In this document: one piece after another, positions 1-43,532 of the stretch
How positions within the stretch are numbered: the first letter of the stretch is position 1
How the letters are laid out: every line of letters begins with the position of its first letter
Assembly: GCA_964603905.1 (NCBI GenBank)
Contig: CAZRWH010000006.1
Coordinates: 3,224 to 46,755, forward strand
Source of the DNA: an uncultured Candidatus Peribacteria bacterium
GTDB taxonomy: Bacteria; Patescibacteriota; Gracilibacteria; UBA1369; UBA12470
Length of the DNA stretch: 43,532 nucleotides
Direction of reading: 5' to 3'
The notes under the pieces: generated by a model
The model's database searches: none
What the model saw: only the letters and a program-made list of their open reading frames with translations
What the model was told of the DNA's origin: nothing
Translations under genes and position numbers: made by a program

Positions 1-73
1 AAATGGCAAATCACTCCTGATACTAGCAGACAGATGTTAAATTTTTGTTAAATCCTCAAGTGACAACAACATT

Positions 74-102
74 CTAAATAAAAGCGTTTTGCAAAGCAAA
101 AC
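74..102 (-). terminator. putative intrinsic terminator ending the minus-strand operon (108 aa, 862 aa, M16 peptidase)
   Basis: 7-bp stem GTTTTGC (86-92) / GCAAAAC (96-102) with a 3-nt loop. On the minus strand it is followed by GCTTTTATTT (plus 76-85). Confidence 0.5.
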
Positions 103-106
103 TCCA

Positions 107-141
107 CCATCTGCCATCTGCCATTTGCTATTTGCCATCTA
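107..141. repeat. heptamer tandem array: CCATCTG x2, CCATTTG, CTATTTG, CCATCTA
   Basis: Five phase-locked 7-nt units read directly. The array overlaps the stop codon (139-141) of the M16 peptidase gene. Confidence 0.85.
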
Positions 142-1374
142 AACCTCCACATTCCCAATCACCGCAACTCTAAGATTCTCAGGTGCCAGCAGCTTCTCCG
201 CAACTCGACGAACATCTTGCGCTGTAACAGCCTCAATCCCCTCCAAAACAGCATCAACATCACGAATTTCTCCATAAAGAAGCTCGTATTTTGCAAGTAA
301 ATGAGCCATTTCTTCACTATCTTCTAATTTCAAAATAATCTTGCCCTTCATATAAGCTTTTGCCTTTTCAAGCTCCTTTTCTGGCACATCTTCAGTACGA
401 ATCTTCTCGTATTCCGCTTTGATCGCATCAACCGCCTCAGAGACACGTTTTGCATCAACCCCAGCTCCTGTTGAGAGGGTTCCACAATCGGTATAATTGT
501 CTGTCGACGTCCTAATATAATAACAAAGCCCGCGCTCCTCACGCACCGACATAAACATTCGAGAACTCATATTTCCTCCAAGAATCACAGAAAGCACTTT
601 CTCCGCATAGCTATCCTCGTGCATTTCAGGAACACCACGAACACCAACGACAAGATGAACTTGTTCTGTCTTCTTTTTGTGGATTTTCTTGGTGTTTTTG
701 GCCAAATCTGGATCAAAAGGATTGTACTCCAAGCTCTGCTTCGCTTCTCCAAATTTAAACTTCTCCTCAACCAATCTCACCGCATCCTCGTGCTCAATAT
801 TTCCAACAACCGCAACTACACAATTGTCCGCTGTGTATAGCGCCTCTTTATATTTTTTAAAGTCCTCATGCGTCACATTTTTGATAAGCTCCTTGGTTCC
901 AATTTGATCCCACCCCATAGGCTGATCTCCGAAAACAAGCTGCTCAAAATCCCAACCAATTTGGTACATCGGCGTATCTTGATACATGTTGTACTCCTCA
1001 AGAATCACACCTCTCTCTTTTTCGATCTCTTTTGAATCAAATTTTGCATTCAGCATCATATCCGAAAGAACATCCGCAGCAACTTCAGCTTTTTCAGAGG
1101 CAACTTTTACAAAATATCCCGCATACTCCTTACCTGTAAAAGCGTTAAAAACACCTCCAACACCATCAATAGCCTCAGAAACCTCACGCGCATTTTTGTA
1201 AGTGTCAGCACCCTTGAAGAACATATGCTCCAAAAAGTGTGAAATACCTCTAAGTTCTTGGTTTTCATAACGACTTCCGGCACCACAAAGCACCAAAATC
1301 GTAACCGCTTTTGTGCCTTCCATTTTCCCCGTTACAACTCGCAGACCACTTTCCAATTGTGTTTTTTTATACAT
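139..1374 (-). CDS. M16 (pitrilysin/insulinase) family zinc metallopeptidase
   Basis: HFLEH (HxxEH) zinc motif near the N-terminus and typical M16 length. The ATG at 1374 (MYKKTQLESGLRVV) is preferred; the ORF track extends to a GTG at 1404. Confidence 0.85.
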   Translation of the reverse strand: MYKKTQLESGLRVVTGKMEGTKAVTILVLCGAGSRYENQELRGISHFLEHMFFKGADTYKNAREVSEAIDGVGGVFNAFTGKEYAGYFVKVASEKAEVAADVLSDMMLNAKFDSKEIEKERGVILEEYNMYQDTPMYQIGWDFEQLVFGDQPMGWDQIGTKELIKNVTHEDFKKYKEALYTADNCVVAVVGNIEHEDAVRLVEEKFKFGEAKQSLEYNPFDPDLAKNTKKIHKKKTEQVHLVVGVRGVPEMHEDSYAEKVLSVILGGNMSSRMFMSVREERGLCYYIRTSTDNYTDCGTLSTGAGVDAKRVSEAVDAIKAEYEKIRTEDVPEKELEKAKAYMKGKIILKLEDSEEMAHLLAKYELLYGEIRDVDAVLEGIEAVTAQDVRRVAEKLLAPENLRVAVIGNVEV

Positions 1375-1431
1375 AAAATTTGTTTTTAAATTTGCAAAAA
1401 ACACCTTAGCAGAAAAACCTAATAGAAACTA

Positions 1432-4020
1432 TTACATCTCGGCGAGAATATCTTTGGCTATAGCAGTCCAGGCACTAATAACATCAGCCCTACTTAAACC
1501 AGCGCCTTCAAGCACCTTAAGTCCATCCGCAGAAAGAATTTGTTTATCTTTATCAGCAAAGCAAACACCCTCATCCGAACAACGAATCTTCTCGCTCAGA
1601 GCATTTTGCAGGCCATCTTTTCCAAGCTCAACCATGCCAGGAATCACCTCCCTTGCTAAAGTTGCCTGCTGAAGAGGTGTAAGTCTGCCCAGCCTACCAT
1701 CATTTGCATATTCATAAGATAGTCCCAAAACATTTGTACTTCTCAAATTAGGCAATTTAGCCAGAGCTGAAATACCTTCAACTCCATGTTGTTCAATACG
1801 CTTACAATTAGAAATTCTAATAGTCTCTAGCGTAGGAGACATTTCCAACCCTTTTATACTTCTCAAATCATCAATTCCAACAAAAACAACCTCTTTTATA
1901 TTAGGAAAAGCAAACACTCTAGGTTCAGAATTAAGATTTCCAACTTTAAAAAACCTCAAATAAGTAATCTTTTCAGCGAACTCAGGATTGCCAGACAGGC
2001 TTTTGTATAGAAGATGATATTGCTCATTCGAATTAATACTCAATCCAATACCCTCTGCAGAAATTTCAATCTGCATAGGATCCAAAACCTCCCGAAGTTC
2101 TTCAGGTAAAGACTCATGAATTTCCTCCTGCTGTACCGTGATAGCATCCTTACCAGTATCTCCAGGCACCTCTTCCACTTCAGGCTCTTCTGTCGGCGGC
2201 CTCATCGGAAGCGGAGGAACTGGAGGTGGAACTGGCGTAGGTGCTGGAGTTGGCTCAGGAGCCGGTGCAGGCTCAGGAATCCCTTTGGCTTCACGCCATG
2301 CTTTATTGAGGTCATCAATCAAACTTTCTTGCGTCACATCATCACCAAATCTTTCCTGAATATCTCCTTTACGAACAACAGACTCAACTCTTTTCCAGCT
2401 TTTCTTAAACACAACACCTTTATTGCTACCAAACGTTAAAACCCCAAATGGCTCATCATAATACGAAGTTTCTTTAGATGAAAACTCTTGGATTGTATCT
2501 GTAACAAAACGCAATCTAGCAGCTTGATGTTCAGCATTCTCTCGAAGAGATAATTTTTGAACTTCTTCCCTCCATTTAGAATTCATAGCCTCTTCTATCT
2601 TCTTACCATGATCCAAATCCGAAAACTTCCTAAGTTCATCATCACTGCCCCAGTCAGCAAATCTAAGCCATCCATCTTCTAAATCTAGCTTGAAAGGAGC
2701 TTTCTCATGACCTTTCTCAACATCATTTTGCTCAATATTAGCCAAATATTTAGTAACTGTACTTCCAATAAACAACCTTTCTTGATGCGAGAATCCACTC
2801 AAATCAGCCTGTTCAACCTCGCCACTAATTTTCCTAAGCTTGTCTTCTGGTTCTCCATCACCAAAATCCAAATCATTATACCCAAGAAGAGAATACAAAT
2901 ATTTCTTATTCTTAGAACCTACTCGCCTAGCCGCTCCTTTCGCAGGATCATATGGAGCATCCGCAACTCTTGTAAAAGTATTTTTCTTCCTGTTAAACCT
3001 CCAACCATATTGAATAAACAAACCTTCATGCTCTAAAGAACCATCTGCCATTTCAGTAAACTTTTGATCAATCAAAATTTTCCTATTTAGTGCATCACGA
3101 ACCGTAAGTTCTTGCCCTTCAATATATTCAAGATTCCATTTAGAAGCTCCTTCAGGAGTAGTTATCCAGCTGCTTTTATACTCCTCTTTGACATTCCCAT
3201 CAGCATCCGCAATTCCAACCGCAATAGCTTTTTCTTTTGAAATCGTAGAACCAATCGGCAAATTCTTAGCACCTTCAAGATCTTCAATATCAGCATCCAT
3301 AACAGGTGCAAGAACCTCGCCACCAAAACTTTCCCCAGGCTGGTCAGAAACATGCCAACCACCACCTTGAGTCGTATCCAAAGAATTATACCAATCCAAA
3401 GAGCTCGCATATTCACGCGAAAGCTGATCCCAATTTTGGGCAACAGCTCCAAGGTCAAAAACCTCTTCAGGATAAATAAAATTCGGATCCTTATCCGCAC
3501 CACGCGCATCATTAATCATCTTGATAATCGCAAAAGTAAGCTTAGGTTGTTCAACCCAACTCAGATTAAATTCTCTACAAACAATCATCGAAAGCGTATC
3601 CCCAGCTTGCACAGTGTATTTACCAAGACCAGTAGGCGCAGCAGGCAACTGGCCAGGTGTAGCCGAAGGCGCAGAACCAGGAGCACTACCAGAAAGCTGA
3701 CTCCTCAAAGAGTTAAGCTTTTGTGTAAGTTCAGTAGCCTTAGCCTCAACATTTTCTTTTGTAAATTCTTCCAAAATCACCAAAATCTCACCCCTCATCT
3801 GTCCAGCCAAAGCGGCGTCAACACCATCCAAGTTTTCACTCAGGAACGTATTTAACTCTTGAAATTGAGCAGTAGTCATCTTAACCGCATCATCAATCTT
3901 AACCTCTTGATTCACGCTTTCATCAAGACTATCAACATCATTCAACTTAACCAAAACCTCTTCTTCGCTCACGTTAGGAACATCTGCCCCTCCACCAACG
4001 CCCATTCCTTGAGTACTCAT
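1432..4020 (-). CDS. large hypothetical protein (862 aa) with a LysM-like segment, Pro-rich spacer and C-terminal Cys-containing LRR-like domain
   Basis: Hydrophilic N-terminus with no signal peptide. YTVQAGDTLSMI...IYPEEVFDL is LysM-like (nt ~3451-3621). PEPAPAPEPTPAPTPVPPPVPPLP lies at nt ~2169-2280. ITYLRFFKVGNL / IKEVVFVGIDDLRSIKGL / LETIRISNCKRI lie at nt ~1696-2133. Confidence 0.8.
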   Translation of the reverse strand: MSTQGMGVGGGADVPNVSEEEVLVKLNDVDSLDESVNQEVKIDDAVKMTTAQFQELNTFLSENLDGVDAALAGQMRGEILVILEEFTKENVEAKATELTQKLNSLRSQLSGSAPGSAPSATPGQLPAAPTGLGKYTVQAGDTLSMIVCREFNLSWVEQPKLTFAIIKMINDARGADKDPNFIYPEEVFDLGAVAQNWDQLSREYASSLDWYNSLDTTQGGGWHVSDQPGESFGGEVLAPVMDADIEDLEGAKNLPIGSTISKEKAIAVGIADADGNVKEEYKSSWITTPEGASKWNLEYIEGQELTVRDALNRKILIDQKFTEMADGSLEHEGLFIQYGWRFNRKKNTFTRVADAPYDPAKGAARRVGSKNKKYLYSLLGYNDLDFGDGEPEDKLRKISGEVEQADLSGFSHQERLFIGSTVTKYLANIEQNDVEKGHEKAPFKLDLEDGWLRFADWGSDDELRKFSDLDHGKKIEEAMNSKWREEVQKLSLRENAEHQAARLRFVTDTIQEFSSKETSYYDEPFGVLTFGSNKGVVFKKSWKRVESVVRKGDIQERFGDDVTQESLIDDLNKAWREAKGIPEPAPAPEPTPAPTPVPPPVPPLPMRPPTEEPEVEEVPGDTGKDAITVQQEEIHESLPEELREVLDPMQIEISAEGIGLSINSNEQYHLLYKSLSGNPEFAEKITYLRFFKVGNLNSEPRVFAFPNIKEVVFVGIDDLRSIKGLEMSPTLETIRISNCKRIEQHGVEGISALAKLPNLRSTNVLGLSYEYANDGRLGRLTPLQQATLAREVIPGMVELGKDGLQNALSEKIRCSDEGVCFADKDKQILSADGLKVLEGAGLSRADVISAWTAIAKDILAEM

Positions 4021-4036
4021 ATTTGAAAAAATTAAA

Positions 4037-4363
4037 TTATATATTTTTAAGTTCTTCCTCTAGCTGTTCCTCAGCCGCAGCAACATCTTTTGCTTGCGAC
4101 GCATCCGCAACACCTTTCTGAGCTTGCGATTTAAAACTCTTAACTTCTGAAGCCAATTTTTCTGCCAATTTTGGATCTTTTTCAAAAGCTTCTTTCAACA
4201 TTTTTTCGAGATCCGCTTGGTTTTGACTCAAAATTTCGATCAGTTTTTCGACATCTTTTTCTTCCATAAAAAACACCATCGCCTCCCACTCCTTTTTCTG
4301 CTCAACAGATAGGAATAAGTTCGATTTGATCAACGTAGCCGCTTTGTTTTTTATTTCTGTCAT
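4037..4363 (-). CDS. small acidic helical hypothetical protein (108 aa)
   Basis: ATG start 27 nt downstream of a consensus -10 box. Its stop is 16 nt upstream of the 862-aa gene. Composition is rich in charged residues (coiled-coil-like). Confidence 0.6.
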   Translation of the reverse strand: MTEIKNKAATLIKSNLFLSVEQKKEWEAMVFFMEEKDVEKLIEILSQNQADLEKMLKEAFEKDPKLAEKLASEVKSFKSQAQKGVADASQAKDVAAAEEQLEEELKNI

Positions 4364-4390
4364 CTATTATTTATTAACTATTATCTAATA

Positions 4391-4419
4391 ATTATACCAC
4401 TTTTACTCAATTTTTTCAA
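4391..4419 (-). promoter_or_regulatory. sigma70-type promoter, TTGAAA-N17-TGgTATAAT
   Basis: The reverse complement of 4391-4419 is TTGAAAaaattgagtaaaagtggTATAAT, with an extended -10 TG. Confidence 0.6.
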
Positions 4420-4422
4420 CCC

Positions 4423-4451
4423 TGTACAACCTTCTAAACGTCAACTACAAT
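4423..4451 (+). promoter_or_regulatory. possible promoter of the PBP gene, TGTACA-N17-TACAAT
   Basis: Good -10 box, weak -35 box, 17-nt spacer. Confidence 0.35.
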
Positions 4452-4467
4452 CCAAAGCACAAGACCG

Positions 4468-4488
4468 GCGACTTGCGACCCGCGACTA
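4468..4488. repeat. heptamer array GCGACTT GCGACCC GCGACTA in the PBP 5' leader
   Basis: Three phase-locked GCGACNN units ending 10 nt before the ATG at 4499. Confidence 0.6.
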
Positions 4489-4498
4489 ACACAAGCAA

Positions 4499-6730
4499 AT
4501 GAGAACCAACAACCGCCTAAACATAGTAATCATCATCGTTTTTTTGGTGACAGGAATCATAGGCCTACGACTATTCTGGCTACAGGTTGTATCTCACGGA
4601 CATTACAAAGAAATCGCTCAAAAAGAACACCAAGGCTACACCGAACTTCCGGCACGACGAGGTGAAATCCTAATCACAGACTACAATTCTGGCGAAGTTT
4701 TCAAACTAGCAACAAACACAACACTAGACCTCCTTTACGCCGATCCATACCTGATTGAAGACCCTGGAATGGTCGCAGAAACACTCGCGCCATTGCTTTT
4801 TAATCTAGAACAAGAAAAAGAGCTAGACGAAGAACGCGTCAAAGAAGAACTTGAAGAAGCATACGAAATCGAAAACGAAGAAATCCGGGAAGATGTATTA
4901 AAAACCATCTCATACAAAGACGACGGAGAACTTTTCGACGACTATCAAGACCGTTTAGAAGACCAATTAAGTGAAAAAATCCGCTCACAAATCCTTCTTG
5001 CCGAAGAGATGGACCAAGAAACAATCGACGCCCTCGTTACAGCCGATATAACAGGAGTGCTAGTAACTGAGCACGGAGATGTTTACGCATTCCCAAATGA
5101 AATCAGCAGCAAAAAAAGAACTGCAGAAGAACTAGCAGAAATATTCAAAGTAGACGCCGAAAACCTCGAAAGCATCCTAGAGGGAACCAACCGGTACACA
5201 GTACTCGACCGAAAACTTGACCCATCAGTGTCATCTGCAATCGATCAAATAATCGAAGAGGACGAAACAGGAGACTTCCTCGGAATACGAATGCTCGAAG
5301 AATATTACAGATACTATCCTGAAGAAGAGCTAGCGTCACAAATCCTTGGATACGTTAATTCCGCAGGTGTCGGACAGTATGGAATCGAAGGATTTTTCAA
5401 CTCATCACTAACCGGAAAAAAAGGTTACTTCACCTCGCAAATTGACGGTGTAGGAAAACAAATCACAGTAGGAGAAAGTGTTATCGAACCCGCAGAAGAC
5501 GGAGCAAATATCATGCTAACAATCGACAGAACAGTCCAACTCGAAGTCGAAAAACTTGTCGGAGCCGCAGTCGAAAGCTACCAAGCAGAAAGTGGGCAAG
5601 CCATCGTAATTGACCCCGAAACCGGCGCAATCATCGCAATGGCAAACTATCCAACATTCGACCCAAACCTTTACGGCCAAGTATATAACCTCCAAGAAAT
5701 CGAACTAACCGAAGAAGAGTGGGAACGCGTTTACAACATGGGAGATGAAGAAGATCCAGTCTGGTGGTTTTATACACAAATCGATCCCGACGAAAGAGTC
5801 AGAATCTTCCAAGACAGCGACGACCCTGAAACATGGTATTCATACGAAAACATGTACGGACCAGAGGTTTACAAAAACAAAACAATCCAAGCTATCTACG
5901 AGCCGGGATCAGTATTCAAACCAGTGGCAATGGCATCTGCGATAAACGCAAACGAAGTGACTCCAAATTCAACACACAATTGCACAGGACCACTCGAAGT
6001 TGACGAGTTCGAAATCCACACATTCGACGACACATACCACGGCATTGAAACAATGACAGAAGTACTAATCAATTCTTGCAACATCGGAATGGCATATGTC
6101 GCAGAACTTCTCGGCCGAAGCCTTTTTTACAGTTACATCCAAGCATTCGGATTTACAAAAAGAACAGACATACAACTGGACGGAGAAGAGTCAGGATACG
6201 TTGAATACTACGACGACTGGGCAAGATCAGAGCTGGTAACTCACGCCTTCGGACAAGGTATAACTGTAACACCGTTACAAATGGCTGTCGCTACAGCCGC
6301 ACTCGCAAACGACGGAGTTTTGATGCAACCATACATAGTCGAAAAAATAGAATACGCCGACGGATCTATCACAGAATACGAGCCTGAAATAATCAGACAA
6401 GCAGTCACAAAAGAGACAGCCGACCAAACAACAGCAATGCTAACAGCAGTCATCGAACAAGGAATTCCACAAGCACAAATAGACAATCATTACGTCGCAG
6501 GAAAATCAGGTACAGCCCAAACATACAAATGGGGAAAAGCACTTGAAGGAAAAGGTACAACAATCACATCATTCGTAGGATACGGCCCAATCGACGATCC
6601 ACAATTCGCAATTTTGGTTAAGTTCGACTATCCAAAAACAAACGAATGGGGAGCGAACACAGCAGGACCTGTCTTTGGGGATATAGCGGACTTCTTGTTT
6701 AGTTATTACAATATTCCGCCGGATAAGTAG
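4499..6730 (+). CDS. class B penicillin-binding protein (PBP2/FtsI-type peptidoglycan transpeptidase)
   Basis: N-terminal TM anchor. SVFK (SxxK, aa 471), SCN (SxN, aa 526) and KSGTA (KTG-type, aa 669) are in canonical order. Confidence 0.9.
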   Translation: MRTNNRLNIVIIIVFLVTGIIGLRLFWLQVVSHGHYKEIAQKEHQGYTELPARRGEILITDYNSGEVFKLATNTTLDLLYADPYLIEDPGMVAETLAPLLFNLEQEKELDEERVKEELEEAYEIENEEIREDVLKTISYKDDGELFDDYQDRLEDQLSEKIRSQILLAEEMDQETIDALVTADITGVLVTEHGDVYAFPNEISSKKRTAEELAEIFKVDAENLESILEGTNRYTVLDRKLDPSVSSAIDQIIEEDETGDFLGIRMLEEYYRYYPEEELASQILGYVNSAGVGQYGIEGFFNSSLTGKKGYFTSQIDGVGKQITVGESVIEPAEDGANIMLTIDRTVQLEVEKLVGAAVESYQAESGQAIVIDPETGAIIAMANYPTFDPNLYGQVYNLQEIELTEEEWERVYNMGDEEDPVWWFYTQIDPDERVRIFQDSDDPETWYSYENMYGPEVYKNKTIQAIYEPGSVFKPVAMASAINANEVTPNSTHNCTGPLEVDEFEIHTFDDTYHGIETMTEVLINSCNIGMAYVAELLGRSLFYSYIQAFGFTKRTDIQLDGEESGYVEYYDDWARSELVTHAFGQGITVTPLQMAVATAALANDGVLMQPYIVEKIEYADGSITEYEPEIIRQAVTKETADQTTAMLTAVIEQGIPQAQIDNHYVAGKSGTAQTYKWGKALEGKGTTITSFVGYGPIDDPQFAILVKFDYPKTNEWGANTAGPVFGDIADFLFSYYNIPPDK

Positions 6731-6753
6731 CGAGGACAGCGGTCCGAAGCAAA

Positions 6754-6773
6754 GACGATTCCGCGCAATCGTC
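6754..6773 (+). terminator. weak hairpin downstream of the PBP gene
   Basis: GACGATT / AATCGTC 7-bp stem with loop CCGCGC. There is no strong T-tract. Confidence 0.3.
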
Positions 6774-6874
6774 GGAGCGAAGGAGCATTTTCAAGAAATA
6801 AAGAGATTTTTTGAGATAGCAAACAAATCGAGTTATTTCACAGAAAATGAAGCTGGCCCCTATTGAAGATAAAT

Positions 6875-6902
6875 AGATGGCAGATGACAGATCATAGAGA
6901 CG
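6875..6902. repeat. heptamer array AGATGGC AGATGAC AGATCAT AGAGACG
   Basis: Four phase-locked units. This is the reverse complement of the CATCTGN family seen at 107 and 24941. Confidence 0.75.
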
Positions 6903-6915
6903 CTACATAAAGTTG

Positions 6916-6977
6916 AATTTTGGCGATAGGCGCGAGAACGTGTCTCGACTAGTGAAGAAGCCTATCGCCCAAAATTT
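6916..6977 (-). other. long imperfect hairpin 10 nt past the stop of the 853-aa gene, with the GTCTCGACTAG motif in its loop
   Basis: AATTTTGGCGATAGGC pairs with GCCTATCGC(C)CAAAATT (16 bp, 1-nt bulge). The 28-nt loop is gcgagaacgtGTCTCGACTAGtgaagaa. Confidence 0.6.
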
Positions 6978-6987
6978 CTTTCCCTAT

Positions 6988-9549
6988 CTATTCTGGAAGA
7001 GTCTCGTAAATCCCATTTGCACTCAACTCCGACGCAATCTTACGAAGAGAACTAATCTGATCTCTGTCTAATAATGCAGTGTCATGCTCCAATTGATTTA
7101 AAATACCCCTCTCTTCTTCTTTAGACTCAGCCTTGTCCAGCTTCTGCATATAAGCAATTACTTTTTTTATAACTGGAGAATCATGTTCCCACCCATTCCT
7201 CTGATATATCTCCTTTTTAGTCTCTTCAATCAACTCAGGAGCCACCTCCGCAACACGTCGAGCAATCTCGTCTGGACCAATTCCAGCAGAATCTTGCTCA
7301 CCCTCTTCCTCTTCCGCCTCTTCTTTCCAAAAATCACCTTCTCCCCTCAACATAGCACCAGTATCATCAGTCTCTCCTTCCGGCTGAACTTCTACAGCAA
7401 CTTCAACATTGCCATCTGAATCCATGCCAGCTCTATCCATAGTATAAGCAATGTCTTTCAATAAATCCTCGCTACTATCAAGATCAAACTTCACACAACG
7501 TTTTAACTGCTTCCTGTTAAGTTGATCCCCTGTAGAAAACCATACTTCACACCTTTTAGCACGAAGTAGTCCCTTTAGATCCTCAAAATCACACGAATCC
7601 ACGATAACCGTCTGGATACTATCAGGTAAAAAGTCCCAATTCTCGATAGTCCCTTGTATTTTGTGAATCCTCAAATAAAGCAAATTAGGGCATTGCTCAA
7701 CAACTTCCCGAACAACATCTTTATGACAATCTTCAAACACAAGACCGCCTACATTCTCTGCAACAGCAGCAATCTCTTCTATATCCTCTCTGAGTTTAAG
7801 GTGATACTTTAGATCCAGTCCACTGTCCCAAGTAATACCTTCCAACATCAATCTCTCACCCCCTCCAAGAAGCCCAAAGTTACGAAAATCAACACAATCC
7901 TGACCAAGAATTTCAACAAGCTCTTTCGGAATCTCTTTAAGTTCAGGAACTTTCAAAGCCATTGGAAGTGGCAATTTAGCCAAAATACGTTTGATAAGTC
8001 CTGGCTTATTAGGTTGAGTTAAATCTTTACGTCGATTCATCCAATTTCCAAAACGATCTCCGGTAATAATATCCAAAAGAACAGACATCGCACCTTTGAT
8101 TTCCTGAACAGGGTCTCCAGCACCACTAAACTGAGGCGCCGGCACCAAAGTTCTATCCGCTTGTTCAACGGGAACAACATGTTCAACCTCTCCAGAAACA
8201 TGCTCAGCATCAATTACTACAGGGTCAGCAGCAACTTCAGCCAGTTCAGGATCCGGCAAACCGGCAACAATTCTATCCAAAATATCAGGACGACTTGGAG
8301 AAACAGTATTTCTAGGCACAGCCCTTCTTTGAGGTGGCAATTCAAAAACCTGTTCAGCGCGTTCATCCGATTCAGAACCAGATGGATCTACCCTATACAA
8401 TGAAATAGGACTCGGGAACTCATGATCTGAAGCCTCTTCTAGATCACCTTCTGCAGGCGGAAAGAACACAGGTATATCAAACTCAGAGCTTGAAACCTCT
8501 TCTGCATCTTCGGTAGCAGGCCTCGCAGGAGGTGCCAGCACAGGAAACTCAGGCAATTCAACATCAAGTTGCAAAACCGCATTAATATCTCGAATCGCAC
8601 GAGCCGCCCTATAACGAACTTCTCGGGATTCACCTGACTTCTTTTCAGATTCTAGTCGCGCCAATTCTTGAGCTATAGCCTCTTTTGTATCCAAGCTAAG
8701 ACGAACTAGAACACCATAAATTTTACTAATTTTCGCCCTCTCAACACGCTCAATTTCATCCACATCAACTGCCTGACCATCAAGCAAATAAGTATCTTTT
8801 GCGACTCCAACATTAAACCTCAGTTCGCTCACAGCTTTCTCTTGATCAAAATGACTTTGAAGCAATCCATGTTGAAGCAATGTACACGATTGAGCCAATG
8901 CATGCAGCCCCATTTGAACCAAACTATCAGCGGCTGTGCGCTCCTCTTGAGTCATAACAGGGTCAGAACCATCCGACGGATTAACAGCCACATGATTCAT
9001 TAAGTTAAGATGAGCCAAACAATGAACAAGATCCTTAACTTGATCCCCTTTTCTCAATCGAAGAAGGTTCATAAGTAGATCTCGAGCCATTAATTGCGAT
9101 TGATAGAAGTCTTTGTTAGCCAAAACAGCTTTAGAAGCATCATCAGAAGCATTCATGCCCGTTGGCAAACCGTTGCAACCCTCAAACATATCCGCATTTT
9201 CGCGATAAACACTAGTAATAATAGTCATAAGCGCTTTATGAATCAGAGCAGCTTTTCTTTGCATTGGAATATCACGACTAGATTCACGAGCTACTGAAGG
9301 CACCAATGCAAAAGTAGGCATTGCAAACTGCCTTTTCAAGCTCTCATTCGCATCATAAACCTCTCCTCCAATAAGATGCACACCCGCATAAACGCTGCGC
9401 GATTCAGGAGTAGTAGAATCTTTTTCTTCTCGCTCAGCTTTAAAGAAACCCATGTATTCCAGAGCTTCGGCAAGCTCTCGGGTAATAGGGCCTCTTTCAT
9501 CCGTAGATTCAGGACCATTACCACCCATTGTTGAAATGCTTCTAGACAT
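6988..9549 (-). CDS. large hypothetical protein (853 aa) with Pro/acidic spacer and Cys-containing LRR-like region
   Basis: Hydrophilic N-terminus. The Pro/acidic region spans aa ~335-480 and includes SSEFDIP. CPNLLYLRIHKIQGTIENWDFLPDSIQTVIVDSCDFEDLKGLL lies at nt ~7540-7932. Confidence 0.8.
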   Translation of the reverse strand: MSRSISTMGGNGPESTDERGPITRELAEALEYMGFFKAEREEKDSTTPESRSVYAGVHLIGGEVYDANESLKRQFAMPTFALVPSVARESSRDIPMQRKAALIHKALMTIITSVYRENADMFEGCNGLPTGMNASDDASKAVLANKDFYQSQLMARDLLMNLLRLRKGDQVKDLVHCLAHLNLMNHVAVNPSDGSDPVMTQEERTAADSLVQMGLHALAQSCTLLQHGLLQSHFDQEKAVSELRFNVGVAKDTYLLDGQAVDVDEIERVERAKISKIYGVLVRLSLDTKEAIAQELARLESEKKSGESREVRYRAARAIRDINAVLQLDVELPEFPVLAPPARPATEDAEEVSSSEFDIPVFFPPAEGDLEEASDHEFPSPISLYRVDPSGSESDERAEQVFELPPQRRAVPRNTVSPSRPDILDRIVAGLPDPELAEVAADPVVIDAEHVSGEVEHVVPVEQADRTLVPAPQFSGAGDPVQEIKGAMSVLLDIITGDRFGNWMNRRKDLTQPNKPGLIKRILAKLPLPMALKVPELKEIPKELVEILGQDCVDFRNFGLLGGGERLMLEGITWDSGLDLKYHLKLREDIEEIAAVAENVGGLVFEDCHKDVVREVVEQCPNLLYLRIHKIQGTIENWDFLPDSIQTVIVDSCDFEDLKGLLRAKRCEVWFSTGDQLNRKQLKRCVKFDLDSSEDLLKDIAYTMDRAGMDSDGNVEVAVEVQPEGETDDTGAMLRGEGDFWKEEAEEEEGEQDSAGIGPDEIARRVAEVAPELIEETKKEIYQRNGWEHDSPVIKKVIAYMQKLDKAESKEEERGILNQLEHDTALLDRDQISSLRKIASELSANGIYETLPE

Positions 9550-9579
9550 AATTTCAGATTAAAATTAAGAAAGAAGCCG

Positions 9580-9608
9580 ATTCTACACAGAAATCGTGCT
9601 TTTGTCAA
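9580..9608 (-). promoter_or_regulatory. sigma70-type promoter of the 853-aa gene, TTGACA-N17-TAGAAT
   Basis: The reverse complement of 9580-9608 is TTGACAaaagcacgatttctgtgTAGAAT. The -10 box lies 30 nt from the ATG. Confidence 0.65.
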
Positions 9609-9781
9609 GCGTGCCGGATCAAAAAAACACTACAACACCATGAAATTCAAAAAAGTCGCGTTTTGTCCCGGGACATTTCGCGACAATTCACTGTTTTATT
9701 GCATAATCTGCACGTCGAAAAAACACGTCTCGACTAGCGCAAGAGCCGTTTTGCCCTCGGGCAAAACACCATCCCAAAAAC

Positions 9782-9899
9782 CTTAGCTTTTTTTGTTAAG
9801 CGAAAAAGTATCAGCAGTGCTACTATTTTCTCCTGATCGTAAGATCAAGAGAAAGAGTAAGCGATGCCACGCAGGAGCTAAACAAAAAAATCCCCTAAG
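9782..9899. other. copy A of a repeated structured element: a long hairpin enclosing a ~58-nt conserved core
   Basis: Arms TTTTTTTGTTAAGC (9788-9801) and GCTAAACAAAAAAA (9877-9890), plus outer CTTAG/CTAAG. Core 9819-9877 is about 85% identical to 30514-30571. The right arm overlaps the stop codon of the 104-aa gene. Confidence 0.6.
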
Positions 9900-10209
9900 C
9901 AGTACCACTAAGATACAACTCCCTAAAATGCGCAAAAGCTTGAGCAAAAACCTGTTGATAATTTGGAAGATTCTCTCGAATATACTGCTCAACTTGTTCA
10001 GCACTCATGTCATCAGCCTCAATTCTCCCCTGGAAATCAGCTCTTTTATCCTCCGGCAAAGCCTCAAGAACAGAAAGCATCAATTTATCTTCAAGACGAA
10101 TATAAAGGTCTTGAATCATTTGTTCACGTTCAGCTTCAGGAAGCTCTGACATACCTGCCTCAACAAGTAATCCTTCAAGAAATTTCTTAATATTTGGATC
10201 CATTTCCAT
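9895..10209 (-). CDS. small acidic helical hypothetical protein (104 aa)
   Basis: ATG-initiated ORF 56 nt downstream of the giant gene stop, on the same strand. Confidence 0.6.
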   Translation of the reverse strand: MEMDPNIKKFLEGLLVEAGMSELPEAEREQMIQDLYIRLEDKLMLSVLEALPEDKRADFQGRIEADDMSAEQVEQYIRENLPNYQQVFAQAFAHFRELYLSGTA

Positions 10210-10265
10210 ATTTTTTGTGGTTTAAATTCGTTAAGAGTTTAGGTTAAAAAGGAATTAAAGTAAAT

Positions 10266-13200
10266 TTATTCACCTGGGACTTCGTCAGTACTATTTTCCA
10301 TCCATCCAGTAGCACCATCCGGCATACTCAATTCTGCATGATCATGCTCCGGTTCAACACCTTCTACCGGAACCTCGTCAGTTCCAGAAGCAACAGGAGG
10401 TGGCGCCAAATCAGGAGTTTTCACTGGTGGAAGATCTTCAATTCGAGTAGTCCCAACCGGCTCAGGAAGTTCTAAATCATCTTCGGTCACCTCTTCTGGT
10501 TCTGGTTCAGGAAGGTCTAGATCGTCTGCCTCAACCTTTGTCAAAACCTCTTCTTGTTCAGCAACCTCAAGATTTGGAACTTTTCCTTCAAACGCCATTG
10601 CTTGACCATTGCTTGCTATAACACTCTTCAGGTTTGGCCATCTATCACGCAAAGAAATAATGTCACCGTCAGGGACCTGTGTACCTGCGACGTTAAGCTC
10701 TTCAAGCAAAGGACAGTTATAAAGAGAAGTCATATCAACAAGATCTGGCGAATCACTCAGGTCCGCTTTTTTCAATCCAGAACAGTTCCTCAAAGACCCA
10801 ACATCTTTCACTCCAGAAAGATCTATCTCAGAAACATGAGCCGCGGTTTCAACAAAACCTGTAAGATACACACTCAACATTTCCCATTTCATGTTATCTG
10901 TAGCAGTTACTCTATAGGTACCATCTTCCAAAAGCTCTATGTTTTTCATGCCAACAACTTTTTCAATAAGGGAGATTGCACTTTTATCAATTCTAGGATC
11001 TGTCTTTTCTCTTTCAGAAATTGCAAACCCTCCATGATCCTCAATTTGCTCAGGAGTTTTTCCAACACTAGCAAGTGAAGGATTTACCTCCAACATATCT
11101 GTTCTCTCCGTAGCACCAATATCCAAATCGTGAAAATCCGGAACTTCAGGACCTTGCTTCTCAATTTGCAAAGAATTAATGCCAGTAGGATCAGTATCTT
11201 CAAGGACTTCCCAATCAGTGTCGATAACATCATCCATTTCAATTTGAGGAACAGGTCTAGCAGGCAAAAGATTGTATCCTTCTAAAACAGTATCATTAGC
11301 ATGATATTCATCTTTAAATCCAAACCGAACAATATCACTAGTAAAAGCTCCATTATTCTCGACAACAACACGCCTCAACAACGTAAATGTTCTCAAAACC
11401 TCCTTAACAAACTCCTCTTCAGACGCCAACTCTTCTCCTAAATAAACCTCAGTCACATAAGTCATAGATTGAAACAACTCTTTCTGACGAGCACGATACT
11501 CCGTCATAAATGTTTGCATTTGATCTTTATTCCTAAACACAATTCCAAGCTGCGACTCCGCAACCTCAATAATATCTTCGACAGAGTCAGCAATCGAAGC
11601 CGGAATACCATATTTGTCTTCCAAAACTTTGGTGTCAACTGATCCAAACCCATTAACAACCTCTTGTTGCTGTTCAAAGGTTTTACCAGGGTCTGTAACT
11701 TCTTCTTTATCTTGTTTTTCTTCGGGCTCTGGATAAACCTCTGGCGCCTCTTTAGGATCAAAAGTAGACGGATCACCTATCCTATTAATTTCAGGGTTTG
11801 GTGCTTTTTGTTCAGCAACTTCTTCCTCGGCAGGGGTGTCTTCAGTTCCAAGATTAACAGGATCTGGAGCATCAGCAACATCCAAAGGAACAGTTGGTTC
11901 AGACACAATATCAGAAACCGGCTGTGTAGACTCAACAATCGATTCCCCAGAAATACTTTCTGGGTCAATAGTTGGCTCAGAAGGCACCTCATCAGCACCA
12001 CCCAGTTGCGCTTGAAGTTCAGAAACATCAAAAATCGCTGTATCTCCACCATGAGTAGGAGGAGCAGAACCGACACCCAAAGATTGCGACATTGCAGATT
12101 TAGCACCTTCACTACTGCTAGAAGAGTAAGGGATATATCCAGCGAATATTTTTCGCCCACTATCCTCTTCAAACAAATGACCACCCGCCCCATTCAAAAG
12201 CAAAGGATAATCAACACGGAAAACCGCACCTTCAGCCCCCTGAGGAGAAGAAATACCTTCAACCTCAACATCTGAAGCTCCTTTCTCAAACTGTTCAGGC
12301 AAATCACCTTCAAGAGTGTCATACAAAGCAACATGCCTATACTCATATCCTAACTCTGCCGCCATTTTGGTAAACGTTTCAATATAACTATCTCCCTCGA
12401 CAACAGTTCTATTTATCTTGTCAGCCAAAGGTGGAAGCTCATTAGGCATCGCCTCTCTAACTATTTGCATAAATGGAGCAATTTTATATCCAAAAACTCT
12501 CAAAAGATTTCTCTTGAAAGTATTTACAACCTCTTCGGTTTTTTCTGGAGAAATATATCTACCACCACCTACAAATTCACCACTCCTAGAAATATTAAGC
12601 TCTGCTGCAGAATGCTCACGTATTCCTTTTAGTAGCACACTTAAAGCATTCGCTGCCTCACCAGAAAGAGGCATAAGTTCATGACCAGGATCATTACGAT
12701 GCTCAATCACAAAACCAATAAAACTCAACGCTTGTACCATCTCCTCAAAAGCTGCCTCGGCGCCGTTAGTTAATTGCTCAAGAAGCTCACCATAGACCGC
12801 CCAATCAACATATGGATCAAGTCCTTTCTGGCTTTCAACTGCAACAATATTTTTAGAAAGAGTAACCGCCTTATCAATATGAGTAAAATAATCAATAAGA
12901 AACGGCGAATCAATAATAGCCTTCAAAGCTTCTCGAACCTCAACATTAACAACACACGCCTCTAGAACCCCTGCATCATCCGGAAGCAACGACTCACGAA
13001 CATTCTTCGGCAATGTAAATTCATCTCCAGCTCTCTCCGGCATTTCAAGTGCAGTAGCAGACAAATTCAAAACCCAAGAATCATCCTGGTCAGGCTCTCC
13101 ATCAACAAGCTCCATCGGCTCACCGGTAAGAGCCTCATGTTCTCTTACAGCAGCTTCAACAGGCCCAATTTGCACAGGAACAAGCTCTTCAAGCAAAGGC

Positions 13201-16200
13201 TCTTGTTTAACATCTTCAGTAGTTTCTAAAACAGGTTCTTCCGGTTTCTCGGCAAACTCAGGAGCACCATCAAATTCACGCAACACCGGAGGTGGACCTG
13301 GATCGACTTGAGCTGGGTTTTCCGCAGAAACAGACCCTGAAATTGGTTCTAAGTCAAATTCAGAATGTTCTGCCTCATCTGCCACCTGCTCACTGCCATC
13401 TGTTATCTCTTCAACCTCCCCAAACGGCACAATCTTTTTGCCTAAAGGAATAAATTCTGCCCTGCCTGGATAAGGTGACGTTTTTTCTTTATCAATAAGA
13501 TGGAACACTGGACGTGCAACACGAACAATGAGAGGTCTTGCTTCGTACTCTGTATCTACATCCTCGAGAGGAAGCGCAGGAAGCCTCAATTCTCTTATTC
13601 CAATTACTTTCTCATCACGCAATTCATAGTCAAAAGCATCAGCAACATACAAAGGGATATGTTCATATTTCCCATTTAATTTCATAGAAACATTATTAAC
13701 CAAATCCCTAATACCACCAGAGAACTCAGAATGAATATCCTTGTCGTTAACCTTTAAATCCCCACATCTTGCCTCTACTTCCCCAGATAAAACAGGTACC
13801 TCGTTAGGCAAAGCTTCAACTACAAATTGAAGAGATCTGACTATAGGACAAACTACATGATTAAGAAGCATATCCATTTTGTTTCCCATTTGCCTTTGAA
13901 TCGCTTCAGGCCCCGTGCCGAAATTGTATTTAGGCTCAAACAACAAATGCTTTAATCGCAAAGCCTCGGACTCAGAAAAAGACATTTCCTCAAGGTTTTC
14001 ACTAGTAGCAAATTTTCTCAAAACATCAAAACGCAAAAGAGCATTGTAAGCACCTTTATTATAATCTTCCCACATCTCACGATACTCAGGACTAACATCA
14101 GCTTGTTTCAACAATTCATTACTATCTAATACAGCCTGCATCGTACGCTTCTCAAGAGCAGCTAATTCAGGCGAACCAACAAACTCACGATAGAATTCGA
14201 CGACAGGTCCAAAATTCTCAAAAGTATTTTTTACACTAGCAATCACATCCGGATATTCAGAAAGAGGCTTTCTTTCCCCTTCATCTATACCCAACTGCTG
14301 CGCTAAAGAATTAATATCAAAGCTTTGAGTCTCTTCAACCTGCTCACTGTCATCTGTCATCTGTGATCTGTCATCTTCTGCCGCCGTCTCTGCTCCTTGC
14401 TGACTACTGACTACTGACTCTACCGCCGCCCCACTGTCCACTGTCCTCTGTCCACTGTCCTCTGTAACCCTCTCCAACTCCGCCCTAGCCTCAGCTTCAG
14501 CAATACGAATATTCTCCCTCTCTATTGTAGTATCAATCCAATCAACAACTTGATCCCTACCTTCAAGATTCTTTTCTGGAGAACCTTCAAAAATAACTCT
14601 TCTAAGATTTGGAATGTATCTTAACTTATGAGCAATTGTAGTAATATTAAAATCAAAAACTTCGCCAGACAACTTGACCGATTTCAAACGCCTACGGAGC
14701 TCTTCATTCTCATCAATCAAAGCTCTGAACGAATAACTATGCGTAAAAATTGCATAATCGTCCAGGGTCAACTCTATGCCATCTCCCTCTTCTTCTTTTT
14801 CGAACTTCCAGCCCCTGTCACTGATTTCAGAGAGGAGAGTGTCTTCCCCCAAAAACTCCTTAACCTTTTCTTCACCCCTCAAGCTTTCTTTCGCCTTTCC
14901 AGGATAAGTTATCTTCCTCAAATTTTTCGCCCCTCTAAGAGCATCACGAACAACTTCAGGTTTTTCAATAAGAGCAGCAGGCAACATAACCTCATTCAAA
15001 GCCTCAGCAACCTCAGGACGCTTCAACTCTTCCTTAAGAACAGCAAGTTGATCCTCATCACCGATCCAAACATCAATAGCCTTGCCCTCAGCCTGCTCTT
15101 GAATGTTTTCAAACTTACCTTCAAGACTTTTTGCAACAGAAACTACATCGACAGACTCAACATCTTTCTCAGTTGGTTTCTCCACATCGTCCAACTCAGG
15201 ACCAACAGGCCCAGGTCCAACTGGAGGCACACCTCCGTCATCTATATATGGGTCCGTTGAATCTTGTTCATCGTCTAAATCGTCAGAGTCGCCATAAAGG
15301 AATTCATGTAATTTATCGCTAACATCAAAAACCTCCACCCATCTTCCATCCTTCCTAAATCCAATCCTCTGTAAATTAACCGCCTTTTTAAGAACCTCTT
15401 TCAATCTTGGTAAATCCGTAAACTCTTCATCAAGGGAAATATACCCCAGTACATTTGCAACATCAGGGTCATTCAATTCCTCCTCCAGCAAGTCAATTTG
15501 AGACTCATAAGCTCCAAGTATCGCAATATAATCACCAGGCTCATTATCCACAATCATAGCCCCCTGAAACTTGCCCGAAAGTCTATTTTTTATAGCCAGT
15601 TTTTTCTCGTGAAAAAGATCCTCCTCAGAATCAACCGGAGGAGACCCACCAAGAACTATAACTACAGGGTTCAAAAATCTTTCAACAGCCTCCCTATCTT
15701 CATAATATTCCTTATTAGGCAAATACAAACCTTCTAAATTCTTTGCTTTTTTTAGTATTCTTATAAGCTTTTGTTTCTGCTCAAAATCAAACTCGTCCTT
15801 AATCCCAATTTGATACAATACCTTAACAACATCAGGGTCATTAAGCTCTTCATCTAAAATATCAAGCTGGTCTGGACCTAAATTCATATAAATCATATTT
15901 TTTTCTCGGTCTGTAGGATGACCGACCATCATAGCCCCATCAAACTTTTTCGAAAACCTCATTCTTATAGCCTGACAATCGTCGTAAGGAAGACCAGACT
16001 CAATAGCAGGATCTTCAATCTCCCCAATCGGAGCTACTTTGAGATCAGATGGTTGTTCCGCATCTGCTCCTTGCTCTCTGCTCTCTGCCATCTCTTCCAC
16101 CGCCCCACTGTCCACTGTCCCCTGTTCACTACCCACTGTCCCCCCCGAAGGCCCAACAGGCTCACTTGCATCAGCAGGTCCATCAATCGGCTCCAAGTTA

Positions 16201-19200
16201 AATTCGGACACCTCTTCTGACGCTTCCGCCGCCTCACTGTCATCTGTCATCTGTTCTCTGTCATCTGCTTCCGCCTCATCTGCCGCCCCACTGCCCACTG
16301 TTCTCTGTCCACTGTCCACTGCCCTCCTCGAAGGCCCAACAGGCTCACTTGCATCAGCAGGCCCAGAAGTCGGTTCTAAATTAATTTCAGATACCTCTTC
16401 CGACGCTTCCACATCACTGTCATCTGTCATCTGTTCACTGCCATCTACTGACTCCCCGCTTTCAGTCGCACTGTCATCTTCTGCCGCCTCTTCTGCCGCC
16501 CCACTGTCATCTGTCCCCTGTTCACTATCCACTATCCCCCCAGACGGCCCAACAGGCTCACCGCCATCACCAGGTCCATCAATCGGATCTAAACCAAAGT
16601 CATCTTTCGGCAAATCCACACCTCCCCAGTCCCATTCAGTCCAAGGAGTTGGACCAACAGTAGGCTCAGACAATTCATACGCAGCCTCCATATCTATAGG
16701 TTTTCCGTCAGGACCAAGAATGTTTCCATACCTATCAACATCAGGAAGCTGAGAACGCTCTCCATCACGTTGCGCTTTCTCAAGAGCAACCGGACTATAA
16801 GCAACTATAGGAGGAGCAATGAAAGCATCATGAGTACCCTCTTTTTCAATTAAATAAGAAGCTTGAGGACAATCAGCAGGTTCCGTTGGAACATTAAACA
16901 AATGCTGTGGCTGACCATCTTCCCAGTCGGCGATATAATCTCCAGGATTTACAACATCGTCACTGCCAGGGATAACAAGTTTATCAAGACTTCCATCTCC
17001 TTTTATCATCGCAAGTGAACTCAACATATTATCAGGCCCACGTTGAGCACACATTATGTATTCTCCAAGGAACTTCGGCTTAGCACCAGAAGTGCCCCAA
17101 AGAAGTTTTCCAACATCACTACTGAATGTAGCCTCTCCACTAGAATCAATCGTAAACGGTAGATGACGAACAACACCACTACCATCTTTCACAGCAGCAT
17201 ATAGAGCAATTTCACCTTTATTAAAGGCAGCTGCAACATCAAGTCCAGGGCCACCAACAGTTTGAGTAGGTTGACCTGCACCTTGTTTCAGCATCTCTTT
17301 GATACTCAAAACCACATTACCACTAGGATCAACGCCATCAGTTCCTCCGAACCATAGTCGTTGTTCTTGAACAAGCTCAACACCTTCACCAGAAACATCA
17401 GGAGTTCCATTGTGCCAGTGATCTCCAAGTTTTTCTTCTACAAATCCAAGGCCGCTCCATTGAGAAGGAGTCATACTTCCAGTAGATACTGTAGTCAGTG
17501 TTGGAACAGTTGTGTATCCGCTACCGGTAGTAGCAACTGTAATACCTTGCGATCTCAAATAAGTTTCAGCATTGCTAGAGAAAACACCCGGACTGTCATA
17601 CCAATAAGAGTCAGGTGAAACATGCCCCACTGGAATAAGTCCACGTCCTTCTAAATAAGTAATCAAAGACTCAGCATCCGCAACATAACTTCCTGCAAGA
17701 ATTCCGTTATTAACAATCGAACAGTTATCAATCAACCATTGTTGAGTAACAGGACCTGGATCAGGTGCATCAGACGGCATTTGAATAAGAACAGGCCTTC
17801 CATCCACCATAACCGTTTTATCAATAATCGGTCCTGTATAAACATCAACCTCAGTACACCCTCCATAACCAATCGGATCACCAACATCAAAACCTTCAGC
17901 TGTAAGATAATCCAGAGAAGGCTGAGTCAAAAGACCGTTATTTCCATAAACAATCCTGCTCGGATCAAGACCATTATCAACAGCAAATTGATTGATCGCA
18001 TTAACCGATCCAACATTAACCGAGACATCTTGTCCAAAAGGACCAAACATCATATTTCCAAGCTTACTAACTCCAAAGAAAGCGCTACTAGTCACACCTC
18101 CGAAAAGCGCACCGATCGAAGCAGCTTTTGCGTTTTCTTTGAACTTAAGCCATTTAAAATCTTTTCTTTTACCTGTAATCATCGCCTCAAGATCTTCACG
18201 AATCGTATCAAGCTTACCAACAAGATCAGCATCAACGTTTCGATCACCAGCATTTTGCTCTAACCAATCACGTCCACGACGAGCTGCAGCAAGAAGAGCT
18301 GTTCTATCACGCTCGACATGTTTGGCGTCGCTGAACGAAATCAAATCGATCCTTCCTCCACCTCTCTCAGGCCTCTCTTCAAAACTCATAGTATTTCTAA
18401 TCTCAATCTCAGCAACCATTCGTACAACAGCCTCGTAATCATTACTTTCGATAGCGTTCTCCATCGAACTAAGAAGCGCAACCGCACTCTCCTTCTCCGA
18501 AGTAACTTCAGAAAGTTTTTTCTGCCAAGTTCCATCTGGAGCTTGAACATAATATCCAAGAGCTTCACGTCTGTTTTGTTGAGCCTCTTGCATAATGACA
18601 GCACGATCTCTGTGCTTACCAGCAAGCAAACCTCCAGCGATAATACCACCAGCAGCGGCAGCAATTGCAGGAGCAGCAGCAGGCGCTACCAAAAGACCAA
18701 GCGCACCACCGATTGCAGCACGACCAGCCATACTAGAACCAACGTTATAAAGTCCGTTCATAACACCATACATACCGATAGAAACTGCTGTCGGCGACAT
18801 AGCCCATTTCAAAGGAGGATATTTCGCACCCCACTTTTGAATTCTAGAAACAGCCTTGTCCGCCCAAGTCCTATCCTCCGCAGACGAGTGAACATCAACA
18901 TTCATCGCCTTTCCGATTTTTAGAGTTAATCTAAAATTATCTAAATCAATATTTGCAACACCTCGCACATGCTTCAGGCGAAGATCTTTCATTCTTTCAG
19001 CAACATCTGTCGCCAAAGTTTCATCACCTTCAGGATCTCCAATATGTTCTCTACGAATCTCATTAATCATTCGAGTCGCACGCCTTTTGAAATCCTCATC
19101 AGTAACAGTTCCAACAAGATACTGCCTAGCAAGATCATCAAGTTGTTCCATATGCATAGTTCCTTCTAGCTCAGCAATCATCTCGTCTGGTGTAACATCA

Positions 19201-21770
19201 CCGGTATTAAACCTATTCAATATCGCATTAACCTCAGCTTCATGAGAAGCGAGATCACCTGCCTCAGCACCGCTCATTGCAGTTTTGAAAAAGTCAGGAT
19301 CTTCTTTTAGCTTCTCTAAATATTCAGCCTCGTACTTATCTACATAACCTTGTCTCGCAATACCACGACCATAACCCTTCACAAAGTGACCAATCTTCTT
19401 GAAGAAAGTCGCTTCTTTACGGTCTTTGTTAATCTCATTAAGTTCTCTTTCGTATCTCTCTTCAGCTAAACGACGAGCGATCTTTTTGAACTTTTCTTCA
19501 ACGTCAACAACAGAGATATCAAGCCCCTCCATAGTTGGTCCCTCAGCAAAAATTACTCTAGGAACTTTTGGACTGTCGTCTACTCCATCTCCTTCTTCAA
19601 TGTAAAGCAAATACTTGTAAAGTGCTCCCCAATCTTTGAATCCTGATTGGGTAAGCAATTTATAAATCCCATAAAGCATCGACAGTTTATTCACATCAAC
19701 ACCCATCTCAGGATGCCCAGAATAAAAAGTGTGTAAATCAGCGAAATCATACTGACCAAAATGCCTAAAGTTTTGACATAAAGTTTTAAGAACAGAATGC
19801 ATCTCGTTTTTAAATGCAGAAGTGCCAAACGCTGTCTGCAAATGATTAGGAAACTTGTTGGCGTTTCCCTCCAAAATCGCAATAACATCTTGGTAATTCC
19901 CAAGGTCAACATCAAGGTAAGCTTTTGCATCCGGACCTATAGTCTCACTGCCTTCAATCTCAACCCATCCACCTTCAGTCTCCTTCAAATTCCAAACTTT
20001 CGGCTGCTTATCTCTCTCTTGATAATGAATCAAAACTGCAAGAACCTTAGCCATATCAGCCTCAATGAAAGTATTCGGAGCAAACATCATTGCTCTTCGG
20101 TACAACGTTTTCATTTCTGGGTCATCACCTCCGCGTTCTTGAATCGCTTTAATCAAATCCCCAATCAAATTGTGCCTAGCTTCAGGATTATTCCTTTGAT
20201 CCTCTTGCAAAAGAGCGTCTATCACGCTATTAACCCCATCAACAACTTTTGGATATTTAATTTCAAAATCGTTCAAACTTATCGCCCCTTCACTTTCGTT
20301 AGAATGAATTTGATAACGACCTTTCCCAGGAGAAATAGTGTTCAAAATCATTCCAGAAATCTTCATTTCAATCCTCTCTCGAATCGCCGGTTTAACCCTA
20401 ACAGCTCCAGCAAAAATCTTAAGATCATTGTCATACTCCGCAAGAGCTTCAGGCATGTTTTCATTAGGACGAGCACCTCCCATTAGCTCATCAAAAAGCT
20501 CACGAGCAATTTTCATCCGACCTTCTCTGTGAGCTTGTTCATCAGATATTTCACCTTCAACTCCTTCACGTCCTTTCGCAAGAATTTGCTCAGGAGTCAG
20601 ATTCGCAATTTTCTCAGCTAACGGCTGCCTAAACATTTCATCAGCAGCACGTTCAAGTTTATTCGCATTCTCTTTACGCGCCACACGTTCAGCCATGTTA
20701 TCAAGATGAGCCTTATAATCAGCTCTATCTTTTTCAATAAGTTCAAGCGCATCCAAAGCTACGGGATCGTTCTTATCAAAGATATAAAAAGGCTCCTCCT
20801 CTCCACCAAACCCCATTCGATCATCATCCCAATAATATTTGGCATCAGCCCCTTCCCCAACCACAATAACATGATTCCATCGAGGCAAATCAGCACCTCC
20901 AGCAAGTTCAAATTGAGTAACAGATTCTATTTTCACTTTCTCGAATAACTCTTTCAAATCATCCTTGTTTTTTTCGCTAAGCTTATCTTCAATTTTGCTA
21001 AATCGACTGTGCAGAACTCTAAGCAAGTATGTCAATTGTTCAGAAGCATCGTTTGGCGATTTAAAGTTCAATTTTTCATACAAATCCGCATACTTTTCTT
21101 TCCCAGCCACAACACCAGCCACAAACTCGTTCAACATCTTTTGATCTCCTTGAACACGAGTTTCAAAACTTTGCCCAAGACGTTCAAGGCGTTTCTCATT
21201 CACATTTTCAATCAAATCAGGAGTTGGGATTGACGCTGGCTCCGGTGTAGGCTCCGCTACAGGCTCTATCATAGGCTCCGTATCACTTTCCTCATCCTCA
21301 ACAGCATCCATATCCACACCCAAATAATCAGCTGCTTCTTCTACAAATTTAACAAAAGGAGACAATGCAGCACCACCTAAGTTAACAAACTCAGTGCTGG
21401 TAAGTCCTTCTGAAACACCCTTTTGATAACCCGACTCCAAAAACCCTTGCATCGATGGACAAAGCTCATACCCTACAACAACAGCACGATGCTCTTTTAA
21501 CCCCTCAGGGAACTGAATATCCTTCCCTTCTTGCTTTGCTTGCCCCCAAACAGGAACGAATTCAGTTAATTCAGTCTTTTGTTCAACAAGCGGGCGCAAC
21601 TTAGCGTAATACTGCATCAACAGTTCAATATCCTTCGCGTCTGCAGCTTCGATTTTGGAAGGTTCAGAATTATCAGCAGTGGTGAATTTTTGAACGATCT
21701 GCTTAAGCCGCCCTATCACTTCGTGGAATTTGGGCGCCTCTCTTCGTTCTGGTGTGTTTTGTGGTGCCAT
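10266..21770 (-). CDS. giant mosaic protein (3,834 aa) with a central glycine-zipper hydrophobic region, repeated modules and a C-terminal LRR-like domain
   Basis: Uninterrupted 11,505-nt ORF with an ATG start. AAIGGALGLLVAPAAAPAIAAAAGGIIAGGLLAG lies at nt ~18615-18818. Tandem modules lie at nt 14532-15962. The LRR-like segment EIDLSGVKDVGSLRNCSGLKKADLSDSPDLVDMTSLYNCPLLEELNVAG lies at nt ~10611-10853. Confidence 0.85.
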   Translation of the reverse strand: MAPQNTPERREAPKFHEVIGRLKQIVQKFTTADNSEPSKIEAADAKDIELLMQYYAKLRPLVEQKTELTEFVPVWGQAKQEGKDIQFPEGLKEHRAVVVGYELCPSMQGFLESGYQKGVSEGLTSTEFVNLGGAALSPFVKFVEEAADYLGVDMDAVEDEESDTEPMIEPVAEPTPEPASIPTPDLIENVNEKRLERLGQSFETRVQGDQKMLNEFVAGVVAGKEKYADLYEKLNFKSPNDASEQLTYLLRVLHSRFSKIEDKLSEKNKDDLKELFEKVKIESVTQFELAGGADLPRWNHVIVVGEGADAKYYWDDDRMGFGGEEEPFYIFDKNDPVALDALELIEKDRADYKAHLDNMAERVARKENANKLERAADEMFRQPLAEKIANLTPEQILAKGREGVEGEISDEQAHREGRMKIARELFDELMGGARPNENMPEALAEYDNDLKIFAGAVRVKPAIRERIEMKISGMILNTISPGKGRYQIHSNESEGAISLNDFEIKYPKVVDGVNSVIDALLQEDQRNNPEARHNLIGDLIKAIQERGGDDPEMKTLYRRAMMFAPNTFIEADMAKVLAVLIHYQERDKQPKVWNLKETEGGWVEIEGSETIGPDAKAYLDVDLGNYQDVIAILEGNANKFPNHLQTAFGTSAFKNEMHSVLKTLCQNFRHFGQYDFADLHTFYSGHPEMGVDVNKLSMLYGIYKLLTQSGFKDWGALYKYLLYIEEGDGVDDSPKVPRVIFAEGPTMEGLDISVVDVEEKFKKIARRLAEERYERELNEINKDRKEATFFKKIGHFVKGYGRGIARQGYVDKYEAEYLEKLKEDPDFFKTAMSGAEAGDLASHEAEVNAILNRFNTGDVTPDEMIAELEGTMHMEQLDDLARQYLVGTVTDEDFKRRATRMINEIRREHIGDPEGDETLATDVAERMKDLRLKHVRGVANIDLDNFRLTLKIGKAMNVDVHSSAEDRTWADKAVSRIQKWGAKYPPLKWAMSPTAVSIGMYGVMNGLYNVGSSMAGRAAIGGALGLLVAPAAAPAIAAAAGGIIAGGLLAGKHRDRAVIMQEAQQNRREALGYYVQAPDGTWQKKLSEVTSEKESAVALLSSMENAIESNDYEAVVRMVAEIEIRNTMSFEERPERGGGRIDLISFSDAKHVERDRTALLAAARRGRDWLEQNAGDRNVDADLVGKLDTIREDLEAMITGKRKDFKWLKFKENAKAASIGALFGGVTSSAFFGVSKLGNMMFGPFGQDVSVNVGSVNAINQFAVDNGLDPSRIVYGNNGLLTQPSLDYLTAEGFDVGDPIGYGGCTEVDVYTGPIIDKTVMVDGRPVLIQMPSDAPDPGPVTQQWLIDNCSIVNNGILAGSYVADAESLITYLEGRGLIPVGHVSPDSYWYDSPGVFSSNAETYLRSQGITVATTGSGYTTVPTLTTVSTGSMTPSQWSGLGFVEEKLGDHWHNGTPDVSGEGVELVQEQRLWFGGTDGVDPSGNVVLSIKEMLKQGAGQPTQTVGGPGLDVAAAFNKGEIALYAAVKDGSGVVRHLPFTIDSSGEATFSSDVGKLLWGTSGAKPKFLGEYIMCAQRGPDNMLSSLAMIKGDGSLDKLVIPGSDDVVNPGDYIADWEDGQPQHLFNVPTEPADCPQASYLIEKEGTHDAFIAPPIVAYSPVALEKAQRDGERSQLPDVDRYGNILGPDGKPIDMEAAYELSEPTVGPTPWTEWDWGGVDLPKDDFGLDPIDGPGDGGEPVGPSGGIVDSEQGTDDSGAAEEAAEDDSATESGESVDGSEQMTDDSDVEASEEVSEINLEPTSGPADASEPVGPSRRAVDSGQRTVGSGAADEAEADDREQMTDDSEAAEASEEVSEFNLEPIDGPADASEPVGPSGGTVGSEQGTVDSGAVEEMAESREQGADAEQPSDLKVAPIGEIEDPAIESGLPYDDCQAIRMRFSKKFDGAMMVGHPTDREKNMIYMNLGPDQLDILDEELNDPDVVKVLYQIGIKDEFDFEQKQKLIRILKKAKNLEGLYLPNKEYYEDREAVERFLNPVVIVLGGSPPVDSEEDLFHEKKLAIKNRLSGKFQGAMIVDNEPGDYIAILGAYESQIDLLEEELNDPDVANVLGYISLDEEFTDLPRLKEVLKKAVNLQRIGFRKDGRWVEVFDVSDKLHEFLYGDSDDLDDEQDSTDPYIDDGGVPPVGPGPVGPELDDVEKPTEKDVESVDVVSVAKSLEGKFENIQEQAEGKAIDVWIGDEDQLAVLKEELKRPEVAEALNEVMLPAALIEKPEVVRDALRGAKNLRKITYPGKAKESLRGEEKVKEFLGEDTLLSEISDRGWKFEKEEEGDGIELTLDDYAIFTHSYSFRALIDENEELRRRLKSVKLSGEVFDFNITTIAHKLRYIPNLRRVIFEGSPEKNLEGRDQVVDWIDTTIERENIRIAEAEARAELERVTEDSGQRTVDSGAAVESVVSSQQGAETAAEDDRSQMTDDSEQVEETQSFDINSLAQQLGIDEGERKPLSEYPDVIASVKNTFENFGPVVEFYREFVGSPELAALEKRTMQAVLDSNELLKQADVSPEYREMWEDYNKGAYNALLRFDVLRKFATSENLEEMSFSESEALRLKHLLFEPKYNFGTGPEAIQRQMGNKMDMLLNHVVCPIVRSLQFVVEALPNEVPVLSGEVEARCGDLKVNDKDIHSEFSGGIRDLVNNVSMKLNGKYEHIPLYVADAFDYELRDEKVIGIRELRLPALPLEDVDTEYEARPLIVRVARPVFHLIDKEKTSPYPGRAEFIPLGKKIVPFGEVEEITDGSEQVADEAEHSEFDLEPISGSVSAENPAQVDPGPPPVLREFDGAPEFAEKPEEPVLETTEDVKQEPLLEELVPVQIGPVEAAVREHEALTGEPMELVDGEPDQDDSWVLNLSATALEMPERAGDEFTLPKNVRESLLPDDAGVLEACVVNVEVREALKAIIDSPFLIDYFTHIDKAVTLSKNIVAVESQKGLDPYVDWAVYGELLEQLTNGAEAAFEEMVQALSFIGFVIEHRNDPGHELMPLSGEAANALSVLLKGIREHSAAELNISRSGEFVGGGRYISPEKTEEVVNTFKRNLLRVFGYKIAPFMQIVREAMPNELPPLADKINRTVVEGDSYIETFTKMAAELGYEYRHVALYDTLEGDLPEQFEKGASDVEVEGISSPQGAEGAVFRVDYPLLLNGAGGHLFEEDSGRKIFAGYIPYSSSSSEGAKSAMSQSLGVGSAPPTHGGDTAIFDVSELQAQLGGADEVPSEPTIDPESISGESIVESTQPVSDIVSEPTVPLDVADAPDPVNLGTEDTPAEEEVAEQKAPNPEINRIGDPSTFDPKEAPEVYPEPEEKQDKEEVTDPGKTFEQQQEVVNGFGSVDTKVLEDKYGIPASIADSVEDIIEVAESQLGIVFRNKDQMQTFMTEYRARQKELFQSMTYVTEVYLGEELASEEEFVKEVLRTFTLLRRVVVENNGAFTSDIVRFGFKDEYHANDTVLEGYNLLPARPVPQIEMDDVIDTDWEVLEDTDPTGINSLQIEKQGPEVPDFHDLDIGATERTDMLEVNPSLASVGKTPEQIEDHGGFAISEREKTDPRIDKSAISLIEKVVGMKNIELLEDGTYRVTATDNMKWEMLSVYLTGFVETAAHVSEIDLSGVKDVGSLRNCSGLKKADLSDSPDLVDMTSLYNCPLLEELNVAGTQVPDGDIISLRDRWPNLKSVIASNGQAMAFEGKVPNLEVAEQEEVLTKVEADDLDLPEPEPEEVTEDDLELPEPVGTTRIEDLPPVKTPDLAPPPVASGTDEVPVEGVEPEHDHAELSMPDGATGWMENSTDEVPGE

Positions 21771-21811
21771 ATTTATGTTTTTTTATTTATTTTTGAAAAA
21801 TATATGAAAAA

Positions 21812-22030
21812 TTAATTAACAAAAGCCATCGCCCGTTGTTCGACATAAAGCGAGTTAAGAACAGGAGAATCCCCTGCAAACATCGCGAGCATATTAACCT
21901 CGTCTTCCTCCGTCTTGCATACGCTAAAAAACATCATCGCCGCATGGACATCTCGCCAGCTAATATCACCAGCTTGCATAGCCTTTCCAAAGGCCTGCTT
22001 AATCTTCTGCGATAGAGGTGTGTTTTTCAT
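21812..22030 (-). CDS. small hypothetical protein (72 aa) immediately upstream of the giant gene
   Basis: ATG start 28 nt downstream of a consensus -10 box. Its stop is 41 nt before the giant gene ATG. Confidence 0.55.
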   Translation of the reverse strand: MKNTPLSQKIKQAFGKAMQAGDISWRDVHAAMMFFSVCKTEEDEVNMLAMFAGDSPVLNSLYVEQRAMAFVN

Positions 22031-22058
22031 GGTATGAAATTCATCAAAATATCAAATA

Positions 22059-22087
22059 ATTATACCAGAAAAACGCCTCTTGATCAA
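22059..22087 (-). promoter_or_regulatory. sigma70-type promoter of the 72-aa / giant gene unit, TTGATC-N17-TGgTATAAT
   Basis: The reverse complement of 22059-22087 is TTGATCaagaggcgtttttctggTATAAT. Confidence 0.65.
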
Positions 22088-22128
22088 GGGCCTGTAATGG
22101 TTCAATAGCCTTGCATCACCCTATCGCA

Positions 22129-22163
22129 CACTGTCCACTATCCACTAATCACCAACCACCATC
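22129..22163. repeat. heptamer array CACTGTC CACTATC CACTAAT CACCAAC CACCATC
   Basis: Five phase-locked units spanning the stop codon (22145-22147) and the last 5 codons of the 332-aa gene. Confidence 0.8.
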
Positions 22164-23143
22164 TCCACCCCGCAAACATCAACAATGCGCTTTGCAAACT
22201 TCTCTTTTTCTTGAGCGAGATACTCAGATCTAAGCTCTATCTCAATATCATTTTTCTTGCCATCCAAAACCTTGCACCAATCATAAACACCAAGCATCAT
22301 CCTCTCCATCTGCTCATCGGTAACCTCAAAATATTCTTCAAAAACCGACTGCAGAGCATTTCTAACATGCTGTTCAAAAGCTACAGTACGCGGGTTTTCT
22401 CTCAAAAGTTCATCATGCCAAAGAACCAAAATGTCCAACATGGCTCTTTCAAACTTAGGCTTAACAGCCGCAAGAATTTCAGCTTCTTCCAAATCAACAA
22501 CGTGAGCGTCAGCACCTCTTGCCATTAGCTCTGATGCTTTTTTCAGAAAGTGACTAAAAGCTTTACGCTTCTCAAAGAACCCAGCATCATTCTTTAATCT
22601 ACGAGCAATATCATTTCTCACTCGCGTCGAAGCCAAAGACCTAGCGGTCATGGCACCAAAAATTCGATCCATCATTTTCAAGTCAGACAATCTCTCAGAA
22701 CCAGACCATTTATGCAGTCTCTTCAAAACCTCGTCTGCAAAACCAATTTTATCACTACGAGCAGCTACTTTATCGCCCACCTCAAGTTCAACATCAACAT
22801 TCTCAGACAAATTACTCACTCCAATCACCTCAAGATCACCAGACCCACCAGCGCGTCTCAAAGCCTGCAAAAGCTTCTCCTCTGTCTCAGAAAAATAAAG
22901 AGACATTGTAATATTTGGAGTCCCAGCTTCATATTGTCTTTTTTTATCATAAAACAGCTCCATAAACGCTCTAATCCCCTCAAGGTCCCAAGGCACTGCA
23001 ACATCAAGCCTCAAACGAAGAATCACCTCAGATGCAACCTCATAAAAGTCACTCTGCAAATACCGTGTCTCCATATCCTGTGGCTCAGAAATAGCCGAAT
23101 CGGAAAGCTCATCAATGTCAGGTGCAAAAGTTGGAGTGTTCAT
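22145..23143 (-). CDS. hypothetical cytoplasmic protein (332 aa)
   Basis: ATG-initiated ORF. No signal peptide and no recognisable motif. Confidence 0.7.
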   Translation of the reverse strand: MNTPTFAPDIDELSDSAISEPQDMETRYLQSDFYEVASEVILRLRLDVAVPWDLEGIRAFMELFYDKKRQYEAGTPNITMSLYFSETEEKLLQALRRAGGSGDLEVIGVSNLSENVDVELEVGDKVAARSDKIGFADEVLKRLHKWSGSERLSDLKMMDRIFGAMTARSLASTRVRNDIARRLKNDAGFFEKRKAFSHFLKKASELMARGADAHVVDLEEAEILAAVKPKFERAMLDILVLWHDELLRENPRTVAFEQHVRNALQSVFEEYFEVTDEQMERMMLGVYDWCKVLDGKKNDIEIELRSEYLAQEKEKFAKRIVDVCGVEMVVGD

Positions 23144-23193
23144 AAAATTATTTATTTACAGGAGACGAAATATACAAGATCCCCAAATAAAAA

Positions 23194-24840
23194 TCAACTA
23201 ATCACTCCCTCCAGCCTAACCTCATCCCTGCCGGCATCCATCCCAAACACAGCTTCTTGAAGACCATCAATATAACCCTTGATCATATCAGAAACCGTAG
23301 GATCAGAAGTAAAGTCAGAATAAGTCTCAAGGTAACTCGCTAGATTTTCAAAATTTAAATAAAAAATTGTCTCGTCATAAACCTTAATATCAGACAAAAT
23401 CGACACCACCTCTTGGTCAAAATCTTCCCATCCATCATAAGTCGTAATAACAAGCAACGCATCCTCCGTAACCCCATACATCAGATTCAAAACCTCCCCT
23501 TCGAAAGAAAAATCGCTACTCGCTCCATAATAGAGCTCAAGCACTTGTTGCACAGCTTCAAGATCAACTGTCACCATCCCAAAATCACCGCCCATAATTT
23601 CAATCGAACCCTTTTCAATAGATCCCCAAGGACTAGTTTGATCGTACTGCAAAACAGAAACAAGAGACGTGATTTGACTATCAAGTCGCGTCATCAACTC
23701 TTCAGCATTACTCTGCCCCGACGAAACATCAATAACAACAGAAACACCAGGCACAACAGACCCTTCATCTTCATTAACAGCGATCGCATATCCCTTATCC
23801 AAAAAGTGAATTAATTCATCCCTCAAATCCATCGCCATATATTGAGTTACATAAGTTTCAAGGCTCTGCCAAATAGCCTCAGCAACTTCAGGATCTCCTG
23901 CAGAAGTTTTGGAAATCCAAAGATCAATCAAAGAATCAATTCCAGCACTTTCTTCATAAAAAACAAGCCCATCACCAGGAATGCTTTCCGCCAAATAAAC
24001 CCCATCTCCAGCCAAGTCATCAAATCCCAAATCTATCTCATCGATAAGCTCAATATCACCAACCGCATACCCATCAACAAGGATTTGATCACCATCAAAA
24101 GCCACAGCAATCGCCTCACGATCAATCAAATAATTTCCGAAACCAAAAGCTGAATTCGTCACAACACTCTCCCCAAAATTTTGTTTGTATTCATCAATAT
24201 CAACATAGACGTACCCCAAATAAGGAGCCTCTAGTTCAGAGACAACATCGATATAATCGTCATTCGAAATCAAACTATCAGAACTGTCCACAAGAAACCT
24301 TCCTTTCGCATTCACAAGAGACGCCGAATCACCAGTCACCATCAAAACATCACCAATCAAAGCGGTATAGCTTTCATATCCACTGTCTCCAGAAACATAA
24401 ATAGTAAGATCACCAAGCTCCATTGCAGTTGCCTCGCCACTCTCAGCCGTTGCAGCCATCCACTCTTCCGCCTTCTCCTTGTCAGAAACTGTCATTGCAA
24501 CATAACTATCCTCCCCCGAATAAGCCATAACCAATCGAAATCCATCATCACCCAAAATCGGCTTCACATCTTCTTCATAATCCATCCCCATCTCAGCAAA
24601 ACGAGCCTCAATCTGGTCCAAAAACCCTTCCTCCCCATCAGAAAACTCGTCAACAAAATCAGCAAACGACGATCTCTGCCCTTTATCTTTTGTAGTAACT
24701 GAAAGAACAAAACTAACATCAGCTGGAAGCAATTGCTCAATCAAAACACCATCATAACTTGCATTCAAGTCTTCAAATGAGCCACCTGAACACCCAGAAA
24801 AAACCAACAACAAGATCAAGAGAACACCAAATCTTTTCAT
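23194..24840 (-). CDS. hypothetical lipoprotein (~548 aa)
   Basis: MKRFGVLLILLLVFSGC signal/lipobox from the ATG at 24840. The track ORF extends 14 codons further, to 24882. Confidence 0.75.
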   Translation of the reverse strand: MKRFGVLLILLLVFSGCSGGSFEDLNASYDGVLIEQLLPADVSFVLSVTTKDKGQRSSFADFVDEFSDGEEGFLDQIEARFAEMGMDYEEDVKPILGDDGFRLVMAYSGEDSYVAMTVSDKEKAEEWMAATAESGEATAMELGDLTIYVSGDSGYESYTALIGDVLMVTGDSASLVNAKGRFLVDSSDSLISNDDYIDVVSELEAPYLGYVYVDIDEYKQNFGESVVTNSAFGFGNYLIDREAIAVAFDGDQILVDGYAVGDIELIDEIDLGFDDLAGDGVYLAESIPGDGLVFYEESAGIDSLIDLWISKTSAGDPEVAEAIWQSLETYVTQYMAMDLRDELIHFLDKGYAIAVNEDEGSVVPGVSVVIDVSSGQSNAEELMTRLDSQITSLVSVLQYDQTSPWGSIEKGSIEIMGGDFGMVTVDLEAVQQVLELYYGASSDFSFEGEVLNLMYGVTEDALLVITTYDGWEDFDQEVVSILSDIKVYDETIFYLNFENLASYLETYSDFTSDPTVSDMIKGYIDGLQEAVFGMDAGRDEVRLEGVIS

Positions 24841-24850
24841 TTTATTTTTA

Positions 24851-24878
24851 TTTATAAAGTACACGAGAAGAGTATCAA
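24851..24878 (-). promoter_or_regulatory. possible promoter, TTGATA-N16-TATAAA
   Basis: The reverse complement of 24851-24878 is TTGATActcttctcgtgtacttTATAAA. The -35 box lies inside one copy of a 12-nt direct repeat. Confidence 0.4.
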
Positions 24879-24940
24879 GCATTATCTTTCAAGTATCAAG
24901 CATGAAAAATAAAAAACCACACCATCCTCTACCCTCTATT

Positions 24941-24989
24941 ATCTAATATCTGTCATCTGTCATCTGTCATCTAAAATCTGTCATCTAAC
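24941..24989. repeat. heptamer array ATCTAAT (ATCTGTC)x3 ATCTAAA ATCTGTC ATCTAAC
   Basis: Seven phase-locked units overlapping the stop codon (24985-24987) of the 231-aa lipoprotein gene. Confidence 0.9.
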
Positions 24990-25680
24990 TCCCCCAATCA
25001 AGAACCTCTGTAGCGACATAATCAACCTGCGCACTAAACCCTTTGTAATAACTCAATTCAAACCTCTCGCTGCCAGCAATTGGATCATCAAGTCCGATTT
25101 CAACATCCCAAACATCGCCATTCGGTTCTTGCATAAAAGGCAAAACCATATGCATAAAAGGACCTGGATCAGGAGAGACAGCCGACATACCACCATCACA
25201 CGAAATTGAAGGCATCAACATATCTAACTGAGGCAAGCTCGGCATATGGAATGTAATGTGATCTTCATATCCTTCGAAGTTACCATCTTCCCAAGCCTGA
25301 GTCCCTTGAGTCGCCATAATCGCATCAAGCTCGAAACTCCTAGGCTTGTAATCAATTTCTGAAAGAACAGCAACACAATCCTGAGTCGCAATACCATATT
25401 TTTGAGAAGTATAATCTGTTATTGCAATCGTGTTATTTTGATCAATAAGATTTCCATCAATATCAAACGTAAGTTCAATTCGGAAGTCACCCTTGCTAGT
25501 CCAAACCTGCATCCCTTCCGTCGTCATAGCCTCAGGATCAAAGTCGATATCAACCGTTCCTACCATTGTAAAAAGACGATTAACATCTTCCACTTCCCTG
25601 TCGTAATCCTCTTGAAGATCAGCACCTCCACATCCAGTCAGTAGCGCGCTAAGCGCCAAAATTGAAATTAGTTTTTTCAT
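24985..25680 (-). CDS. hypothetical lipoprotein (231 aa)
   Basis: MKKLISILALSALLTGC has a canonical lipobox (LTGC). Confidence 0.8.
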   Translation of the reverse strand: MKKLISILALSALLTGCGGADLQEDYDREVEDVNRLFTMVGTVDIDFDPEAMTTEGMQVWTSKGDFRIELTFDIDGNLIDQNNTIAITDYTSQKYGIATQDCVAVLSEIDYKPRSFELDAIMATQGTQAWEDGNFEGYEDHITFHMPSLPQLDMLMPSISCDGGMSAVSPDPGPFMHMVLPFMQEPNGDVWDVEIGLDDPIAGSERFELSYYKGFSAQVDYVATEVLDWGS

Positions 25681-25682
25681 GG

Positions 25683-25898
25683 TTAAATTGTTTTAGGTTT
25701 TCCGTTAACAAATGTTAAAACTCGAGCAAAACGTTTCCTGCTAGTACCTCCAGCAGCCCAAACAGCACGAGCACTCTGAACTTCCGCAATAGTAGACAAA
25801 AAATCACGCATCACCTCATCTTCCTCGGCACCTTCAACCTGCTCAGTCCCACCCATCAAATCATCAACATCCAAATCATCTTCACGTCGTTCACTCAT
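25683..25898 (-). CDS. small acidic hypothetical protein (71 aa)
   Basis: ATG-initiated ORF. Its stop is 2 nt upstream of the 231-aa lipoprotein start. Confidence 0.5.
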   Translation of the reverse strand: MSERREDDLDVDDLMGGTEQVEGAEEDEVMRDFLSTIAEVQSARAVWAAGGTSRKRFARVLTFVNGKPKTI

Positions 25899-25969
25899 AA
25901 ATGGTTATTTTAAAAACTAGGACCTAATCGTAACAAAGCAAAAAGCACCCAACAAGCAAAAACACCATG

Positions 25970-25998
25970 ACTACAACTACCACTACTCACTACAACTA
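25970..25998. repeat. ACTACN hexamer/heptamer repeat (actacaactaccactactcactacaactag)
   Basis: CTAC recurs at 6-7-nt spacing. The repeat overlaps the rpmG stop codon. It closely resembles the poly-Thr-coding tract at 35728-35755. Confidence 0.6.
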
Positions 25999-26169
25999 GC
26001 TCTTGGTATCCTTCCTCTTGTGAACAAGAGACCCGCGACAGTTCGAACAGTATTTTTTCTTAGTTTTCAGGGTAGTTTCGTTCTCTCTTTTGTTGTAAGT
26101 AGAGATGTAGTTACCCGCATTACATTTCTCGCAATACCATGTGCAGAATGTACTTTTTCCTCTAGCCAT
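25996..26169 (-). CDS. rpmG: 50S ribosomal protein L33 (57 aa; not in the supplied ORF track)
   Basis: Manual translation gives MARGKSTFCTWYCEKCNAGNYISTYNKRENETTLKTKKKYCSNCRGSLVHKRKDTKS. It has the CxxC...CxxC zinc ribbon and the KKYC..C......H.. L33 signature. Confidence 0.9.
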   Translation of the reverse strand: MARGKSTFCTWYCEKCNAGNYISTYNKRENETTLKTKKKYCSNCRGSLVHKRKDTKS

Positions 26170-26291
26170 AATTATTTTTAGATTAAAATTAAACTGTTTA
26201 GCGCATATCTTCTATCTGATAAACAGCTTTTTGTCAAAGGTAAACTTGGAAAATCACCCTTTTCAGCATAAACTTGGAACATACAAATTCC

Positions 26292-26310
26292 GTTTTCGCA
26301 TCACGAAAAC
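26292..26310. other. 7-bp hairpin GTTTTCG-CATCA-CGAAAAC preceding a heptamer array
   Basis: Perfect stem read directly. It is followed by AAAACACCATC and then heptamers. Confidence 0.5.
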
Positions 26311-26315
26311 ACCAT

Positions 26316-26350
26316 CACTGCTCTCTGCTGACTGCTGATTGCTGACTAAC
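26316..26350. repeat. heptamer array CACTGCT CTCTGCT GACTGCT GATTGCT GACTAAC
   Basis: Five phase-locked units ending 10 nt before the ATG at 26361. The first 17 nt are identical to 42587-42603. Confidence 0.85.
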
Positions 26351-26360
26351 AAAAACCAAA

Positions 26361-27629
26361 ATGAAAAAACTTATCATAAAGATCCTACTCGCCTCACTAA
26401 TTGCAGGGCTACTACCTCTACAAATTGCAGTAGCACACAATGACCACCTTGAAGACGAATACGAAACACACGAAGAATTAATAGAAGCAATTCTTTATGG
26501 TGAAAACGAAGAAGAACCTGTCCCAACACTATATGCAGTAGAATCGGCCTTAGAATTCTCAGTATTCACAAGATCATCTTGCGGACATTGCCAAGATCTA
26601 GAAGAGTTTTTGAGTTCAGATGAATACAAAGAAGAGGTGCCAAACGTAACACCGAAGTATTACCATCTCGAAAACTCAGAAACATACGAACTTTTCAAGG
26701 AATTTACAGATGAGAACGGCCTTGTAAGAGGAACTCCTGTTCTTTTAGTTGGAGATACGATAATTCAAGGGTTTGATAGCGGAGAAACCACTGGACAGTA
26801 CATAGTAGAATTGGCTCTAGAAATGACAGAAAACAGTTATTTCGAAGACTATGAAGATGGAGGAGAAAACATTGGAGAAGACGAAGTAATAGTTCATCTT
26901 CCATTGTTAGGAGAGATAGATCTCAAGATGTATTCGCTAGGATTGCTTGCTGTAGTACTCGGGTTTGTTGACGGATTCAACCCATGTGCAATGTGGGTAT
27001 TAATCATGTTCATCACATTGCTACTTCAGGCTGGAAACAAGCGCAAAATGTTCGAACTCGCAGGAATATTCGTAGTAGCTGAAACAGCTATGTACTACCT
27101 AATCCTTAACGTCTGGTATCAGACATGGGATTTCGTAAAACTAGACACGATAATAACACCAATAATCGGGTTAATATCAATAGGAGCAGGAGCATTTTTC
27201 TTGTATGAGTTCTTTACGAACAAAGACGGAGAATGCAAAGTCACTTCATCTGATCAAAAGATGAAAATCAGTGCACGAATCAAAGAGCTAGTGAACTCGC
27301 CGATGTCTATAGGAATCTTTTTCGCGACACTGGGACTAGCGCTTTCAGTTAACATTATTGAGTTTGCATGTTCTGTAGGTATCCCTCAGGCTTTCACAAA
27401 AATTCTCGACCTTAACGAATTAACCTGGCTAGTTAGGCAGGTATACATATTGATCTACACATTCTTCTATATGTTTGATGACTTCATCGTGTTTGCAATT
27501 GCACTTTGGAGCTTCCAATACCTGCATCTTACAACGAAATACACTCGTTACTGCTTAATCATTGGTGGAACAATCATGATTATTCTAGGATACTTCTTTA
27601 TCTTTGATCCAAGCGCTTTAGTGCTATAA
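26361..27629 (+). CDS. thiol:disulfide oxidoreductase fusion: secreted thioredoxin/glutaredoxin-fold domain (CGHC) plus DsbD/CcdA-like polytopic membrane domain
   Basis: Signal peptide. SSCGHCQDLEEFL (CxxC at nt 26580-26591). FVDGFNPCAMWVL and EFACSVGIPQ are Cys-containing TM helices, within ~6 predicted TM segments. Confidence 0.7.
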   Translation: MKKLIIKILLASLIAGLLPLQIAVAHNDHLEDEYETHEELIEAILYGENEEEPVPTLYAVESALEFSVFTRSSCGHCQDLEEFLSSDEYKEEVPNVTPKYYHLENSETYELFKEFTDENGLVRGTPVLLVGDTIIQGFDSGETTGQYIVELALEMTENSYFEDYEDGGENIGEDEVIVHLPLLGEIDLKMYSLGLLAVVLGFVDGFNPCAMWVLIMFITLLLQAGNKRKMFELAGIFVVAETAMYYLILNVWYQTWDFVKLDTIITPIIGLISIGAGAFFLYEFFTNKDGECKVTSSDQKMKISARIKELVNSPMSIGIFFATLGLALSVNIIEFACSVGIPQAFTKILDLNELTWLVRQVYILIYTFFYMFDDFIVFAIALWSFQYLHLTTKYTRYCLIIGGTIMIILGYFFIFDPSALVL

Positions 27630-27676
27630 CACGGATCTTTTGACAAATCCGCAAGTCGGTTTTGGCATAGCTAATA

Positions 27677-27705
27677 TTGACCTTATACAAGCGGTTTATT
27701 ACAAT
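27677..27705 (+). promoter_or_regulatory. sigma70-type promoter, TTGACC-N17-TACAAT
   Basis: TTGACCttatacaagcggtttatTACAAT. The -10 box lies 27 nt from the ATG at 27733. Confidence 0.65.
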
Positions 27706-27732
27706 TACACCCTACTTTAACAAAACACAATT

Positions 27733-28812
27733 ATGCCTGAAATCCCACAAAACGACACCGCGCCGACAGTAACAAGAGTGTCTCAATTGCCAGAAGATCT
27801 TCAGCAAAAAGCGCTAGCAGCAATACTAAGCTGCGAACTTTTGAAAGATGTTTTCATAAAACACCAAGGCAACGTAAGCGTTGGACCAGGTACAGACTCA
27901 GAAGAATTTCAGGCAGTAATAACCCAGCTGAGACGAGCAAATTTGGTGGAACGAGCACAAGAAATTTTATCAACTTGCAGTGCACGACTAGTAATGACTG
28001 AAGGAGAAAGACTGGTTAGCACAGACGGACACAGCGGGATATTAAACAATAGGAATCAAAGTTTCATTATCGCCGTTGATCCTCTTAAAATCCGAACAGA
28101 TGTAGCGCCAAACATCACCTACACATTGGAACCTGGCAAGGTACTAGGAGAAAGAGCACTTCTAGAACAAGACAGAGCTACAGATGTAGAATCAGCAGAA
28201 GGAGGATCATTCATTATTGTAGTAGACCATTTAGACCAATGGATGTCAGATGAAATGCTAAACGACGTCAAACTAAAAGCGCTAGCAAAAGGAGCTCTTA
28301 GACACGCTAACACAGCCTTAGAAATGACAGGAGGAGACGACAAGTCAATCAGCGAACCTGTACCTTTTGGACAACAAAGTTTCAGAGAATTCCTATCAAC
28401 AATTCTTCCACAAGAATTAACAATGCCAACAGCTCAAGAACTCGTATTCAACGCATTTGCAGAAATAGTACCAATCGAAGGACATGTATTCATACTTGAA
28501 GACGGAATTGTAAGAGCAATGAGCGAAGATGGACACACAACATACAAGAGGTTACAAGGCCCGACAATTCTGTACACAACTGTCGGAGCCGGCGGAGAAA
28601 AAACAGGGACAGTAAAGGCTGAAACAGCGGCAAGAGGATTCTATCTACCTTTAGCGGCAGCAACAGAAAGACATCCTGCGAAACAACGCGAATTGATCAG
28701 GATTATCAGCATTCTGACAGATATAGCGATCACAGATACCAATGCAAAAGCATCAGACCTGCAAAAAGAAGCCACAGTAATAACAGGTCAAATCGACAAA
28801 GTACTAACTTAA
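27733..28812 (+). CDS. hypothetical protein (359 aa) with cNMP-binding-like (CAP-fold) signature
   Basis: LEPGKVLGERALLEQDRATDVESAEGGSFIIV resembles the G-E-x-A-L...R-(S/T)-A-x-V-x-A phosphate-binding cassette (nt ~27985-28242). Confidence 0.45.
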   Translation: MPEIPQNDTAPTVTRVSQLPEDLQQKALAAILSCELLKDVFIKHQGNVSVGPGTDSEEFQAVITQLRRANLVERAQEILSTCSARLVMTEGERLVSTDGHSGILNNRNQSFIIAVDPLKIRTDVAPNITYTLEPGKVLGERALLEQDRATDVESAEGGSFIIVVDHLDQWMSDEMLNDVKLKALAKGALRHANTALEMTGGDDKSISEPVPFGQQSFREFLSTILPQELTMPTAQELVFNAFAEIVPIEGHVFILEDGIVRAMSEDGHTTYKRLQGPTILYTTVGAGGEKTGTVKAETAARGFYLPLAAATERHPAKQRELIRIISILTDIAITDTNAKASDLQKEATVITGQIDKVLT

Positions 28813-28823
28813 TACATCACAAT

Positions 28824-30320
28824 ATGGCACCAAACAAACCAGGGGGGAAACCGGACGGACACACTCGCATGGGAACAACAAAAATGGCAGGCAGAGACCT
28901 TAATGACGCAACTCAAGCACTTGATGAAGCAGACTCACTAGAAGCTGCATGGGCATCATTAATGAACGACGGCGAAACACCCAACACACCTGTACACAAC
29001 CCACGCGCGCCAAAAGATTTTGGTTTTGTAGGTGAAGAAAACAACACACCAGCAATCCAAAGCGGAGCCGACTTAATCTCACACGCAGCCCAAGAAGGAA
29101 CTACCCGACTAGAAACTGGAGATCTAGAGATGAGAAACGCCAACGAAACACTTTTAGCAAAACTCAACAAGCTTAGAGGTCCTGGACAAATTTTCGAAGA
29201 CGTGAGCGACGAAGGTATCGAGTTAATTTCAAAATTCGCAAGAACAACCGACATTTTCGAAGGAGATGTCGTAATTGGAACTGAAAAAACCTTCCAAGAT
29301 GCTGCACTCAGAGAAACCGGAATGGCCATTATTTTGAGTGACCAATTCAATATTGAAACACCAAGAGGAAACCTTCCAATAAAACAAGGTAGAACGCTTG
29401 GAGAACGAGGATTCCGTGGAGAAGAACGAGCAAACGAAGTAAAAGCAAAAACACCAGGAACGCTAATGCTGATAGATTCGAACCTCAAAGGACTTAGGTC
29501 TATGGGATTATCTATTGAAGACTCAAACGCAATTCGCCTTAACATCCTTAGAAACAGCTACCTAGAAAGCGCAAACAACAACTTGAGTTTCGTAGACCCT
29601 AGATTCAAGCCAGTTCTAGCAAGAGCATTGCAACCCCTGACAAGAATTCTTCAAGACGAAATTCTCACAACCAACGAACAACGCAGAAGACAGCTAGTCG
29701 ACCCCAAAAGACTTCCACATAGCAAATTAGTACCGAGAGAAGACAAGTACGAAGCACTTATAGTCTTAGATGGAAACTACCAAGGCCCTATTGTACAAGT
29801 TAGAAACAACGAATCAGGGGAAATAATCAGCGAAATCCTAGCACCTACAGTTCTATTCATTCTTAGGGCAGCAGGAATGCCAGTTGATCAGCTTTCTGCA
29901 CAACTTTTTGTAGAGCAAAAATTCTTCGCAACACCAGTAGAAGTAAGAGGATCAGACAGACCAGCAGACGAACAAGAAAAAGTTATCGAGATTCTGGAAA
30001 CAATCGAAAACACCCTTCTGAGCATAACAAATAAAACCTATGACGGATGGCTAAAAGAGCGAGAACTACGCAGAGCAGAAAGAGCGGTAGGTCAACAACC
30101 TAGGAGAAAAAAGAAGCCTGCAAAAAAGAAACCAGAAGCCCCAGAAAGCAAAGGGTTAGTCCAATCATTCGTTGATGACCAACGCGCACAAGCGCAAGAA
30201 CTTGTTGAATCTGCCAATAAAGGAACAATGTCATCGTGGCTTAGAACACAATGGGAAAGGTCTACAATCAAAGCAGCAATCAAGGCAATCGACGACTCAG
30301 ATAAACCGAGACGGAGATAG
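28824..30320 (+). CDS. hypothetical protein (498 aa) with cNMP-binding-like signature and a Lys/Arg-rich tail
   Basis: GERGFRGEERANEVKAKTPGTLMLI parallels CRP [20 protein letters not shown] (nt ~29181-29498). The C-terminus contains PRRKKKPAKKKPE. The gap from the upstream gene is 11 nt. Confidence 0.45.
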   Translation: MAPNKPGGKPDGHTRMGTTKMAGRDLNDATQALDEADSLEAAWASLMNDGETPNTPVHNPRAPKDFGFVGEENNTPAIQSGADLISHAAQEGTTRLETGDLEMRNANETLLAKLNKLRGPGQIFEDVSDEGIELISKFARTTDIFEGDVVIGTEKTFQDAALRETGMAIILSDQFNIETPRGNLPIKQGRTLGERGFRGEERANEVKAKTPGTLMLIDSNLKGLRSMGLSIEDSNAIRLNILRNSYLESANNNLSFVDPRFKPVLARALQPLTRILQDEILTTNEQRRRQLVDPKRLPHSKLVPREDKYEALIVLDGNYQGPIVQVRNNESGEIISEILAPTVLFILRAAGMPVDQLSAQLFVEQKFFATPVEVRGSDRPADEQEKVIEILETIENTLLSITNKTYDGWLKERELRRAERAVGQQPRRKKKPAKKKPEAPESKGLVQSFVDDQRAQAQELVESANKGTMSSWLRTQWERSTIKAAIKAIDDSDKPRRR

Positions 30321-30359
30321 TGTTAGTGAACAGTGGACAGTGGGCAGTGAACAGTGGAT
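30318..30359. repeat. heptamer array TAGTGTT AGTGAAC AGTGGAC AGTGGGC AGTGAAC AGTGGAT
   Basis: Six phase-locked units starting on the TAG stop of the 498-aa gene. This is the reverse complement of the CACTGTY family. Confidence 0.9.
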
Positions 30360-30480
30360 TCTTGGTGTACGATTTTTGCATACTAAAAATTTCCACCGCA
30401 GGAGGCTTCTTAATTACAAGCCACGAACTAACCTGCTCGTTTATACTCGCTTGCGGGTGGAGAGCTCCATCCTTACGTTA

Positions 30481-30587
30481 AGGTTTTAAATTAATTAAAC
30501 GAACATCTGCAACGCCACTATTTCATCCTGATCGTGAGATCAAGAGGAAGAGTAAGTGAAGCCGTTCGGAGAATTAATTTAAAACCT
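30481..30587. other. copy B of the repeated structured element: a 16-bp hairpin enclosing the conserved core
   Basis: AGGTTTTAAATTAATT (30481-30496) pairs perfectly with AATTAATTTAAAACCT (30572-30587). The core is 30514-30571. The right arm overlaps the stop codon of the ABC transporter gene. Confidence 0.65.
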
Positions 30588-32237
30588 AATAACTACATCG
30601 AACATATCAAGCAACGACAGACGATGCACAGAAGCAATAATCGTCTTGTCTTTGTATTTCCTGAATACGCCTTTTAGAATCGCCCGCTCATTTTCCATAT
30701 CAACGCTACTTGTAGGTTCGTCCATCAGAAGGATATCACTTTTCTCACCAGCAAGAAGTCCACGAGCAAGGGCAAGACGTTGCTTTTCCCCACCACTGAG
30801 ATTAACTCCTTTCTCGGCAATATTTGTTTCGAGTCCGGCAGGAAGACGCTTAAGAACAGATTTGAACCTAGCCAACCCCAGAACTTCTAAGATTTTTTTA
30901 CGAGGAATTTTAAGTCCCATTGAGACGTTGTATTCGATTGTATTTTCAAAAATTTCAGGCTCCTGAGGCATCAAAGTTGTCATGTTAGAAAGGTGCAAAA
31001 CACCGTGAGGCAGTTTTTTGCCATCAACATACAAATCACCTTTTGAGGCCTGAAAAATCCCACGCAAAAGTCCGAGAACCGTGCTTTTACCACAGCCACT
31101 TTCACCAACAAAAGCAATGCGTGCACCTCGAGGAATATCAAGTGAAAAATTCTTGATTTGATGCTTGATTTTCTTTTCATCTTCATAAGTAAAATATAGG
31201 CCTTCAACTCGAAGATTCTTCCATTTTTTAGGGGCACGTGCATTAACTTTGGCACCCATTTTGTCGTAATCCCGGAAGATGTTCTCGGCGGAAGCTACAG
31301 ATGCATCTTGCTCAACAATTTGACTGTATTTCCAAGCAAACTGATAGAAATTATGCCCAATCCTATCCATGTAAGCATAAAGCGTATACAAAGTACCAAT
31401 AACGATAACCTCGTCCGATTTCAAAGTACTAAAAATCTCCCAAGAAATAACACTGATAGACATAACCGTAATCCAGAAAGTCACACTAGCCCATTTGATC
31501 TCATTCACAATTGTTTTCTTCTTGAAAAGCTTGAAAGGAACATAGTGCCTTCTCATGGATTCCTTCACCGCAGCACTTTCAAAACGCATCGTCAAAACCG
31601 TTATTACATTCGACAAATAGTCATGAATCGCAGAAGCCGTTTTGTTGTACATTGAGTGAAGCCTCTTTGCGTATTTGAAGAGAACAATGTCGAACAAAAT
31701 AACAAAAGTAAAAGCCAAAGTTGCAGCAACAAGGACCGCAATACCGGCATAAGCTTTGATGAAGAATAGAAGAAAAAACGATCCAACAAGAGTCACAATG
31801 ATTTCAACAAGAACAAATATTTCCTCCGAAAAATCCATAAAAGCAAGGGCCGCACGATTCAATTTATCAATGTTTTTTCCAGAATGATTTCCACGATGCC
31901 ACTCAGCAGGAAGCCCAAAAAGAGCTTTCAATCCCGCCTCTCTATAATTCCCCATTACCCTATAAGCAAACACGCTTTCAAAAATTCTAGACACACCATG
32001 AAAAACCCAAAAAAGCACAGGCAAAGTACCAAGAATAATGAGCAGAAAAATAATTCTACGCCCCATATCTTCCCCACCAGTCTGCAGTACATCCAAAATC
32101 TTACCGAAAACATAAGGCTCAAAAAGAATAATTGTATTAGCAGTAATCGACAAAAACAGGAATAAAAACATGTTTTTTCTATGCCCCTGGGCATATTTCC
32201 ATGTATTCCTCAACATTGATGTAATTGGATTTCTCAT
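30579..32237 (-). CDS. ABC exporter, fused permease and ATPase (MsbA/type I exporter-like)
   Basis: N-terminal 6-TM region. Walker A is GESGCGKST, the ABC signature is LSGGEKQRLALARGL and Walker B is ILLMDEPTSSVD. The ATG at 32237 is preferred because the track's TTG at 32288 lies inside the -35 box. Confidence 0.9.
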   Translation of the reverse strand: MRNPITSMLRNTWKYAQGHRKNMFLFLFLSITANTIILFEPYVFGKILDVLQTGGEDMGRRIIFLLIILGTLPVLFWVFHGVSRIFESVFAYRVMGNYREAGLKALFGLPAEWHRGNHSGKNIDKLNRAALAFMDFSEEIFVLVEIIVTLVGSFFLLFFIKAYAGIAVLVAATLAFTFVILFDIVLFKYAKRLHSMYNKTASAIHDYLSNVITVLTMRFESAAVKESMRRHYVPFKLFKKKTIVNEIKWASVTFWITVMSISVISWEIFSTLKSDEVIVIGTLYTLYAYMDRIGHNFYQFAWKYSQIVEQDASVASAENIFRDYDKMGAKVNARAPKKWKNLRVEGLYFTYEDEKKIKHQIKNFSLDIPRGARIAFVGESGCGKSTVLGLLRGIFQASKGDLYVDGKKLPHGVLHLSNMTTLMPQEPEIFENTIEYNVSMGLKIPRKKILEVLGLARFKSVLKRLPAGLETNIAEKGVNLSGGEKQRLALARGLLAGEKSDILLMDEPTSSVDMENERAILKGVFRKYKDKTIIASVHRLSLLDMFDVVIRF

Positions 32238-32259
32238 ATTTGATATAATTCGAGAGAGG

Positions 32260-32288
32260 ATTATGCCACAAAACCACGCCCCAGGCAA
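32260..32288 (-). promoter_or_regulatory. sigma70-type promoter of the ABC exporter, TTGCCT-N17-TGgCATAAT
   Basis: The reverse complement of 32260-32288 is TTGCCTggggcgtggttttgtggCATAAT. Confidence 0.55.
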
Positions 32289-32294
32289 TGAGTA

Positions 32295-32323
32295 TTGACA
32301 ACCGCGCTAAAAGACATCATAAT
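32295..32323 (+). promoter_or_regulatory. sigma70-type promoter, TTGACA-N17-CATAAT
   Basis: TTGACAaccgcgctaaaagacatCATAAT. The -10 box lies 25 nt from the ATG at 32349. Confidence 0.6.
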
Positions 32324-32348
32324 TCCGCCTCAATTTAAAACACTAAAC

Positions 32349-34196
32349 ATGAAAAAACTTACCTCTCTAGCGCTAGCCGCAGGACTAGCAGGATGCTGCC
32401 CAGATAACGACACAGCAGACAGCCTATTCGATTCACAAGATAGCCATATTGAAGATACAGACACTGGACAAACACACACAGGTGAAACAGGACACACCGG
32501 CGACACAGGAGATTCTGGAGAACCTTTGCCAGATCCAAAAGAATGTGAAATCAAACTTTACGACACAGAATCAGGAGAGCCAATAAGTTTTGAACTAACA
32601 CACGCAGAAGGAACATCAGATCCTCAATTAATCAGGTCAATGACTTCATTGTATGGAGATTTTGTTTTGTTAACTGCAGACATCGCAGGACATAACAAAG
32701 AAGGAAAACTTCCTTTTGTTCCTTTAAGAATGGCAGACCACGACATCCAAACAGCATGGGAAGAAGCTGGAAACGAACTAACCGCATCAATGACAATCGA
32801 AGCATCTTGGCCAAACGGAACAACCTGTACAGACACAATCGATGCACCTTTTAGAGAGTGGGAGCAACCTGTGAGAAACAATTTTGCAACAGGTAAATAC
32901 GCTGACCAAGAAAAACTGGCAGAAGTAAACACAGAACCTTTTGATAATAAATTCGGCCTTCTAGACTTCTGTCACGAAGATTACACACAAGACGATTACG
33001 CACACGACACTTTCCTTACAATCCCAGTTACAGGCGACCTTCTTGTTCAATACACAATGTCAAAAGACGACATGGAAGAGCTTGGAAGATCTGTAGGAAA
33101 CGCTCAATACAGCGGACCACTTGCAGCTTCCACAATACAAAACGGAAACATCATTATGATGAGTGAAGCGTGGGCAAGCCTACAACAAGCACAACTTTTT
33201 GAGTTCTCTCTAACAGGAGAAGTTCTAAATTCATACGACACAACTCCTTACGCAGACTCACTAGAAGAAGACTTGCAGGCTCACAATGGGATTATCAATA
33301 ATCCTTCAGAAGAACGCGCAGTAGACACAATCCTTTGGCAAAGAAGAGAAGCAGGAGATACAGAAGGATCCGACTTCAAAAGCACAATTGCAACACTGCA
33401 TCTTGCAGACGACCTATCAATTGAATCTTACGACGTATGGTTTAACCCAGGAACAGCATCAACACTTGATCTGACATACGGAAACGCATTAAGCGTTAGC
33501 AGCAAAGGCGTTGACGGTTCTGTTTTCAAAACAGCAACTTATCCTGCGCTATGGGGTCACAATCAAGAAGTTGATTACCTAGAAAAACCTTTTATTGTTG
33601 CCGGAAGCATAGACTCAGAATCTCCAGAGTACATTTTTGTAAGACAAGGATACTCGCATGTTGCATTGAGAAAAGACCTTACAAGCAATTACCCGGACAT
33701 GAGGGTTGTTGAAATTCCAGATGTAGAAGGGGTACCAGCTATGGATTTTCCACATGATGCAAACCTTACAAGACTTGATTCAGACATGCTAAAACTTTGG
33801 ATTCTAAGCCTTGGAGAAGGAGATGAAAACCACGCAAGAGTAAACTCTTTTTATATCAACACAGACGAAAACACTGTAGCTCCAGGATGTACTTTCGTTC
33901 CAGAACAAGACCCACGTTCACACAGCAACATCTTTGTTTTGCCAGGTGATTCACTTGTTGGAATGCACTCAGCTAGATACGGAAATATGGAATGGTTTGA
34001 TGCAGAAACTTGCGAACCAGTAATGCAACACCTAGTTGAAGGCCAAAAACCTAGAGGATTAGAAATAGCAAATCCAAGATGGAACCACCAAATCAAAGCA
34101 GGAAATCTAGTTGATGGCGACTATCTATCGTCCGTCACACTTGAACACGATTTCGAACAAGGAGCAGATCTATTCGGAGAAATAGAACAGGAGTAA
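32349..34196 (+). CDS. hypothetical lipoprotein (~615 aa), paralogue of 37767..39437
   Basis: MKKLTSLALAAGLAGCC has an LAGC lipobox. A Thr/Asp/Gly-rich linker follows. It shares ECxxxxY, TCTD and W(F/I)DxxTCExV landmarks with the 556-aa lipoprotein. Confidence 0.75.
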   Translation: MKKLTSLALAAGLAGCCPDNDTADSLFDSQDSHIEDTDTGQTHTGETGHTGDTGDSGEPLPDPKECEIKLYDTESGEPISFELTHAEGTSDPQLIRSMTSLYGDFVLLTADIAGHNKEGKLPFVPLRMADHDIQTAWEEAGNELTASMTIEASWPNGTTCTDTIDAPFREWEQPVRNNFATGKYADQEKLAEVNTEPFDNKFGLLDFCHEDYTQDDYAHDTFLTIPVTGDLLVQYTMSKDDMEELGRSVGNAQYSGPLAASTIQNGNIIMMSEAWASLQQAQLFEFSLTGEVLNSYDTTPYADSLEEDLQAHNGIINNPSEERAVDTILWQRREAGDTEGSDFKSTIATLHLADDLSIESYDVWFNPGTASTLDLTYGNALSVSSKGVDGSVFKTATYPALWGHNQEVDYLEKPFIVAGSIDSESPEYIFVRQGYSHVALRKDLTSNYPDMRVVEIPDVEGVPAMDFPHDANLTRLDSDMLKLWILSLGEGDENHARVNSFYINTDENTVAPGCTFVPEQDPRSHSNIFVLPGDSLVGMHSARYGNMEWFDAETCEPVMQHLVEGQKPRGLEIANPRWNHQIKAGNLVDGDYLSSVTLEHDFEQGADLFGEIEQE

Positions 34197-34240
34197 TCGA
34201 AATCAAATCCTGTTGAATCAATCAAGGTTTGAGGAGTATC

Positions 34241-34585
34241 ATGAAACCAATGGATATCAACGAACTAAAAGACTATTGCCTCGCAAAACTGCGCACCACA
34301 TGCGACTTTCCTTTCGATCATAAAACACTTGTTTTTCGCGTAGGAGAAAAAATGTTTGCACTAACAAACATCGAACAAGAACCTTGCAAAGTTAACCTAA
34401 AATGCGACCCCGTACTTGCAATGGGACTTAGGCAAAAGCACAAATCTATCGTCCCCGGATACCACATGAACAAAAAACATTGGAACACAGTCCAGATCGA
34501 AGATTCCGAGCTAAAAGACGACCTAATCAAACAAATGATTGACCACTCATACGAACTTGTAGCGGCTAAGTTACCGAAAAACTAA
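34241..34585 (+). CDS. MmcQ/YjbR family protein
   Basis: FPFD..TLVFRVGEKMFAL...VNLKCDP......R......PGYHMNKKHWNTV matches the YjbR-family pattern. The ATG at 34241 is preferred over the upstream TTG at 34229. Confidence 0.8.
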   Translation: MKPMDINELKDYCLAKLRTTCDFPFDHKTLVFRVGEKMFALTNIEQEPCKVNLKCDPVLAMGLRQKHKSIVPGYHMNKKHWNTVQIEDSELKDDLIKQMIDHSYELVAAKLPKN

Positions 34586-34596
34586 CCCCAATCATT

Positions 34597-34836
34597 ATGC
34601 GAATAGTCGAAACCAACAAACCAGAAAACCTGTACCCCCACAGACAAATATTCCGCCCAGACGGAAGCTCACTTTGCGAATGCGACGGAACAAAAGACGA
34701 AGTTGTAATGTGCGAACTCTCCAAAGCAAGAACCGACGGAGGACAACCACCAAACCAGACAGACCAAGAAACCCACAAAATAATCGAATGTTGTCATCAG
34801 GCAACAATGAGGATTTGGGAAGATAAAGACAAGTAA
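34597..34836 (+). CDS. possible small Cys-containing protein (79 aa)
   Basis: The ATG is 11 nt after the YjbR stop. The ORF ends 2 nt before the tRNA. No family was recognised and the region is stop-poor in several frames. Confidence 0.35.
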   Translation: MRIVETNKPENLYPHRQIFRPDGSSLCECDGTKDEVVMCELSKARTDGGQPPNQTDQETHKIIECCHQATMRIWEDKDK

Positions 34837-34838
34837 AA

Positions 34839-34913
34839 TGGAGCCATCACCGGGATTTGAACCCGGGACCCCTCCCTTACCATGGGAGTGCTCTACCACT
34901 GAGCTATGATGGC
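34839..34913 (-). tRNA. tRNA-Thr (anticodon GGU), CCA encoded
   Basis: Cloverleaf read by hand: GCCATCA-TA-GCTC-AGTGGTA-GAGC-A-CTCCC-ATGGTAA-GGGAG-GGGTC-CCGGG-TTCAAAT-CCCGG-TGATGGC-T-CCA. Confidence 0.92.
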
Positions 34914-34966
34914 TTATGCAGATACATACTACTTAGTCCGCCCTACTTATCAAGATTTTTTCCTTA

Positions 34967-35485
34967 TTAAATTCCTGAAAAATATTTTTCTCGAACAAAA
35001 TCTGCAAAATCCATAACCTCCTTCAAACAAGCCTTATGATCTTCAATAGAACAATTCATCAAAGATTCCAGCCCAAAAAACGACAAATTAAAGAAGTCAC
35101 CATAAAGCTCAGATAGCCCCAGCCGATAACGCACATCAACTTCTCGCTCTAGATAGAACTCTTCAAGCAATTTTTCAACCACATCATAACTCTCTTCCGC
35201 ACTCAAAAAATCAAAATCAGCAATTCGAGAATAAACACCACTACAAACCTGAATCATCGGCGGCGACACATCCCTAAACTCAGGATTCGCGTCATACCCA
35301 CGATGCCCCGGATTCCAGCCTTCACACGAAACATAAGTACACACACCAACCGAATTTAACATCACAACAGCATCAAAAACACCTAGATCCAAGTCCTCTG
35401 AATCTAGCATTTCCAAGTAATAACGTGTACATTGCTCCACTCGCTTCATATCAATCCCCAAATTCAGATCGTCAACTTTAAGCAT
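34967..35485 (-). CDS. hypothetical cytoplasmic protein (172 aa)
   Basis: ATG start 20 nt downstream of a consensus -10 box. Confidence 0.65.
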   Translation of the reverse strand: MLKVDDLNLGIDMKRVEQCTRYYLEMLDSEDLDLGVFDAVVMLNSVGVCTYVSCEGWNPGHRGYDANPEFRDVSPPMIQVCSGVYSRIADFDFLSAEESYDVVEKLLEEFYLEREVDVRYRLGLSELYGDFFNLSFFGLESLMNCSIEDHKACLKEVMDFADFVREKYFSGI

Positions 35486-35505
35486 ATAAATTTATAAAGG
35501 AACCG

Positions 35506-35535
35506 ATTATACTTTCAACAGACGCATCTTTTCAA
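35506..35535 (-). promoter_or_regulatory. sigma70-type promoter, TTGAAA-N18-TATAAT
   Basis: The reverse complement of 35506-35535 is TTGAAAagatgcgtctgttgaaagTATAAT. Confidence 0.6.
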
Positions 35536-35548
35536 CCCCTTCCAAATC

Positions 35549-36319
35549 ATGAAGAAAATTCTCATCCCAATACTAATCCTAGCCATCCTGGCCATACCAG
35601 CCACATACTTTGGCAAAAAAGTCATAAGAGACTATCAATACAGCGTCACGCATTCAACTTTAGAGCCAATCACCCTGGAAACAGAGCCTTCTGCAAATAA
35701 CAGTTTTCCTAAGGAAAACACCATAACTACAACCACCACTACTACTACCACTGAAGAAATCAATTTAAAAATTGATTTCTTCTCCCAGGCCCCATACGCC
35801 GACTGGTCAATGCCATACCAAGAAGCTTGTGAGGAAGCCAGCCTGATCCTCGCATACAATTTCGTCCAGGGGATCACGATGAACAAGGAGGAGTTCCACA
35901 TCGAACTTCTCAAGATGATAGATTGGGAGACCGCACATTTTGGCTCATACGAGCACACGACGGTTGATGAAACAGCTGAGATGCTTGATGATTTTTATGA
36001 TTTTCAAAACTACAAAATTCTCACAGATCCAAGCATCGACAACCTCAAAAACGAGCTAGCATCCGGAAATCCAATCGTTGCACCATTTGCAGGACGAGAG
36101 CTTGGGAACCCCAACTTTACAGGAGAAGGGCCGTACTACCACATGCTTGTAATCCGCGGATACGACGAAGAATATTTCATCACAAACGACGTTGGCACCC
36201 GCCTTGGCGAGAACTACCAATACACTCATGACGTACTAATGAACGCACTTCATGACTGGCACGATACCGATATTTCTACAGAAGGAGAGAAAAAAGTTTT
36301 AGTCCTCCTTGGATCCTAA
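35549..36319 (+). CDS. membrane-anchored C39-like (papain-fold) cysteine peptidase domain protein
   Basis: N-terminal TM helix and a T9 run. FFSQAPY...YQEACEEASLILAY is the candidate catalytic Cys. YHMLVIRGYDEEYFITNDVG holds the candidate His and Asn/Asp. Confidence 0.5.
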   Translation: MKKILIPILILAILAIPATYFGKKVIRDYQYSVTHSTLEPITLETEPSANNSFPKENTITTTTTTTTTEEINLKIDFFSQAPYADWSMPYQEACEEASLILAYNFVQGITMNKEEFHIELLKMIDWETAHFGSYEHTTVDETAEMLDDFYDFQNYKILTDPSIDNLKNELASGNPIVAPFAGRELGNPNFTGEGPYYHMLVIRGYDEEYFITNDVGTRLGENYQYTHDVLMNALHDWHDTDISTEGEKKVLVLLGS

Positions 36320-36613
36320 ACCATCAAGCCATTCTCGATGTCCCAACTCAAACTGGAAACGTTGAACAGTTCCCAGATTTTTGTCGAAGCTGTTCGCTCC
36401 AAGTTGCGCACCAACAGCCCCCATTTCTTGTTCAAGCAATGCAAACTGCTCAACCAATTTTTGAGTTGCCTCCGCTATTGCCTCTTTTCTCGAAAGCCCT
36501 CTGGAAACTCCCTCGTCAACCCATCTTTCATGCTGCTTCATAACCCTTCTAGCATCAAAAAACTCCCTCATCACCCTTTCTGATGGAGGCCCTTCAATTT
36601 GAACACGCACCAT
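36299..36613 (-). CDS. hypothetical protein (104 aa)
   Basis: ATG-initiated ORF with 21 nt of convergent overlap with 35549..36319. Confidence 0.45.
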   Translation of the reverse strand: MVRVQIEGPPSERVMREFFDARRVMKQHERWVDEGVSRGLSRKEAIAEATQKLVEQFALLEQEMGAVGAQLGANSFDKNLGTVQRFQFELGHREWLDGLGSKED

Positions 36614-36678
36614 AACAATTTTGATTAAAAATTATTGACCAAAGACTAGGAACCAATACTACCACACAAATATCTGTT

Positions 36679-36707
36679 TTGACTAATCGCAAACAAACAT
36701 ATAGAAT
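36679..36707 (+). promoter_or_regulatory. sigma70-type promoter, TTGACT-N17-TAGAAT
   Basis: TTGACTaatcgcaaacaaacataTAGAAT. The -10 box lies 27 nt from the ATG at 36735. Confidence 0.6.
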
Positions 36708-36734
36708 CCCCTCCTAACTTCTCAAACCAAAATC

Positions 36735-37757
36735 ATGCAAACTCCAAGATTCGACATACCTGAACAAGACAGAAGAAACGCACTCGCTGCAAGCACACAA
36801 TCCCTAAAAGCTTTTGCCGACCAAATGTTCCGCGACGGATACGAAGACGACGCAAGAGTCATAATCAACTGCCTAGATTTTGGCCCATTTGCCACAGATG
36901 ACCTAAAAAATTGGGTACTTTCAACCGACAACCCATACAGAAAAGCTGTTTTAGAACACATCGAACTGGAAGAAAGCCAACTTCCAGAAGCGTGGATGCT
37001 AAACAAATTCCCTTCTCTCAACGGAACCAAACTTTCAACACAACAAGAACAATTACTGCATATGGCTCAAGGAGCACTTTTAAACCTGCAATTCGTAGTC
37101 GAAGGACGACATGAATCTCCAATGACAGTCGACATGATTCCACGAATGGCGATGTCGCTAGAAGACTTCATAACCGATCTACGAGAAGACAAAAAAACAC
37201 AAGCCATCGCAGATGCTTTTGAAAAACAGTACGACGCAATTTATTCAGACCTCGTCCTCCTAGACGACATGAACATCCTAGGCCTAACCGAAAAACCTGA
37301 CCTGTTCACAGGTCCACTAGCACCAATCGACGAGAGATTACAAGAACTATACTGCCAATTCTTCGACTTCATAGCCGAACTAACCGAAGCAGGAAAAACA
37401 GCAACCGCAGAAGCCCTAAGCACAGCCGTCAAAGAAGACAAATTCGATGAGATCAAGACACTAACAATCAGTAACAAACTGCGTGAAGCAATCCGACGAT
37501 ACGAAAGACTGCAATACAAGGAAGGTGAACTCAAAATCTGGGAACAACAATTAAGAATACGTATCAGGCAAGGACTCGACTCACAACAAAGCAGATACCA
37601 CCGTCAACTTCTAGAAAGCATAGACAACGCAATAAGAAACAAGGATAAAGTAGAAGGATTAAAACAGCTCCAAAAAATCCACAAAGCAAACGGCGGTCAT
37701 CCATGGGAAGCCGACCTAGCAAAAGTAATCCGAGGGAATATCGGGTTAAAACCTTAA
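36735..37757 (+). CDS. hypothetical cytoplasmic helical protein (340 aa)
   Basis: ATG-initiated ORF. Its stop is 9 nt before the downstream lipoprotein gene. Confidence 0.7.
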   Translation: MQTPRFDIPEQDRRNALAASTQSLKAFADQMFRDGYEDDARVIINCLDFGPFATDDLKNWVLSTDNPYRKAVLEHIELEESQLPEAWMLNKFPSLNGTKLSTQQEQLLHMAQGALLNLQFVVEGRHESPMTVDMIPRMAMSLEDFITDLREDKKTQAIADAFEKQYDAIYSDLVLLDDMNILGLTEKPDLFTGPLAPIDERLQELYCQFFDFIAELTEAGKTATAEALSTAVKEDKFDEIKTLTISNKLREAIRRYERLQYKEGELKIWEQQLRIRIRQGLDSQQSRYHRQLLESIDNAIRNKDKVEGLKQLQKIHKANGGHPWEADLAKVIRGNIGLKP

Positions 37758-37766
37758 CCACTCGCA

Positions 37767-39437
37767 ATGAAAAACGTTAGCAAACTTGCTGCAATAGTAG
37801 CGGCATCTCAGATAACAGCCTGCACTCCAGACGACACAGGATTCATCATAGACACGACCACTCCCAACACTCAAGAGTGCTCAGTAGGAGTATATTCAGA
37901 CGGCGAAAAATTCCACTGGGAGTATACCGGCGACCCATCAAAAATAGTTGCCGAAATTTCTTTTTTTGAAGGTGGGCTGAAACACATACTGCGCCTTCCT
38001 TCCAAAAACACATACGGAACAATAACGCAATTTGAAGGCGGAGATGAAATCACATTAAAAGGACTAAACTCAGAGAACGAAACAATCTGCACCGACCCTC
38101 ATCAGCTAAATGACGACCTTTATCTATCAGGAGATTTACATGCAAACCTCAATGCATTAACAGATGAAGCATTATCATCTTTGGCCGGCACTGTTTCGAT
38201 TAGAATAACAAATGCAGTAAACGCCGACGAACAAACCATGCCACCGCGCCCTATCTACATCGAAGACCCTCTAACGGGAAAAGTCTTCAAAGAATTAGAT
38301 GCAAACACTTTCATAGAAAACGCATACGCAGTTACAACCGCTGACATTTACCAAGGGGAAATATACGTTTCAAGCGACCATTTTGCAGGACTAGAAAACA
38401 CAACCCTCGCACGAGCTAGCTTGGACAATCTAGAAGAAATCGAATCAACCGAATTAACAGACGAATATCAACACGGACTACAAAGAGAATTCTTCATACT
38501 GCCAGAATGGGCACAAGACGACCCAGCCACAACATCAATAGCAGGCCTAAGCTGGAATTCATATTCAAGCGAAGGATCTATGGTTTCGGAAGGAATCGGC
38601 GTAATTCTAGATGTAAGCAACGACGAACTAAGAGGTGTTGATACAACAACTTGGTTCGATTCAAGCCAAGTCTCCTCAGGATATGATTTGTTTGCGAATT
38701 CGATGGCGCTTTCTCCAAAACAACCAACCTCCACACAGTACATAGGAATGACACTCCCTATAAACGTCAATGACAATGGAGAAGAGGAAGAAGGCAATAA
38801 AGAAATTATCGCAATGGCAGAGGTTGGGAAAACCGAACCAATGGCAATCCTCATCGAAGCAGGACAAGTCGACAACGCACTACTATCAACATACCGAAAC
38901 GCATATCCAGACGTAAAAATAATCGAACTTCCAAACCCATCAGCAAACGGAACAAATCCACTGTTTTTTGTTCACAGTTTTCAAGCTTGGGACAAAGACA
39001 ACGGAAACCTAGGATTAGCAGTATTCAATCTATACCCAGACATGGAAAACAGAAGCACAATCGATATTTACGAAGTTACATACCCACTAGAAAACACCGG
39101 AAACATTGCAAGCTTCATCTGCGGACATAGCACCCAAGAAGCCAGCATAGGCCGTGGAAACATAGTAATGCCAACCCACGATTCAGAACTAATGAGCGTA
39201 ATGATCGGAGGATCAATCGGCGAAACATGCGAAAAACCTGTTTATTGGATCGACACTTCAACATGCGAACTAGTATCAAAAATCGAACCAAAAAATCCAG
39301 GATGCGAAGAAACAGCAACGACAGATCACTGGCGTGAAATGAGCCTTCTACAACACTTGTATCCAAAAACAGAAGTTGTATCCGCTACAAGCGAATATAA
39401 CATGGACATCCTATCCGTTTTGTTCAGAGAGCTTTAA
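37767..39437 (+). CDS. hypothetical lipoprotein (556 aa), paralogue of 32349..34196
   Basis: MKNVSKLAAIVAASQITAC has an ITAC lipobox. It shares ECSVGVY, ICTD and WIDTSTCELV landmarks with the 633-aa ORF. Confidence 0.75.
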   Translation: MKNVSKLAAIVAASQITACTPDDTGFIIDTTTPNTQECSVGVYSDGEKFHWEYTGDPSKIVAEISFFEGGLKHILRLPSKNTYGTITQFEGGDEITLKGLNSENETICTDPHQLNDDLYLSGDLHANLNALTDEALSSLAGTVSIRITNAVNADEQTMPPRPIYIEDPLTGKVFKELDANTFIENAYAVTTADIYQGEIYVSSDHFAGLENTTLARASLDNLEEIESTELTDEYQHGLQREFFILPEWAQDDPATTSIAGLSWNSYSSEGSMVSEGIGVILDVSNDELRGVDTTTWFDSSQVSSGYDLFANSMALSPKQPTSTQYIGMTLPINVNDNGEEEEGNKEIIAMAEVGKTEPMAILIEAGQVDNALLSTYRNAYPDVKIIELPNPSANGTNPLFFVHSFQAWDKDNGNLGLAVFNLYPDMENRSTIDIYEVTYPLENTGNIASFICGHSTQEASIGRGNIVMPTHDSELMSVMIGGSIGETCEKPVYWIDTSTCELVSKIEPKNPGCEETATTDHWREMSLLQHLYPKTEVVSATSEYNMDILSVLFREL

Positions 39438-39629
39438 ATCGTCCAACTCAACAAACTCAGAAAAGAACTTACCTTTTCCTGGCTCGTATGGAATACCATC
39501 AGGAAATATTTCATCCAAAGGTATTTCAAAAAATTCAGGCTCCAGCTCAGCAATACGCAAAGCCTCATCAACAGACAATCTATCTTCTTGTTCTCCTTCT
39601 CCACGAGAAAATTCTGGTGCTGGTTTCAT
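39411..39629 (-). CDS. small acidic hypothetical protein (72 aa)
   Basis: ATG-initiated ORF with 27 nt of convergent overlap with 37767..39437. Confidence 0.4.
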   Translation of the reverse strand: MKPAPEFSRGEGEQEDRLSVDEALRIAELEPEFFEIPLDEIFPDGIPYEPGKGKFFSEFVELDDLKLSEQNG

Positions 39630-39711
39630 GTTATTTTGATTTAAATTCAGGACGCAACCATACTATTTTTAGGCGCAAAGATAAAGGCTAAAACCGCAAC
39701 TACACACCAAT

Positions 39712-39774
39712 CACTAATCACTGTTCACTGTTCACTGTTCACTGTTCACTGTTCACTGTCCACTGTTCGCTATC
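39712..39774. repeat. heptamer array CACTAAT (CACTGTT)x5 CACTGTC CACTGTT CGCTATC
   Basis: Nine phase-locked units. The murJ stop codon (39753-39755) and last 6-7 codons lie inside the array. Confidence 0.92.
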
Positions 39775-41126
39775 CCGCGAAGCGAGATCACCAACATCCC
39801 AACCTGCACCAAAAGCCCCGTTCCAAAAGCAACCGGAATCGCATAAACTCCAATCTCTCCAGCCAAAACCGACGACACCAAAATCGTCAAAGCCAAAGTA
39901 AACACATGAATCATTGACGGACGCAGTGTGTTTTTCAACGCATAATGAGCCCTCGCAAGCAAATGCATCAAACTTTCAAGCGGCACAGAAACACAATAAA
40001 CAACCAACATCGAAGCGGTCAAAGCAACCGCCGCCTCGTCAAAAGCCCCGCCACCTAACAGAAGTGAAATTACAAATTTCGACACAATCGCCAACGCAAT
40101 CGCCGCTGCACTCGTCGCAAGAAAAATCCTCAGAGCCTTCTCTCTAACAACCCTCCGAAACTCCTTCAAATTATTGTTCGCCGCAAGATGCGAAAGCTTC
40201 GAAAAAGCCGCAAGAGCAATTGCAATTCCAATCAAACTAACCGGAACACTCTGAAAATTTCTCGAAAAACTATAAACCGTCACACTCCCCTCAGGAAGAT
40301 TTGAAGCAAGCCTCACAAACCAAATCAAAAGAATCTGCCACATCCCCAATTGAACCATTTTCGGAAGCATCAGCTTAAGCGTTTGCTTTAAATTTTCATC
40401 CACCTCAAAAGTAACCTTCGGCCTCAACCCATACCTCAAAGCCGGCACAAGCCGAACCAACATGTGCATACTCGCCCCGAGAAGAGTCCCACAAACAAGC
40501 CCCGCCAGCCCAAACCGCGGAACCAAAACAAGAACACCAAAAATTATCCCAATATTATAAAAAACCGGCGCCAACCCATACCACAAAAACCCCCGGATAC
40601 TTATCAAAACAGACCCAAAAGTATTACTAACCGTAAACAAAATCGGCGAAATCAACATAAGCCGCGTCAACAAAACATAAAGCTCCTTCTGCTCAGCCGA
40701 AAAACCAGGAACAAGAACATCAACAAGCCCAGGCAATGCAATCGCAAAGCCCAAGCCAACCACAACCAAAACAGCAATTCCATACGACAAAATCTGACTC
40801 ATATAAATGTTCGCTTTCTTGAGCGACTTCTCATCCAATTCGGTAAAAATCGGCACAAACGCCGCCAACAAAGCACCTGTCACAAAAACCGCCAAGAACA
40901 GATCAGGAAACGTAAACGACGCATTATAAACATCAAGTTCCGACCCAGCACCAAACTGATACGCAAAAATCTTATCCCTCGCCAAGCCAAACGCATAACT
41001 CAAACCCGACGTCAGCATCAACGCAAACGAAGTATGCAAAAGTAAATTCCGCACTCCCCCAGCCTCCTCACGCTTTTCACGAATTTTGAGTAAAAAATGT
41101 CTAATCATCGAAAAAGATATTACCAC
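39753..41126 (-). CDS. murJ: lipid II flippase MurJ (MviN family)
   Basis: Polytopic membrane protein. LARDKIFAYQFGAGSELDVYNASFTFPDLF matches the MurJ N-terminal signature. The start is uncertain: GTG at 41126 or ATG at 41108. Confidence 0.85.
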   Translation of the reverse strand: MVISFSMIRHFLLKIREKREEAGGVRNLLLHTSFALMLTSGLSYAFGLARDKIFAYQFGAGSELDVYNASFTFPDLFLAVFVTGALLAAFVPIFTELDEKSLKKANIYMSQILSYGIAVLVVVGLGFAIALPGLVDVLVPGFSAEQKELYVLLTRLMLISPILFTVSNTFGSVLISIRGFLWYGLAPVFYNIGIIFGVLVLVPRFGLAGLVCGTLLGASMHMLVRLVPALRYGLRPKVTFEVDENLKQTLKLMLPKMVQLGMWQILLIWFVRLASNLPEGSVTVYSFSRNFQSVPVSLIGIAIALAAFSKLSHLAANNNLKEFRRVVREKALRIFLATSAAAIALAIVSKFVISLLLGGGAFDEAAVALTASMLVVYCVSVPLESLMHLLARAHYALKNTLRPSMIHVFTLALTILVSSVLAGEIGVYAIPVAFGTGLLVQVGMLVISLRGIANSGQ

Positions 41127-41142
41127 AACTTATCCGCCCAGT

Positions 41143-41171
41143 TTGACCAGAAGAGCCTTTTCTGTTATAAT
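41143..41171 (+). promoter_or_regulatory. consensus sigma70 promoter, TTGACC-N17-TATAAT
   Basis: TTGACCagaagagccttttctgtTATAAT. The -10 box lies 26 nt from the ATG at 41198. Confidence 0.7.
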
Positions 41172-41197
41172 TACAGGATAAATTCTAAAAAAATCTA

Positions 41198-41791
41198 ATG
41201 AAAAACAAAAAATTAACAACACTCATAATTGCTACAGCAATATTAGCAAATGCAATTCTTCTAGGGCTAGCAAACGCTGAAGACACAACTTCTCAAGTTG
41301 AAATTATAGGAGGAAGCGTAACAATGGAAGTTCCTGCGTCTCTAAATTTCGACTCAATAAGCACAAGTGCTGCCGACCAAATAATAGCTGCAGACGGAAC
41401 AGAAAATTCATTCTTCATCGAAGACCTTACGTCAGATGGATCAACGTGGGACATTGATATTGCAATTGCAGGACCGTTCATAAACCATTCAACAGGGACT
41501 ACGATTCCTCTCGGAATCCTAAACTCAAGGGTTAGACTCGACTTCGACCGTGACGATATAAGCTGGTCAGACCTTGGAACATCTTCAGGTTGTGGCTCAG
41601 CAGGAATTACCCTACTAGGAACACTCGGAAGGGTTGGCCTTCACACCACTGCAAATGTAGATGCAATAGAAGCAGACTCAACACGACGAGCAGTAAAATG
41701 TGGCCTAACACCTAGCCTGGACATGAAAATTCCAGGAGGAACTGCTGCCGGAACATACCAATCAACTCTTGTGTTCACTCTCACAACTTAA
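41198..41791 (+). CDS. secreted WxL-domain-like beta-rich protein (197 aa)
   Basis: Signal peptide ...LANA/ED. SVTMEVPASLNFDSI, FFIEDLTSDGSTWDIDIAIAG and IPGGTAAGTYQSTLVFTLTT parallel the three conserved WxL-domain blocks, with W replaced by F. Confidence 0.5.
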   Translation: MKNKKLTTLIIATAILANAILLGLANAEDTTSQVEIIGGSVTMEVPASLNFDSISTSAADQIIAADGTENSFFIEDLTSDGSTWDIDIAIAGPFINHSTGTTIPLGILNSRVRLDFDRDDISWSDLGTSSGCGSAGITLLGTLGRVGLHTTANVDAIEADSTRRAVKCGLTPSLDMKIPGGTAAGTYQSTLVFTLTT

Positions 41792-41804
41792 ACATACCGA
41801 AGGC

Positions 41805-41833
41805 TTGACTAAATCCTTCTGTCATGTTATAAT
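41805..41833 (+). promoter_or_regulatory. consensus sigma70 promoter, TTGACT-N17-TATAAT
   Basis: TTGACTaaatccttctgtcatgtTATAAT. It shares TTCTGT..GTTATAATTACA with the promoter at 41143. Confidence 0.7.
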
Positions 41834-41913
41834 TACACGATATTACAAAAATCAAGCTCCTTGAAAAGCCGGCCCTCTAAAACAAAATAGCAAAATTGTA
41901 ACATTTCAAAACA

Positions 41914-42522
41914 ATGAAAAACAAAAAACTTACAGCAATCGTAGTTGCTGCTGCTCTTGTAGCAAACGTAGTTCTTTTCGGTCTTGCTTCTGCTGACGAT
42001 ACTACTTCTCAAGTACAAATCACAGGTGGAACTGTCACTATCGACGTGTTCCCAACAATGAACTTCTCAGACATTGACACAAGTGCTGCAGACCAACTTA
42101 TCACTTCAACAGGAGGACCTAGCTCTTTCCAAGTTGAAGACCTTACATCAGACGGATCAACATGGGACGTCACACTAGAAATCGCAGGTAGCTTCCTTGA
42201 TTGGAGCACTGGACGTACTATAGTACTAGGAGAAGATGGTGTAGATCTAAGATATGACCTAGACAAAGACGAAGCTGACTGGGCTGACCTAGACGATACT
42301 CCAACTGGAAACTGTCTTGAAGCCACTAGCGGAATGGCAATCGAAGGTCTTGAAGGAGGAATATTCTTCCACGATACAAACCCACAAACAATTATCACAG
42401 CAGACACTACTCCTAGAGCAATAAACTGTGGTATCACACCTATCCTTGAAATCAACGTACCTGGTGGAACTCTATCTGGAACATACCACAACACTTTGAC
42501 TTTCACTCTTACAACATACTAA
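41914..42522 (+). CDS. secreted WxL-domain-like beta-rich protein (202 aa), tandem paralogue
   Basis: Signal peptide ...ASA/DD. TVTIDVFPTMNFSDI, FQVEDLTSDGSTWDVTLEIAG and VPGGTLSGTYHNTLTFTLTTY align with the upstream gene. Confidence 0.5.
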   Translation: MKNKKLTAIVVAAALVANVVLFGLASADDTTSQVQITGGTVTIDVFPTMNFSDIDTSAADQLITSTGGPSSFQVEDLTSDGSTWDVTLEIAGSFLDWSTGRTIVLGEDGVDLRYDLDKDEADWADLDDTPTGNCLEATSGMAIEGLEGGIFFHDTNPQTIITADTTPRAINCGITPILEINVPGGTLSGTYHNTLTFTLTTY

Positions 42523-42546
42523 GCACGTAATATCAAATACTTAAAA

Positions 42547-42574
42547 GGCACCTCTCTCGCGGGGTGTCTTTTTT
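42547..42574 (+). terminator. intrinsic terminator
   Basis: GGCACC...GGTGTC stem followed by TTTTTT. AAAA precedes the stem, so it may act in both directions. Confidence 0.7.
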
Positions 42575-42589
42575 ATAAAAAATTCCCAT

Positions 42590-42666
42590 CACTGCTCTCT
42601 GCTCCTTGCTAACTGCTGACTAAAACCATCACTACTGACTACTGACTCATTCCTACTAACTAAAAA
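42590..42666. repeat. composite heptamer array CACTGCT CTCTGCT CCTTGCT AACTGCT GACTAAA ACCATCA CTACTGA CTACTGA CTCATTC CTACTAA CTAAAAA
   Basis: Eleven phase-locked units. CTCTGCTCCTTGCT and ACTACTGACTACTGACTC recur verbatim inside the giant ORF at 14388-14422. Confidence 0.85.
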
Positions 42667-42842
42667 AGGCTTTCCCGTGATGCCGCTAGCTCATTAAACA
42701 CAGAATCCTGGTAACCAGGGTGGGTTACCGCATCTGGTCGCCACAGCGACTAGAGATGTTGGAATCCCTTAAGGATGGGGGTAGAGTTTGTGTTTTCAAA
42801 ACCACGCGTACATCACAGAAAGCAACTCCAACTATACCGTCA

Positions 42843-43487
42843 CTAAAACGAATAGTCAATTTTCTCAGAAGCTCCAGAAGAACCAATAATCTCAAGCTCA
42901 ATAACACCAATCAACTCGTCATATTGATCAATATAAGTCTCCTTGATAACGCTCAAATCAAACTTCAAAGAAGTGCTGATATAAGCCTCACACATATCTC
43001 CATAGCCCTCATGTTTCAGATATAAATCAACTTGATCTTCATCTTCTGCAGACTGAAAACTTCCATCCCACAACAAATCAAAATCATGTTCTCCGCAGCC
43101 TCCACTATACCCAACATTCACATACAAGATATCTCCATCCAAAAACAAAACATCCTCATACATATCGTTCCCTAGCGAAAAACCATCATTATCCGATGGA
43201 ATTGAATACACTGCCTGAACATCTTCTGCAGTACCATCAGAAACATCCGCTTCGTCCTCAAGATAGTTCACAAGATTGTCGATAATTTGCGCCATTTCCG
43301 CACGATTAACCGGATCTCCAGGCCGATAATACGCCCTATCTCCAACAACAATGCCCTTTTCTACAAGATTGTAAACAGCCTCTTCATACCAAATACCATC
43401 CTCCACATCCGCAAAATATTCAGTTGTTGCAATCGAAACCGGAACCACCAACACAACTAGGATGAAACTAATCAGTAATTTTTTCAT
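42843..43487 (-). CDS. secreted SLH-domain protein
   Basis: Signal peptide from MKKLLISFILVVLVV (ATG at 43487; the track ORF starts at 43526). YFADVEDGIWYEEAVYNLVEKGIVVGDRAYYRPGDPVNRAEMAQII matches the S-layer homology motif. Confidence 0.6.
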   Translation of the reverse strand: MKKLLISFILVVLVVPVSIATTEYFADVEDGIWYEEAVYNLVEKGIVVGDRAYYRPGDPVNRAEMAQIIDNLVNYLEDEADVSDGTAEDVQAVYSIPSDNDGFSLGNDMYEDVLFLDGDILYVNVGYSGGCGEHDFDLLWDGSFQSAEDEDQVDLYLKHEGYGDMCEAYISTSLKFDLSVIKETYIDQYDELIGVIELEIIGSSGASEKIDYSF

Positions 43488-43532
43488 AACACAAAAAGTT
43501 AAAATATGTCGCTCCCAGAGTAGCATAGTTAG

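Follow-up and report, generated by a model that had tools for sequence, protein, structure and literature searches.

Heptanucleotide tandem arrays with an anchor-hairpin element at gene boundaries in Peregrinibacteria (CPR)

The DNA analysed here (the window) comprises 43 532 nucleotides from an uncultured Candidatus Peribacteria bacterium, 90% of which are coding. The genome, that of a tiny bacterium of groundwater type, belongs to Candidatus Peregrinibacteria (CPR). A first-pass annotation had listed ten phase-locked heptamer arrays outside a giant gene. All ten lie between genes or across gene ends, and none of the 24 window genes other than the giant gene has an array inside it.

Six of the arrays overlap a stop codon, correctly identified at first pass in all six cases. 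A full module stands at the end of the M16 peptidase gene (84–141, minus strand): from the stop codon TAG (141–139) it reads TAGATGG CAAATAG CAAATGG CAGATGG CAGATGG, followed by the anchor TGGAG, the hairpin GTTTTGC-ttt-GCAAAAC and GCTTTTATTT. The array of the 332-aa gene (22126–22163, minus strand; GATGGTG GTTGGTG ATTAGTG GATAGTG GACAGTG) spans the TAG stop at 22145–47. That of the 231-aa gene (24911–24989, minus strand) has its TAG stop at 24985–87, the units TAGATGA CAGATTT TAGATGA and CAGATGA (three times) up to a final TAGAGGA, the anchor TGGTGTGG and a T-run, and it occupies most of the 102-nt spacer upstream of the next gene. At rpmG (25958–25998, minus strand; stop TAG 25996–98) the units are a 6/7-nt mixture, TAGTTG TAGTGAG TAGTGG TAGTTG TAGTC, with the anchor ATGGTGTTTTT. 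The array of the 498-aa gene (30318–30372, plus strand) runs from the stop TAG (30318–20) as TAGTGTT AGTGAAC AGTGGAC AGTGGGC AGTGAAC AGTGGAT, and then comes the anchor TCTTGGTG. The longest array, (ACAGTGA)7–9 at MurJ (39695–39774, minus strand), spans the TGA stop at 39753–55 and is followed by TTGGTGTG. It supplies the last 5–6 codons of MurJ as well as the TGA stop, and the protein ends ...SLRGIANSGQ (stop) in the window as against ...SLRGLV (stop) in relatives; the array is confined to the window species and absent in relatives with approximately 80% MurJ identity. The final codons of the 332-aa gene are likewise repeat-derived. Both repeat-derived ends had been noted in the first-pass annotation and are real, and its suggestion that arrays could remodel C-termini applies to these two genes.

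Two further arrays lie in 5′ leaders and end, as described before, exactly 10 nt before an ATG. The first is a weak array of three units, GCGACTT GCGACCC GCGACTA (4468–4488, no strand assigned), upstream of the PBP gene (ATG at 4499); its units share only GCGAC. The second belongs to the start module of the Grx/CcdA-like gene (26291–26350, minus strand), which read on the plus strand consists of the hairpin CGTTTTCG-catca-CGAAAACA, CCAT, the C-rich units CACTGCT CTCTGCT GACTGCT GATTGCT GACTAAC, 10 nt and the ATG at 26361. The array TAGATGG CAGATGA CAGATCA TAGAGAC (6874–6902, plus strand) is G-rich on the plus strand, begins 145 nt past the PBP stop and adjoins a 14-bp convergent hairpin (6918–6973). 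In the interval where the 202-aa and 227-aa genes converge there are two short arrays of the AGCAGAG/AGCAGTG and AGTAGTC types (42589–42666, minus strand), each ending in GTGATGG, which adjoin a canonical terminator hairpin (~42555–42580). An anchor and hairpin without an array, TGGTG-GTTTTGCC-cgag-GGCAAAAC, is found in the gap that separates the giant gene from the 853-aa gene (9747–9771, minus strand). An in-frame module is part of the C39 peptidase gene (35702–35765, minus strand), where the hairpin GTTTTCC-taa-GGAAAAC, ACCAT and a run of Thr codons (ACTACAACCACC...) lie inside the part encoding the N-terminal linker, which is longer than that of relatives by 13–17 aa. The giant gene carries nine heptamer arrays on the minus strand within 14344–16539 (14344–14377, 14396–14422, 14429–14466, 16064–16094, 16103–16130, 16234–16262, 16287–16327, 16414–16440 and 16516–16539). 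Their units (GACAGTG, CAGATGA, AGTAGTC, GAGCAGA) are of the same types as outside, and they encode part of an acidic low-complexity region, the sense strand being the G-rich one.

A period scan of the whole window (at least three copies, at least 85% match; expectation from 30 dinucleotide shuffles) gave 12 period-7 arrays against 0.23 expected, approximately 50-fold above chance. The same scan found zero arrays with periods 5 and 8–13, one with period 6 and two with period 14, both of the latter being multiples of 7. TRF agreed, reporting period-7 arrays at 107–140, 22129–22147, 24924–24988, 26317–26347, 30325–30358, 39718–39768 and 42631–47. The phase-locked heptamer arrays are real. Two of the ten first listed are weak: 4468–4488 was detected by neither TRF nor the period scan and is a marginal member of the family, and for 25970–25998 at rpmG TRF gave a period of 6, not 7. 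Autocorrelation at lags 7, 14 and 21 reaches 0.31 in the intergenic DNA of the window (baseline ~0.27) and also appears in that of L130, but not in that of the array-free relative L133; the coding DNA of the window shows period 3 alone. An assembly artefact, considered at first pass, is excluded by the independent Logan contig L001, which is 100% identical over 23417–25983 including one array, and by the recurrence of the same arrays in NCBI, JGI and ENA assemblies of relatives. The window and L010 have 2.8–4.7 arrays per 10 kb; in other CPR loci, 852 kb in all, the density is 0.29 per 10 kb.

On the G-rich strand, the module reads 5′-(heptamer)n-(R)TGGWG anchor-hairpin GTTTYSS/loop/SSRAAAC-3′, with a T-run replacing the hairpin in some copies. 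The inner stems vary among copies (GC, CG, CC, GCC, CGC, CGCC) and are always fully paired. Of the four TGGWGTTTY motifs in intergenic parts of the window, three precede a perfect 7–8-bp hairpin. The hairpin was found in 8 of 32 array-positive loci and in none of 61 others (Fisher p = 1e-4, with kinship ignored). The CACCAT anchors and the hairpins at 86–102 and 26292–26310 had been seen at first pass and are present, but they were treated there as a side note, whereas anchor and hairpin are the part of the system best conserved across species. As RNA, the arrays are no more structured than shuffled sequences (z –0.8 to +1.1), and the hairpin is the sole stable fold. The earlier proposal of a spacer between stop codon and terminator did not stand up: most of the conserved hairpins have no T-run, and the window shows no enrichment of terminator-like sites.

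The modules are strongly polar. The TGGWG side lies on the locally G-rich strand in 16 of 17 oriented hairpins, and the skew of the arrays agrees with local skew in 27 cases and disagrees in seven. GC skew has the same sign in plus- and minus-strand genes (window –0.07 and –0.30; L130 –0.19 and –0.38; L002 +0.36 and +0.14) and so belongs to the chromosome strand. The direction of replication is read from GC skew only, the examined loci including neither origin nor terminus. Array orientation goes with the G-rich strand of the chromosome rather than with the gene; the arrays at 6874–6902 and 30318–30359 are exceptions that follow the gene. Such polarity might recall a Chi-like, replication-oriented recombination signal made of the anchor (TGGTG/TGGAG) and GT-rich arrays. 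The words are G/T-rich, resemble GCTGGTGG-type Chi and are almost confined to the G-rich strand (ATGGTG 27 versus 2, TGATGGT 16 versus 0) and there is about one module per 4 kb. We find this barely credible, as no anchor word exceeds its Markov expectation, the strand bias being one of general composition; moreover, each genome has several unit types, and a close relative is missing the whole system.

Gene boundaries are met at the array end of the module in 16 cases (nine stops, seven starts) and at the hairpin end in two (binomial p = 0.0013). A gene on the same, G-rich strand meets the array with its stop; a gene on the opposite, C-rich strand meets it with its start, from which the array is then 0–13 nt away. 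TAG stops have an array in five of eight cases, TAA stops in none of 15 (p = 0.0017). That arrays mark 3′ ends with the purine-rich strand as sense is true in the window but is not a general rule, since arrays of relatives are found at starts (7) about as often as at stops (9), and at starts the C-rich strand is sense. What is common to all is confinement to DNA under weak coding constraint: intergenic DNA, gene termini and low-complexity linkers.

This placement would also fit functional UTR elements acting as RNA, a possible but unlikely reading. At 3′ ends, an unstructured G/A/U-rich array with a hairpin or U-run would mark or stabilize the mRNA end, or terminate transcription without a canonical terminator; at 5′ ends, the hairpin and an unstructured C/U-rich leader would stabilize the mRNA and permit initiation where a Shine-Dalgarno sequence is missing. 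A putative RNA-binding protein stepping every 7 nt could use the arrays as its platform. Arrays begin at the stop without a spacer and finish 0–13 nt before an ATG, several species use identical boundaries despite turnover of the units, and between tandem genes the module sits between the stop and the next sigma70-like promoter, the expected place of a terminator. The T-run often found 3′ of the anchor and the unstructured arrays with their single stable fold are in keeping with this. No Shine-Dalgarno motifs are shown in this genome and canonical terminators are not enriched, which makes unconventional signals plausible. However, opposite sense at the two gene ends would give a G-rich RNA at 3′ ends and a C-rich one at 5′ ends, and chromosome strand predicts orientation better than the gene does. 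The variety of units, both within one genome and among species, is difficult to square with a sequence-specific binder; a U-tract is missing from most hairpins; coding regions also contain arrays; and a relative whose Grx protein is 78% identical (L133/L134) does essentially without arrays or hairpins.

Searching relatives, as had been proposed, revealed like arrays with differing units: unit sequences are common to several loci within one genome but give way to others from one species to the next. The positions that carry arrays in more than one species number at least three: the 3′ end of rpmG, the 5′ end of Grx and the 3′ end of the DUF3352 gene. At rpmG, arrays of three different units are present in the window, L130 and L006, and a degenerate one in a fourth species; the protein ends ...KRKDTKS (stop) in all species, and the array abuts this conserved stop with zero nt between. 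The Grx 5′ module position is common to the window, L006 and L131 species. L004 and L002 share 16.3 kb with only two variant clusters, one of which is a heptamer array differing by +7 nt plus in-phase substitutions. The flanks of this array are identical in the two strains, and arrays are hypervariable spots in strains that otherwise hardly differ, a polymorphism for which the first-pass annotation had proposed to look. Comparison of L005 with L002 shows an indel of 55 nt, located between two hairpin modules, and the L129 scaffold ends within a heptamer tract. Strain variation is known from one array and one module cluster only. The +7-nt difference and the final codons that arrays supply to MurJ and the 332-aa protein could point to contingency tracts, in which slippage by 7 nt in either direction shifts the frame at gene ends and switches C-terminal variants or expression. 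Such phase variation is very unlikely: most arrays start at or after the stop, where a change in length leaves the protein unaltered, those at 5′ ends are found before the ATG and not in promoter spacers, and the genes affected are housekeeping (rpmG, MurJ, M16 peptidase), not surface or restriction genes.

The hairpin module might instead be a REP- or MITE-like element, which an HUH (Y1) transposase would move at the replication fork via single-stranded DNA, with the arrays as repeated target or guide-complementary flank, or as by-product of recurrent insertion and excision. We consider this quite improbable, even though it would account for a dispersed hairpin family that is conserved, shows compensatory changes in its stems and keeps the 5′ flank TGGWG. 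Insertion of IS200/IS605-type elements into the lagging-strand template would give a bias such as that towards the G-rich strand (16 of 17), and the arrays are always 5′, as is the target sequence that such elements retain. Modules are also seen clustered in tandem, at sites that are not orthologous and, in one gene, in frame within a linker; their presence or absence runs lineage-wide, the indel between two modules is polymorphic, and one relative has an IS200-like Y1 transposase. Yet no transposase is encoded in the window or adjoins any module, and the sole Y1 gene (L006, 15360–15767) is flanked by quite different hairpins, CCCCGTAGCTTGCTACGGGG. IS200/IS605 transposition proceeds without target duplication and does not directly account for the arrays, and positions conserved across species favour persistence over frequent movement.

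The reading to which we give roughly even credence is that these are STRR-type heptanucleotide microsatellites, built on a lineage-specific intergenic hairpin element and bounded by coding constraint: mainly a self-perpetuating DNA product with incidental effects on UTRs and C-termini, and not gene-specific regulators. Slipped-strand mispairing or unequal exchange at replication would let arrays grow, shrink and homogenize, all on the 5′ flank of a hairpin able to fold in single-stranded DNA. In a small, deletion-biased genome the spacer between array and gene would be lost, so that arrays would stop where selection on the ORF begins. As 7 is not divisible by 3, and TAG or TGA is part of many units, an array reaching the end of an ORF would bring in a new stop after no more than a few codons; stops supplied in this manner would explain the TAG association and the remodelled C-termini of MurJ and the 332-aa protein. 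Several points weigh against this reading. The strict 7-nt step has no mechanism, the zero-nt abutment to the conserved rpmG stop is accounted for solely by the assumed deletion bias, and the two arrays named above (6874–6902, 30318–30359) track the gene and not the chromosome strand. Use of the same boundary in three or four species despite full unit turnover could alternatively reflect selection for an array there.

The likeness to the heptamers of cyanobacterial STRR repeats, pointed out in the first-pass annotation, extends to gene boundaries: analysed with the same script, Nostoc plasmids have arrays of period 7 only, some starting on stop codons and some abutting ATGs, as here. The 7-nt step is unaccounted for in both systems. 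To our knowledge, the arrays of Peregrinibacteria provide a second lineage, beside cyanobacteria, in which repeats of the STRR type can be studied.

Our own period scan (at least three copies, at least 85% match, runs of 1–3 nt excluded, expectation from dinucleotide shuffles) revealed 12 period-7 arrays in the window against 0.23 expected. In the same scan, no array was detected at periods 5 and 8–13, and one at period 6. TRF placed period-7 arrays at nearly all positions where the first-pass annotation had reported its ten heptamer arrays, and identified a further cluster inside the giant gene (10266–21770, minus strand). Autocorrelation of the intergenic DNA of the window peaks at lags 7, 14 and 21, whereas coding DNA shows the codon period only. 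The ten reported arrays are thus real, most of them clearly so. Two are weak: that at 4468–4488 consists of three units which have only GCGAC in common, and that at 25970–25998 mixes 6- and 7-nt units. The approximately ten array loci outside the giant gene, with a few to about ten copies each, are dispersed and all intergenic or at gene ends, although the window is 90% coding. They belong to a few unit families (CAGATGR, RACAGTG, GCAGWSA and AGTAGTC). Artefact is unlikely as a general explanation; assembly artefact in particular, by which the first-pass annotation considered that the arrays might be refuted, is ruled out by identical arrays in independent Logan, NCBI, JGI and ENA assemblies, a Logan contig being identical over 23417–25983.

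MurJ and Grx (glutaredoxin/CcdA-like, ATG at 26361) homologues and related contigs place the window in Candidatus Peregrinibacteria/Peribacteria of the CPR. Heptamer arrays are abundant in species at 70–80% protein identity to the window, but their units are others, a few families being common to the loci of a genome and differing between species. An uncultured Peribacteria genome (GCA_964538865.1; loci L002, L010 and L130) has GCARCTT, GGAATGT and GAGAAGT, Peregrinibacteria of the CG2_30_44_17 type (L006 and L012) have TAGGGTR, TTAGGGA and TAGTTTG, and the related loci L131 and L011 have TAGGGTG and TAGTCTA, and TAGCTTG, respectively. In these loci, all of which are genome fragments compared without regard to phylogenetic relatedness, array density is 2.8–4.7 per 10 kb for the window and L010, 0.29 per 10 kb for more distant CPR loci (852 kb), and zero or near zero for Chloroflexota controls. 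A close relative (L133/L134, Grx 78% identical) is essentially array-free, and sisters of the L013 type have no arrays either. Most unit families in Peregrinibacteria and Nostoc contain CAG or TAG (window, L002/L130, L006, L011, L131 and the Nostoc loci L255 and L256), for example CAGATGG, ACAGTGA, GCAGTCA, TAGGGTA, TAGCTTG, AGTCAGG, GGCAGGA, TTATCAG and GCAGAAG. Near-identical units occur across phyla: GCAGAAG is found both in Nostoc and at the comparison locus L020, and TCAGTCA of Nostoc resembles GCAGTCA of the window. Judged by sequence, this likeness could reflect either chance or a common mechanistic constraint.

Arrays vary between strains. Loci L004 and L002 have 16.3 kb in common, which contain two variant clusters only. 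One of these is a heptamer array with 7 additional nt, reshuffled units and many in-phase substitutions between identical flanks, and thus provides one case of copy-number polymorphism. An indel of 55 nt, located between two hairpin modules, distinguishes L005 from L002.

Read on the G-rich strand, an array ends in (R)TGGWG, which is followed by a hairpin of the form GTTTYSS-loop(3–5)-SSRAAAC; array, anchor and hairpin together are referred to as the module. The CACCAT anchors and the hairpins at 86–102 and 26292–26310 noticed in the first-pass annotation are present in the sequence. We found four hairpin copies in the window, six in L010, two each in L130 and L131, and one each in L011, L006 and the related locus L024. 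The inner stems vary between copies, while pairing is always complete. Of the four TGGWGTTTY motifs in intergenic DNA of the window, three precede a perfect stem of 7–8 bp, so the hairpin test is not circular. In some arrays a T-run alone, with no hairpin, follows the anchor. The hairpin is confined to array-bearing loci (8/32 versus 0/61, loci counted without regard to phylogeny). The conserved part of the system is the anchor with the hairpin, and not the units. When viral contigs were scanned with the anchor 15-mer, only chance matches were obtained, with a hairpin after 0 of 120. A second dispersed intergenic 15-mer, CTAGTCGAGACNNGT, is found on the minus strand at 6938–6952 and 9723–9737 (two copies against 0.01 expected). 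One copy forms part of the loop enclosed by inverted repeat arms of 14 bp (6918–6931/6960–6973), where the PBP gene and the 853-aa gene converge; the other lies just 3′ of the solo hairpin module.

Reading of the sequence bore out the six arrays that overlap a stop codon or begin on one, and the two whose end is 10 nt before an ATG. In the window, an array is present at five of eight TAG stops but at none of 15 TAA stops (p = 0.0017), and the array-bearing TAG forms the opening triplet of a unit, as in TAGATGG beside CAGATGG. The remaining stops of the window are two TGA, one of which (MurJ) is supplied by the array. The idea that arrays provide stop codons in all three frames does not apply generally: it is true for units such as GATGACA and TTAGGGA, but many units (GCAGTCA, GGAATGT, GCAACTT) have no stop triplet.

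At least three array positions recur across species. The RpmG protein ends in ...KRKDTKS* in all species examined. In the window, L130 and L006 an array comes immediately after the rpmG stop codon; its unit differs from species to species, and it ends in anchor and T-run. At the corresponding 3′ end L133 has a degenerate array (TAGATAT, TAGACTC, TAGAGTC, TGAAGGG), and the related locus L077 has none. A module at the Grx start codon is common to the window, L006 and L131, the L131 array touching the ATG. At the 3′ end of the DUF3352 gene, TAG, array and anchor are found in L130 and L131 but not in the window, and the module ends in a hairpin in L130 only and in a T-run in L131. Only the window has an array at MurJ, and there the terminal ...LV* is replaced by ...IANSGQ*. 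A GAGAAGT-type array lies directly upstream of a tRNA gene in L002 (16825–16870) and L130 (19540–19590), while at the same tRNA (tRNA-Thr) the window retains only a TAAGTAG...TAAGTAG remnant (34914–34966). Recurrence of positions across species and exact abutment to codons speak for modules acting as boundary or UTR elements at the RNA level, a reading to which we assign a rather low probability. Folding of the arrays in either sense was no better than that of shuffled sequence (z −0.8 to +1.1), the hairpin being the sole contributor of stable RNA structure in the modules, and an Rfam search of the window returned tRNA-Thr only and no other known RNA family.

The modules do not show the G+C-rich stem-loop with U-tract, in sense orientation 3′ of a gene, that characterizes an intrinsic terminator. 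A clear T-run follows only the hairpin copy at 102–86, and the hairpins of L010, L130 and L131 are followed by GGTTATAG or a similar sequence instead. As most copies lack the T-run, the hairpin is not a canonical terminator; in addition, the module is found in antisense orientation before start codons as well, and sites resembling terminators show no enrichment. Canonical terminators in general show no excess in the window. The sole clear one near an array, GGCACCTCTCTCGCGGGGTGTC followed by T6 at about 42555–42585, is located after two tandem paralogues (41198–41791 and 41914–42522; 197 and 202 aa) with near-identical signal peptides, MKNKKLT....

No Shine–Dalgarno-like motif is visible upstream of any of the 25 start codons of the window, the leaders being A/T- or C/A-rich. 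Good sigma70-like promoters (TTGACA-17-TATAAT or TAGAAT) end 20–50 nt before the ATG, for example at 9608–9580, 4419–4391, 35535–35506, 41143–41171 and 36679–36707. The hairpin flank found no support as a −10 box from which transcripts would begin at the hairpin: ACTATAAMC, on the C-rich strand, has no consistent −35 and lacks T at position 6, unlike the real promoters of the window, which match TTGACA-17-TATAAT well. A parS-like site, suggested by half-sites resembling GTTTCAC, was rejected, since a variable spacer of 3–5 nt and a co-varying inner stem indicate a hairpin and not a fixed dimer operator. Peregrinibacteria are relatives of lineages that reassign UGA; in the window the genetic code is standard, because long ORFs run uninterrupted.

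The orientation of the modules follows the chromosome strand. The TGGWG side is on the locally G-rich strand in 16 of 17 oriented hairpins, and array skew matches local skew in 27 cases with seven mismatches. Polarity towards genes was counted on curated gene maps of the window, L130, L002, L006 and L131. In G-orientation, the 5′ end of the array meets a stop codon in nine cases, the gene being on the same strand, and a start codon in seven, the gene being on the opposite strand, while a gene boundary at the hairpin end was seen in two doubtful cases only (binomial p = 0.0013). The proposal of the first-pass annotation that arrays mark gene 3′ ends with the purine-rich strand as sense therefore holds in the window but not as a general rule, being one of two configurations. 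It dominates in the window because most genes there are on the G-rich strand. Two arrays, 6874–6902 and 30318–30359, follow plus-strand genes, contrary to the strand rule. With an absolute value of approximately 0.2–0.3, GC skew is larger than usual at a genomic GC content of about 42%. Plus- and minus-strand genes agree in its sign, both in the window and in four related loci, so that the skew belongs to the chromosome strand and is of the kind that arises from replication. Within the window, skew is −0.07 for plus-strand genes, −0.30 for minus-strand genes and −0.21 for intergenic DNA, with no turning point. Replication direction is inferred here from GC skew only. That the module represents a Chi-like signal is unlikely and unsupported, as no over-represented word was found.

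Weakly constrained coding DNA has also been invaded. The giant gene, a 3834-aa ORF, contains nine translated arrays of the window unit types in its acidic low-complexity part. A 183-nt tandem duplication in this gene (16100–16446) is itself array-bearing. The orthologue in the related loci L129 and L130 has heptamer tracts too, and in the L129 scaffold an N-gap is located inside such a tract. In the gene for the C39 peptidase, a hairpin, ACCAT and a run of Thr codons lie in frame in the linker, which is 13–17 aa longer than that of relatives; L006 has an array at the same place. In contingency loci, a tract in frame or in a promoter spacer switches expression as units are gained or lost; phase variation of this kind is unlikely for the arrays. 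They share with such loci the copy-number polymorphism between strains but do not have that arrangement: they begin at or after stop codons or sit in leaders, and a few repeat-derived terminal codons are found only in MurJ and the 332-aa gene.

The closest known system is the STRR (short tandemly repeated repetitive) heptanucleotides, which were reportedly described by Mazel et al. (1990) from heterocystous cyanobacteria and, to our knowledge, have had no accepted origin or function since then. Run on 50 kb each of Nostoc sp. PCC 7120 plasmid alpha and Nostoc punctiforme pNPUN01, the script used for the window returned three and nine period-7 arrays, respectively. No arrays were found at periods 6, 8 and 9, and one each at periods 5 and 10 in pNPUN01. 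Arrays of pNPUN01 begin exactly on a stop codon (1555–1590, 43824–43855), form the last codons of an ORF (961–994, 1962–2001) or come as close as 4 nt to the following ATG. The likeness to STRR heptamers raised in the first-pass annotation is thus corroborated, and abutment to stop codons and ATG emerges as a general property of STRR-type arrays. Both systems have 7-nt units in arrays of approximately 3–10 copies, many dispersed and mostly intergenic loci, and a few unit families per genome which differ by species, many units containing CAG or TAG. They differ in the host, which is not a heterocystous cyanobacterium but belongs to the CPR and has a small genome, 90% of it coding, and in density (2.8 per 10 kb in the window, 0.6–1.8 per 10 kb in the Nostoc plasmids). 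Further, the window arrays are attached to the conserved anchor and hairpin, and no TGGWG-hairpin module was seen beside the Nostoc arrays. The window modules have one polarity along the chromosome strand, whereas Nostoc arrays often form inverted pairs (N. punctiforme L256: 961–1088, 44819–44884, 46626–46819). Such pairs around a short spacer, which would form long hairpins, are also found in some Peregrinibacteria, at the loci L028 (8412–8620), L029 (4885–4968) and L033 (3907–4005), but are absent from the window.

The hairpin part resembles REP/BIME elements of the REP-RAYT type, in that short hairpins are scattered through intergenic DNA, carry a conserved motif at one side, show compensatory changes in the stem, form tandem clusters and are restricted to certain lineages. 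Small dispersed repeats of cyanobacteria, reported by Elhai et al. (2008) to be often embedded in heptamer tandem repeats, would share the association with heptamer tracts; enterobacterial REPs, unlike the module, have no flanking heptamer array. Module hairpins are single, not inverted pairs. If the hairpin were spread by a transposase that works on single-stranded DNA, the polarity would be accounted for; no cognate enzyme was found for the modules, however, and we regard this route as quite improbable. The window contains no Y1 (RAYT) transposase gene, and the only Y1_Tnp seen in the genome fragments (L006, 15360–15767) is flanked by different hairpins. It belongs to an IS200-like element (L006, 15280–15815; Y1_Tnp, E = 3e-33) with its own bounding hairpins, CCCCGTAGCTTGCTACGGG(TG) and CCCCGTAGCTTGCTGCGGGG; the insertion point is directly after the rpmG array and anchor. 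Two other types of repeat show partial likeness. Mycobacterial MIRUs are tandem repeats between genes and, like the arrays, end at the stop and start codons of the neighbours, and Rickettsia palindromic elements (RPE) are small repeats which insert in frame into coding regions, as in the giant gene and the C39 linker. However, MIRU and RPE units are 40–150 nt long, without 7-nt periodicity and without a hairpin-anchor module.

Taken together, the observations favour a DNA-level process, because orientation follows the chromosome strand and the module serves either sense relative to genes, because units turn over, strains vary and a sister species lacks the system, and because weakly constrained coding DNA has been invaded. 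We give about even chances to slippage microsatellites on the 5′ flank of a hairpin element. Arrays would grow there by slippage until stopped where coding constraint begins, and stop codons and short protein tails would be side effects; the 7-nt step is outside this account. A more speculative proposal, on which we would place only a small bet, is that the module is an active replication-oriented system of a kind not known to have been described in bacteria. Either the hairpin would be propagated through single-stranded DNA, with its enzyme or a replication intermediate adding 7-nt units in a templated manner, or the module would be a selected boundary element, defining 3′ ends where genes lie on the leading strand and 5′ leaders where they lie on the lagging strand, in genomes without Shine–Dalgarno sequences and with few terminators.

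For metagenome-assembled CPR genomes, the arrays matter in that assemblies fragment at them, gene prediction is misled at start and stop codons, and protein ends are changed. With the window, STRR behaviour (period 7 only, starts at stop codons, species-specific units) is found in a second, unrelated and streamlined lineage, which suggests a general mechanism and not a cyanobacterial peculiarity. This lineage adds testable features: the anchor and hairpin are conserved, the modules have one polarity along the chromosome strand, and the system is present in some sister species and missing from others. With these, comparative genomics could seek the responsible factor, be it a repair, replication or transposase gene. 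If the active-system proposal is true in either version, it would provide a mechanistic handle on the function of cyanobacterial STRRs, unexplained for 35 years.

Follow-up and report, generated by a model that had tools for sequence, protein, structure and literature searches.

Attachment to host cells is the presumed way of life of bacteria of the Candidate Phyla Radiation, and giant, modular, fast-evolving proteins have been reported from this group and from other uncultured bacteria. Among described systems, the internalins and LysM autolysins have made proline-rich stalks, leucine-rich repeats (LRRs) and LysM domains familiar as traits of wall proteins, and certain LysM proteins, for example Kbp, are cytoplasmic. 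The substrates of type VII secretion (WXG100/EsxA; LXG proteins with their Lap partners) offer another point of comparison, with a helical protein of ~100 aa encoded directly before a large protein that has no signal peptide. We know of no described system that matches a conserved family of small upstream partners such as the one presented here.

We have analyzed a window of 43,532 nt from an uncultured Candidatus Peribacteria bacterium (contig CAZRWH010000006.1 of assembly GCA_964603905.1). A sequence-only reading of this DNA had proposed three paralogous cassettes, each with a gene for a small acidic chaperone or adaptor followed by a gene for a large LRR protein, the large proteins sharing one spacer-module-LRR plan. 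Its raw description is confirmed in part: the open reading frames of 862, 853, 108, 104, 72 and 3834 aa (here p862, p853, s108, s104, s72 and the giant protein) all lie on the minus strand, the peptides that it quoted are where it placed them, the gaps of 16, 41 and 345 nt are correct, the spacers of p862 and p853 are present, and the 345-nt gap, where it placed a promoter, has a promoter-like site (Table 1). The interpretation is another matter. We favor, with a probability of about 0.6, a region of three unrelated, lineage-specific, fast-evolving large proteins in the units s108-p862 (probably with the M16 peptidase gene), p853, and s72-giant-s104, in which there is no paralogous cassette family and in which p862 would be an envelope-associated binding protein with s108 as its putative partner.

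Table 1. Features of the locus, with positions counted from the first nucleotide of the window.
Feature	Position (nt)	Strand	Remarks
M16 peptidase gene	139..1404	minus	27 nt downstream of p862; conserved downstream neighbor of p862-family genes
p862 (862 aa)	1432..4020	minus	no signal peptide; start 16 nt past s108 stop codon
p862 aa ~683-785	1666..1974	minus	three to four cysteine-containing (RPS2-like) LRRs
p862 aa 581-617	2170..2280	minus	Pro-rich stalk, 46% Pro; genome-specific extension begins here
p862 aa 413-579	2284..2784	minus	two "APF" modules; C-terminal end in all relatives
p862 aa 129-213	3382..3636	minus	divergent LysM-like domain (YTVQAGDTLSMIV...DKDPNFIYPEEV), conserved across family
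p862 aa 1-129	3634..4020	minus	conserved N-terminal helical domain of p862 family
s108 (108 aa)	4037..4363	minus	helical, mildly acidic; first gene of putative operon
Promoter-like site upstream of s108	4391..4419	minus	TTGAAA-17-TATAAT with TG extension, 11/12 matches
p853 (853 aa)	6988..9549	minus	no signal peptide; predicted separate transcription unit; unrelated to p862 and giant protein
p853 aa ~597-670	7540..7761	minus	Cys-containing "LRR-like" strands
p853 aa 335-480	8110..8547	minus	linker, 15% Pro, 21% Asp+Glu; SSEFDIP at aa 354
p853 aa 96-250	8800..9264	minus	lineage-specific conserved domain, common to 526-aa (L005) and 573-aa (L008) proteins
Sigma-70-like site upstream of p853	9580..9608	minus	TTGACA-17-TAGAAT, 11/12 matches; 30 nt before p853 start
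s104 (104 aa)	9895..10209	minus	DUF5663; 56 nt downstream of giant stop; position conserved
Giant protein (3834 aa)	10266..21770	minus	central TM cluster aa 1018-1051; acidic linkers; modules; terminal LRRs
s72 (72 aa)	21812..22030	minus	orphan ORF, 41 nt upstream of giant; preceded by TGGTATAAT element

Proteins of the p862 family begin with a helical domain of ~130 aa, which is followed by a divergent LysM-like domain and, past a middle part that varies, by two or three APF modules. An HMM of the N-terminal domain matches all family members (E 1e-6 to 1e-50), and comparison of this domain with family and structure libraries gave no known family. For assignment to LysM (PF01476) we looked for ~44 aa with a YxVkxGDTLxxIA start, an N..i..GQ.L.iP-type end and a score above the Pfam cut-off. 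The Pfam model is sub-threshold in three of four family members, with E 0.056 for p862 and 0.0024 at best. The top PDB profile matches of the segment are mostly LysM proteins (Ecp6, SafA, LytE, Kbp, autolysin, MltD and LytN; E 0.06-1), and a whole-library HMMER search matched true multi-LysM proteins at E 2e-6 to 5e-4, scores to which the Pro/Ala-rich flanks may add. The APF region of p862 aligns with aa 529-697 of P0016 (702 aa) and with aa 761-850 of L5_852 (852 aa), and relatives of p862 stop at the position where its Pro-rich stalk starts. As judged from these alignments, aa 581-862, which comprise the stalk, the LRRs and a helical tail, are an extension that occurs only in this genome and has no counterpart in any relative. 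The LRR end is a recent add-on, with the LRR acquired by C-terminal accretion in one lineage.

For assignment to the LRR class we looked for tandem repeats of 20-30 aa with an LxxLxLxx(N/C)xL core and, in addition, for significant similarity to established LRR proteins. On profile evidence the LRRs of p862 are real members: in the whole-library HMMER search aa 683-768 match genuine LRR proteins, including P0009 at E 5e-25 in 12 stretches, and the matched proteins are, according to Pfam, NB-ARC/TIR LRR proteins. The targeted score of 164.8 bits compares with a maximum of 10.8 among shuffles. The sequence-only claim of Cys-containing LRR-like C-termini stands for p862. Pfam LRR_4 reaches E 0.15 on p862 itself. 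An AF2 model of the region has a moderate pLDDT of 62 with strands every ~24 aa, and its top Foldseek matches are LRR folds at weak E values (0.02-0.4).

With its LysM-like domain, Pro-rich stalk and short block of LRRs, p862 resembles internalin-type and LysM-anchored surface proteins. It differs from them in having no signal peptide, LPXTG motif or GW modules and in the type of its LRRs, which are cysteine-containing and RPS2/FBXL-like instead of the 22-residue internalin type. Its LysM-like domain lies near the N-terminus and scores below the Pfam threshold, and its LRR block is missing from every relative. In an alternative reading p862 and p853 are intracellular scaffold or regulatory proteins, in which case the LysM-like segment would not serve in wall binding and s108 would act as a subunit or regulator that is translated together with its partner. 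Neither protein has a signal peptide, as had been noted before, and both are without a hydrophobic N-terminus or TM-like segment (maximum 19-aa Kyte-Doolittle hydropathy of 0.88 for p862 and 0.89 for p853); both are highly acidic, the LysM score is sub-threshold, and cytoplasmic Kbp is among the LysM matches. However, the combination of Pro-rich stalk, LRR and LysM is, by analogy, typical of wall-associated binding proteins, and the fast C-terminal turnover of the p862 family fits surface or interaction proteins better. We regard a cytoplasmic role as unlikely. The most likely role of p862, predicted as to both localization and function, is that of a LysM/LRR binding protein associated with the wall, to which s108 would be a dedicated partner. 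The protein would be made without a Sec signal and be associated with the cell envelope; its LysM may hold it on peptidoglycan, the Pro-rich stalk may span the wall, and the LRR head may bind a partner, plausibly on a host cell.

The second component of this proposal, s108, has no credible family match in Pfam, NCBIfam, PADLOC or PDB. Family alignment and HMM analysis make it the founder of a previously undescribed family of small helical proteins of ~105-115 aa that have the motif NLFLS..K..W at the N-terminus and end in the tail EE.L...LNNI. A word-indexed homolog search with s108 returned one match; the same search with p862 or p853 returned self-matches only, and was probably swamped by low-complexity words. 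The dN/dS of s108 against its L003 ortholog is 0.15 and that of s104 is 0.05, which indicates that both genes are under purifying selection. In each of the ten places where the s108 family occurs on related Peribacteria contigs, the next gene begins 1-16 nt downstream and encodes at least 555 aa, and in eight of these contexts the large gene is a p862 relative. The pair is found in L001, L003, L005-7, L008, L022, L023 and L024-26, with protein identity down to about 25-39%. By gene order and homology, s108-p862 is thus a conserved, tightly spaced and uncharacterized gene pair across related Peribacteria, and a putative role of s108 as partner or chaperone is a reasonable inference from this conservation and spacing. 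Given that a Sec signal is missing from every p862-family member, the most likely role of s108 is that of a dedicated partner which would bind the conserved N-terminal domain as a chaperone, export adaptor or co-subunit. This interpretation is weakened as regards a single specific interaction by the remaining s108-family genes, which lie upstream of unrelated large genes of 1858 aa (L001; s108 HMM E 3e-6 for the small gene) and 2675 aa (L013/L019), since the two large proteins are without the p862 N-terminal domain (HMM E 0.9 or none).

The same gene order invites comparison with type VII secretion, in which s108 and the N-terminal domain of the p862 family would be the targeting unit of a non-Sec export route, like WXG100/Lap partners and LXG domains, and the variable C-termini (APF, LRR) would be polymorphic cargo directed against host cells or competitors. 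A small helical gene directly upstream in ten of ten cases, a conserved helical N-terminus joined to variable C-termini, and the consistent absence of a signal peptide despite a LysM-like domain that is usually extracellular are all consistent with such a unit. The likeness does not extend to the sequences. Nine s108-family members gave no Pfam match to the WXG100, LXG or Lap families, and the WxG motif is absent from the s108 family, in which the residues after the conserved Trp vary (WEA, WQA, WKS, WKG, WLK). Secretion machinery was not detected in the window: among those of its proteins that were compared with Pfam, none matched an EssC/FtsK-type or other secretion ATPase. To our knowledge, no type VII system has been described from the Candidate Phyla Radiation. 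Some s108-family genes stand before large proteins without the N-terminal domain. The relation to type VII substrates is thus one of analogy, and we consider a type VII-like export unit doubtful. In a more speculative form, less probable again, the s108 family and the N-terminal helical domain would constitute a new Sec-independent targeting or export module of Peribacteria that is parallel to type VII partners in mechanism, unrelated to them in evolution, and that would bring proteins anchored by LysM and bearing exchangeable heads (LRR, APF repeats and others) to the cell surface for host attachment. The new family of ~110-aa helical proteins, followed by large LysM-like proteins that have no signal peptide and differ between genomes by exchange of their C-termini, offers a concrete candidate, open to testing, for a partner or export system of surface proteins. 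A toxin-immunity reading of the small and large gene pairs was set aside in view of the upstream position of the small gene, the failure to find a toxin domain and the empty PADLOC result.

We return to the paralogous cassettes, for which several features of the locus do speak. The three large proteins are without signal peptides and contain low-complexity linkers, LRRs occur at the ends of both p862 and the giant protein, each large gene is preceded by a small same-strand ORF, and an SEF(D/N)(L/I)xP motif is common to the giant protein and p853. Detectable homology is nevertheless absent among the large proteins and among the small ones. An all-against-all BLASTP of the six proteins gave no match, a DNA comparison of the three large genes gave no shared segment, and phmmer detected no relation among L1_1858, L13_2675, L5_2019, L8_1164, the giant protein, p862 and p853. 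The proposed resemblance of p862 and p853 to the modules of the giant protein (four of ~100 aa, aa 1935-2425) is contradicted by an HMM of the four copies, which gives E 1.4 and 0.6, respectively, with negative domain scores. The small proteins fare no better as paralogs: hhalign among s108, s104 and s72 gives values of 0.14-0.5 and a best value of 0.005 (s108 vs s104, 28 columns), with the s108-family HMM s104 has an E value of 8.5 and s72 gives no match, and hhalign of the s108 family with the DUF5663 family, s72 and the p862 N-terminal domain is not significant. Their description as acidic is right for s104 (22 acidic, 10 basic residues), mild in s108 (23/17) and wrong for s72 (8/7).

The terminal LRRs of the giant protein (aa ~3640-3725) match PDB 4r58 (E 1.3e-4) and internalin A (E 1e-3) and score 14.3 bits with the p862-type LRR HMM, a score reached by 0 of 100 shuffles; Pfam LRR_4 reaches E 0.047. 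On these matches they belong to the LRR class. The ~100-aa modules of the giant protein, which were tested as well, are not LRRs. For p853 the claim is not supported: aa ~597-670 have no LRR sequence match in Pfam or PDB, the 6.6 bits of this region fall inside the shuffle range (maximum 9.6), and the 2.1 bits against the p862-type LRR HMM are reached by 1 of 100 shuffles. A single-sequence AF2 model of the p853 C-terminus has a pLDDT of 46, at which its best Foldseek match, the COI1 LRR (E 0.1), is unreliable. The term "LRR-protein cassettes" is not supported either, as the LRR part of p862 is specific to this genome and relatives end before it. The linker motif does recur in p853 as SSEFDIP, and a pattern of this type, defined after the fact, is present in 11 of 20000 p853 shuffles; however, no DNA similarity lies behind it and SEF(D/N)-type motifs are absent from all related loci.

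Of the three proposed gene pairs, one, s108 and p862, is supported. The assignment of s104 to p853 was rejected, as s104 is a DUF5663 protein located behind the giant 3' end and a promoter-like site, strong and sigma-70-like, separates it from p853. Its score for Pfam DUF5663 (PF18908) is 50.9 bits, compared with a gathering cut-off of 23.7, which makes it a clear member, unlike s108 and s72, neither of which matches this Pfam family; a literature search for DUF5663 found no paper. The giant gene is followed by s104 in three genomes, with orthologs behind giant homologs in L002/L004 and L022, and no p853 homolog is present in these loci. The third small protein, s72, is non-acidic, and its codon usage is that of a gene. 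No homolog of it was found in related loci, whose contigs stop short of the 5' ends of the giant homologs, and searches of Pfam, NCBIfam, PADLOC and PDB gave it no credible family. On sequence evidence the three-cassette model is largely refuted and we consider it very improbable. Only the 108-aa/862-aa pair was found to be conserved, and we advise against further use of the broader idea of three paralogous cassettes.

The favored arrangement is one of three separate units. In the first, a promoter would be followed by s108, p862 and probably the M16 gene. In more distant relatives M16 adjoins a penicillin-binding protein (PBP) gene with no insert between them, and the closest relatives of the PBP are from Peribacteria/Patescibacteria MAGs. 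The second would consist of p853 alone, with its own promoter, a different conserved N-terminal domain, an acid- and Pro-rich linker and a C-terminal region. The domain at aa 96-250 matches the L005 526-aa and L008 573-aa proteins (BLASTP E 5e-8 and 1e-5), and a PDB search with it gave no relative, nor did family libraries give a credible assignment. The third would run from s72 through the giant gene to s104. As in the giant proteins reported from the Candidate Phyla Radiation and other uncultured bacteria, the ORFs here are very large and carry low-complexity linkers and internal repeats, along with domains specific to the lineage and, at their ends, binding domains of the repeat type. A separate Rfam search returned a tRNA as its sole match.

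The gene for s108 and the gene for p862, the large protein encoded directly downstream of it, constitute a real and conserved unit that is probably translationally coupled. This conclusion rests on conserved adjacency, on dN/dS values of 0.15 (s108) and 0.24 (p862 N-terminus), and on a promoter-like TTGAAA-17-TGnTATAAT site upstream of s108. Using the neighboring class B penicillin-binding protein (PBP) as an anchor, we collected loci with flanks of 10 kb, 2 from genomes and 18 from metagenomes, and annotated them against the window proteins. In distant relatives (PBP 50-58% identical) the M16 peptidase and PBP genes adjoin and are divergent, and in a closer clade a small gene and a large gene are inserted between them. 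An s108-family HMM has members in loci L001 (two copies), L003, L005/6/7, L008, L013/L019, L022, L023 and L024/25/26, and each of the genes found is followed on the same strand, after 1-16 nt, by a gene of 555 aa or more. In eight of these contexts the large gene is a relative of p862 with M16 next in line; in two it encodes an unrelated large protein, of 1858 aa (L001) and 2675 aa (L013/L019). The small gene before the former, L1_114b, matches the s108-family HMM at E 3e-6. The 1858-aa protein is unrelated to p862 and to the giant protein of the window; TM-like segments cluster in its center (aa ~703-738), and it has a region with an HD-like 'H...HD' motif.

Features of the window and of related loci
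Feature	Location	Strand	Remark
M16 peptidase	139-1404		envelope housekeeping gene
p862	1432-4020	minus	862 aa
LRR block of p862	1666-1974
s108	4037-4363	minus	108 aa
TGGTATAATTATT before s108	~4387-4399	minus	extended -10-like element
PBP	4499-6730		envelope housekeeping gene
p853	6988-9549	minus	853 aa
Linker motif of p853	~8470-8490		aa 354
s104	9895-10209	minus	104 aa
Giant	10266-21770	minus	3834 aa
s72	21812-22030	minus	72 aa
TGGTATAATTATT before s72	~22054-22066	minus	extended -10-like element
ABC exporter	30579-32288		ABC_membrane + ABC_tran; envelope housekeeping gene
tRNA-Thr(GGT)	34839-34913
C39-like peptidase	35549-36319
MurJ, SLH protein	in window		envelope housekeeping genes
P0015	L024 4481-5644 / L026 6001-7164		387 aa
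1858-aa protein	L001 3632-9208
Giant homolog	L022 4698-8406	minus
Giant homolog	L002 4048-11370
DUF3352 protein	L013/L019 17168-19003		611 aa

The window has a GC content of ~42%, and many of its other ORFs gave no match in a Pfam scan. Among GTDB genomes, the nearest PBP relatives are 82% identical (in a MAG of an uncultured Candidatus Peribacteria bacterium) and 78% identical (in a Patescibacteria MAG), which marks the source as a Peribacteria-type member of the Candidate Phyla Radiation. In the protein collection, each of the six proteins studied is a singleton or near-singleton when grouped at 90% identity. The tRNA gene lies between the ABC exporter and a separate C39-like peptidase gene ~3 kb apart; these two are possibly a peptide export and processing system.

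All members of the p862 family have a ~130-aa helical domain at the N-terminus (HMM E 1e-6 to 1e-50) that matched no known family and is duplicated in P0015. This family member, with its two tandem helical domains and LysM-like domain, is encoded just upstream of an s108-like gene; thus, in that genome the small gene is flanked by two p862-family members. The family also has in common a divergent LysM-like domain, with sub-threshold Pfam scores in three of four members, many LysM proteins among the top PDB profile matches, and matches to true multi-LysM proteins at E 2e-6 to 5e-4. A variable middle region and two or three C-terminal APF modules complete the common plan. Since p862 aa 413-579 aligns to the extreme end of the family members P0016 (529-697 of 702) and L5_852 (761-850 of 852), these relatives end where the proline-rich stalk of p862 starts. 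Hence aa 581-862 (stalk, LRRs and tail) are a genome-specific extension, and the p862 LRR HMM had no match in any other locus. Consequently, 'large LRR protein' is not a property of the cassette.

The LRRs of p862 are genuine. In a full HMMER search of 1.84 billion representative proteins, aa 683-768 matched bona fide LRR proteins (best E 5e-25, 12 stretches), which by Pfam are NB-ARC/TIR-LRR and other LRR proteins, and a targeted test gave 164.8 bits against at most 10.8 for shuffles. A single-sequence AF2 model (pLDDT 62) places a strand every ~24 residues, and Foldseek matches it best to LRR folds, those of tropomodulin, leiomodin, designed LRRs, NLRs and FBXL17 (E 0.02-0.4). Across the whole library, the LRR block is matched best by a plant-type NB-ARC protein that has RPS2-like LRRs (12 stretches, 35% identity); this likeness is most likely due to the regular consensus of cysteine-containing LRRs and not to gene transfer. 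LRRs are also supported for the giant, in which the final ~90 structured residues have matches to PDB 4r58 (E 1.3e-4) and to internalin A (E 1e-3) and the terminal region scores 14.3 bits with the p862-type LRR HMM, a value reached by 0 of 100 shuffles. The LRR-like C-terminus that had also been ascribed to p853 is not supported, as its scores fall within the shuffle range and the region matched nothing in Pfam or PDB; its model (pLDDT 46, unreliable, built without an alignment) has the COI1 LRR as best Foldseek match (E 0.1), to which we give little weight.

Operon-like organization, conserved adjacency and domain content are observed, as is a lack of Sec signals across the p862 family. The combination of LysM-like domain, proline-rich stalk and LRR in p862 would be the layout of a wall-associated binding protein; a purely cytoplasmic role is a rival explanation. 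Most plausibly, s108 would be a dedicated partner for folding, stabilization or non-Sec targeting of the downstream protein, because the latter has a conserved domain, hydrophilic and helical, at its N-terminus. Two s108-family genes stand before large proteins that lack this domain, which argues against one single specific interface. By analogy the family might instead undergo type VII-like export, but the proteins scanned gave neither a family match nor an ATPase. A partner role for s108 would liken the pair to a known kind, a small partner with a large surface or effector protein, and the LRR and LysM-like parts are domains of an ordinary type. What is new here is the s108 family, its strict position before large signal-less proteins with variable C-termini, and the gain, documented in one lineage, of an LRR head by accretion at the C-terminus.

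The sequence-only reading had extended this arrangement to three paralogous cassettes, each with a small acidic gene and a large LRR protein. Its ORFs, quoted peptides and spacings of 16, 41 and 345 nt were all found, p862 and p853 do lack a hydrophobic N-terminus and any TM-like segment, and both spacers are present (p862 aa 581-617, 46% proline; p853 aa 335-480, rich in Pro, Asp, Glu and Ser). The paralogy itself is not supported. When p862, p853 and the giant were compared all-against-all by BLASTP, no significant similarity emerged. In the giant, a TM cluster lies centrally (aa 1018-1051), and there are repeated acidic linkers and four tandem ~100-aa modules (aa 1935-2425); a module HMM recovers all four copies (E 1e-29 to 1e-43) and gives E 1.4 for p862 and 0.6 for p853, so the module-like segment claimed for these two proteins is absent. 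Acidity holds for s104 (22 acidic/10 basic residues) and mildly for s108 (23/17), but s72 is neutral (8/7). The s104 protein clearly belongs to DUF5663 (50.9 bits; cut-off, 23.7), an established family of unknown function; s108 and s72 matched no family in Pfam, NCBIfam or PADLOC. Profile comparisons gave E 0.14 for the s108 and s104 families (0.005 with richer profiles, over 28 columns only), 0.18-0.5 for the s108 family and s72, and 0.15-0.4 for the s104 family and s72, and no relationship among the three small proteins is detectable.

The pairing of s104 with p853 fails. The s104 gene starts 56 nt past the giant stop codon. In L002/L004 its ortholog (61% identity) directly follows a giant homolog and adjoins PBP, with no p853 homolog present, and L022 has an ortholog of 80% identity behind another giant homolog. 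Of the promoter-like sites in the region scanned, the best, TTGACA-17-TAGAAT, falls in the 345-nt gap ahead of p853, 30 nt before the ATG, and the p853 N-domain (aa 96-250) has weak relatives in L005 and L008 at other positions without an s104-like neighbor. The s104 gene goes with the giant and not with p853. For s72, whose pairing with the giant is putative, no homolog occurs in any fetched locus, and the 5' ends of the giant homologs lie off their contigs; the codon usage of s72 is gene-like (log-likelihood ratio 0.146 per codon versus a maximum of -0.02 for spurious ORFs) and a TGGTATAAT element lies upstream. The near-identical TGGTATAATTATT precedes both s108 and s72, and therefore each looks like the first gene of its transcription unit.

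The giant C-termini turn over, as that of p862 does. Over giant aa 1631-1772 the L022 homolog shows 42% identity, and a wholly different HEAT-like repeat array makes up its C-terminus. More generally, a TM-containing core (giant aa 891-1338, or aa 1631-1772) is retained in the giant homologs, whose C-terminal repeat regions are entirely different, for example the 'DRYADQSWAAEVIK' HEAT-like repeats in L022. The linker motif SEF(D/N)(L/I)xP does recur, as noted earlier, with three copies in the giant linkers, one in p853 (SSEFDIP) and none elsewhere in 26 related loci. The pattern was designed after the fact, arises in 11 of 20000 shuffles of p853, and is accompanied by no DNA similarity between the genes that bear it; we treat it as an unexplained curiosity and not as evidence of common origin. 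Written as SE(F/I)(D/N)(L/I)xP, it lies inside acidic linkers at giant aa 1794, 1855 and 2803 and in p853, and may have arisen by chance or be a short linear motif of this lineage, for example a site of processing or binding. Additionally, aa 434-526 of the DUF3352 protein in L013/L019 resemble the DUF5663 protein s104/L2_105 (E 7e-5), a hint that DUF5663 can also be part of a fusion.

Follow-up and report, generated by a model that had tools for sequence, protein, structure and literature searches.

The window analysed here, a stretch of 43,532 nt from an uncultured Candidatus Peribacteria bacterium, carries two copies (A and B) of a long hairpin, which are members of a small, previously undescribed family of interspersed long-hairpin repeats that is confined to a single lineage of CPR bacteria resembling Peregrinibacteria. 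An individual element is built of an ∼110 nt stem-loop and a tail of 20–90 nt that is able to carry nested short modules. Judging from sequence comparison, we consider it probable that these hairpins are a new structured interspersed repeat of the REP/ERIC/BOX kind, and that in transcripts of the upstream gene they make up the 3′ end and would form a long stem-loop there. To our knowledge, almost nothing has been established for the non-coding DNA, terminators and mobile elements of the CPR/Patescibacteria, whose genomes are small and compact. The family described below indicates that short folded modules make up the spacers behind CPR genes and undergo copying, homogenisation and deletion at a pace visible between co-existing strains, that such modules reach into stop codons and are able to shorten proteins (as for an ABC exporter), and that hairpin repeats break metagenome assemblies, as contigs end there. 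It also offers an entry point to transcript ends in uncultured CPR bacteria, as well as to the machinery that moves ORF-less hairpins.

Two copies of a long hairpin at gene ends

Just two places in the window, 9832–9861 and 30527–30556 (both on the + strand), match the 30-mer CCTGATCGTRAGATCAAGAGRAAGAGTAAG, with a chance expectation of none in 100 shuffles. A preliminary description of this DNA had reported a shared core with ∼85% identity, and we found 43–44 of 51 aligned positions to be identical between the two copies. In keeping with the long hairpins that it noted, both A (9782–9899) and B (30478–30590) fold into a single long hairpin on either strand, with energies of −35.7 to −37.8 kcal/mol and z-scores of −4.3 to −7.3, equalled by 0 of 200 shuffles. 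The apical stem with GUAA and GUGA loops (+ strand) was recovered, as was the one U:A to C:G double change between A and B, next to which copy B carries a mismatch. The proposed core of ∼58 nt is indeed conserved, but its extent was underestimated: it covers ∼85 nt, and conserved sequence runs ∼20–90 nt beyond the distal arm.

Copy A lies on the minus strand, its gene-proximal outer arm CTTAGGGGATTTTTTTGTTTAGC (9877–9899, 5′ in gene sense) including the TAG stop codon (9895–9897) of a 104-aa DUF5663 gene. This arm is followed by the conserved inner hairpin of ∼75 nt (9802–9876), which contains the apical 12-bp stem (9827–9838/9843–9854) and its loop (9839–9842; GUAA on the + strand, UUAC in gene sense), and then by the distal outer arm (9782–9801, minus strand; GCTTAACAAAAAAAGCTAAG in gene sense), directly 3′ of which stands GUUUUUG. 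Positions 9788–9821 recur on at least four other contigs of the sequencing run from which the window derives (X1), diverging beyond. Copy B, placed between convergent genes, is organized in the same way on the minus strand: a gene-proximal outer arm AGGTTTTAAATTAATT (30572–30587), in which AGG TTT are the conserved Arg–Phe codons of an ABC exporter and where the TAA stop codon of that gene lies (30579–30581), the conserved inner hairpin (30497–30571) with its apical stem (30522–30533/30538–30549) and loop (30534–30537; GUGA on the + strand, UCAC in gene sense), and a distal outer arm (30481–30496; AATTAATTTAAAACCT in gene sense), directly followed by UAACGUAAGG. Minus-strand stop codons thus lie in or at the outer arm of both hairpins, as had been noted.

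A conserved inner hairpin on a variable outer stem

In an alignment of four copies (A, B and the additional copies C and E, introduced below) in gene sense, the consensus is a 37-bp hairpin with 97.9% paired cells and with double-sided changes at 18 pairs, so that the single U:A to C:G change is one of many, and the pairing of the structured element that had been postulated is backed by numerous double changes. Four of five measures of structure were reached by 0 of 500 shuffles and the fifth (further pair types) by 1 of 500, and slid alignments gave 35–51% paired cells. The hairpin (∼110 nt, 34–43% G+C) contains an inner part of ∼75–85 nt that is conserved and an outer stem of 14–16 bp that differs between copies and stays paired, identity between copies being 21–64% in the outer stem versus 51–87% in the inner part. 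A conserved tail box (..RTGGWGC..) is located 3′ of the hairpin. The flanking arms had been called unrelated; they do differ between copies, but are T-rich/A-rich variants of one theme that are alike within subfamilies, with GGTTTTAA...ATT common to the arms of B and C, and ...TTTGTT..T(T/A)GC common to those of A, D, E and the copy of a related species. The outer arms, perfect yet fast-changing, would fit quasi-palindrome correction by template switching (PMC8794818).

With regard to the strand, the helix read on the gene-sense (minus) strand contains 16 G·U pairs versus one A·C, and the sense-strand fold is better by 1.0–1.6 kcal/mol in four of four copies, the consensus folding energies of the two strands being nearly equal (−32.7 vs −33.1 kcal/mol). 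Moreover, the GNRA loop is not general, as the loop of E comprises 10 nt and that of the copy in the related species (L007) reads AGAU. Together, these observations moderately favour the gene-sense strand, either as RNA or as single-stranded DNA, and disfavour a plus-strand small RNA. Of the two options left by the preliminary description, a 3′-UTR module of the minus-strand genes is the better-fitting one, whilst a plus-strand small RNA capped by a GNRA loop is not borne out, given the loops of E and L007 and the G·U pairs on the gene-sense strand. No known RNA family had been recognised in the element, and Rfam likewise gave none: a tRNA was the sole match in the whole window, and between 9600 and 10000 the best scores were 6–18 bits against thresholds of 40–72 (E-values 1.7–9.3).

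Further copies behind unrelated genes

A search of 185,579 species genomes returned one true match, on contig CAZCGN010000010 (L002/L005), and one chance match. This contig and CAZCGN010000011 (L006) belong to MAG GCA_964498285.1, which is labelled as a Methanosarcinales archaeon. As the relatives of the CYTH gene and its neighbours on CAZCGN010000010 are Peregrinibacteria, and as that contig comes from sequencing run X1, as does the window, we read it as a mis-binned piece of the window's population; both L002/L005 and L006 are probably mis-binned. L005 and L006 are two strain variants of one locus, both derived from run X1 and both with genes whose relatives are Peregrinibacteria.

Two copies were located on L005: copy C, whose proximal arm holds the CYTH stop codon, and copy E, which directly follows the stop of a gene encoding a 1405-aa surface protein and has an A-like middle, a different tip and arms of its own. 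Copy D, with its own 14-bp arms, was found on a 533-nt Logan contig from run X1. In all, the comparison covered five full copies, a partial one and a relic. Estimates from Logan contig depth put the copy number in run X1 at ∼2 for the B/C type and at least 6 for the A/D/E type. The copies sit behind unrelated genes (DUF5663, ABC exporter, CYTH and the 1405-aa surface protein), each on or at most ∼5 nt from a stop codon and in gene-sense orientation.

No match to the element was obtained in the plasmid collection, and the two matches in viral contigs were both due to chance and lay in coding DNA. Two scans of JGI metagenomes gave zero matches, the second with a pattern too strict to catch the copy of the related species, and in runs X2–X20 the element was not found, a heptamer array (see below) alone being in common. 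The best relatives of the proteins encoded here were named Peregrinibacteria, Peribacteria or Patescibacteria, and no transposase or recombinase was present among the 24 proteins scanned (window plus L002/L005; 43.5 kb + ∼6.5 kb).

Occupied and unoccupied loci in related species

In a syntenic species (L007/L018; 65% identity for CYTH, 66% for the ABC exporter and 45% for the downstream membrane protein), the covariance model matched with 46–74 bits at 5 nt past the CYTH stop codon, with a heptamer array next, and a relic without the tip lies 13 nt past the stop codon of the ABC exporter. The same two loci are thus occupied in two species with ∼65% protein identity, which could mean long-term selection for a function. 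At the sequence level, B and C share 87% identity, versus 60–65% with their positional counterparts, and the two copies of the relative have the arm sequence GTCGGTTTT(T)GTTATTT in common at two different loci; hence, copies cluster by genome and not by locus. Such clustering would be produced either by concerted evolution or by repeated colonisation.

Behind an exporter that is more closely related the element is missing, the spacer after the ABC stop codon being 16 nt, and copy A is not present in two orthologous DUF5663 spacers. One hairpin-less spacer, after an 81%-identical DUF5663 orthologue (L023, 3322–3416), holds TAGCACTGC and CTTTTTTGTTAAGC, short matches to the middle and arm of A that may be a relic or a source of arm sequence. 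Additionally, a further Peregrinibacteria genome (L010) has a weaker relative behind a giant gene of the RHS type. There, after a gene for a 2019-aa protein with RHS/SpvB domains (5165–5335, minus strand), the box TCGCTAGGGCATCG occurs three times, first inside a 15-bp hairpin; it is distantly related to the GGCATCG/GGCTTCR box of the hairpin family.

Altered gene ends

The ABC exporter (30579–32288) ends in ...DVVIRF, and all ten closest homologues run 10–14 residues further. The proximal arm of B starts exactly at the AGG TTT Arg–Phe codons and supplies the TAA, and that of C starts at the CGG TTT of CYTH, where a native RF end is present in 9 of 14 homologues. In the related species the arms start with (GTC)GGTTTT, 5 and 13 nt past the stop codons. 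It would appear from these junctions that GGTTT microhomology between arm start and Arg–Phe codons joined the arm to the genes, by deletion or insertion. The lost 3′ end of the exporter was also sought behind B, where nothing convincing appeared in three frames.

Probable loss of hairpins in a co-existing strain

L006 shows scattered base differences from L005 in the aligned regions and is without C (152 nt), E (∼136 nt) and one hairpin of a second family (∼104 nt). An independent Logan contig also skips C, with a 9-nt overlap at the joint and a depth of 54 as compared with 77–81 for the filled form, so that both alleles were present in one sample (X1). The gap at C is flanked by two copies of TTTTGATTT (a 9-nt direct repeat), and the proximal arm is kept in L006. 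This direct repeat measures 9–12 nt, and its score was reached by 11 of 2000 shuffles; direct repeats at the ends of A, B and E are at chance level. The idea that the proximal arm recurs as a direct repeat 3′ of every copy was likewise discarded, since only C rises above chance.

As CYTH homologues often end in Arg–Phe–stop, and as the tail GGTTTTGATTT is identical in L005 and the related species, we infer that the sequence at C before the element read ..CGG TTT TGA TTT TTA GG. Relative to this, L006 has an extra 6 nt, AATTTT, which fits a deletion footprint. At the E site, the GAAGT...GGGC of the element remains in L006. Because of such residues, the absence of C, E and the second-family hairpin is read as the result of slipped hairpin deletions, and deletion would be the direction of all three L005/L006 differences. 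For long palindromes, deletion is the expected direction. No clean empty site was found between these strains, the L006 sites resembling deletion footprints. The preliminary description had tied its structured RNA to the existence of further copies and to the lack of an Rfam match, both of which we observed; it had named a MITE with target-site duplications as a refutation, and this is borne out in part, the further copies behaving as an interspersed repeat that sits behind unrelated genes, varies in presence among co-existing strains and has a 9-nt direct repeat at one junction.

Comparison with known repeats

Copies A–E and that of the relative, the conserved fold and the loss in a strain place the family within the broad class of structured interspersed intergenic repeats of bacteria. 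Like the REP/BIME sequences of Enterobacteria and Pseudomonas (REPINs, via RAYT), its members are hairpin interspersed repeats in spacers, probably transcribed, just past genes, possibly form a 3′ barrier in mRNA and are found in mosaics with other short modules. REPs, however, are 20–40 nt long, G+C-rich and carry a GTAG/CGTC tag (PMC3733652), whereas the present hairpins measure ∼110 nt and have an A/T-rich stem, a conserved inner part of ∼75 nt and a low copy number; there is no GTAG/CGTC tag at the stem foot of A or B, and no RAYT (Y1 HUH) gene is found among the scanned window proteins. ERIC (IRU) and the pneumococcal BOX are likewise imperfect palindromes of 100–150 nt in transcribed intergenic DNA that vary in presence between strains and have no known mobilising machinery, and the modular build of BOX (boxA, B and C) is comparable to that of hairpin, tail box and module 2 (see below). 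No sequence relationship to these is known for the present family, Rfam, the only library searched, having given no match; it differs by overlapping stop codons, by its conserved tip and variable stem, and by being found only in a Peregrinibacteria-like lineage.

MITEs (Correia of Neisseria, bcr1 of the Bacillus cereus group) are also short, ORF-less folded repeats that lie behind unrelated genes and can alter gene ends. MITEs derive from an IS, and their terminal inverted repeats are conserved and their target-site duplications of fixed length. The hairpin family is least conserved in its terminal arms (21–64% identity), which speaks against MITE-type terminal repeats. A flanking repeat is supported at C only, and no parent IS transposase is encoded in the window or L005. 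Rickettsia palindromic elements (RPE) resemble the family in being palindromes of ∼100–150 nt that are able to join coding sequence, as does the arm of B, which supplies a stop codon and replaces the exporter C-terminus. RPEs are nevertheless in frame and translated within proteins, whilst the present hairpins occupy the extreme 3′ end of a gene and stop translation there. By the terminator scan, the G+C-rich stem with a directly following U tract that marks an intrinsic terminator is found at neither A nor B. Integron attC sites (conserved R''/L'' and L'/R' ends, GTTRRRY) do not fit either, GTTAAGC being present in A only, with no integrase in the window and a conserved centre between variable ends, and the fixed, guide-paired 4–5-nt target of IS200/IS605-derived PATEs is lacking, as the bases before the proximal arm differ.

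Origin and possible function

In the reading that we prefer, an interspersed repeat transcribed with the upstream gene, the element would spread or be homogenised within the genome via copy-and-paste or gene conversion, driven by a function supplied in trans or by template switching during replication, and might fuse with gene ends where the GGTTT of its arm start meets Arg–Phe codons. The element is probably a 3′-UTR stem-loop: transcripts of the upstream gene would carry it as their 3′ UTR, with the 37-bp stem-loop acting as a 3′-end barrier or terminator-type structure. A simple terminator scan detected none at A or B, B having no U tract and an A/T-rich stem base. With the stop codon enclosed in the stem, termination of translation may in addition be damped by the hairpin, in the manner of stop-proximal REP sequences. 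In E. coli, REP sequences close to stop codons can affect translation.

A dedicated, selected cis-acting RNA of the 3′ UTR (a lineage-specific terminator, stabiliser or protein-binding site), inherited vertically and with the likeness of its copies owed to gene conversion, would account for the occupancy of the CYTH and ABC-exporter 3′ ends in both the window population and its ∼65%-identical relative, for the shared order of stop codon, hairpin, heptamer array and next gene, for the strong compensatory support with gene-sense G·U bias, and for the gene-sense placement of all copies on or near a stop codon. We nevertheless regard it as a rather unlikely explanation, since three hairpins are missing in a co-existing strain that makes up ∼40% of the population, the tip is swapped wholesale in E and deleted in the ABC-locus copy of the relative, the neighbouring genes are functionally unrelated, the ABC locus of a closer relative and two spacers orthologous to that of A are without the element, and B has cost the exporter 10–14 conserved residues. 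Equally directed at function, the convergent plus-strand small RNA gene with a GNRA cap that the preliminary description favoured could draw on the GUAA/GUGA loops in A, B and C and on a + strand hairpin that is about equally stable; it is the least probable of the readings weighed here and barely credible, as the loops of E (10 nt) and the relative (AGAU) are GNRA on neither strand, sense-strand G·U pairs become C·A mismatches in the apical stem of the + strand, and on that strand neither copy has a promoter-like site on its 5′ side (the sole sites, both 9/12, lie ∼75 nt upstream of the hairpin of A and downstream of B) or a terminator on its 3′ side.

The remaining explanations concern mobility. 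The conserved apical fold may serve as the recognition module of a CPR enzyme or of a replication-linked process that copies the hairpins between gene ends and homogenises them within a genome, with the freely varying stem remade by intrastrand template switching and the family forming a branch of a CPR-wide class of mobile elements; we consider this speculative and unlikely. If it were true, mobile elements that keep their tip while the stem varies freely would shape gene 3′ ends and could rewrite C-termini. Less probable still, and in our view distinctly unlikely, is that an enzyme with its gene elsewhere in the genome, either a recombinase or a single-strand transposase of the HUH type, uses the hairpins as REPIN/RAYT-, IS200/IS605-PATE- or attC-like substrates, recognising the apical fold as folded single-stranded DNA. 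A conserved tip on a variable stem, a strand asymmetry that is equally compatible with folded single-stranded DNA, the occupation of new loci with no enzyme encoded in cis, and gain and loss at the hairpin are all consistent with such a substrate; yet no gene of this kind was found in 43.5 kb + ∼6.5 kb, the upstream bases (CTTAG, TTATT, GATGC and GCTGTA) contain no common 4–5-nt target motif, the copies are ∼3 times the length of REPs, and the pattern of attC, with conserved ends and a variable centre, is the opposite of that seen here. Finally, the hairpin might build itself, its distal arm being made at each site as an inverted copy of the end of the host gene, which would give the element its target in both sense and antisense form. 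At C, all 16 nt of the proximal arm, native Arg–Phe–stop codons included, are present in the element-less strain and the insert carries the perfect complement of that arm plus the 9–12-nt direct repeat, and at B the distal arm pairs with native AGGTTT codons. Different loci, however, have arm ends in common (GGTTTTAA/TTAAAACC in B and C; GTCGGTTTT(T)GTTATTT at the two loci of the relative), from which we take the arms to travel with the element; furthermore, the additional AATTTT left in L006 resembles a deletion footprint, the direct repeats at A, B and E are at chance level, and correction of quasi-palindromes by template switching (PMC8794818) suffices for perfect arms. Self-building is accordingly very improbable, and templating of the distal arm on the host gene end was rejected as the main reading on account of the arms common between loci and the footprint-like L006. 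Insertion into the loop of a pre-existing terminator was likewise rejected, as the element-less strain at C keeps only one arm.

Surroundings of the hairpins and other repeat modules

The tail of A (9700–9781, minus strand) contains a GGGATGGTG box that is common to B, C, E and the relative, as well as a small hairpin, GTTTTGCCCGAGGGCAAAAC (9748–9767, minus strand), and a motif of the second family, CTAGTCGAGACGTGTT (9722–9737, minus strand). The most terminator-like site downstream of A is a palindrome, GTCGCGAAATGTCCCGGGACAAAACGCGAC, followed by T6 (9649–9684, minus strand), and beyond it lies a promoter-like TTGACA-17-TAGAAT (11/12; 9580–9608, minus strand) for the next gene (853 aa, start 9549). 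Owing to these two sites downstream, copy A is probably placed inside a 3′ UTR, ahead of the real terminator. The palindrome is itself a repeat, as an exact 32-nt copy of it ends another, 10.6-kb contig of run X1. The palindrome with its T6 resembles a true terminator of the giant-gene operon.

In the tails of both B and C a separate short repeat is nested, termed module 2 (GGAGCTCTCCACCCGCAAGCGAGTATAAACGAGCAGGTT in gene sense; 30425–30469, minus strand). Its 30-mer at 30430–30459 is identical in L005, and its summed depth in X1 is ∼1400 versus 128–175 for the flanks, i.e. ∼8–10 times higher. Module 2 also adjoins heptamer arrays that have no hairpin. A role for module 2 as a promoter or structured RNA was rejected, there being no promoter-like site and a fold z-score of only −0.4 to −1.4. 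The tail box of B, GAAGCCTCCTGCGGTGGAAATTTTTAG (30383–30409, minus strand), matches CCTCTGCGGTGGTTTTGAATG directly 3′ of the element in the relative (L007/L018). Past element B lies a tandem array of the heptamer CACTGTY (30318–30359), and the order of stop codon, hairpin and heptamer array recurs in L005 and in L018. Arrays are thus found 3′ of the element at three loci in two species (window 30318–30359; L005 5848–5870; L018 12140–12370), the unit differing each time (CACTGTY, AGGCGCA and GAATGTC/GAGATTC). The CACTGTY array is the sole part of 30300–30700 that is common to many unrelated metagenomes. The arrays had first suggested that the DNA came from a heterocyst-forming cyanobacterium (STRR, small dispersed repeats), a reading that was dropped in view of the Peregrinibacteria, Peribacteria and Patescibacteria relatives of the proteins.

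The second hairpin family is represented in the window 13 nt past the stop codon of the 853-aa gene (6914–6977, minus strand), where a 16-bp stem, AATTTTGGCGATAGGC/GCCTATCGCCAAAATT, surrounds TTCTTCACTAGTCGAGACACGTTCTCGC. The family is characterized by the loop TTCACTAGTCGAGACACGTTCTYGC in a stem of 15–16 bp, 5–13 nt past stop codons. Its sister copy on L005 (6257–6322) is not present in the co-existing strain L006; in the larger interval 6257–6360, this copy and the next hairpin, GTTTTTGCCGGTGGCAAAAAC, are both missing there. As a whole, short repeated modules and heptamer arrays combine into mosaics in the spacers of this organism. With respect to the strains present in the sample, the depth of X1 contigs is 53–57 at 8900–10700, a region with copy A and the first part of the giant gene, and 128–175 at 30380–30640 (copy B); it seems that just one of the co-existing strains carries the giant-gene region.

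Follow-up and report, generated by a model that had tools for sequence, protein, structure and literature searches.

The window, by which we mean the whole 43,532-nucleotide stretch of contig CAZRWH010000006.1 that was analysed, contains an 11.5-kb gene whose product exceeds in size all other known members of its family, an undescribed and unnamed group of membrane proteins from Peregrinibacteria-type CPR bacteria. What appeared as an isolated giant ORF becomes a defined unit: a membrane core of 950 aa without a known fold, a small partner, and hypervariable ends that resemble exchangeable payloads. CPR bacteria depend on host cells, and large "hypothetical" proteins abound in their genomes; to our knowledge, almost none of the molecules at the CPR–host interface has been described. 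Should the C-terminal parts of these proteins prove to lie at the cell surface, the family would be a leading candidate for recognising hosts or scavenging nutrients in Peregrinibacteria; otherwise, it would represent a cytoplasmic membrane scaffold of a new kind. In both cases it offers a well-defined object for complex-structure prediction, metaproteomics and cryo-ET.

The giant gene lies on the reverse strand at 10266..21770, with an ATG start and its stop codon at 10266–10268, and specifies 3,834 aa. It is a genuine ORF of the same genome as the rest of the window. That it is one uninterrupted, ATG-initiated frame, as the first-pass annotation had stated, is borne out by the absence of internal stops in 3,834 codons, compared to 67–542 stops in the remaining five frames over this interval. 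Every segment uses codons in the same, window-typical way: the RSCU of four successive segments of the ORF correlates with that of the other window genes at r = 0.64–0.75, and an out-of-frame control gives r of about 0. It is very improbable that the ORF is an assembly artefact (a multi-gene chimera or a product of repeat collapse) or an open run of pseudogene-like sequence. Such an origin would fit with the finding of the exact protein on one contig only, and the C-terminal 2,100 aa have no relatives to confirm continuity. Against it stand, in addition to the reading frame and the codon usage, the DNA repeats within the gene, which are diverged (the 183-nt tandem repeat has 82–83% identity) and thus unlike collapsed assembly repeats. 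Furthermore, the acidic linker peptide is present on both sides of the putative joins, and layout and synteny are the same in relatives of 3,207 aa and at least 2,502 aa. As the homology to the 3,207-aa relative is collinear across aa 187–1740, frameshifts are excluded within this interval.

The family was delineated by an exhaustive HMMER search of 1.84 billion representative proteins, which yielded 24 relatives of the giant (phmmer E = 2e-220 to 4e-6), and by pattern scans that added 18 loci, 13 from GTDB and 5 from JGI metagenomes. Scans with patterns taken from a single protein gave no match in genome, metagenome or viral contigs. The 13 GTDB loci all come from Peregrinibacteria, Peribacteria, Gracilibacteria or Patescibacteria MAGs; the JGI loci carry no organism assignment, so that the taxonomic statement covers the named loci. 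An HMM of the core, 918 positions long, matches every full-length member from end to end. In the giant, aa 709–1676 correspond to HMM positions 6–916, a match that is partly by construction since the giant is among the 19 sequences from which the HMM was built; the phmmer result is independent of this. The relatives are 989–3,207 aa in length. Identity to the giant is 38–48% over aa 187–1740 in the closest clade (L016/L020, L017, which is P0002, L018/L019 and P0003) and about 25–31% over aa 709–1676 in the main clade. The nearest known counterparts are hypothetical proteins of Peregrinibacteria and Gracilibacteria MAGs (for example NCBI MFA6528102.1, which is P0002), encoded beside PF18908 (DUF5663) genes. 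These share with the giant the homologous core of about 950 aa, the same three membrane segments, and the gene order of the window, namely small ORF, giant and DUF5663. They differ from it in that the 2,158-aa C-terminal extension of the giant has no detectable counterpart in any relative. The earlier view that no segment except the LRR-like part resembles a nameable family is superseded, as the middle third of the protein is a conserved family that happens to be unnamed.

The core is preceded by a hydrophilic, acidic N-terminal extension (aa 1–708; 19647..21770, reverse strand, as are all features of the cassette), whose conservation starts at about aa 187 and is confined to the closest clade (27–57% identity). 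The core itself can be divided into five parts. The first is a helical pre-membrane domain (aa 709–991; 18798..19646), predicted to be cytoplasmic, with the motifs VDVEEK..KIARRLAEER and LDLDNF..L.IG.A.NVDVH. It is the most conserved region of the family, with 63–65% identity to L016. The first-pass annotation had described aa 1–985 as lacking a signal peptide and any recognisable motif; this stands as regards signal peptides and the databases searched, but it overlooked that aa 709–991 are the best-conserved part of the family. The second part (aa 992–1052; 18615..18797) is a membrane hairpin made of TM1 and a Gly/Ala-rich TM2, with R1017, a conserved Arg, and an AP..P kink between the two helices and small-xxx-small zipper patterns along its whole length. 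The third part, roughly 160 aa long, is a helical domain in the TM2–TM3 interval (aa 1053–1215; 18126..18614), which is K/R-rich at both flanks, has the motifs NRREALGY and IDLI.F...VER.R, and is modelled with higher confidence than any other part (pLDDT 80–97). The fourth part is the third membrane helix, TM3 (aa 1216–1238; 18057..18125; AASIGALFGGVTSSAFFGV...). The fifth is a Gly/Thr/Trp-rich, mixed alpha/beta domain of 430 aa (aa 1239–1676; 16743..18056), predicted to be extracytoplasmic, which contains the motif HWHNGT...DG..H and ends in the family motif PPIV...P.ALE.

The hydrophobic stretches noted at first reading hold up, at aa about 992–1052 (Kyte-Doolittle peak 1.97) and 1216–1238 (1.45). 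These are the only ones in the giant and both are kept in all relatives; no family member has a further hydrophobic segment downstream. The N-terminus of the giant is not hydrophobic and a signal peptide is absent. The Pfam glycine-zipper models (Gly-zipper_Omp, YMGG and Rick_17kDa_Anti) do not match the giant, in which the zipper character is confined to the small-xxx-small pattern.

Profile and structure searches returned no significant match to a characterised family. For the whole giant, there is no Pfam match at E <= 1 and nothing significant in NCBIfam, PHROGs or PADLOC; for the core, the same is true of these libraries and of PDB and Foldseek. The AF2 model of the core is of moderate quality (pLDDT 68.5, pTM 0.48), and its top Foldseek matches in PDB and BFVD are to tape measure proteins, minor tail proteins and AhlB/SmhB, all insignificant (best E = 0.055 for viral and 0.74 for PDB targets; TM-score <0.1). 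Phage tape measure proteins and alpha-helical pore-forming or translocator proteins do resemble the giant in being long and helical with a Gly/Ala-rich hydrophobic hairpin in mid-chain. Identity as a phage tape measure protein was rejected given that there is no PHROG match, that the Foldseek matches are insignificant, and that the neighbours are chromosomal (PBP2, MurJ and an M16 peptidase). An RTX/MARTX toxin was likewise set aside, there being one isolated GGxGxD match instead of a tandem array, and no HemolysinCabind match; an ABC exporter is encoded 9 kb from the giant, outside the conserved cassette. Defence-system, phage and toxin readings in general were rejected for lack of matches and because of the chromosomal context. 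A PG_binding_1-like reading of the short repeats in the domain after TM3 was dropped, as neither Pfam nor a PDB sequence search supports it.

The gene that accompanies the giant most faithfully is located 56 nt downstream on the same strand (9895..10209). Its product, a helical protein of 104 aa with a net charge of -12, matches PF18908 (DUF5663) at E = 2.5e-13. In the window, and likewise in 19 of the 22 other loci, a same-strand DUF5663 gene adjoins the family gene; these loci include those of the four most distant members, which range from 37 to 64% GC. Two of the three exceptions are loci that end inside the gene. Directly upstream of the giant is a small helical ORF of 72 aa (21812..22030, reverse strand), the product of which matches the HMM called fam2 at E = 3e-6 and shares 30–41% identity with the products of the correspondingly placed ORFs in L016–L020. 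A fam2 gene is kept directly upstream in the main clade and in the closest clade. Both small proteins are soluble and cytoplasmic in character. Beyond these two to three cassette genes, the neighbours are housekeeping or ordinary surface-protein genes. Upstream of the small ORF, a promoter-like site (22059..22087, reverse strand; TTGATC-17-TATAAT with an extended TG), identified by match to the consensus only, could possibly mark the start of a three-gene unit. A literature search found no paper on DUF5663, and this orphan Pfam family now gains a genomic context as the partner of the giant family.

How the giant is arranged in the membrane can be approached from the charges that flank its helices. 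Across 19 members, the mean number of K+R residues is 3.3 before TM1, 5.2 after TM2, 5.0 before TM3 and 1.0 after TM3, and these positive-inside statistics favour an N-in, C-out orientation. In distant members, the second hydrophobic segment is reduced to a single TM of 20–24 aa, so that A + B + TM3 make three passes. We tentatively prefer, at somewhat under an even chance, the reading in which the giant is a cytoplasmic-membrane protein, N-in/C-out and partnered by DUF5663, that uses its C-terminal part as a host-contact surface. The protein would sit in the cell's own cytoplasmic membrane, anchored by the Gly/Ala-rich TM1–TM2 hairpin and by TM3, with its first 991 aa and the 160-aa TM2–TM3 domain facing the cytoplasm. 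Here, the DUF5663 protein would bind the conserved cytoplasmic domains as an obligate partner, either as a chaperone or as a regulatory subunit, and the small upstream protein would probably bind them too. The conserved 430-aa alpha/beta domain would be positioned just outside the membrane. From it, an acidic low-complexity stalk would bear the lineage-specific C-terminal part of 2,100 aa outwards, where its repeated alpha/beta modules and short LRR-like segment may form a binding or host-contact surface. In this picture the ORF, the family with its conserved core, the membrane segments, the cassette and the variable ends are established by the data, and the topology, the binding of the partners and the role in host contact are inferred.

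The topology proposed by the first-pass annotation, a cytoplasmic head and an external C-terminal portion, agrees with the charge statistics and with three further features of the family. First, in most members the core gives way immediately to a low-complexity "stalk" rich in Pro/Thr or in Ser/Gly/Asp. Second, the domain predicted to lie outside has diverged more quickly than those predicted to lie inside. Third, at L009 and L011, payload proteins adjacent to the cassette have N-termini that resemble peptidoglycan (PG)-binding sequences. The content of the variable ends fits that topology less well. The N- and C-terminal extensions are hypervariable across the family, and a 350-aa domain shared by P0002 and the protein of L016 (45% identity, E = 3.6e-84) precedes the core in the former and follows it in the latter, which is awkward if the two ends occupy different compartments. 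The C-terminal extensions of relatives include a genuine HAD hydrolase domain, a metallophosphoesterase-like domain (E = 0.0017, below the Pfam gathering cutoff) and weak GT-A/GT2-like domains (E about 1e-3 in Pfam and 0.29 in PDB), enzyme types that are usually cytosolic. In addition, the same payload domains are found as separate ORFs with neither signal peptide nor TM helix.

These observations would suit a cytoplasm-facing membrane scaffold, held at the inner face of the membrane by its hydrophobic segments, which would cross it an even number of times or form re-entrant helices. Both large ends, with enzyme-like or binding domains, would then act inside the cell, perhaps in envelope biogenesis, division or signalling, and DUF5663 would be a cytoplasmic subunit. 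The lack of a signal peptide anywhere and the soluble character of both small partners point the same way. We regard this arrangement as rather unlikely, since three hydrophobic segments together with the charge asymmetry around TM3 (1.0 on the C-terminal versus 5.0 on the N-terminal flank) fit three passes with the C-terminus out, the single TM of the distant members gives the same count, and the PT-rich or SGD-rich stalks, together with partner proteins that have PG-binding-like features, point to the wall.

The preferred reading, with the C-terminal part outside, assigns the binding role to a region that is peculiar to the giant, and the 2,158 aa of its C-terminal extension have no detectable relatives. 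This region begins with a tail found in the closest clade only (PWTEWDWG), after which come acidic tandem repeats (together aa 1677–1917; 16020..16742) that may serve as a "stalk" or linker; the acidic peptide is found again at aa 2438–2482 and 2787–2819. Next come modules M1–M4 (aa 1922–2420; 14511..16007), then two units of about 300 aa (aa 2493–3216; 12123..14294) and module M5 (aa 3378–3497; 11280..11639). Four tandem modules of about 100 aa and a fifth had been described; three tandem modules of about 115 aa are clear (M1–M3; aa 1922–2040, 2047–2165 and 2199–2315), and the fourth and fifth are marginal (i-E 0.007 and 0.016). M5 adopts a confident alpha/beta fold in the model (pLDDT 80–92). 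The module profile of M1–M5 had no match in PDB, nor did the model of M5 with the LRR region have a significant structural match there by Foldseek. The two 300-aa units had been called a duplication, for which a 62-aa match (E = 0.003) is the sole support; their mutual similarity is only weak, and no relatives were found for either.

The LRR-like segment noticed earlier (aa 3596–3732; 10575..10985) comprises about three repeats of 22–25 aa. For the giant alone, these fall below threshold (Anp32, E = 0.089; LRR_4, E = 0.02, 15.6 bits versus a cutoff of 27). Relatives in the closest clade have internalin-type LRRs at the equivalent position. A three-sequence profile made from the giant and two of these relatives matches the LRRs of InlA and InlB at E = 1e-23 to 1e-12 (InlA, 1.6e-23), and a control demonstrated that the InlA match is driven by the relatives. 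Like the internalins of Listeria, the giant may have leucine-rich repeats, in a short run of 22–25-residue units near its distal end, and a cell-surface binding role is presumed for both. Unlike them, the giant has no signal peptide, LPxTG motif or GW anchor, internalin cap, or Ig-like inter-repeat domain, and it is anchored via TM helices in mid-chain. Given its nearly constant DUF5663 neighbour and its swappable end domains, the family is a good candidate for a host-contact function, which we consider plausible.

The same hypervariability of the ends can be read in another way, in which the giant is a delivered polymorphic effector. The core would be a translocation or membrane-insertion module, and DUF5663 a chaperone that shields its helices in the producer; after export, the protein would insert into a host membrane and its variable ends (LRR, HAD, phosphoesterase and GT-like) would act in the host. 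Possible analogues are the translocators of type III secretion, type VI secretion effectors with TM helices and the chlamydial Inc proteins. A small, acidic, helical partner gene adjacent almost everywhere, the missing signal peptide, shuffled ends carrying effector-type domains, and payload-like ORFs without signal peptides beside the cassette are all in keeping with delivery. Polymorphic toxin and effector systems likewise combine a conserved core with hypervariable, shuffled ends and an adjacent small gene. In contrast to those systems, no toxin domain or toxin family match, no RHS, LXG or RTX element and no secretion system was found for the giant, nor does the neighbourhood of the cassette hold a conserved secretion apparatus. 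DUF5663 is highly conserved across the family loci, so it does not behave like an immunity gene, which would change along with the C-terminus; nor does any downstream gene vary in that way. We accordingly consider delivery as an effector quite improbable.

In a further reading, the core and DUF5663, perhaps with the small upstream protein, would constitute a lineage-specific platform of Peregrinibacteria-type episymbionts that presents or delivers swappable payloads (LRR, HAD, phosphoesterase, glycosyltransferase-like and novel modules) to hosts. This would amount to a membrane-embedded, chaperone-assisted, polymorphic interface without homology to known secretion or adhesin families, and we hold it to be unlikely.

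By sequence similarity, the giant 3,834-aa protein is not an orphan: it adds a new, extreme member to a family that public data list only as unnamed hypothetical proteins. No significant match to it was found in Pfam, NCBIfam, PHROGs or PADLOC. An exhaustive HMMER search with its aa 1-1200 against 1.84 billion representatives returned 25 proteins at E <= 1e-3, the giant included, and with these 24 relatives the first-pass statement that nothing but an LRR-like part resembles any family falls. The relative P0002 (2,503 aa; ORF 8030-15537 of locus L017) is 44% identical to the giant over aa 171-1188, and a main group of proteins of ~1,600-2,600 aa shows ~31% identity across aa 700-1195. Scanning GTDB species genomes for patterns from the main-group alignment gave 13 loci, each in a MAG that bears the name Candidatus Peregrinibacteria, Peribacteria, Gracilibacteria or "Patescibacteria group". 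In JGI metagenomes, a closest-clade alignment picked up five loci; the product of one is 3,207 aa long and shares 48% identity with the giant across the latter's aa 187-1740. Every family member with a source name is annotated "hypothetical protein", and the representative clusters examined hold 1-2 members each. Two metagenome loci, L018 (9204-15837) and L019 (9197-15817), are near-identical; in L018, the homologue of the giant is broken into three overlapping ORFs, the result either of frameshifts introduced during assembly or of decay of that copy.

The giant gene (10266..21770, minus strand) begins with ATG and has no internal stop, and each of the other five frames contains 67-542 stops across the same stretch. 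Codon usage (RSCU) in four successive segments, the N-extension, the core and two halves of the C-extension, correlates with that of the pooled other window genes at r = 0.64-0.75, and a frame-shifted control gave ~0. The single long ORF of the first-pass annotation is thus correct, coordinates included. That it is an assembly artefact is very improbable. The protein has a single record, an NCBI entry on a contig of 58 kb, and identical copies of two of its neighbours lie on short Logan contigs from run SRR8146440. Repeat collapse is unlikely because the internal DNA repeats have diverged: a 183-nt tandem repeat is 82-83% identical, and the short repeats of the acidic linker are 61-82% identical at the DNA level.

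The family is defined by its core, a region of ~950 aa. Here, a 918-position core HMM is matched end to end in every full-length member, covering giant aa 709-1676. The core begins with a helical domain (motifs VDVEEK..KIARRLAEER and LDLDNF..L.IG.A.NVDVH). Next is the hydrophobic cluster, made up of hydrophobic segment A (NP.T...GYGL.N), a conserved Arg and segment B, which is rich in Gly/Ala and carries an AP..P kink. The chain then runs through the basic juxtamembrane motif KAQKERR.ALGY into ~160 aa of helical domain, after which a basic stretch (F..FKRWEN.K) precedes a third hydrophobic helix (TM3) and a mixed alpha/beta domain of ~430 aa ending in PPIV...P..LE(YG). Among the three most distant members, segment B is reduced to 20-24 residues, as long as one transmembrane helix, so the hydrophobic cluster is better interpreted as a pair of helices (A and B) than as three. 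No further hydrophobic segment follows TM3 in any family member. Kyte-Doolittle analysis of the giant matched the two hydrophobic zones noted earlier, and just those (aa ~1010-1052, peak 1.97; aa 1216-1235, peak 1.45), and likewise detected no N-terminal signal sequence.

Conservation within the core is uneven. Identity peaks at aa 721-960 (63-65% to the L016 protein) and at aa 1021-1080 (60-62% to all three closest relatives compared), the post-TM3 domain is less conserved (27-58% to L016, down to 13% to L019), and identity to the closest relatives is noise beyond aa ~1740. An AF2 model of giant aa 748-1680, built on an alignment of 22 relatives, has a mean pLDDT of 68.5 and a pTM of 0.48 and is best in the helical domain between the membrane segments (pLDDT 80-97). 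Relatives of the core were not detectable in Pfam, NCBIfam or PDB, nor by Foldseek, where the core model matched nothing significantly (best E 0.74 for PDB; 0.055 for BFVD, at a TM-score of 0.07). The best hit of the family profile to PDB sequences, yeast SNF5 at E = 0.0022, lies in a variable region and was taken as spurious.

The core gene is part of a conserved cassette. The DUF5663 gene (9895-10209, minus strand; PF18908, E = 2.5e-13) lies 56 nt downstream of the giant and encodes a helical protein of 104 aa with a net charge of -12. As judged with the DUF5663 HMM, such a gene is directly adjacent and co-oriented in the window and in 19/22 other family loci; of the remaining three loci, two end inside the giant gene. 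It also adjoins the four most distant members (upstream in three, downstream in one), whose loci range from 37 to 64% GC, and loci L009 and L011 carry it twice, one copy after each of two consecutive large genes. This link appears to be undescribed so far; the term DUF5663 was absent from the searchable papers, which do not amount to a full literature check. Directly upstream of the giant, in a conserved position, is a small helical ORF (21812-22030, minus strand), which is matched by an HMM of main-group homologues at E = 3e-6 and is 30-41% identical within the closest clade. A good sigma-70-like site precedes this ORF, and the next large gene downstream (6988-9549) has a separate promoter-like site. 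An antisense ORF over DUF5663 (9793-10149, plus strand), 38% identical in L018/L019, was rejected as gene evidence, being a by-product of sense-gene conservation.

Outside the core, the proteins diverge. N-extensions range from 0 to ~1,200 aa and C-extensions from 0 (P0017, 989 aa) to 2,158 aa in the giant, whose C-extension has no detectable similarity to that of any relative, including the one 48% identical in the core. Of the four tandem modules plus a fifth described previously, three of ~115 aa are clear (aa 1922-2040, 2047-2165 and 2199-2315; BLAST E = 1e-7 to 1e-12); the fourth and fifth, scored against an HMM of the first three, are marginal (i-E 0.007 and 0.016). The fifth was confidently modelled as a small alpha/beta fold (pLDDT 80-92) without structural match, and the module profile had no match in PDB. 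For the reported duplication of a ~300-aa unit, the support is a single 62-aa match (E = 0.003). The same acidic peptide (..SGQRTVDSGAA..EQMTDDSE..) recurs as a linker at aa 1724-1896, 2438-2482 and 2787-2819 (window ~16083-16601, 14325-14459 and 13314-13412, minus strand), which suggests that the C-extension grew by internal duplication of linker-plus-module cassettes.

The reported LRR-like domain stands only as putative. Alone, this segment reaches no more than LRR_4 (E = 0.02), and it is poorly modelled; searched against PDB sequences, the giant matched nothing but an Anp32 LRR, weakly (E = 0.089, aa 3639-3725). A profile combining it with the LRR segments of the L016 protein and P0002 matched Listeria internalins (E = 1.6e-23 to 1e-12). 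In a control, comparing the giant's segment with those of the two relatives gave no significant similarity (E = 0.33), so the internalin-type LRRs belong to the relatives.

The relatives also carry other payload domains. The L016 C-extension contains a genuine HAD hydrolase domain (PF00702, E = 1e-14), L014 a metallophosphoesterase-like domain (E = 0.0017, below the Pfam gathering cutoff), and P0005, P0006, P0013 and P0022 a domain with weak GT-A/GT2 similarity; coiled-coil or Pro-rich tails occur as well. A ~350-aa domain without Pfam match (HATSY...SFYRSNS...ISWYGK...YEYSSQ) has been shuffled from one side of the membrane core to the other in two close relatives: P0002 has it before the core (aa 296-644), the L016 protein after it (ORF 2973-12596; aa ~2743-3076), and the copies are 45% identical (E = 3.6e-84). 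Payload domains are fused to the core in some genomes and are separate ORFs without signal peptide in others, where they immediately follow the core gene or DUF5663. Such ORFs lie at L005 (2909-5617), L015 (3233-4459), L009 (5649-8837) and L011 (5751-8081 and 11168-12217); those of L005 and L015 start within a few bases of the end of the core gene and also lack a TM helix. Several begin with a PG_binding_1-like segment, among them the proteins of L009 and L011 that are encoded beside the cassette and bear the GT-A-like payload domain (matches to 5tv7 at E = 5e-4 and to 4lpq at E = 6e-3 and 0.03).

We tentatively favor a model in which three helices fix the giant in the membrane of the cell that makes it. 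DUF5663, and perhaps the small upstream protein, would bind its conserved cytoplasmic domains, another conserved domain would lie beside the membrane on the outer side, and an acidic stalk would bear a lineage-specific distal part, the repeated modules and the short LRR-like end, as a putative binding or host-contact surface. The cytoplasmic head and external C-terminal part proposed at first pass are favored by mean K+R counts in 19 members (3.3 before TM1, 1.5 in the short TM1-TM2 loop, 5.2 after TM2, 5.0 before TM3 and 1.0 after it). They are also favored by the faster evolution of the predicted outer domain, by the PG_binding_1-like starts of the L009/L011 payload neighbours, and by the PT-rich, P-rich or (GDTS)n-type spacers that follow the core in most members, which we take to resemble extended extracellular linkers. 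Against this topology are the occurrence of the ~350-aa domain on both sides of the core, the typically cytosolic nature of HAD, phosphoesterase-like and GT-like domains, and the L005/L015 payload ORFs that lack a signal peptide or TM helix; a membrane scaffold facing the cytoplasm, to which these observations point, is the less likely reading. Less probable still is a delivered effector, assisted by a chaperone and inserting into host membranes; no conserved secretion apparatus was found around the family loci. The giant is similar in kind to membrane-anchored, modular surface or polymorphic proteins. Among the many giant hypothetical proteins of CPR bacteria, the family is a concrete, conserved and testable unit, relevant to CPR biology.

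Past the two or three cassette genes, neighbourhoods vary by locus, with housekeeping genes (oxidoreductase subunits, QueG) or ordinary surface proteins; in the closest clade, a DUF3352 protein and an upstream lipoprotein are also syntenic. The window itself contains bacterial chromosomal genes (M16 peptidase, PBP2 transpeptidase, DUF3352 protein, ABC exporter, C39-like peptidase, MurJ, SLH protein and tRNA-Thr) and many acidic ORFs without family assignment. The ABC exporter (ABC_membrane + ABC_tran; 30579-32288, minus strand), 72% identical to an ORF at the L017 edge, and the C39-like peptidase (35549-36319, plus strand) are 9-14 kb from the giant, outside the conserved cassette. Large acidic ORFs without family match or signal peptide are found at 1432-4020, 6988-9549 and 22145-23143 (minus strand) and at 27733-28812, 28824-30320 and 36735-37757 (plus strand). 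For an 853-aa protein among them, a weakly similar ORF is the second one downstream of the L016 giant, and ORF 1432-4020 is preceded by a small helical ORF (4037-4363, minus strand; 108 aa), echoing the small-gene/large-gene pattern. The 422-aa product of 26361-27629 (plus strand) has a signal peptide, six predicted TM helices and a glutaredoxin-like domain that scores below the cutoff (TIGR02196, E = 7.5e-5), and it may serve thiol redox in the envelope; its counterparts in L017-L019 show 61-68% identity, which places it within the wider synteny. Paralogous secreted or lipoprotein-like genes without family occur as a tandem pair (41198-41791 and 41914-42522, plus strand) and as a second pair (32295-34196 and 37767-39437, plus strand).

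What the first reader, a model, noticed from the sequence alone, without database searches (positions are those of the whole stretch)
14532..15962. Four tandem copies of an unrecognised ~100-aa module, each ending in a single LRR-like strand
- **Seen:** aa 1937-2035, 2060-2160, 2212-2310 and 2330-2413 align by eye.
- **Seen, shared landmarks:** block 1 reads (S/L)xGKFxGAM(M/I)V in the first two copies, reduced to LEGKFENI in the third and absent from the fourth. Block 2 reads QLDILDEELNDPDVVKVL / QIDLLEEELNDPDVANVL / QLAVLKEELKRPEVAEAL. Block 3 reads LKKAKNLEGLYLP / LKKAVNLQRIGFR / LRGAKNLRKITYP / LRYIPNLRRVIFE. Block 4 is a short acidic FL motif (VERFLNP / LHEFLYG / VKEFLGE).
- **Seen:** a fifth, more diverged copy lies at aa ~3380-3480 (nt ~11331-11630) and ends LRTFTLLRRVVVEN.
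- **Limit:** I do not recognise the module as a named domain.
Basis: seen in the sequence. Interest (0 to 1): 0.7.

Follow-up and report, generated by a model that had tools for sequence, protein, structure and literature searches.

The report
Orphan repeated domain in giant protein
A giant 3,834-residue protein of an uncultured Peribacteria (CPR) bacterium carries five copies of a ~115-residue helix/strand domain that matches no known family and turned up in no other protein, most likely as structural or binding beads in the protein's fast-changing half; it is real, but a modest curiosity.

Summary
The finding lies in one 3,834-aa ORF (window 10266-21770, minus strand).

**Copies**
- Copies 1-3 are clearly homologous (blastp 5e-8 to 2e-4; Smith-Waterman z 8-18).
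- Copies 4 and 5 are diverged members. They link through copy 3 (z 5.8 and 5.1) and pass leave-one-out profile tests (11-12 bits, reached by 1 of 3,000 shuffles).

**Fold**
- AlphaFold2 gives a confident compact domain (pLDDT 90, pTM 0.82) with order alpha-beta-beta-alpha-alpha-beta-alpha-beta-beta-alpha.
- The "LRR-like strand" is the fourth of five strands, not the end of the module, and nothing supports an LRR.

**Relatives**
- Pfam, NCBIfam, PHROGs and PDB sequences gave no match.
- Foldseek found nothing significant (best E 0.08 in PDB, 0.02 in BFVD; TM at most 0.43).
- An exhaustive profile search of 1.84 billion representative proteins found only this protein and one spurious TPR hit.

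**Context**
- A metagenome orthologue shares residues 187-1740 (48% identity). It carries a HAD hydrolase where the modules sit here.
- The modules therefore lie in a variable, linker-separated C-terminal half.

Function is inferred only: non-catalytic spacer or binding units.

The parts
10266..21770 (-). Giant ORF of 3,834 aa that contains all the modules
   Evidence: ORF list and translation. The exact sequence is a singleton cluster from an NCBI contig of 58,431 bp.
15651..16001 (-). Module 1 (aa 1924-2040)
   Evidence: HMM and blastp. The single-sequence AF2 run gives the same helix/strand order at pLDDT about 70-85.
15276..15629 (-). Module 2 (aa 2048-2165), the copy that was modelled
   Evidence: AF2 with the 5-copy alignment: pLDDT 89.9, pTM 0.82. 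Elements: H2-18, E24-27, E34-40, H42-52, H55-60, E61-67, H73-80, E88-93, E96-102, H105-112. The single-sequence run gives the same topology.
15174..15275 (-). Acidic, proline-rich linker between modules 2 and 3 (aa 2166-2199)
   Evidence: Composition profile. pLDDT is below 50 in the array model.
14826..15173 (-). Module 3 (aa 2200-2315), the copy that links to modules 4 and 5
14511..14825 (-). Module 4 (aa ~2316-2420), diverged
   Evidence: Smith-Waterman against m3 gives z 5.8, in register. Leave-one-out profile score 11.3 bits, reached by 1 of 3,000 shuffles. Only the N-terminal half has the matching secondary structure in the single-sequence model, and confidence there is low.
11301..11642 (-). 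Module 5 (aa ~3377-3490), diverged and isolated
   Evidence: Smith-Waterman against m3 gives z 5.1. Leave-one-out profile score 12.3 bits, reached by 1 of 3,000 shuffles.
16002..16601 (-). Acidic low-complexity linker before the array. It includes a 183-nt tandem repeat at 16085-16623.
   Evidence: TRF and direct-repeat search. Protein-level repeats at aa 1724-1900.
14301..14510 (-). Acidic linker after the array. Its DNA is 77-82% identical to the linker before the array (14333-14470 matches 16058-16283).
   Evidence: families D2 and D4.
16551..21212 (-). Conserved N-terminal part (aa 187-1740), shared with the metagenome orthologue
   Evidence: blastp against the L003 3,207-aa ORF: 48% identity over 1,613 columns. 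L002/L005 share only aa 864-1296.
18618..18788 (-). Hydrophobic Gly/Ala-rich segments (aa 995-1051), read as a transmembrane hairpin
   Evidence: Kyte-Doolittle scan. Conserved in L002.
18036..18131 (-). Third, weaker hydrophobic segment (aa 1214-1245), preceded by a Lys-rich stretch
   Evidence: Read from the sequence and from the alignment with L002. The topology is an inference.
10611..10838 (-). Short genuine-looking LRR stretch near the C-terminus (aa 3645-3720)
   Evidence: Pfam LRR_4 E 0.019 and LRR_EndoS E 0.14, both below threshold.

Best explanation
The finding is a lineage-restricted protein domain of about 115 residues.

**What is shown**
- It is present in five diverged copies: four in tandem and one about 950 residues downstream.
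- All copies sit in the C-terminal half of a 3,834-aa protein. The organism is probably a Candidatus Peribacteria (CPR/Patescibacteria) bacterium.
- Each copy is predicted to fold on its own into a compact alpha/beta unit. The order is N-terminal helix, beta-hairpin, two helices, strand, helix, beta-hairpin, C-terminal helix.
- It is not a solenoid repeat.
- The copies arose by old internal duplications.
- They sit between acidic low-complexity linkers in the part of the protein that differs completely between orthologues.

**What is inferred**
- The positive-inside rule applied to the three hydrophobic segments at aa 995-1245 puts residues from about 1250 to 3834 outside the cell.
- No polar residue is invariant across the five copies; only two leucines are. 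The modules are therefore most likely non-catalytic.
- They probably act as spacer or ligand-binding beads of a long acidic surface filament. That filament also carries other orphan domains and a short C-terminal LRR.
- A role in attachment to a host or partner cell is the most plausible function.
For: **Repeat is real.**

**Compact domain.**
- AF2 on module 2 with only the five paralogous copies as alignment gives pLDDT 89.9 and pTM 0.82.
- A run without any alignment recovers the same helix/strand order for m1 and m2 at pLDDT 70-90, and for m3 at about 60-70.
- In that run the linkers are disordered and the whole array has pTM 0.29, so no fixed packing between modules is predicted.

**Orphan status.**
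- Pfam, NCBIfam, PHROGs and PDB sequences gave nothing.
- The profile of m1-3 against 1.84e9 representative proteins hit only the protein itself. The one other hit is a eukaryotic TPR protein whose score is the sum of nine matches of at most 9.5 bits.
- The 90%-identity cluster is a singleton.
- The word-indexed search with m2 gave 14 candidates and no hit.
- Scans of GTDB genomes and JGI metagenomes found no module.

**Variable half.**
- The syntenic orthologue L003 shares the DUF3352 neighbour at 44% identity.
- It matches aa 187-1740 at 48% identity and then diverges completely. It has a HAD hydrolase (E 1e-14) after its own acidic linker.
- The module HMM and hhalign find nothing significant in L002, L003 or L005.

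**Organism.** The neighbouring PBP is 82% identical to one in a MAG titled Candidatus Peribacteria.

**No catalytic signature.** Only L80 and L86 are invariant across the five copies.
Against: - The function is not tested at all.
- The topology rests on weak Gly/Ala-rich hydrophobic segments and a rule of thumb. Only one segment exceeds Kyte-Doolittle 1.5.
- A HAD hydrolase at the equivalent place in the orthologue would sit more naturally in a cytoplasmic or delivered-effector context.
- Copies 4 and 5 rest on modest statistics, with empirical P of roughly 3e-4 to 1e-3 each.
- Copy 4 was not folded confidently without an alignment.
- I could not inspect model coordinates, so the sheet order and the helix packing are unknown.
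- No library of predicted cellular structures (AlphaFold DB) was available, so 'no structural neighbour' covers PDB and BFVD only.
Confidence: 0.55

Rival explanations
1. The module is a very degenerate mini-LRR. It would consist of three beta-alpha units of 27 residues (of the ribonuclease-inhibitor-like or cysteine-containing/F-box LRR type), closed by an N-terminal cap (helix 1 and strand 1) and a C-terminal cap (strand 5 and helix 5). That would make it a diverged member of the LRR superfamily rather than a new domain.
For: - Strands 2, 3 and 4 of the model start at residues 34, 61 and 88, exactly 27 apart, with helices between them.
- Block 3, 'L..vLKKAkNL..i.f', resembles the helix-to-strand turn of RI-like LRRs. 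This is my own recollection, not a test.
- The best BFVD match is an F-box protein (E 0.02, prob 0.95, TMq 0.40).
- The same protein ends in a short LRR.
- The best non-member hhalign window is next to an LRR-looking stretch of the L002 giant protein (P 0.005).
Against: - No Pfam LRR model hits any copy, even at E=10.
- No LRR protein is among the top 50 PDB Foldseek hits.
- There is no 27-residue sequence periodicity in the module profile (z 0.8).
- Strand 2 ('YIAILGA') is hydrophobic at consecutive positions. That suits a sheet covered on both faces better than an open LRR concave face.
- The L002 match is not significant after correcting for about 130 windows.
Confidence: 0.15
2. The C-terminal half is not a surface filament. 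It would instead be a cytoplasmic or delivered 'payload' region, and the modules would be intracellular interaction or regulatory domains. One example would be binding or immunity-like modules of a polymorphic multi-domain effector.
For: - Orthologues keep the N-terminal 1,740 residues and swap everything after it, which is the architecture of polymorphic toxins and effectors.
- The orthologue carries a HAD hydrolase at the equivalent position, and the next gene in L003 carries one too.
- The hydrophobic segments are weak, so the topology is uncertain.
Against: - No toxin, immunity or secretion-system domain was detected in the protein by Pfam or NCBIfam, nor in its neighbours by Pfam.
- The Lys/Arg-rich flanks of the hydrophobic segments fit an N-in/C-out topology.
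- Long acidic linkers and a terminal LRR are typical of surface proteins. This last point is from general knowledge.
Confidence: 0.15
3. The module is shared with a jumbo-phage protein (IMG/VR loci L006-L008, a 511-aa protein with an HEXXH motif) and is therefore not restricted to this bacterium.
For: - tblastn gives 36% identity over module residues 19-90.
- The module HMM scores 21-24 bits.
- Smith-Waterman z is 11 against m1 and m2.
Against: - The locus was selected because it contains the very pattern used for the scan, L[DEK]EEL[NK][DR]P.
- By my estimate, at the scale of the collection the scores correspond to E of about 1-50.
- The profile alignment covers only helices 2-3 and helix 4.
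- The Smith-Waterman alignment also takes in block 1 but deletes strand 2.
- A charged helical stretch replaces strand 3.
- There is no match to m4 or m5.
Confidence: 0.05
4. The similarity is a chance or compositional artefact of an acidic, low-complexity protein.
For: - The protein is 19% Asp+Glu and contains real low-complexity repeats.
- Copies 4 and 5 are weak.
Against: - Composition-preserving shuffles never reach the observed scores for m1-m3 (z 8-18).
- The alignments span about 100 residues in register.
- AF2 folds the unit confidently.
Confidence: 0.02

Closest known systems
Tandem structural domains of giant bacterial surface proteins and adhesins (for example the Ig-like repeat arrays of SiiE/LapA/Ebh-type proteins); comparison from general knowledge
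   Same: - Several diverged copies of a roughly 100-residue, independently folding unit.
- The units are strung along a very large, acidic, membrane- or wall-anchored protein.
- No catalytic residues are evident.
- A binding domain (here an LRR) lies near the distal end.
   Different: - Those repeats are all-beta Ig-like or cadherin-like folds that Pfam recognises, usually in tens of near-identical copies.
- This module is alpha/beta and matches no profile.
- It has only five copies, 18-39% identical to the modelled copy in the five-copy alignment.
- Surface exposure is inferred here, not shown.
Leucine-rich repeats of the ribonuclease-inhibitor-like or cysteine-containing (F-box) type, Pfam clan LRR
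   Same: - A helix-loop-strand motif, 'L..aLKKakNL..i.f'.
- A 27-residue spacing of three consecutive strands in the model.
   Different: - No LRR profile hit.
- No LRR structure among the Foldseek PDB hits.
- No internal sequence periodicity.
- The unit is closed by hairpins and terminal helices into a globular domain rather than an open solenoid.
Giant multi-domain proteins of CPR/Patescibacteria with a conserved membrane-associated core and variable remainder (here L002/L005 and L003/L004)
   Same: - The host protein belongs to this set. It shares aa 187-1740 with L003 and aa 864-1296 with L002/L005.
- It shares a DUF3352 neighbour with L003 (44% identity) and a PBP neighbour with L002 and L005.
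   Different: None of these relatives carries the module. L003 has a HAD hydrolase and other domains instead, and L002 has a different triplicated domain.
TPR_12-type (kinesin-light-chain-like) tetratricopeptide repeats
   Same: The sequence pattern 'L..eeL.d.hPdVa..Lnni' of block 2 resembles the helix B to helix A junction of these repeats. This produced the only non-self hit in the exhaustive search.
   Different: - Each individual match scores at most 9.5 bits.
- The module contains five strands.
- The segment that aligns to TPR helix A is strand 2 in the model.

Membership tests
Leucine-rich repeat (Pfam clan LRR) | Match to an LRR sequence profile (LxxLxLxxN/CxL units of 20-30 aa) | tested here: not met
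   hmmscan of each of the five copies against Pfam-A up to E=10 gave no LRR family. As a positive control, the C-terminal aa 3597-3735 gave LRR_4 at E 0.019.
Leucine-rich repeat (Pfam clan LRR) | Tandem internal periodicity of the unit | tested here: not met
   A profile self-comparison at shifts of 8-59 residues gave z 0.8 at shift 27. No shift is significant after multiple testing. The secondary-structure spacing of 27 residues is present.
Leucine-rich repeat (Pfam clan LRR) | Curved solenoid with a parallel sheet on the concave face and helices on the convex face | tested here: inconclusive
   No LRR structure is in the top 50 Foldseek PDB hits. The best BFVD hit is an F-box protein at E 0.02. 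The model coordinates could not be inspected.
Any Pfam-A / NCBIfam / PHROGs family | Score above the curated threshold or a significant E-value | tested here: not met
   The best values are E 0.05 (DUF4897, one copy) and 0.026 (a PHROG, one copy).
Tetratricopeptide repeat (TPR_12) | Helix-turn-helix units of 34-42 aa that are significantly similar in sequence | tested here: not met
   The best single-repeat match to P0002 is 9.5 bits, and the total E of 5.9e-6 comes from summing nine repeats. The model has strands where TPR has helix A.
Known protein folds in PDB / BFVD | Foldseek E <= 1e-3 or TM-score >= 0.5 to a solved or predicted structure | tested here: not met
   PDB: 0 hits at E<=1e-3, best E 0.083, TMq at most 0.43 (partial matches to ANL adenylation N-subdomains and GlfT2). 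BFVD: best E 0.02, TMq 0.40. AlphaFold DB and ESM Atlas were not available.
Barstar-like / SUKH-type small alpha/beta immunity domains (considered from memory) | Sequence-profile or structural match to these families | tested here: not met
   Neither is in the Pfam results nor among the top 50 Foldseek PDB hits. The beta-alpha-alpha-beta-alpha-beta-alpha core order resembles barstar only on paper.
Giant conserved-core protein family of Peribacteria/Patescibacteria (host protein) | Homology of the membrane-associated core and conserved gene neighbourhood | tested here: met
   48% identity over aa 187-1740 with L003, and 36% over aa 864-1296 with L002. The DUF3352 neighbour is 44% identical and the PBP neighbour 78-82% identical.

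The most novel reading that the evidence does not exclude
The module is a truly new alpha/beta fold. It would have arisen and been amplified inside the hypervariable, linker-delimited half of one Peribacteria giant protein, with no relative anywhere else. The conserved acidic linker DNA that brackets the array would act as the recombination substrate that shuffles such domain cassettes between or within giant genes.
Probability: 0.2. Interest if true: 0.55.

Novelty: new variant of a known kind. Interest (0 to 1): 0.35.

Why it matters
Giant proteins take up a large share of the small CPR genomes and are suspected, from general knowledge, to mediate attachment to host cells. Almost none of their domains are characterised.

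This one is a clean case:
- It is a confidently foldable, ~115-residue orphan domain with defined boundaries, suitable for expression and structure determination.
- It shows that orthologous giant proteins keep a 1,700-residue membrane-associated core while exchanging the entire distal half.
- If the fold proves new, it adds a family to the domain catalogues. It also gives a handle on how CPR surface proteins diversify.

Otherwise it is one more lineage-specific repeat.

Tried and rejected
**Searches that found nothing**
- Self-blastp of the whole protein reported only the identity hit. It was replaced by chunked blastp.
Those two searches are uninformative. The 118-aa m2 query gave 14 candidates and no hit.
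- The genome-contig scan with the whole protein found no relative.
- The metagenome scan with the module alignment found none.
- The look-up of encoding contigs had no record of the protein.

**Candidate extra copies, rejected**
- A possible sixth copy at aa 461-517 (SW z 3.4 against m1; HMM 2.2 bits). hhalign of the module profile against the giant+L003 alignment of that region gave P 0.11.
- A possible copy in L002 at aa ~741-784. It is in register, but hhalign P is 0.005 among about 130 windows, which is not significant.
- The C-terminal cap+LRR region as a sixth copy. hhalign found nothing.

**Spurious or unproven hits**
- The TPR protein P0002 is an additive-repeat artefact.
- The phage protein L006 was selected by the search pattern itself and is not significant at collection scale.

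**Modelling attempts that did not work**
- A two-module alignment meant to give AF2 an MSA for a tandem pair failed, because MAFFT aligned m3 to m2 in a staggered way.
- The four-module array was therefore folded as a single sequence. The result has low overall confidence (pLDDT 55, pTM 0.29) and was not used for fold search.

**Literature**
- The literature tools failed on every attempt, so no paper is cited.
Full report
**Where the finding sits**

The window contains a single 11.5-kb open reading frame on the minus strand (10266-21770, 3,834 aa).

The neighbouring genes are bacterial housekeeping and envelope genes:
- an M16 peptidase
- a class B penicillin-binding protein
- MurJ
- an ABC exporter
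- a C39-like peptidase
- an SLH-domain protein
- a DUF3352 protein

Many ORFs without any Pfam match lie between them.

The penicillin-binding protein is 82% identical to one in a MAG titled 'uncultured Candidatus Peribacteria bacterium'. It is 78% identical to one in a 'Patescibacteria group bacterium'. The organism is therefore very probably a member of the Peribacteria (CPR).

**Is the repeat real?**

Yes for copies 1-3:
- Chunked blastp against the whole protein gives 4.7e-8 (m1-m2), 1.5e-7 over 100 residues (m2-m3) and 1.8e-4 (m1-m3).
- Smith-Waterman scores are 17.9, 13.4 and 8.0 standard deviations above composition-preserving shuffles.

Copies 4 and 5 are more distant:
- They are invisible to m1 and m2.
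- They align in register with m3 along almost the whole unit (z 5.8 and 5.1, 0 of 300 shuffles).
- In leave-one-out tests each scores 11-12 bits against a profile of the other four copies. Only 1 of 3,000 shuffles of the left-out copy reached that score.

I accept copies 4 and 5 as diverged members with moderate confidence.

- Every module begins about 12 residues earlier, with a helix.
- Copy 4 does keep a remnant of block 1. 'WKFEKEEEGDGIELTL' aligns with 'GKFENIQEQAEGKAIDVWIG'.

There is no nucleotide-level similarity among the modules, so the duplications are old.

A putative sixth copy at aa 461-517 in the conserved N-terminal part did not survive a profile-profile test (P 0.11).

**What the module looks like**

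AlphaFold2 on module 2, with only the five paralogous copies as alignment, gave a confident model (mean pLDDT 89.9, pTM 0.82). Its elements in order are:

| Element | Residues in module 2 |
|---|---|
| helix 1 | 2-18 |
| strand 1 | 24-27 |
| strand 2 | 34-40 |
| helix 2 | 42-52 |
| helix 3 | 55-60 |
| strand 3 | 61-67 |
| helix 4 | 73-80 |
| strand 4 | 88-93 |
| strand 5 | 96-102 |
| helix 5 | 105-112 |

The four-module array was then run without any alignment:
- It reproduced the same order of elements for m1 and m2 at pLDDT 70-90, and for m3 at about 60-70.
- The linkers were left disordered.
- The array as a whole had pTM 0.29, so no fixed inter-module geometry is predicted.
- m4 was poorly resolved.

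| Block | Position in the model |
|---|---|
| Block 1 | end of helix 1 plus strand 1 |
| Block 2 | helices 2 and 3 |
| Block 3 | helix 4, a loop and strand 4 |
| Block 4 | helix 5 |

The 'LRR-like strand' is therefore an internal strand of a closed globular domain, not the end of the module.

**Is it a known domain?**

No evidence for that was found.

Profile and sequence libraries:
- Pfam gives nothing on the whole protein (E up to 1) or on each copy (E up to 10).
- NCBIfam and PHROGs give nothing.
- A profile search of all PDB sequences has a best E of 0.32.

Structure libraries:
- Foldseek against the PDB has no hit at E <= 1e-3. The best is E 0.083, with TM normalised to the query at most 0.43. 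These are partial matches to Rossmann-like pieces of adenylation enzymes and GlfT2.
- Foldseek against BFVD has a best E of 0.02, to a medusavirus F-box protein.

Tests of the LRR idea:
- Strands 2, 3 and 4 begin exactly 27 residues apart, which is suggestive.
- The module profile has no sequence periodicity at that shift (z 0.8).
- No LRR profile hits the module, whereas the protein's real C-terminal LRR does give weak LRR_4 and LRR_EndoS hits.
- The central strand is hydrophobic at consecutive positions. That fits a sheet covered on both sides.

**Does it occur anywhere else?**

The exhaustive profile search covered 1.84 billion proteins, each representing a 50%-identity cluster, drawn from about 15 billion proteins. 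It returned two proteins:
- the giant protein itself
- a eukaryotic TPR-transporter fusion protein

The second hit's E of 5.9e-6 is the sum of nine weak matches, each at most 9.5 bits, to kinesin-light-chain-type TPR units. It is an additive-repeat artefact.

Other searches agree:
- The protein is a singleton at 90% identity.
- A short-query word search found nothing.
- Scans of GTDB species genomes and JGI metagenomes with the protein or the module alignment found no module.

A scan of IMG/VR did pull out a jumbo-phage protein sharing 'QIDILEEELKRPD' and 'LLKKxxNL':
- It scores 21-24 bits, and Smith-Waterman z is 11 against m1 and m2.
- However, it was selected by that very pattern.
- By my estimate the scores correspond to E of about 1-50 at collection scale.
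- It lacks strands 2 and 3.

I treat it as probable chance and list it as a minor rival.

**Context inside the protein and across relatives**

A composition map and the repeat analyses show the following layout:

| Residues | Content |
|---|---|
| 1 to ~1720 | conserved region, with hydrophobic Gly/Ala-rich segments at 995-1051 and 1214-1245 |
| 1724-1923 | long acidic linker made of 61-residue tandem units |
| after the linker | modules 1-4 |
| after module 4 | another copy of the linker |
| 2621-2762 and 3075-3203 | two copies of a second orphan repeat (z 5.3), separated by a further linker |
| after the second repeat | module 5 |
| 3645-3720 | short LRR |
| C-terminus | acidic tail |

A metagenome contig (L003, with L004 a second locus carrying the same match) carries a syntenic 3,207-aa orthologue:
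- Its DUF3352 neighbour is 44% identical.
- It matches residues 187-1740 at 48% identity and nothing thereafter.
- After its own acidic repeat it has a HAD hydrolase (Pfam 1e-14), other unknown domains and an LRR-like stretch.

A more distant relative (L002/L005) shares only residues 864-1296 and has a different triplicated domain.

The modules therefore belong to a distal half that is exchanged wholesale between orthologues. The linker DNA on the two sides of the module array is 77-82% identical over 60-87 nt. The array is thus bracketed by direct repeats that could mediate recombination.

**How it most likely works**

Shown:
- It is a repeated, independently folding alpha/beta domain.
- It has no detectable relatives.
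- It is located in the variable part of a conserved-core giant protein.

Inferred:
- The Lys/Arg-rich flanks of the hydrophobic segments fit a topology with the N-terminal 1,000 residues inside the cell and everything after about residue 1250 outside.
- Only two leucines are invariant across the five copies, so there is no candidate active site.
- The units are separated by flexible acidic linkers.

The most economical reading is that the modules are non-catalytic beads. They would act as spacers or weak ligand-binding units of a long acidic surface filament whose distal parts, including the LRR, contact a partner.

The main alternatives are:
- The module is a collapsed three-unit LRR.
- The whole distal half is an intracellular or delivered payload. 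This would suit the orthologue's HAD domain better.

Neither alternative can be excluded with the tools at hand.

**Verdict**

The LRR reading is not supported.

It is a new domain family in a known kind of setting: repeat modules in a giant, rapidly diversifying CPR protein. It is worth a structural follow-up but is not a surprise to specialists.

Interest is 0.35. There is roughly a one-in-five chance that it represents a truly new fold born within this gene family.

Noticed in passing
window 16085-16623; 14333-14470; 13379-13439: A conserved acidic linker (…SGQRTVDSGAA…EQMTDDSE…EVSEFNLEPIxGP…) recurs between the folded blocks of the giant protein. A 183-nt tandem repeat (82-83% identity) lies on the N-terminal side of the module array. 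Copies that are 77-82% identical lie on its C-terminal side, so the array is bracketed by direct DNA repeats. These could be substrates for cassette gain or loss.
   Followed up: partly
window 13485-13910 and 12162-12548 (aa 2621-2762 and 3075-3203): A second orphan internal repeat in the same protein. Smith-Waterman z is 5.3, with 0 of 300 shuffles reaching it, and there is no Pfam match.
   Followed up: partly
L003 2973-12596 (and L004): A syntenic 3,207-aa orthologue shares aa 187-1740 (48% identity) and then has a completely different C-terminal half, with a HAD hydrolase domain. The next gene (L003 13079-16834, 1,251 aa) also carries a HAD domain.
   Followed up: partly
L006 3873-5408 (IMG/VR contig of 182 kb; identical in L007 and L008): A phage protein with an HEXXH motif has a segment resembling module blocks 1-3 (GSFFGTIITG…QIDILEEELKRPD…LLKKEINL). 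It scores 21-24 bits, which is probably chance because the scan pattern selected it. A structure prediction would be worthwhile.
   Followed up: partly
window 10611-10982 (aa 3597-3720): A short LRR stretch near the C-terminus, preceded by a helix-hairpin 'cap'. It gives only sub-threshold Pfam LRR_4 and LRR_EndoS hits. Similar LRR-looking stretches occur in the variable halves of the L002 and L003 giant proteins.
   Followed up: partly
window 1-43532: Strong purine excess on coding strands. GC skew is about -0.3 where genes are on the minus strand and close to 0 where they are on the plus strand, with positive AT skew. About half of the large ORFs have no Pfam match, including 862-aa and 853-aa ORFs flanking the PBP gene.
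   Followed up: no
window 17883-19181 (aa 864-1296): This is the only part of the giant protein shared by all three relatives found. It contains the Gly/Ala-rich hydrophobic segments and motifs such as NFRLTLK, NVDVHS, WADKA, DLISFSD and GLDPS. It matches no Pfam family and may define the family's functional core.
   Followed up: no

Follow-up and report, generated by a model that had tools for sequence, protein, structure and literature searches.

Degenerate heptanucleotide arrays in linker modules of a giant Candidatus Peribacteria gene and their likely kinship with arrays at gene ends

Repeats of the STRR (short tandemly repeated repetitive) type reportedly occur inside a functional gene, that for RNase P RNA, to judge from the title, as cited, of a 1997 paper by Vioque, and Rickettsia palindromic elements (RPE) are said to have been found by Ogata et al. 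in 2000 inserted in frame into protein genes. RPE form a dispersed non-coding repeat family with further copies in frame within ORFs, where translation adds a peptide segment that the protein tolerates; the family described here is likewise dispersed, non-coding, and also in frame and translated within ORFs. RPE are, however, palindromic and ~100-150 bp long, not tandem heptamers, and their insertion was shown by orthologs without the element, which the arrays described here lack. Canonical STRR1-3 units also differ from the CTGYYMW units found here. In heterocyst-forming cyanobacteria, STRR consist of 7-bp tandem units with few copies per array, and the numerous dispersed arrays lie chiefly between the genes of operons; their function is unknown, with a role in transcript stability or translational coupling having been proposed (PMC2670836). 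For Geobacter metallireducens, passages on such repeats (Aklujkar et al. 2009, PMC2700814) report multicopy families with 4-5 tandem heptanucleotide repeats, proposed to be regulatory RNA or regulator-binding sites. A family consensus there, MTYCTGA, matches on rotation the CTGACTC unit found here, whereas the phylum is different, the main family is GC-rich (GGACCGG), and those passages describe no link to linker peptides or stop codons (PMC2700814). In Haemophilus influenzae, hmw1A/hmw2A carry perfect (ATCTTTC)n tracts of 13-24 units in the promoter, where slippage alters expression (PMC8262952).

The window analyzed here, the whole stretch of 43,532 nucleotides, comes from a Candidatus Peribacteria (CPR) genome with dispersed short heptanucleotide tandem arrays, mostly right at gene ends. 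As with STRR, these are tandem heptamers in few copies per array, dispersed and mostly intergenic or at gene ends; unlike STRR, they occur in a CPR bacterium and not in a cyanobacterium, abut stop codons, carry an A-rich leader, and are translated inside protein-coding ORFs. On the plus strand, a CCATCTG array of 4.9 units (103..140) overlaps the TAG stop of an M16 peptidase gene, and a short array read from the sequence, GCGACTT GCGACCC GCGACTA (4466..4490), lies shortly before the start codon of PBP2, a position occupied by different heptamer arrays in the orthologous regions of L003 and L004. A TCCACTA-type array (22134..22161), upstream of the giant gene discussed below, covers the last 5 codons and TAG stop of ORF 22145-23143; a CTGTCAT array with 3.6 perfect units (24935..24980) sits on the downstream side of ORF 24985-25680, 4 nt from its TAG stop; and a leader with an ACTAC array (25959..25998) directly adjoins a small L33-like gene (25996-26169, minus strand) at its TAG stop. 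The leader AAAACACCATCAC with a 38-nt composite array (26306..26349) terminates 12 nt ahead of the ATG at 26361, the last 5 codons and TGA stop of murJ fall inside the longest array (39704..39773; TCACTGT, 6.0 perfect units), and the composite element occurs twice side by side at 42586..42663. The sole inverted copy, a CCACTGT/TCACTGT-type array (30325..30358, minus strand), follows the plus-strand ORF 28824-30320 at a distance of 4 nt from its TAG stop.

The ORF list and its translation give a giant ORF on the minus strand (10266..21770) encoding an orphan modular protein of 3834 aa, with hydrophobic segments near aa 1020-1090 and 1290-1310. No match to this protein was found in Pfam, NCBIfam or PDB sequences, and a search with the 531-aa inter-module stretch (aa 1905-2435) against 1.84 billion cluster representatives returned nothing beyond P0001, which is the protein itself, and a single weak match to an LRR protein. 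As in hmw1A/hmw2A, heptanucleotide tandem repeats are associated with a very large, fast-evolving protein gene, the product of which may be a surface protein. The peptides DSGQRTVDSGA, EQMTDDSE and VVSSQQGAE listed in a preliminary description of this DNA were recovered in the minus-strand translation, as were its EPVGPS...NLEP repeats, which TRF detects as a 183-nt repeat (1.9 copies, 83% identity). The linker module is acidic, ~40-70 aa long, rich in Ser/Gly/Asp/Gln/Thr and located between predicted folded alpha/beta domains, and it is present as five paralogs, three in tandem (183-nt period) and two dispersed, all on the minus strand.

Module M1 (EPVGPS...NLEPTSGPADAS; 16346..16560), delimited by module alignment with array and frame analysis, contains one degenerate array of ACAGTGG type (16500-16540) and one of ATGACAG type (16415-16446). 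M2 (16165..16345), with one array of ACAGTGG type (16285-16326) and one of ATGACAG type (16235-16267), is a member of a 143-nt direct repeat family (D2, 82% identity). The truncated M3 (16010..16164) has one array of ACAGTGG type (16103-16141) and one of GAGCAGA type (16061-16093), and its segment 16058-16144 pairs with 14384-14470 of M4 in a second repeat family (D8, 77% identity). M4 (14330..14470), without the EPVGPS and NLEP flanks, carries ACAGTGG-type (14429-14466), AGTCAGT-type (14391-14419) and ATGACAG-type (14344-14378) arrays. The weakest copy, M5 (13376..13410), has four or five CTGCCAT-like units (lag-7 identity 0.59-0.64, z = 5.1), aligns with M1-M3, and encodes EEITDGSEQVADE followed by SEFDLEPISG. 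The CAG-containing strand is the sense strand in all arrays of the giant ORF. The blocks are paralogous copies of one module and not independent events. A single-sequence AlphaFold2 model, based on one sequence with low overall confidence (pTM 0.27) and therefore giving a weak disorder call, predicted coil (pLDDT <50) throughout M1-M3 (aa 1730-1925) and in the greater part of M4, and alpha/beta domains (pLDDT 60-90) between modules; the linkers may accordingly be disordered. In a sister lineage (L004), the positional ortholog carries different linkers without heptamer arrays, and the modules are therefore young and lineage-specific.

Local 7-nt periodicity was present at all five places where it had been described, both by lag-7 identity and by TRF. 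Lag-7 identity was 0.45-0.65 across the five blocks, or 0.46-0.64 with the block limits as originally given, with all other lags at ~0.2-0.4, and TRF returned coding arrays of period 7, 73-91% matched, in a first cluster (14347-76, 14400-19, 14431-65) and a second one (16063-88, 16105-41, 16237-67, 16287-324, 16417-46, 16523-37). Twelve period-7 segments were found in the window, compared to 0-1 for the other periods from 3 to 12 and a mean of 0.01 period-7 segments in 200 triplet shuffles of the window. Synonymous recodings of the same five block peptides gave lag-7 identities of only 0.26-0.33 (z = 5.1-8.4; 0/3000 recodings matched the observed value in any block), so that amino-acid repeat conservation alone is insufficient as a source. 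The 7-nt periodicity is real and originates at the DNA level. Selection acting on a peptide repeat of 7 residues (TVDSGQx, QMTDDSE), leaving the periodicity as a by-product and involving no process at the DNA level, might account for the weak 7-aa repeat of the peptides (e.g. DSGQRTV/DSGAAVE) and for a lag-21 identity of the blocks that stays within the peptide-based prediction of the recoding control, but as sole cause it is highly improbable, being contradicted by lag-7 identities 5-8 SD over the recodings, by the fact that 92% of paralog differences are non-synonymous and the peptide thus not conserved, and by the presence of identical units in non-coding DNA. Of the checks proposed earlier, autocorrelation bore out the periodicity above the recodings, whereas block-wide Fourier power at period 7 did not exceed the recoding control in 4/5 blocks, and the giant ORF as a whole showed period 3 only (power 205 vs ~1 at other periods).

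The anatomy of the blocks differs from the uninterrupted, phase-locked runs of the preliminary description. Each block is a mosaic of 2-4 short arrays with non-periodic spacers of 20-45 nt between them, CTTCTGCCGCC being one example. The arrays are degenerate, with 2-5 units each and never 3 perfect units, and the register of the CTG core shifts from one array to the next (1,4,2,5,4 in the block starting at 14346; 3,5 at 16061; 2,3,0 at 16235; 2,5,0,3,1,5 at 16415). The unit counts previously given (17, 12, 13 and 18) are merely block length divided by 7, and the exact 28 and 42 codons are length arithmetic only, with block ends off codon boundaries. The longest perfect runs comprise 2.0-2.9 units within the ORF; outside it, they reach 3.6 and 6.0 units. 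Overall, the original observation is partly confirmed.

Coding and perigenic arrays belong to one unit family (plus-strand consensus CTGYYMW) with the same position-frequency profile, C-T-G-Y-Y-M-W, and 25/40 coding units, from 8 unit types, have exactly the sequence of a perigenic unit. The 38-nt composite element at 26312-49 has copies at 42586-623 (87% identity), 42626-63 (71%) and, within the giant ORF, 14384-421 (76%). As had been noted, coding unit types equal intergenic ones and strings of M4 recur in 42597-42650: the adjacent composite copies share with M4 the imperfect 15-mer TCTCTGCTCCTTGCT, matching exactly at 14387 and 42596 (0.12 matches expected by chance) and lying within the composite-element match, and the 17-mer ACTACTGACTACTGACT, common to 14400-19 and 42631-47. 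The resemblance reported between a T-run element of a C39-like protein and the intergenic ACTAC repeat also held (35715-52 vs 25959-97, 35/39 identical) and includes a non-repetitive leader of 13 nt that had been missed. This coding copy (35715..35752, plus strand), consisting of the leader AAAACACCATAAC and an ACTAC-type array, lies inside a C39-like peptidase ORF (Pfam Peptidase_C39_2) and is read as ...ENTITTTTTTTTT. A shared origin of intergenic and coding arrays, as proposed earlier, is well supported by the unit family, the identical units, the composite element, and the leader-plus-array in the C39-like ORF; either a transfer from intergenic into coding positions or parallel emergence through a single mutational process could explain it.

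These same similarities bear on the possibility that a dispersed, possibly mobile composite element was captured in frame, with leader-plus-array copied into new sites, ORFs included, and not produced by slippage. The composite at three perigenic sites and in the ORF (71-87% identity), an exact 18-mer, CCATCACTGCTCTCTGCT, at two loci (0.01 matches expected), the non-repetitive leader AAAACACCAT(A/G)AC common to 25959 and to the coding copy at 35715, and a similar leader, AAACACCTTCAC, ahead of an array in the relative L003 would all fit such copying. We consider it unlikely, since no terminal inverted repeats, target-site duplications or transposase were found in the window, three genomes carry different unit sequences at an orthologous site, a pattern more in line with local turnover than with transposition, and there is no alignable ortholog without the insertion.

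The frame arithmetic of the preliminary description was correct: only 21-nt changes stay in frame, and any 1- or 2-unit change leads to a stop within 4-40 codons. Arrays in the module copies have a common reading frame and length, with 0 indels (4 or 3 paralogs per array), a weak test because the frame constraint leaves only 3-unit changes visible between paralogs. They differ at 62/324 and 22/126 nt (17-19% divergence), and of the codon differences 59 are non-synonymous and 5 synonymous. Perfect (ATGACAG)n and (AGTCAGT)n would contain TGA and TAG, respectively, and arrays with a stop in their perfect form are in every case broken or ended precisely at the would-be stop, a pattern that is partly tautological because the ORF was already known to be open. 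An independent assembly (Logan contig L006, SRR8146440) showed 100% identity over 23313-16332, including 16415-16540 in M1, one coding block out of the five, in a population with 5 SNPs elsewhere relative to the window.

The earlier idea of length-variation or phase-variation hotspots was not supported, the tracts being too short, the paralogs stable and one block identical in the second assembly. An active contingency locus, in which slippage of the coding heptamers by 1-2 units would switch between full-length and truncated protein and by 3 units would alter linker length, is accordingly improbable. The giant, fast-evolving protein is probably envelope-associated and belongs to an episymbiotic lineage, and phase variation is common in genes of this kind; the 7-nt unit is not divisible by 3, and heptanucleotide SSRs drive hmwA phase variation in H. 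influenzae (PMC8262952). However, the coding tracts have at most 2.9 perfect units and are degenerate, compared to 13-24 in the hmwA switch (PMC8262952), they lie mid-gene (aa 1744-2799), away from the 5' end, and no unit-number variation was seen among the diverged paralogs or in M1 of the second assembly.

A chimeric or collapsed join driven by repeats, with the blocks not truly in one ORF, is hardly credible. The contig is metagenome-assembled, and Logan short-read contigs break at exact repeats, L006 at 16332 (a 33-nt exact repeat) and L002 inside the (TCACTGT)6 array, but the 11.5-kb frame is open through all five modules, the tandem modules are merely 73-83% identical and so resolvable by reads, and L006 matches across M1.

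We therefore favor, with a probability of roughly 0.6, the reading that STRR-like heptamer arrays were captured by, or arose in, a tolerant linker, spread by duplication, and are now decaying spacer and not switches; the earlier interpretation is thereby partly supported. One heptamer mosaic would have arisen in, or been captured by, a tolerant disordered linker, possibly through slippage in place, in-frame insertion of a composite element, or read-through of a gene-end array. Stops would have been purged from this mosaic, after which the module would have spread within the gene via segmental duplication. The coding arrays would now encode flexible spacer only, their decay would be nearly neutral, and they would not act as working contingency switches.

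Local 7-nt periodicity was recovered at all five places assigned to it in the preliminary description of the giant ORF (10266-21770, minus strand, 11.5 kb, 3834 aa), namely the blocks at 14346-14464, 16061-16144, 16235-16325 and 16415-16540 and the shorter one at 13376-13410. Lag-7 identity in these blocks was 0.46-0.64, against approximately 0.2-0.4 at other lags, and TRF detected nine short period-7 arrays within the ORF (2.1-5.4 copies, 73-100% matches). A uniform scan of the window returned 12 period-7 segments and 0-1 segments for every other period between 3 and 12, and triplet-shuffled versions of the window contained a mean of 0.01 period-7 segments (200 shuffles). The possibility that the periodicity only mirrors repeated amino acids was addressed by generating 3000 synonymous recodings per block, with codon choice following the giant ORF's own usage. 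The DNA signal exceeds what amino acid repetition requires: lag-7 identity of the codon-extended blocks was 0.45-0.65, compared with 0.26-0.33 after recoding (z = 5.1-8.4), and 0/3000 recodings reached the observed value in each block. Lag-21 identity was as predicted from the peptides, and the periodicity thus belongs to the DNA.

The feature is therefore real and resides at the DNA level, and its first description was overstated. The blocks had been called uninterrupted, and are instead composed of 2-4 short arrays each, with 20-45 nt of non-periodic spacer between them in the lag-7 match track, typically CTTCTGCCGCC. Neither are they phase-locked, as the CTG core, which every unit contains, shifts in register between the arrays of a block, for instance through 1,4,2,5,4 in 14346-14464 and through 2,5,0,3,1,5 in 16415-16540. 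Fourier analysis, proposed as a check on the periodicity, showed coherent block-wide period-7 power no higher than the recoding control in four of the five blocks, and period 7 was absent from the giant ORF as a whole. Period-3 power in the whole-ORF spectrum was 205 versus about 1 at other periods, a signal so strong that the ORF must be coding. The unit counts, and the "exactly 28" and "exactly 42" codons ascribed to 16061-16144 and 16415-16540, turned out to be length arithmetic, with block ends lying off codon boundaries.

The arrays depart from perfect repetition at specific codons. Perfect (ATGACAG)n carries TGA in every frame, perfect (AGTCAGT)n carries TAG, and (ACAGTGG)n has no stop in any frame. 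In the ATGACAG coding arrays (3/3) a unit is changed exactly at the TGA site, giving AGA-TCA-CAG, AGA-GAA-CAG and AGT-GAA-CAG; the AGTCAGT coding array ends at 2.9 units, one codon short of TAG; and in 4/4 copies of ACAGTGG an Arg or Gly codon stands in place of the Trp codon. The longest perfect run in the giant ORF is 20 nt, equivalent to 2.9 units, no coding array having three perfect units, and perfect runs outside it extend to 3.6 units (24948-72) and 6.0 units (39718-59). Stop avoidance in the coding arrays is partly expected in an ORF already established as open, and the comparison shows that reversion to the perfect repeat would truncate the giant protein. The argument that units gained or lost disturb the reading frame was borne out by simulation, in which altering any of the nine coding arrays by 1 or 2 units always led to a stop within 4-40 codons. 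An alternative code with TGA as a sense codon was rejected, since TGA ends 2/26 genes and is not among the 3834 codons of the giant ORF; the genetic code is the standard one.

Five regions of the giant ORF align as paralogs on the sense strand (alignment A1), and we refer to them as linker modules M1 (16346-16560), M2 (16165-16345), M3 (16010-16164), M4 (14330-14470) and M5 (13376-13410). Within the module, an ACAGTGG-type array is followed by the spacer GGGGCGGC, then by a variable insert and finally by an ATGACAG-type array with a CAGTGA end. M1-M3 constitute a 183-nt tandem repeat, from which M4 lies 1.7 kb and M5 approximately 2.7-3.0 kb away. The ACAGTGG-type arrays share one reading frame across M1-M4, and the ATGACAG-type arrays share one across M1, M2 and M4; they differ at 62/324 and 22/126 nucleotides, respectively. 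No indels (0) separate paralogous arrays, indicating a unit number that has stayed constant from the duplications onward, and their codon differences are 59 non-synonymous to 5 synonymous, indicating that the peptide is essentially unconstrained. On this non-synonymous excess and the recoding control, a peptide-level origin of the periodicity was rejected.

These results give no support to the earlier proposal that the blocks are candidate hotspots of length or phase variation, since the tracts hold at most 2.9 perfect units, block 16415-16540 is identical in an independent Logan contig, and paralogous arrays show no indels. Contingency loci combine a long near-perfect tract with a change of frame or expression upon unit gain or loss; the second property is reproduced by our simulation, and for the first the giant ORF offers 2.9 units at most. 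The heptanucleotide switch of hmwA comprises 13-24 units (PMC8262952), and the tracts of the giant ORF are far shorter. Among the Logan contigs of SRR8146440, L006 matches 23313-16332 at 100% identity, block 16415-16540 included, and 5 SNPs separate L001 from the window. L006 stops (window 16332) precisely at an exact 33-nt repeat lying between linker modules, and a further contig, L002, stops (window 39747) inside a 42-nt perfect (TCACTGT)6 array; k-mer assemblies of this genome are broken up by these repeats. The contigs retrieved via neighbouring genes cover 23313-16332 and a stretch from approximately 12137 downwards that includes the small gene at 9895-10209; as the contigs reproduce parts of the window, there is neither a sign of misassembly nor a consensus-level length change where this can be checked, which among the linker modules is M1. 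A 7-nt periodicity within an ORF does not amount to a phase-variation switch: the tracts are too short and degenerate, and behave as stable paralogous copies.

The giant protein had no match in Pfam, NCBIfam or PDB sequences. A search with aa 1905-2435 (531 aa) against 1.84 billion cluster representatives returned, besides the giant protein, only one weak LRR protein, and the same segment found nothing in GTDB genomes and JGI metagenomes with tblastn confirmation. Searches with aa 1700-2500 and aa 1-1000 gave no homolog among the matches listed (8000 candidates each), and aa 2476-2786 gave no match; all of these also missed the giant protein itself. At 90% identity it forms a single-member cluster, and as judged from sequence the giant protein is an orphan. 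Single-sequence AlphaFold2 models of aa 1730-2480 predicted low-confidence coil over M1-M3 and most of M4, with alpha/beta domains between the modules (pLDDT 60-90), which lends weak support to the label "linker". Foldseek matches of this low-confidence model were all weak and of LRR type (COI1, TIR1, NLRP; TM about 0.1), at most a hint that the giant protein may contain LRR-like alpha/beta repeats. It is a putative surface protein.

The PBP2 of the window shares 82% identity with its counterpart in an uncultured Candidatus Peribacteria MAG and 78% with the PBP2 of a Patescibacteria MAG. PBP2-based scans for related loci yielded only three, L003, L004 and L005, of which the last two represent one population (99.94% identity). 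The latter carry a positional ortholog of the giant gene (L004 4048-11370), adjoined by a small conserved gene. The ortholog is 36% identical to the giant protein over the hydrophobic anchor region (aa 864-1296), and elsewhere 2000 or more residues, linkers included, are unalignable; no heptamer arrays were found in it.

For comparison with the heptamer arrays lying outside the giant ORF (perigenic arrays), all arrays were cut into units in CTG register. Coding and perigenic arrays have the profile C-T-G-Y-Y-M-W in common, and for 25/40 coding units, of 8 types, a perigenic unit of the same sequence exists. The 38-nt composite element of 26312-49 is found again at 42586-623 (87% identity) and 42626-63 (71%), as well as within the giant ORF at 14384-421 (76%), and the imperfect 15-mer TCTCTGCTCCTTGCT occurs exactly at 14387 and 42596, with 0.12 matches expected. 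Similar units could also arise by independent slippage at each site; that two different imperfect units match exactly argues for common descent instead. The shared origin proposed earlier for intergenic repeats and coding linkers is thus supported by the profile, the identical units, the 38-nt element and the exact 15-mer.

The same repeat family therefore occurs in this window both in intergenic DNA and in frame within ORFs, the second coding case being a Peptidase_C39_2 gene (C39-like ORF) with an array at 35715-35752, plus strand. Its T-run had been likened to the intergenic array next to a 57-aa ORF (25996-26169, minus strand; MARGKSTFCTWYCEKCNAGNY...), which is too short for the 100-aa limit of the ORF list and by eye looks like ribosomal protein L33. 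The likeness is stronger than claimed, with 35/39 positions identical, and takes in a non-repetitive leader, AAAACACCAT(A/G)AC, common to the C39-like ORF element and the array after the L33-like gene. This A-rich leader, in the form AAAACACCAT(C/G/A)AC, stands directly before three arrays, at 25959-25971, 26306-26318 and 35715-35727, the last within the C39-like ORF, and a similar one, AAACACCTTCAC, precedes an array of the Peribacteria relative (L003 9886-9897). When up to 2 mismatches are allowed, the window holds 9 occurrences of the motif, each of them on the plus strand (3.3 expected).

Nine perigenic arrays occur in this window, although intergenic DNA makes up only 3.8 kb of its 43.5 kb. 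A stop codon is overlapped by, or lies within 5 nt of, six of them (103-140, 22134-22161, 24935-24980, 25959-25998, 30325-30358 and 39704-39773), whereas random placement predicts 1.6 (P ~0.001). The stop is TAG in 5/6 of the array-adjacent genes versus 4/20 other genes (Fisher p = 0.0097), and the murJ ORF and ORF 22145-23143 each extend 5 codons into their arrays. Two more arrays, 26306-49 and 4466-90, are located just upstream of start codons. The latter precedes PBP2, and the related genomes have arrays at this site as well: its units are GCGACYY in the window (4466-4490), ACTAGGG in L003 (9896-9933) and TATAAGC in L004 (1409-1426), so that the presence of an array is conserved in all three genomes and its sequence is not.

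In all six stop-adjacent arrays the CAG strand is the gene's sense strand, including the single inverted array, which follows a plus-strand gene. Orientation could instead track the direction of replication, the CTG strand being on the plus strand in 11/12 arrays and the GC skew of the window (~42% G+C) being uniformly negative throughout. The inverted array at 30325-58 agrees with the transcription rule, and those at 26315 and 42586 show no clear agreement. Scans for promoters and terminators gave background levels, and the sole Rfam match was a tRNA-Thr. We also observed a 135-nt direct repeat (73% identity; 41197-41331 and 41913-42047) at the 5' ends of neighbouring plus-strand ORFs of 197 and 202 aa, which had no Pfam match and are probably tandem paralogs.

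Dispersed repeats that occur in frame within ORFs are familiar from the palindromic RPEs of Rickettsia, which the in-frame arrays here resemble in this respect. RPEs form hairpin palindromes, whereas the heptamer units are, judged from their composition, pyrimidine-rich on one strand and hence lack self-complementarity. The closest kind are the cyanobacterial STRRs, 7-bp repeats located between genes in operons and of unknown function (PMC2670836). Both consist of tandem 7-bp units in many dispersed, chiefly intergenic copies; STRR hosts are heterocystous cyanobacteria, whereas the present host is Candidatus Peribacteria by PBP2 and its units are CTGYYMW. The canonical STRR1-3 units have other sequences. 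Next come multicopy elements of Geobacter metallireducens, described as 4-5 heptanucleotide repeats that are, as here, both intragenic and intergenic, with one family of consensus GGACCGG and another, a five-heptamer "global regulator binding site" family, of consensus MTYCTGA (PMC2700814). Rotated, MTYCTGA fits CTGACTC and CTGACTA of our window (42631-42649, 14400-14419) and does not fit most units; this agreement may be coincidence, and homology of the two families is not implied. In the way they work, the arrays resemble no proven regulator site and no contingency locus.

We conclude that the arrays belong to the known class of dispersed heptanucleotide repeats, here in a CPR genome and translated in places as linker sequence that is probably decaying. 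Such arrays are known from cyanobacteria and Geobacter, where their function is still unknown, and the literature covered here yielded no report of them in the Candidate Phyla Radiation. One 43-kb window displays three stages, with arrays that lie outside genes, that overlap the end of a gene or that are translated in full, and offers a clear small example of simple-sequence DNA becoming a disordered protein linker in a genome otherwise strongly reduced. A bolder reading, to which we give a probability of only about one in five, is that CTGYYMW arrays are a distinct oriented intercistronic element with a AAAACACCATCAC-type leader, set on stops, preferentially TAG, or before starts, and also a systematic source of new protein sequence. 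ORFs already run into arrays, as in the tails of murJ and ORF 22145; a leader plus array would have become the poly-Thr tract of the C39-like peptidase; and array mosaics would have become the domain-joining linkers of the giant protein, a step for which stop-codon loss and gene fusion could account. If true, non-coding DNA would have a concrete route into coding sequence, one that contributes to the making of the fast-evolving giant proteins found in CPR bacteria.
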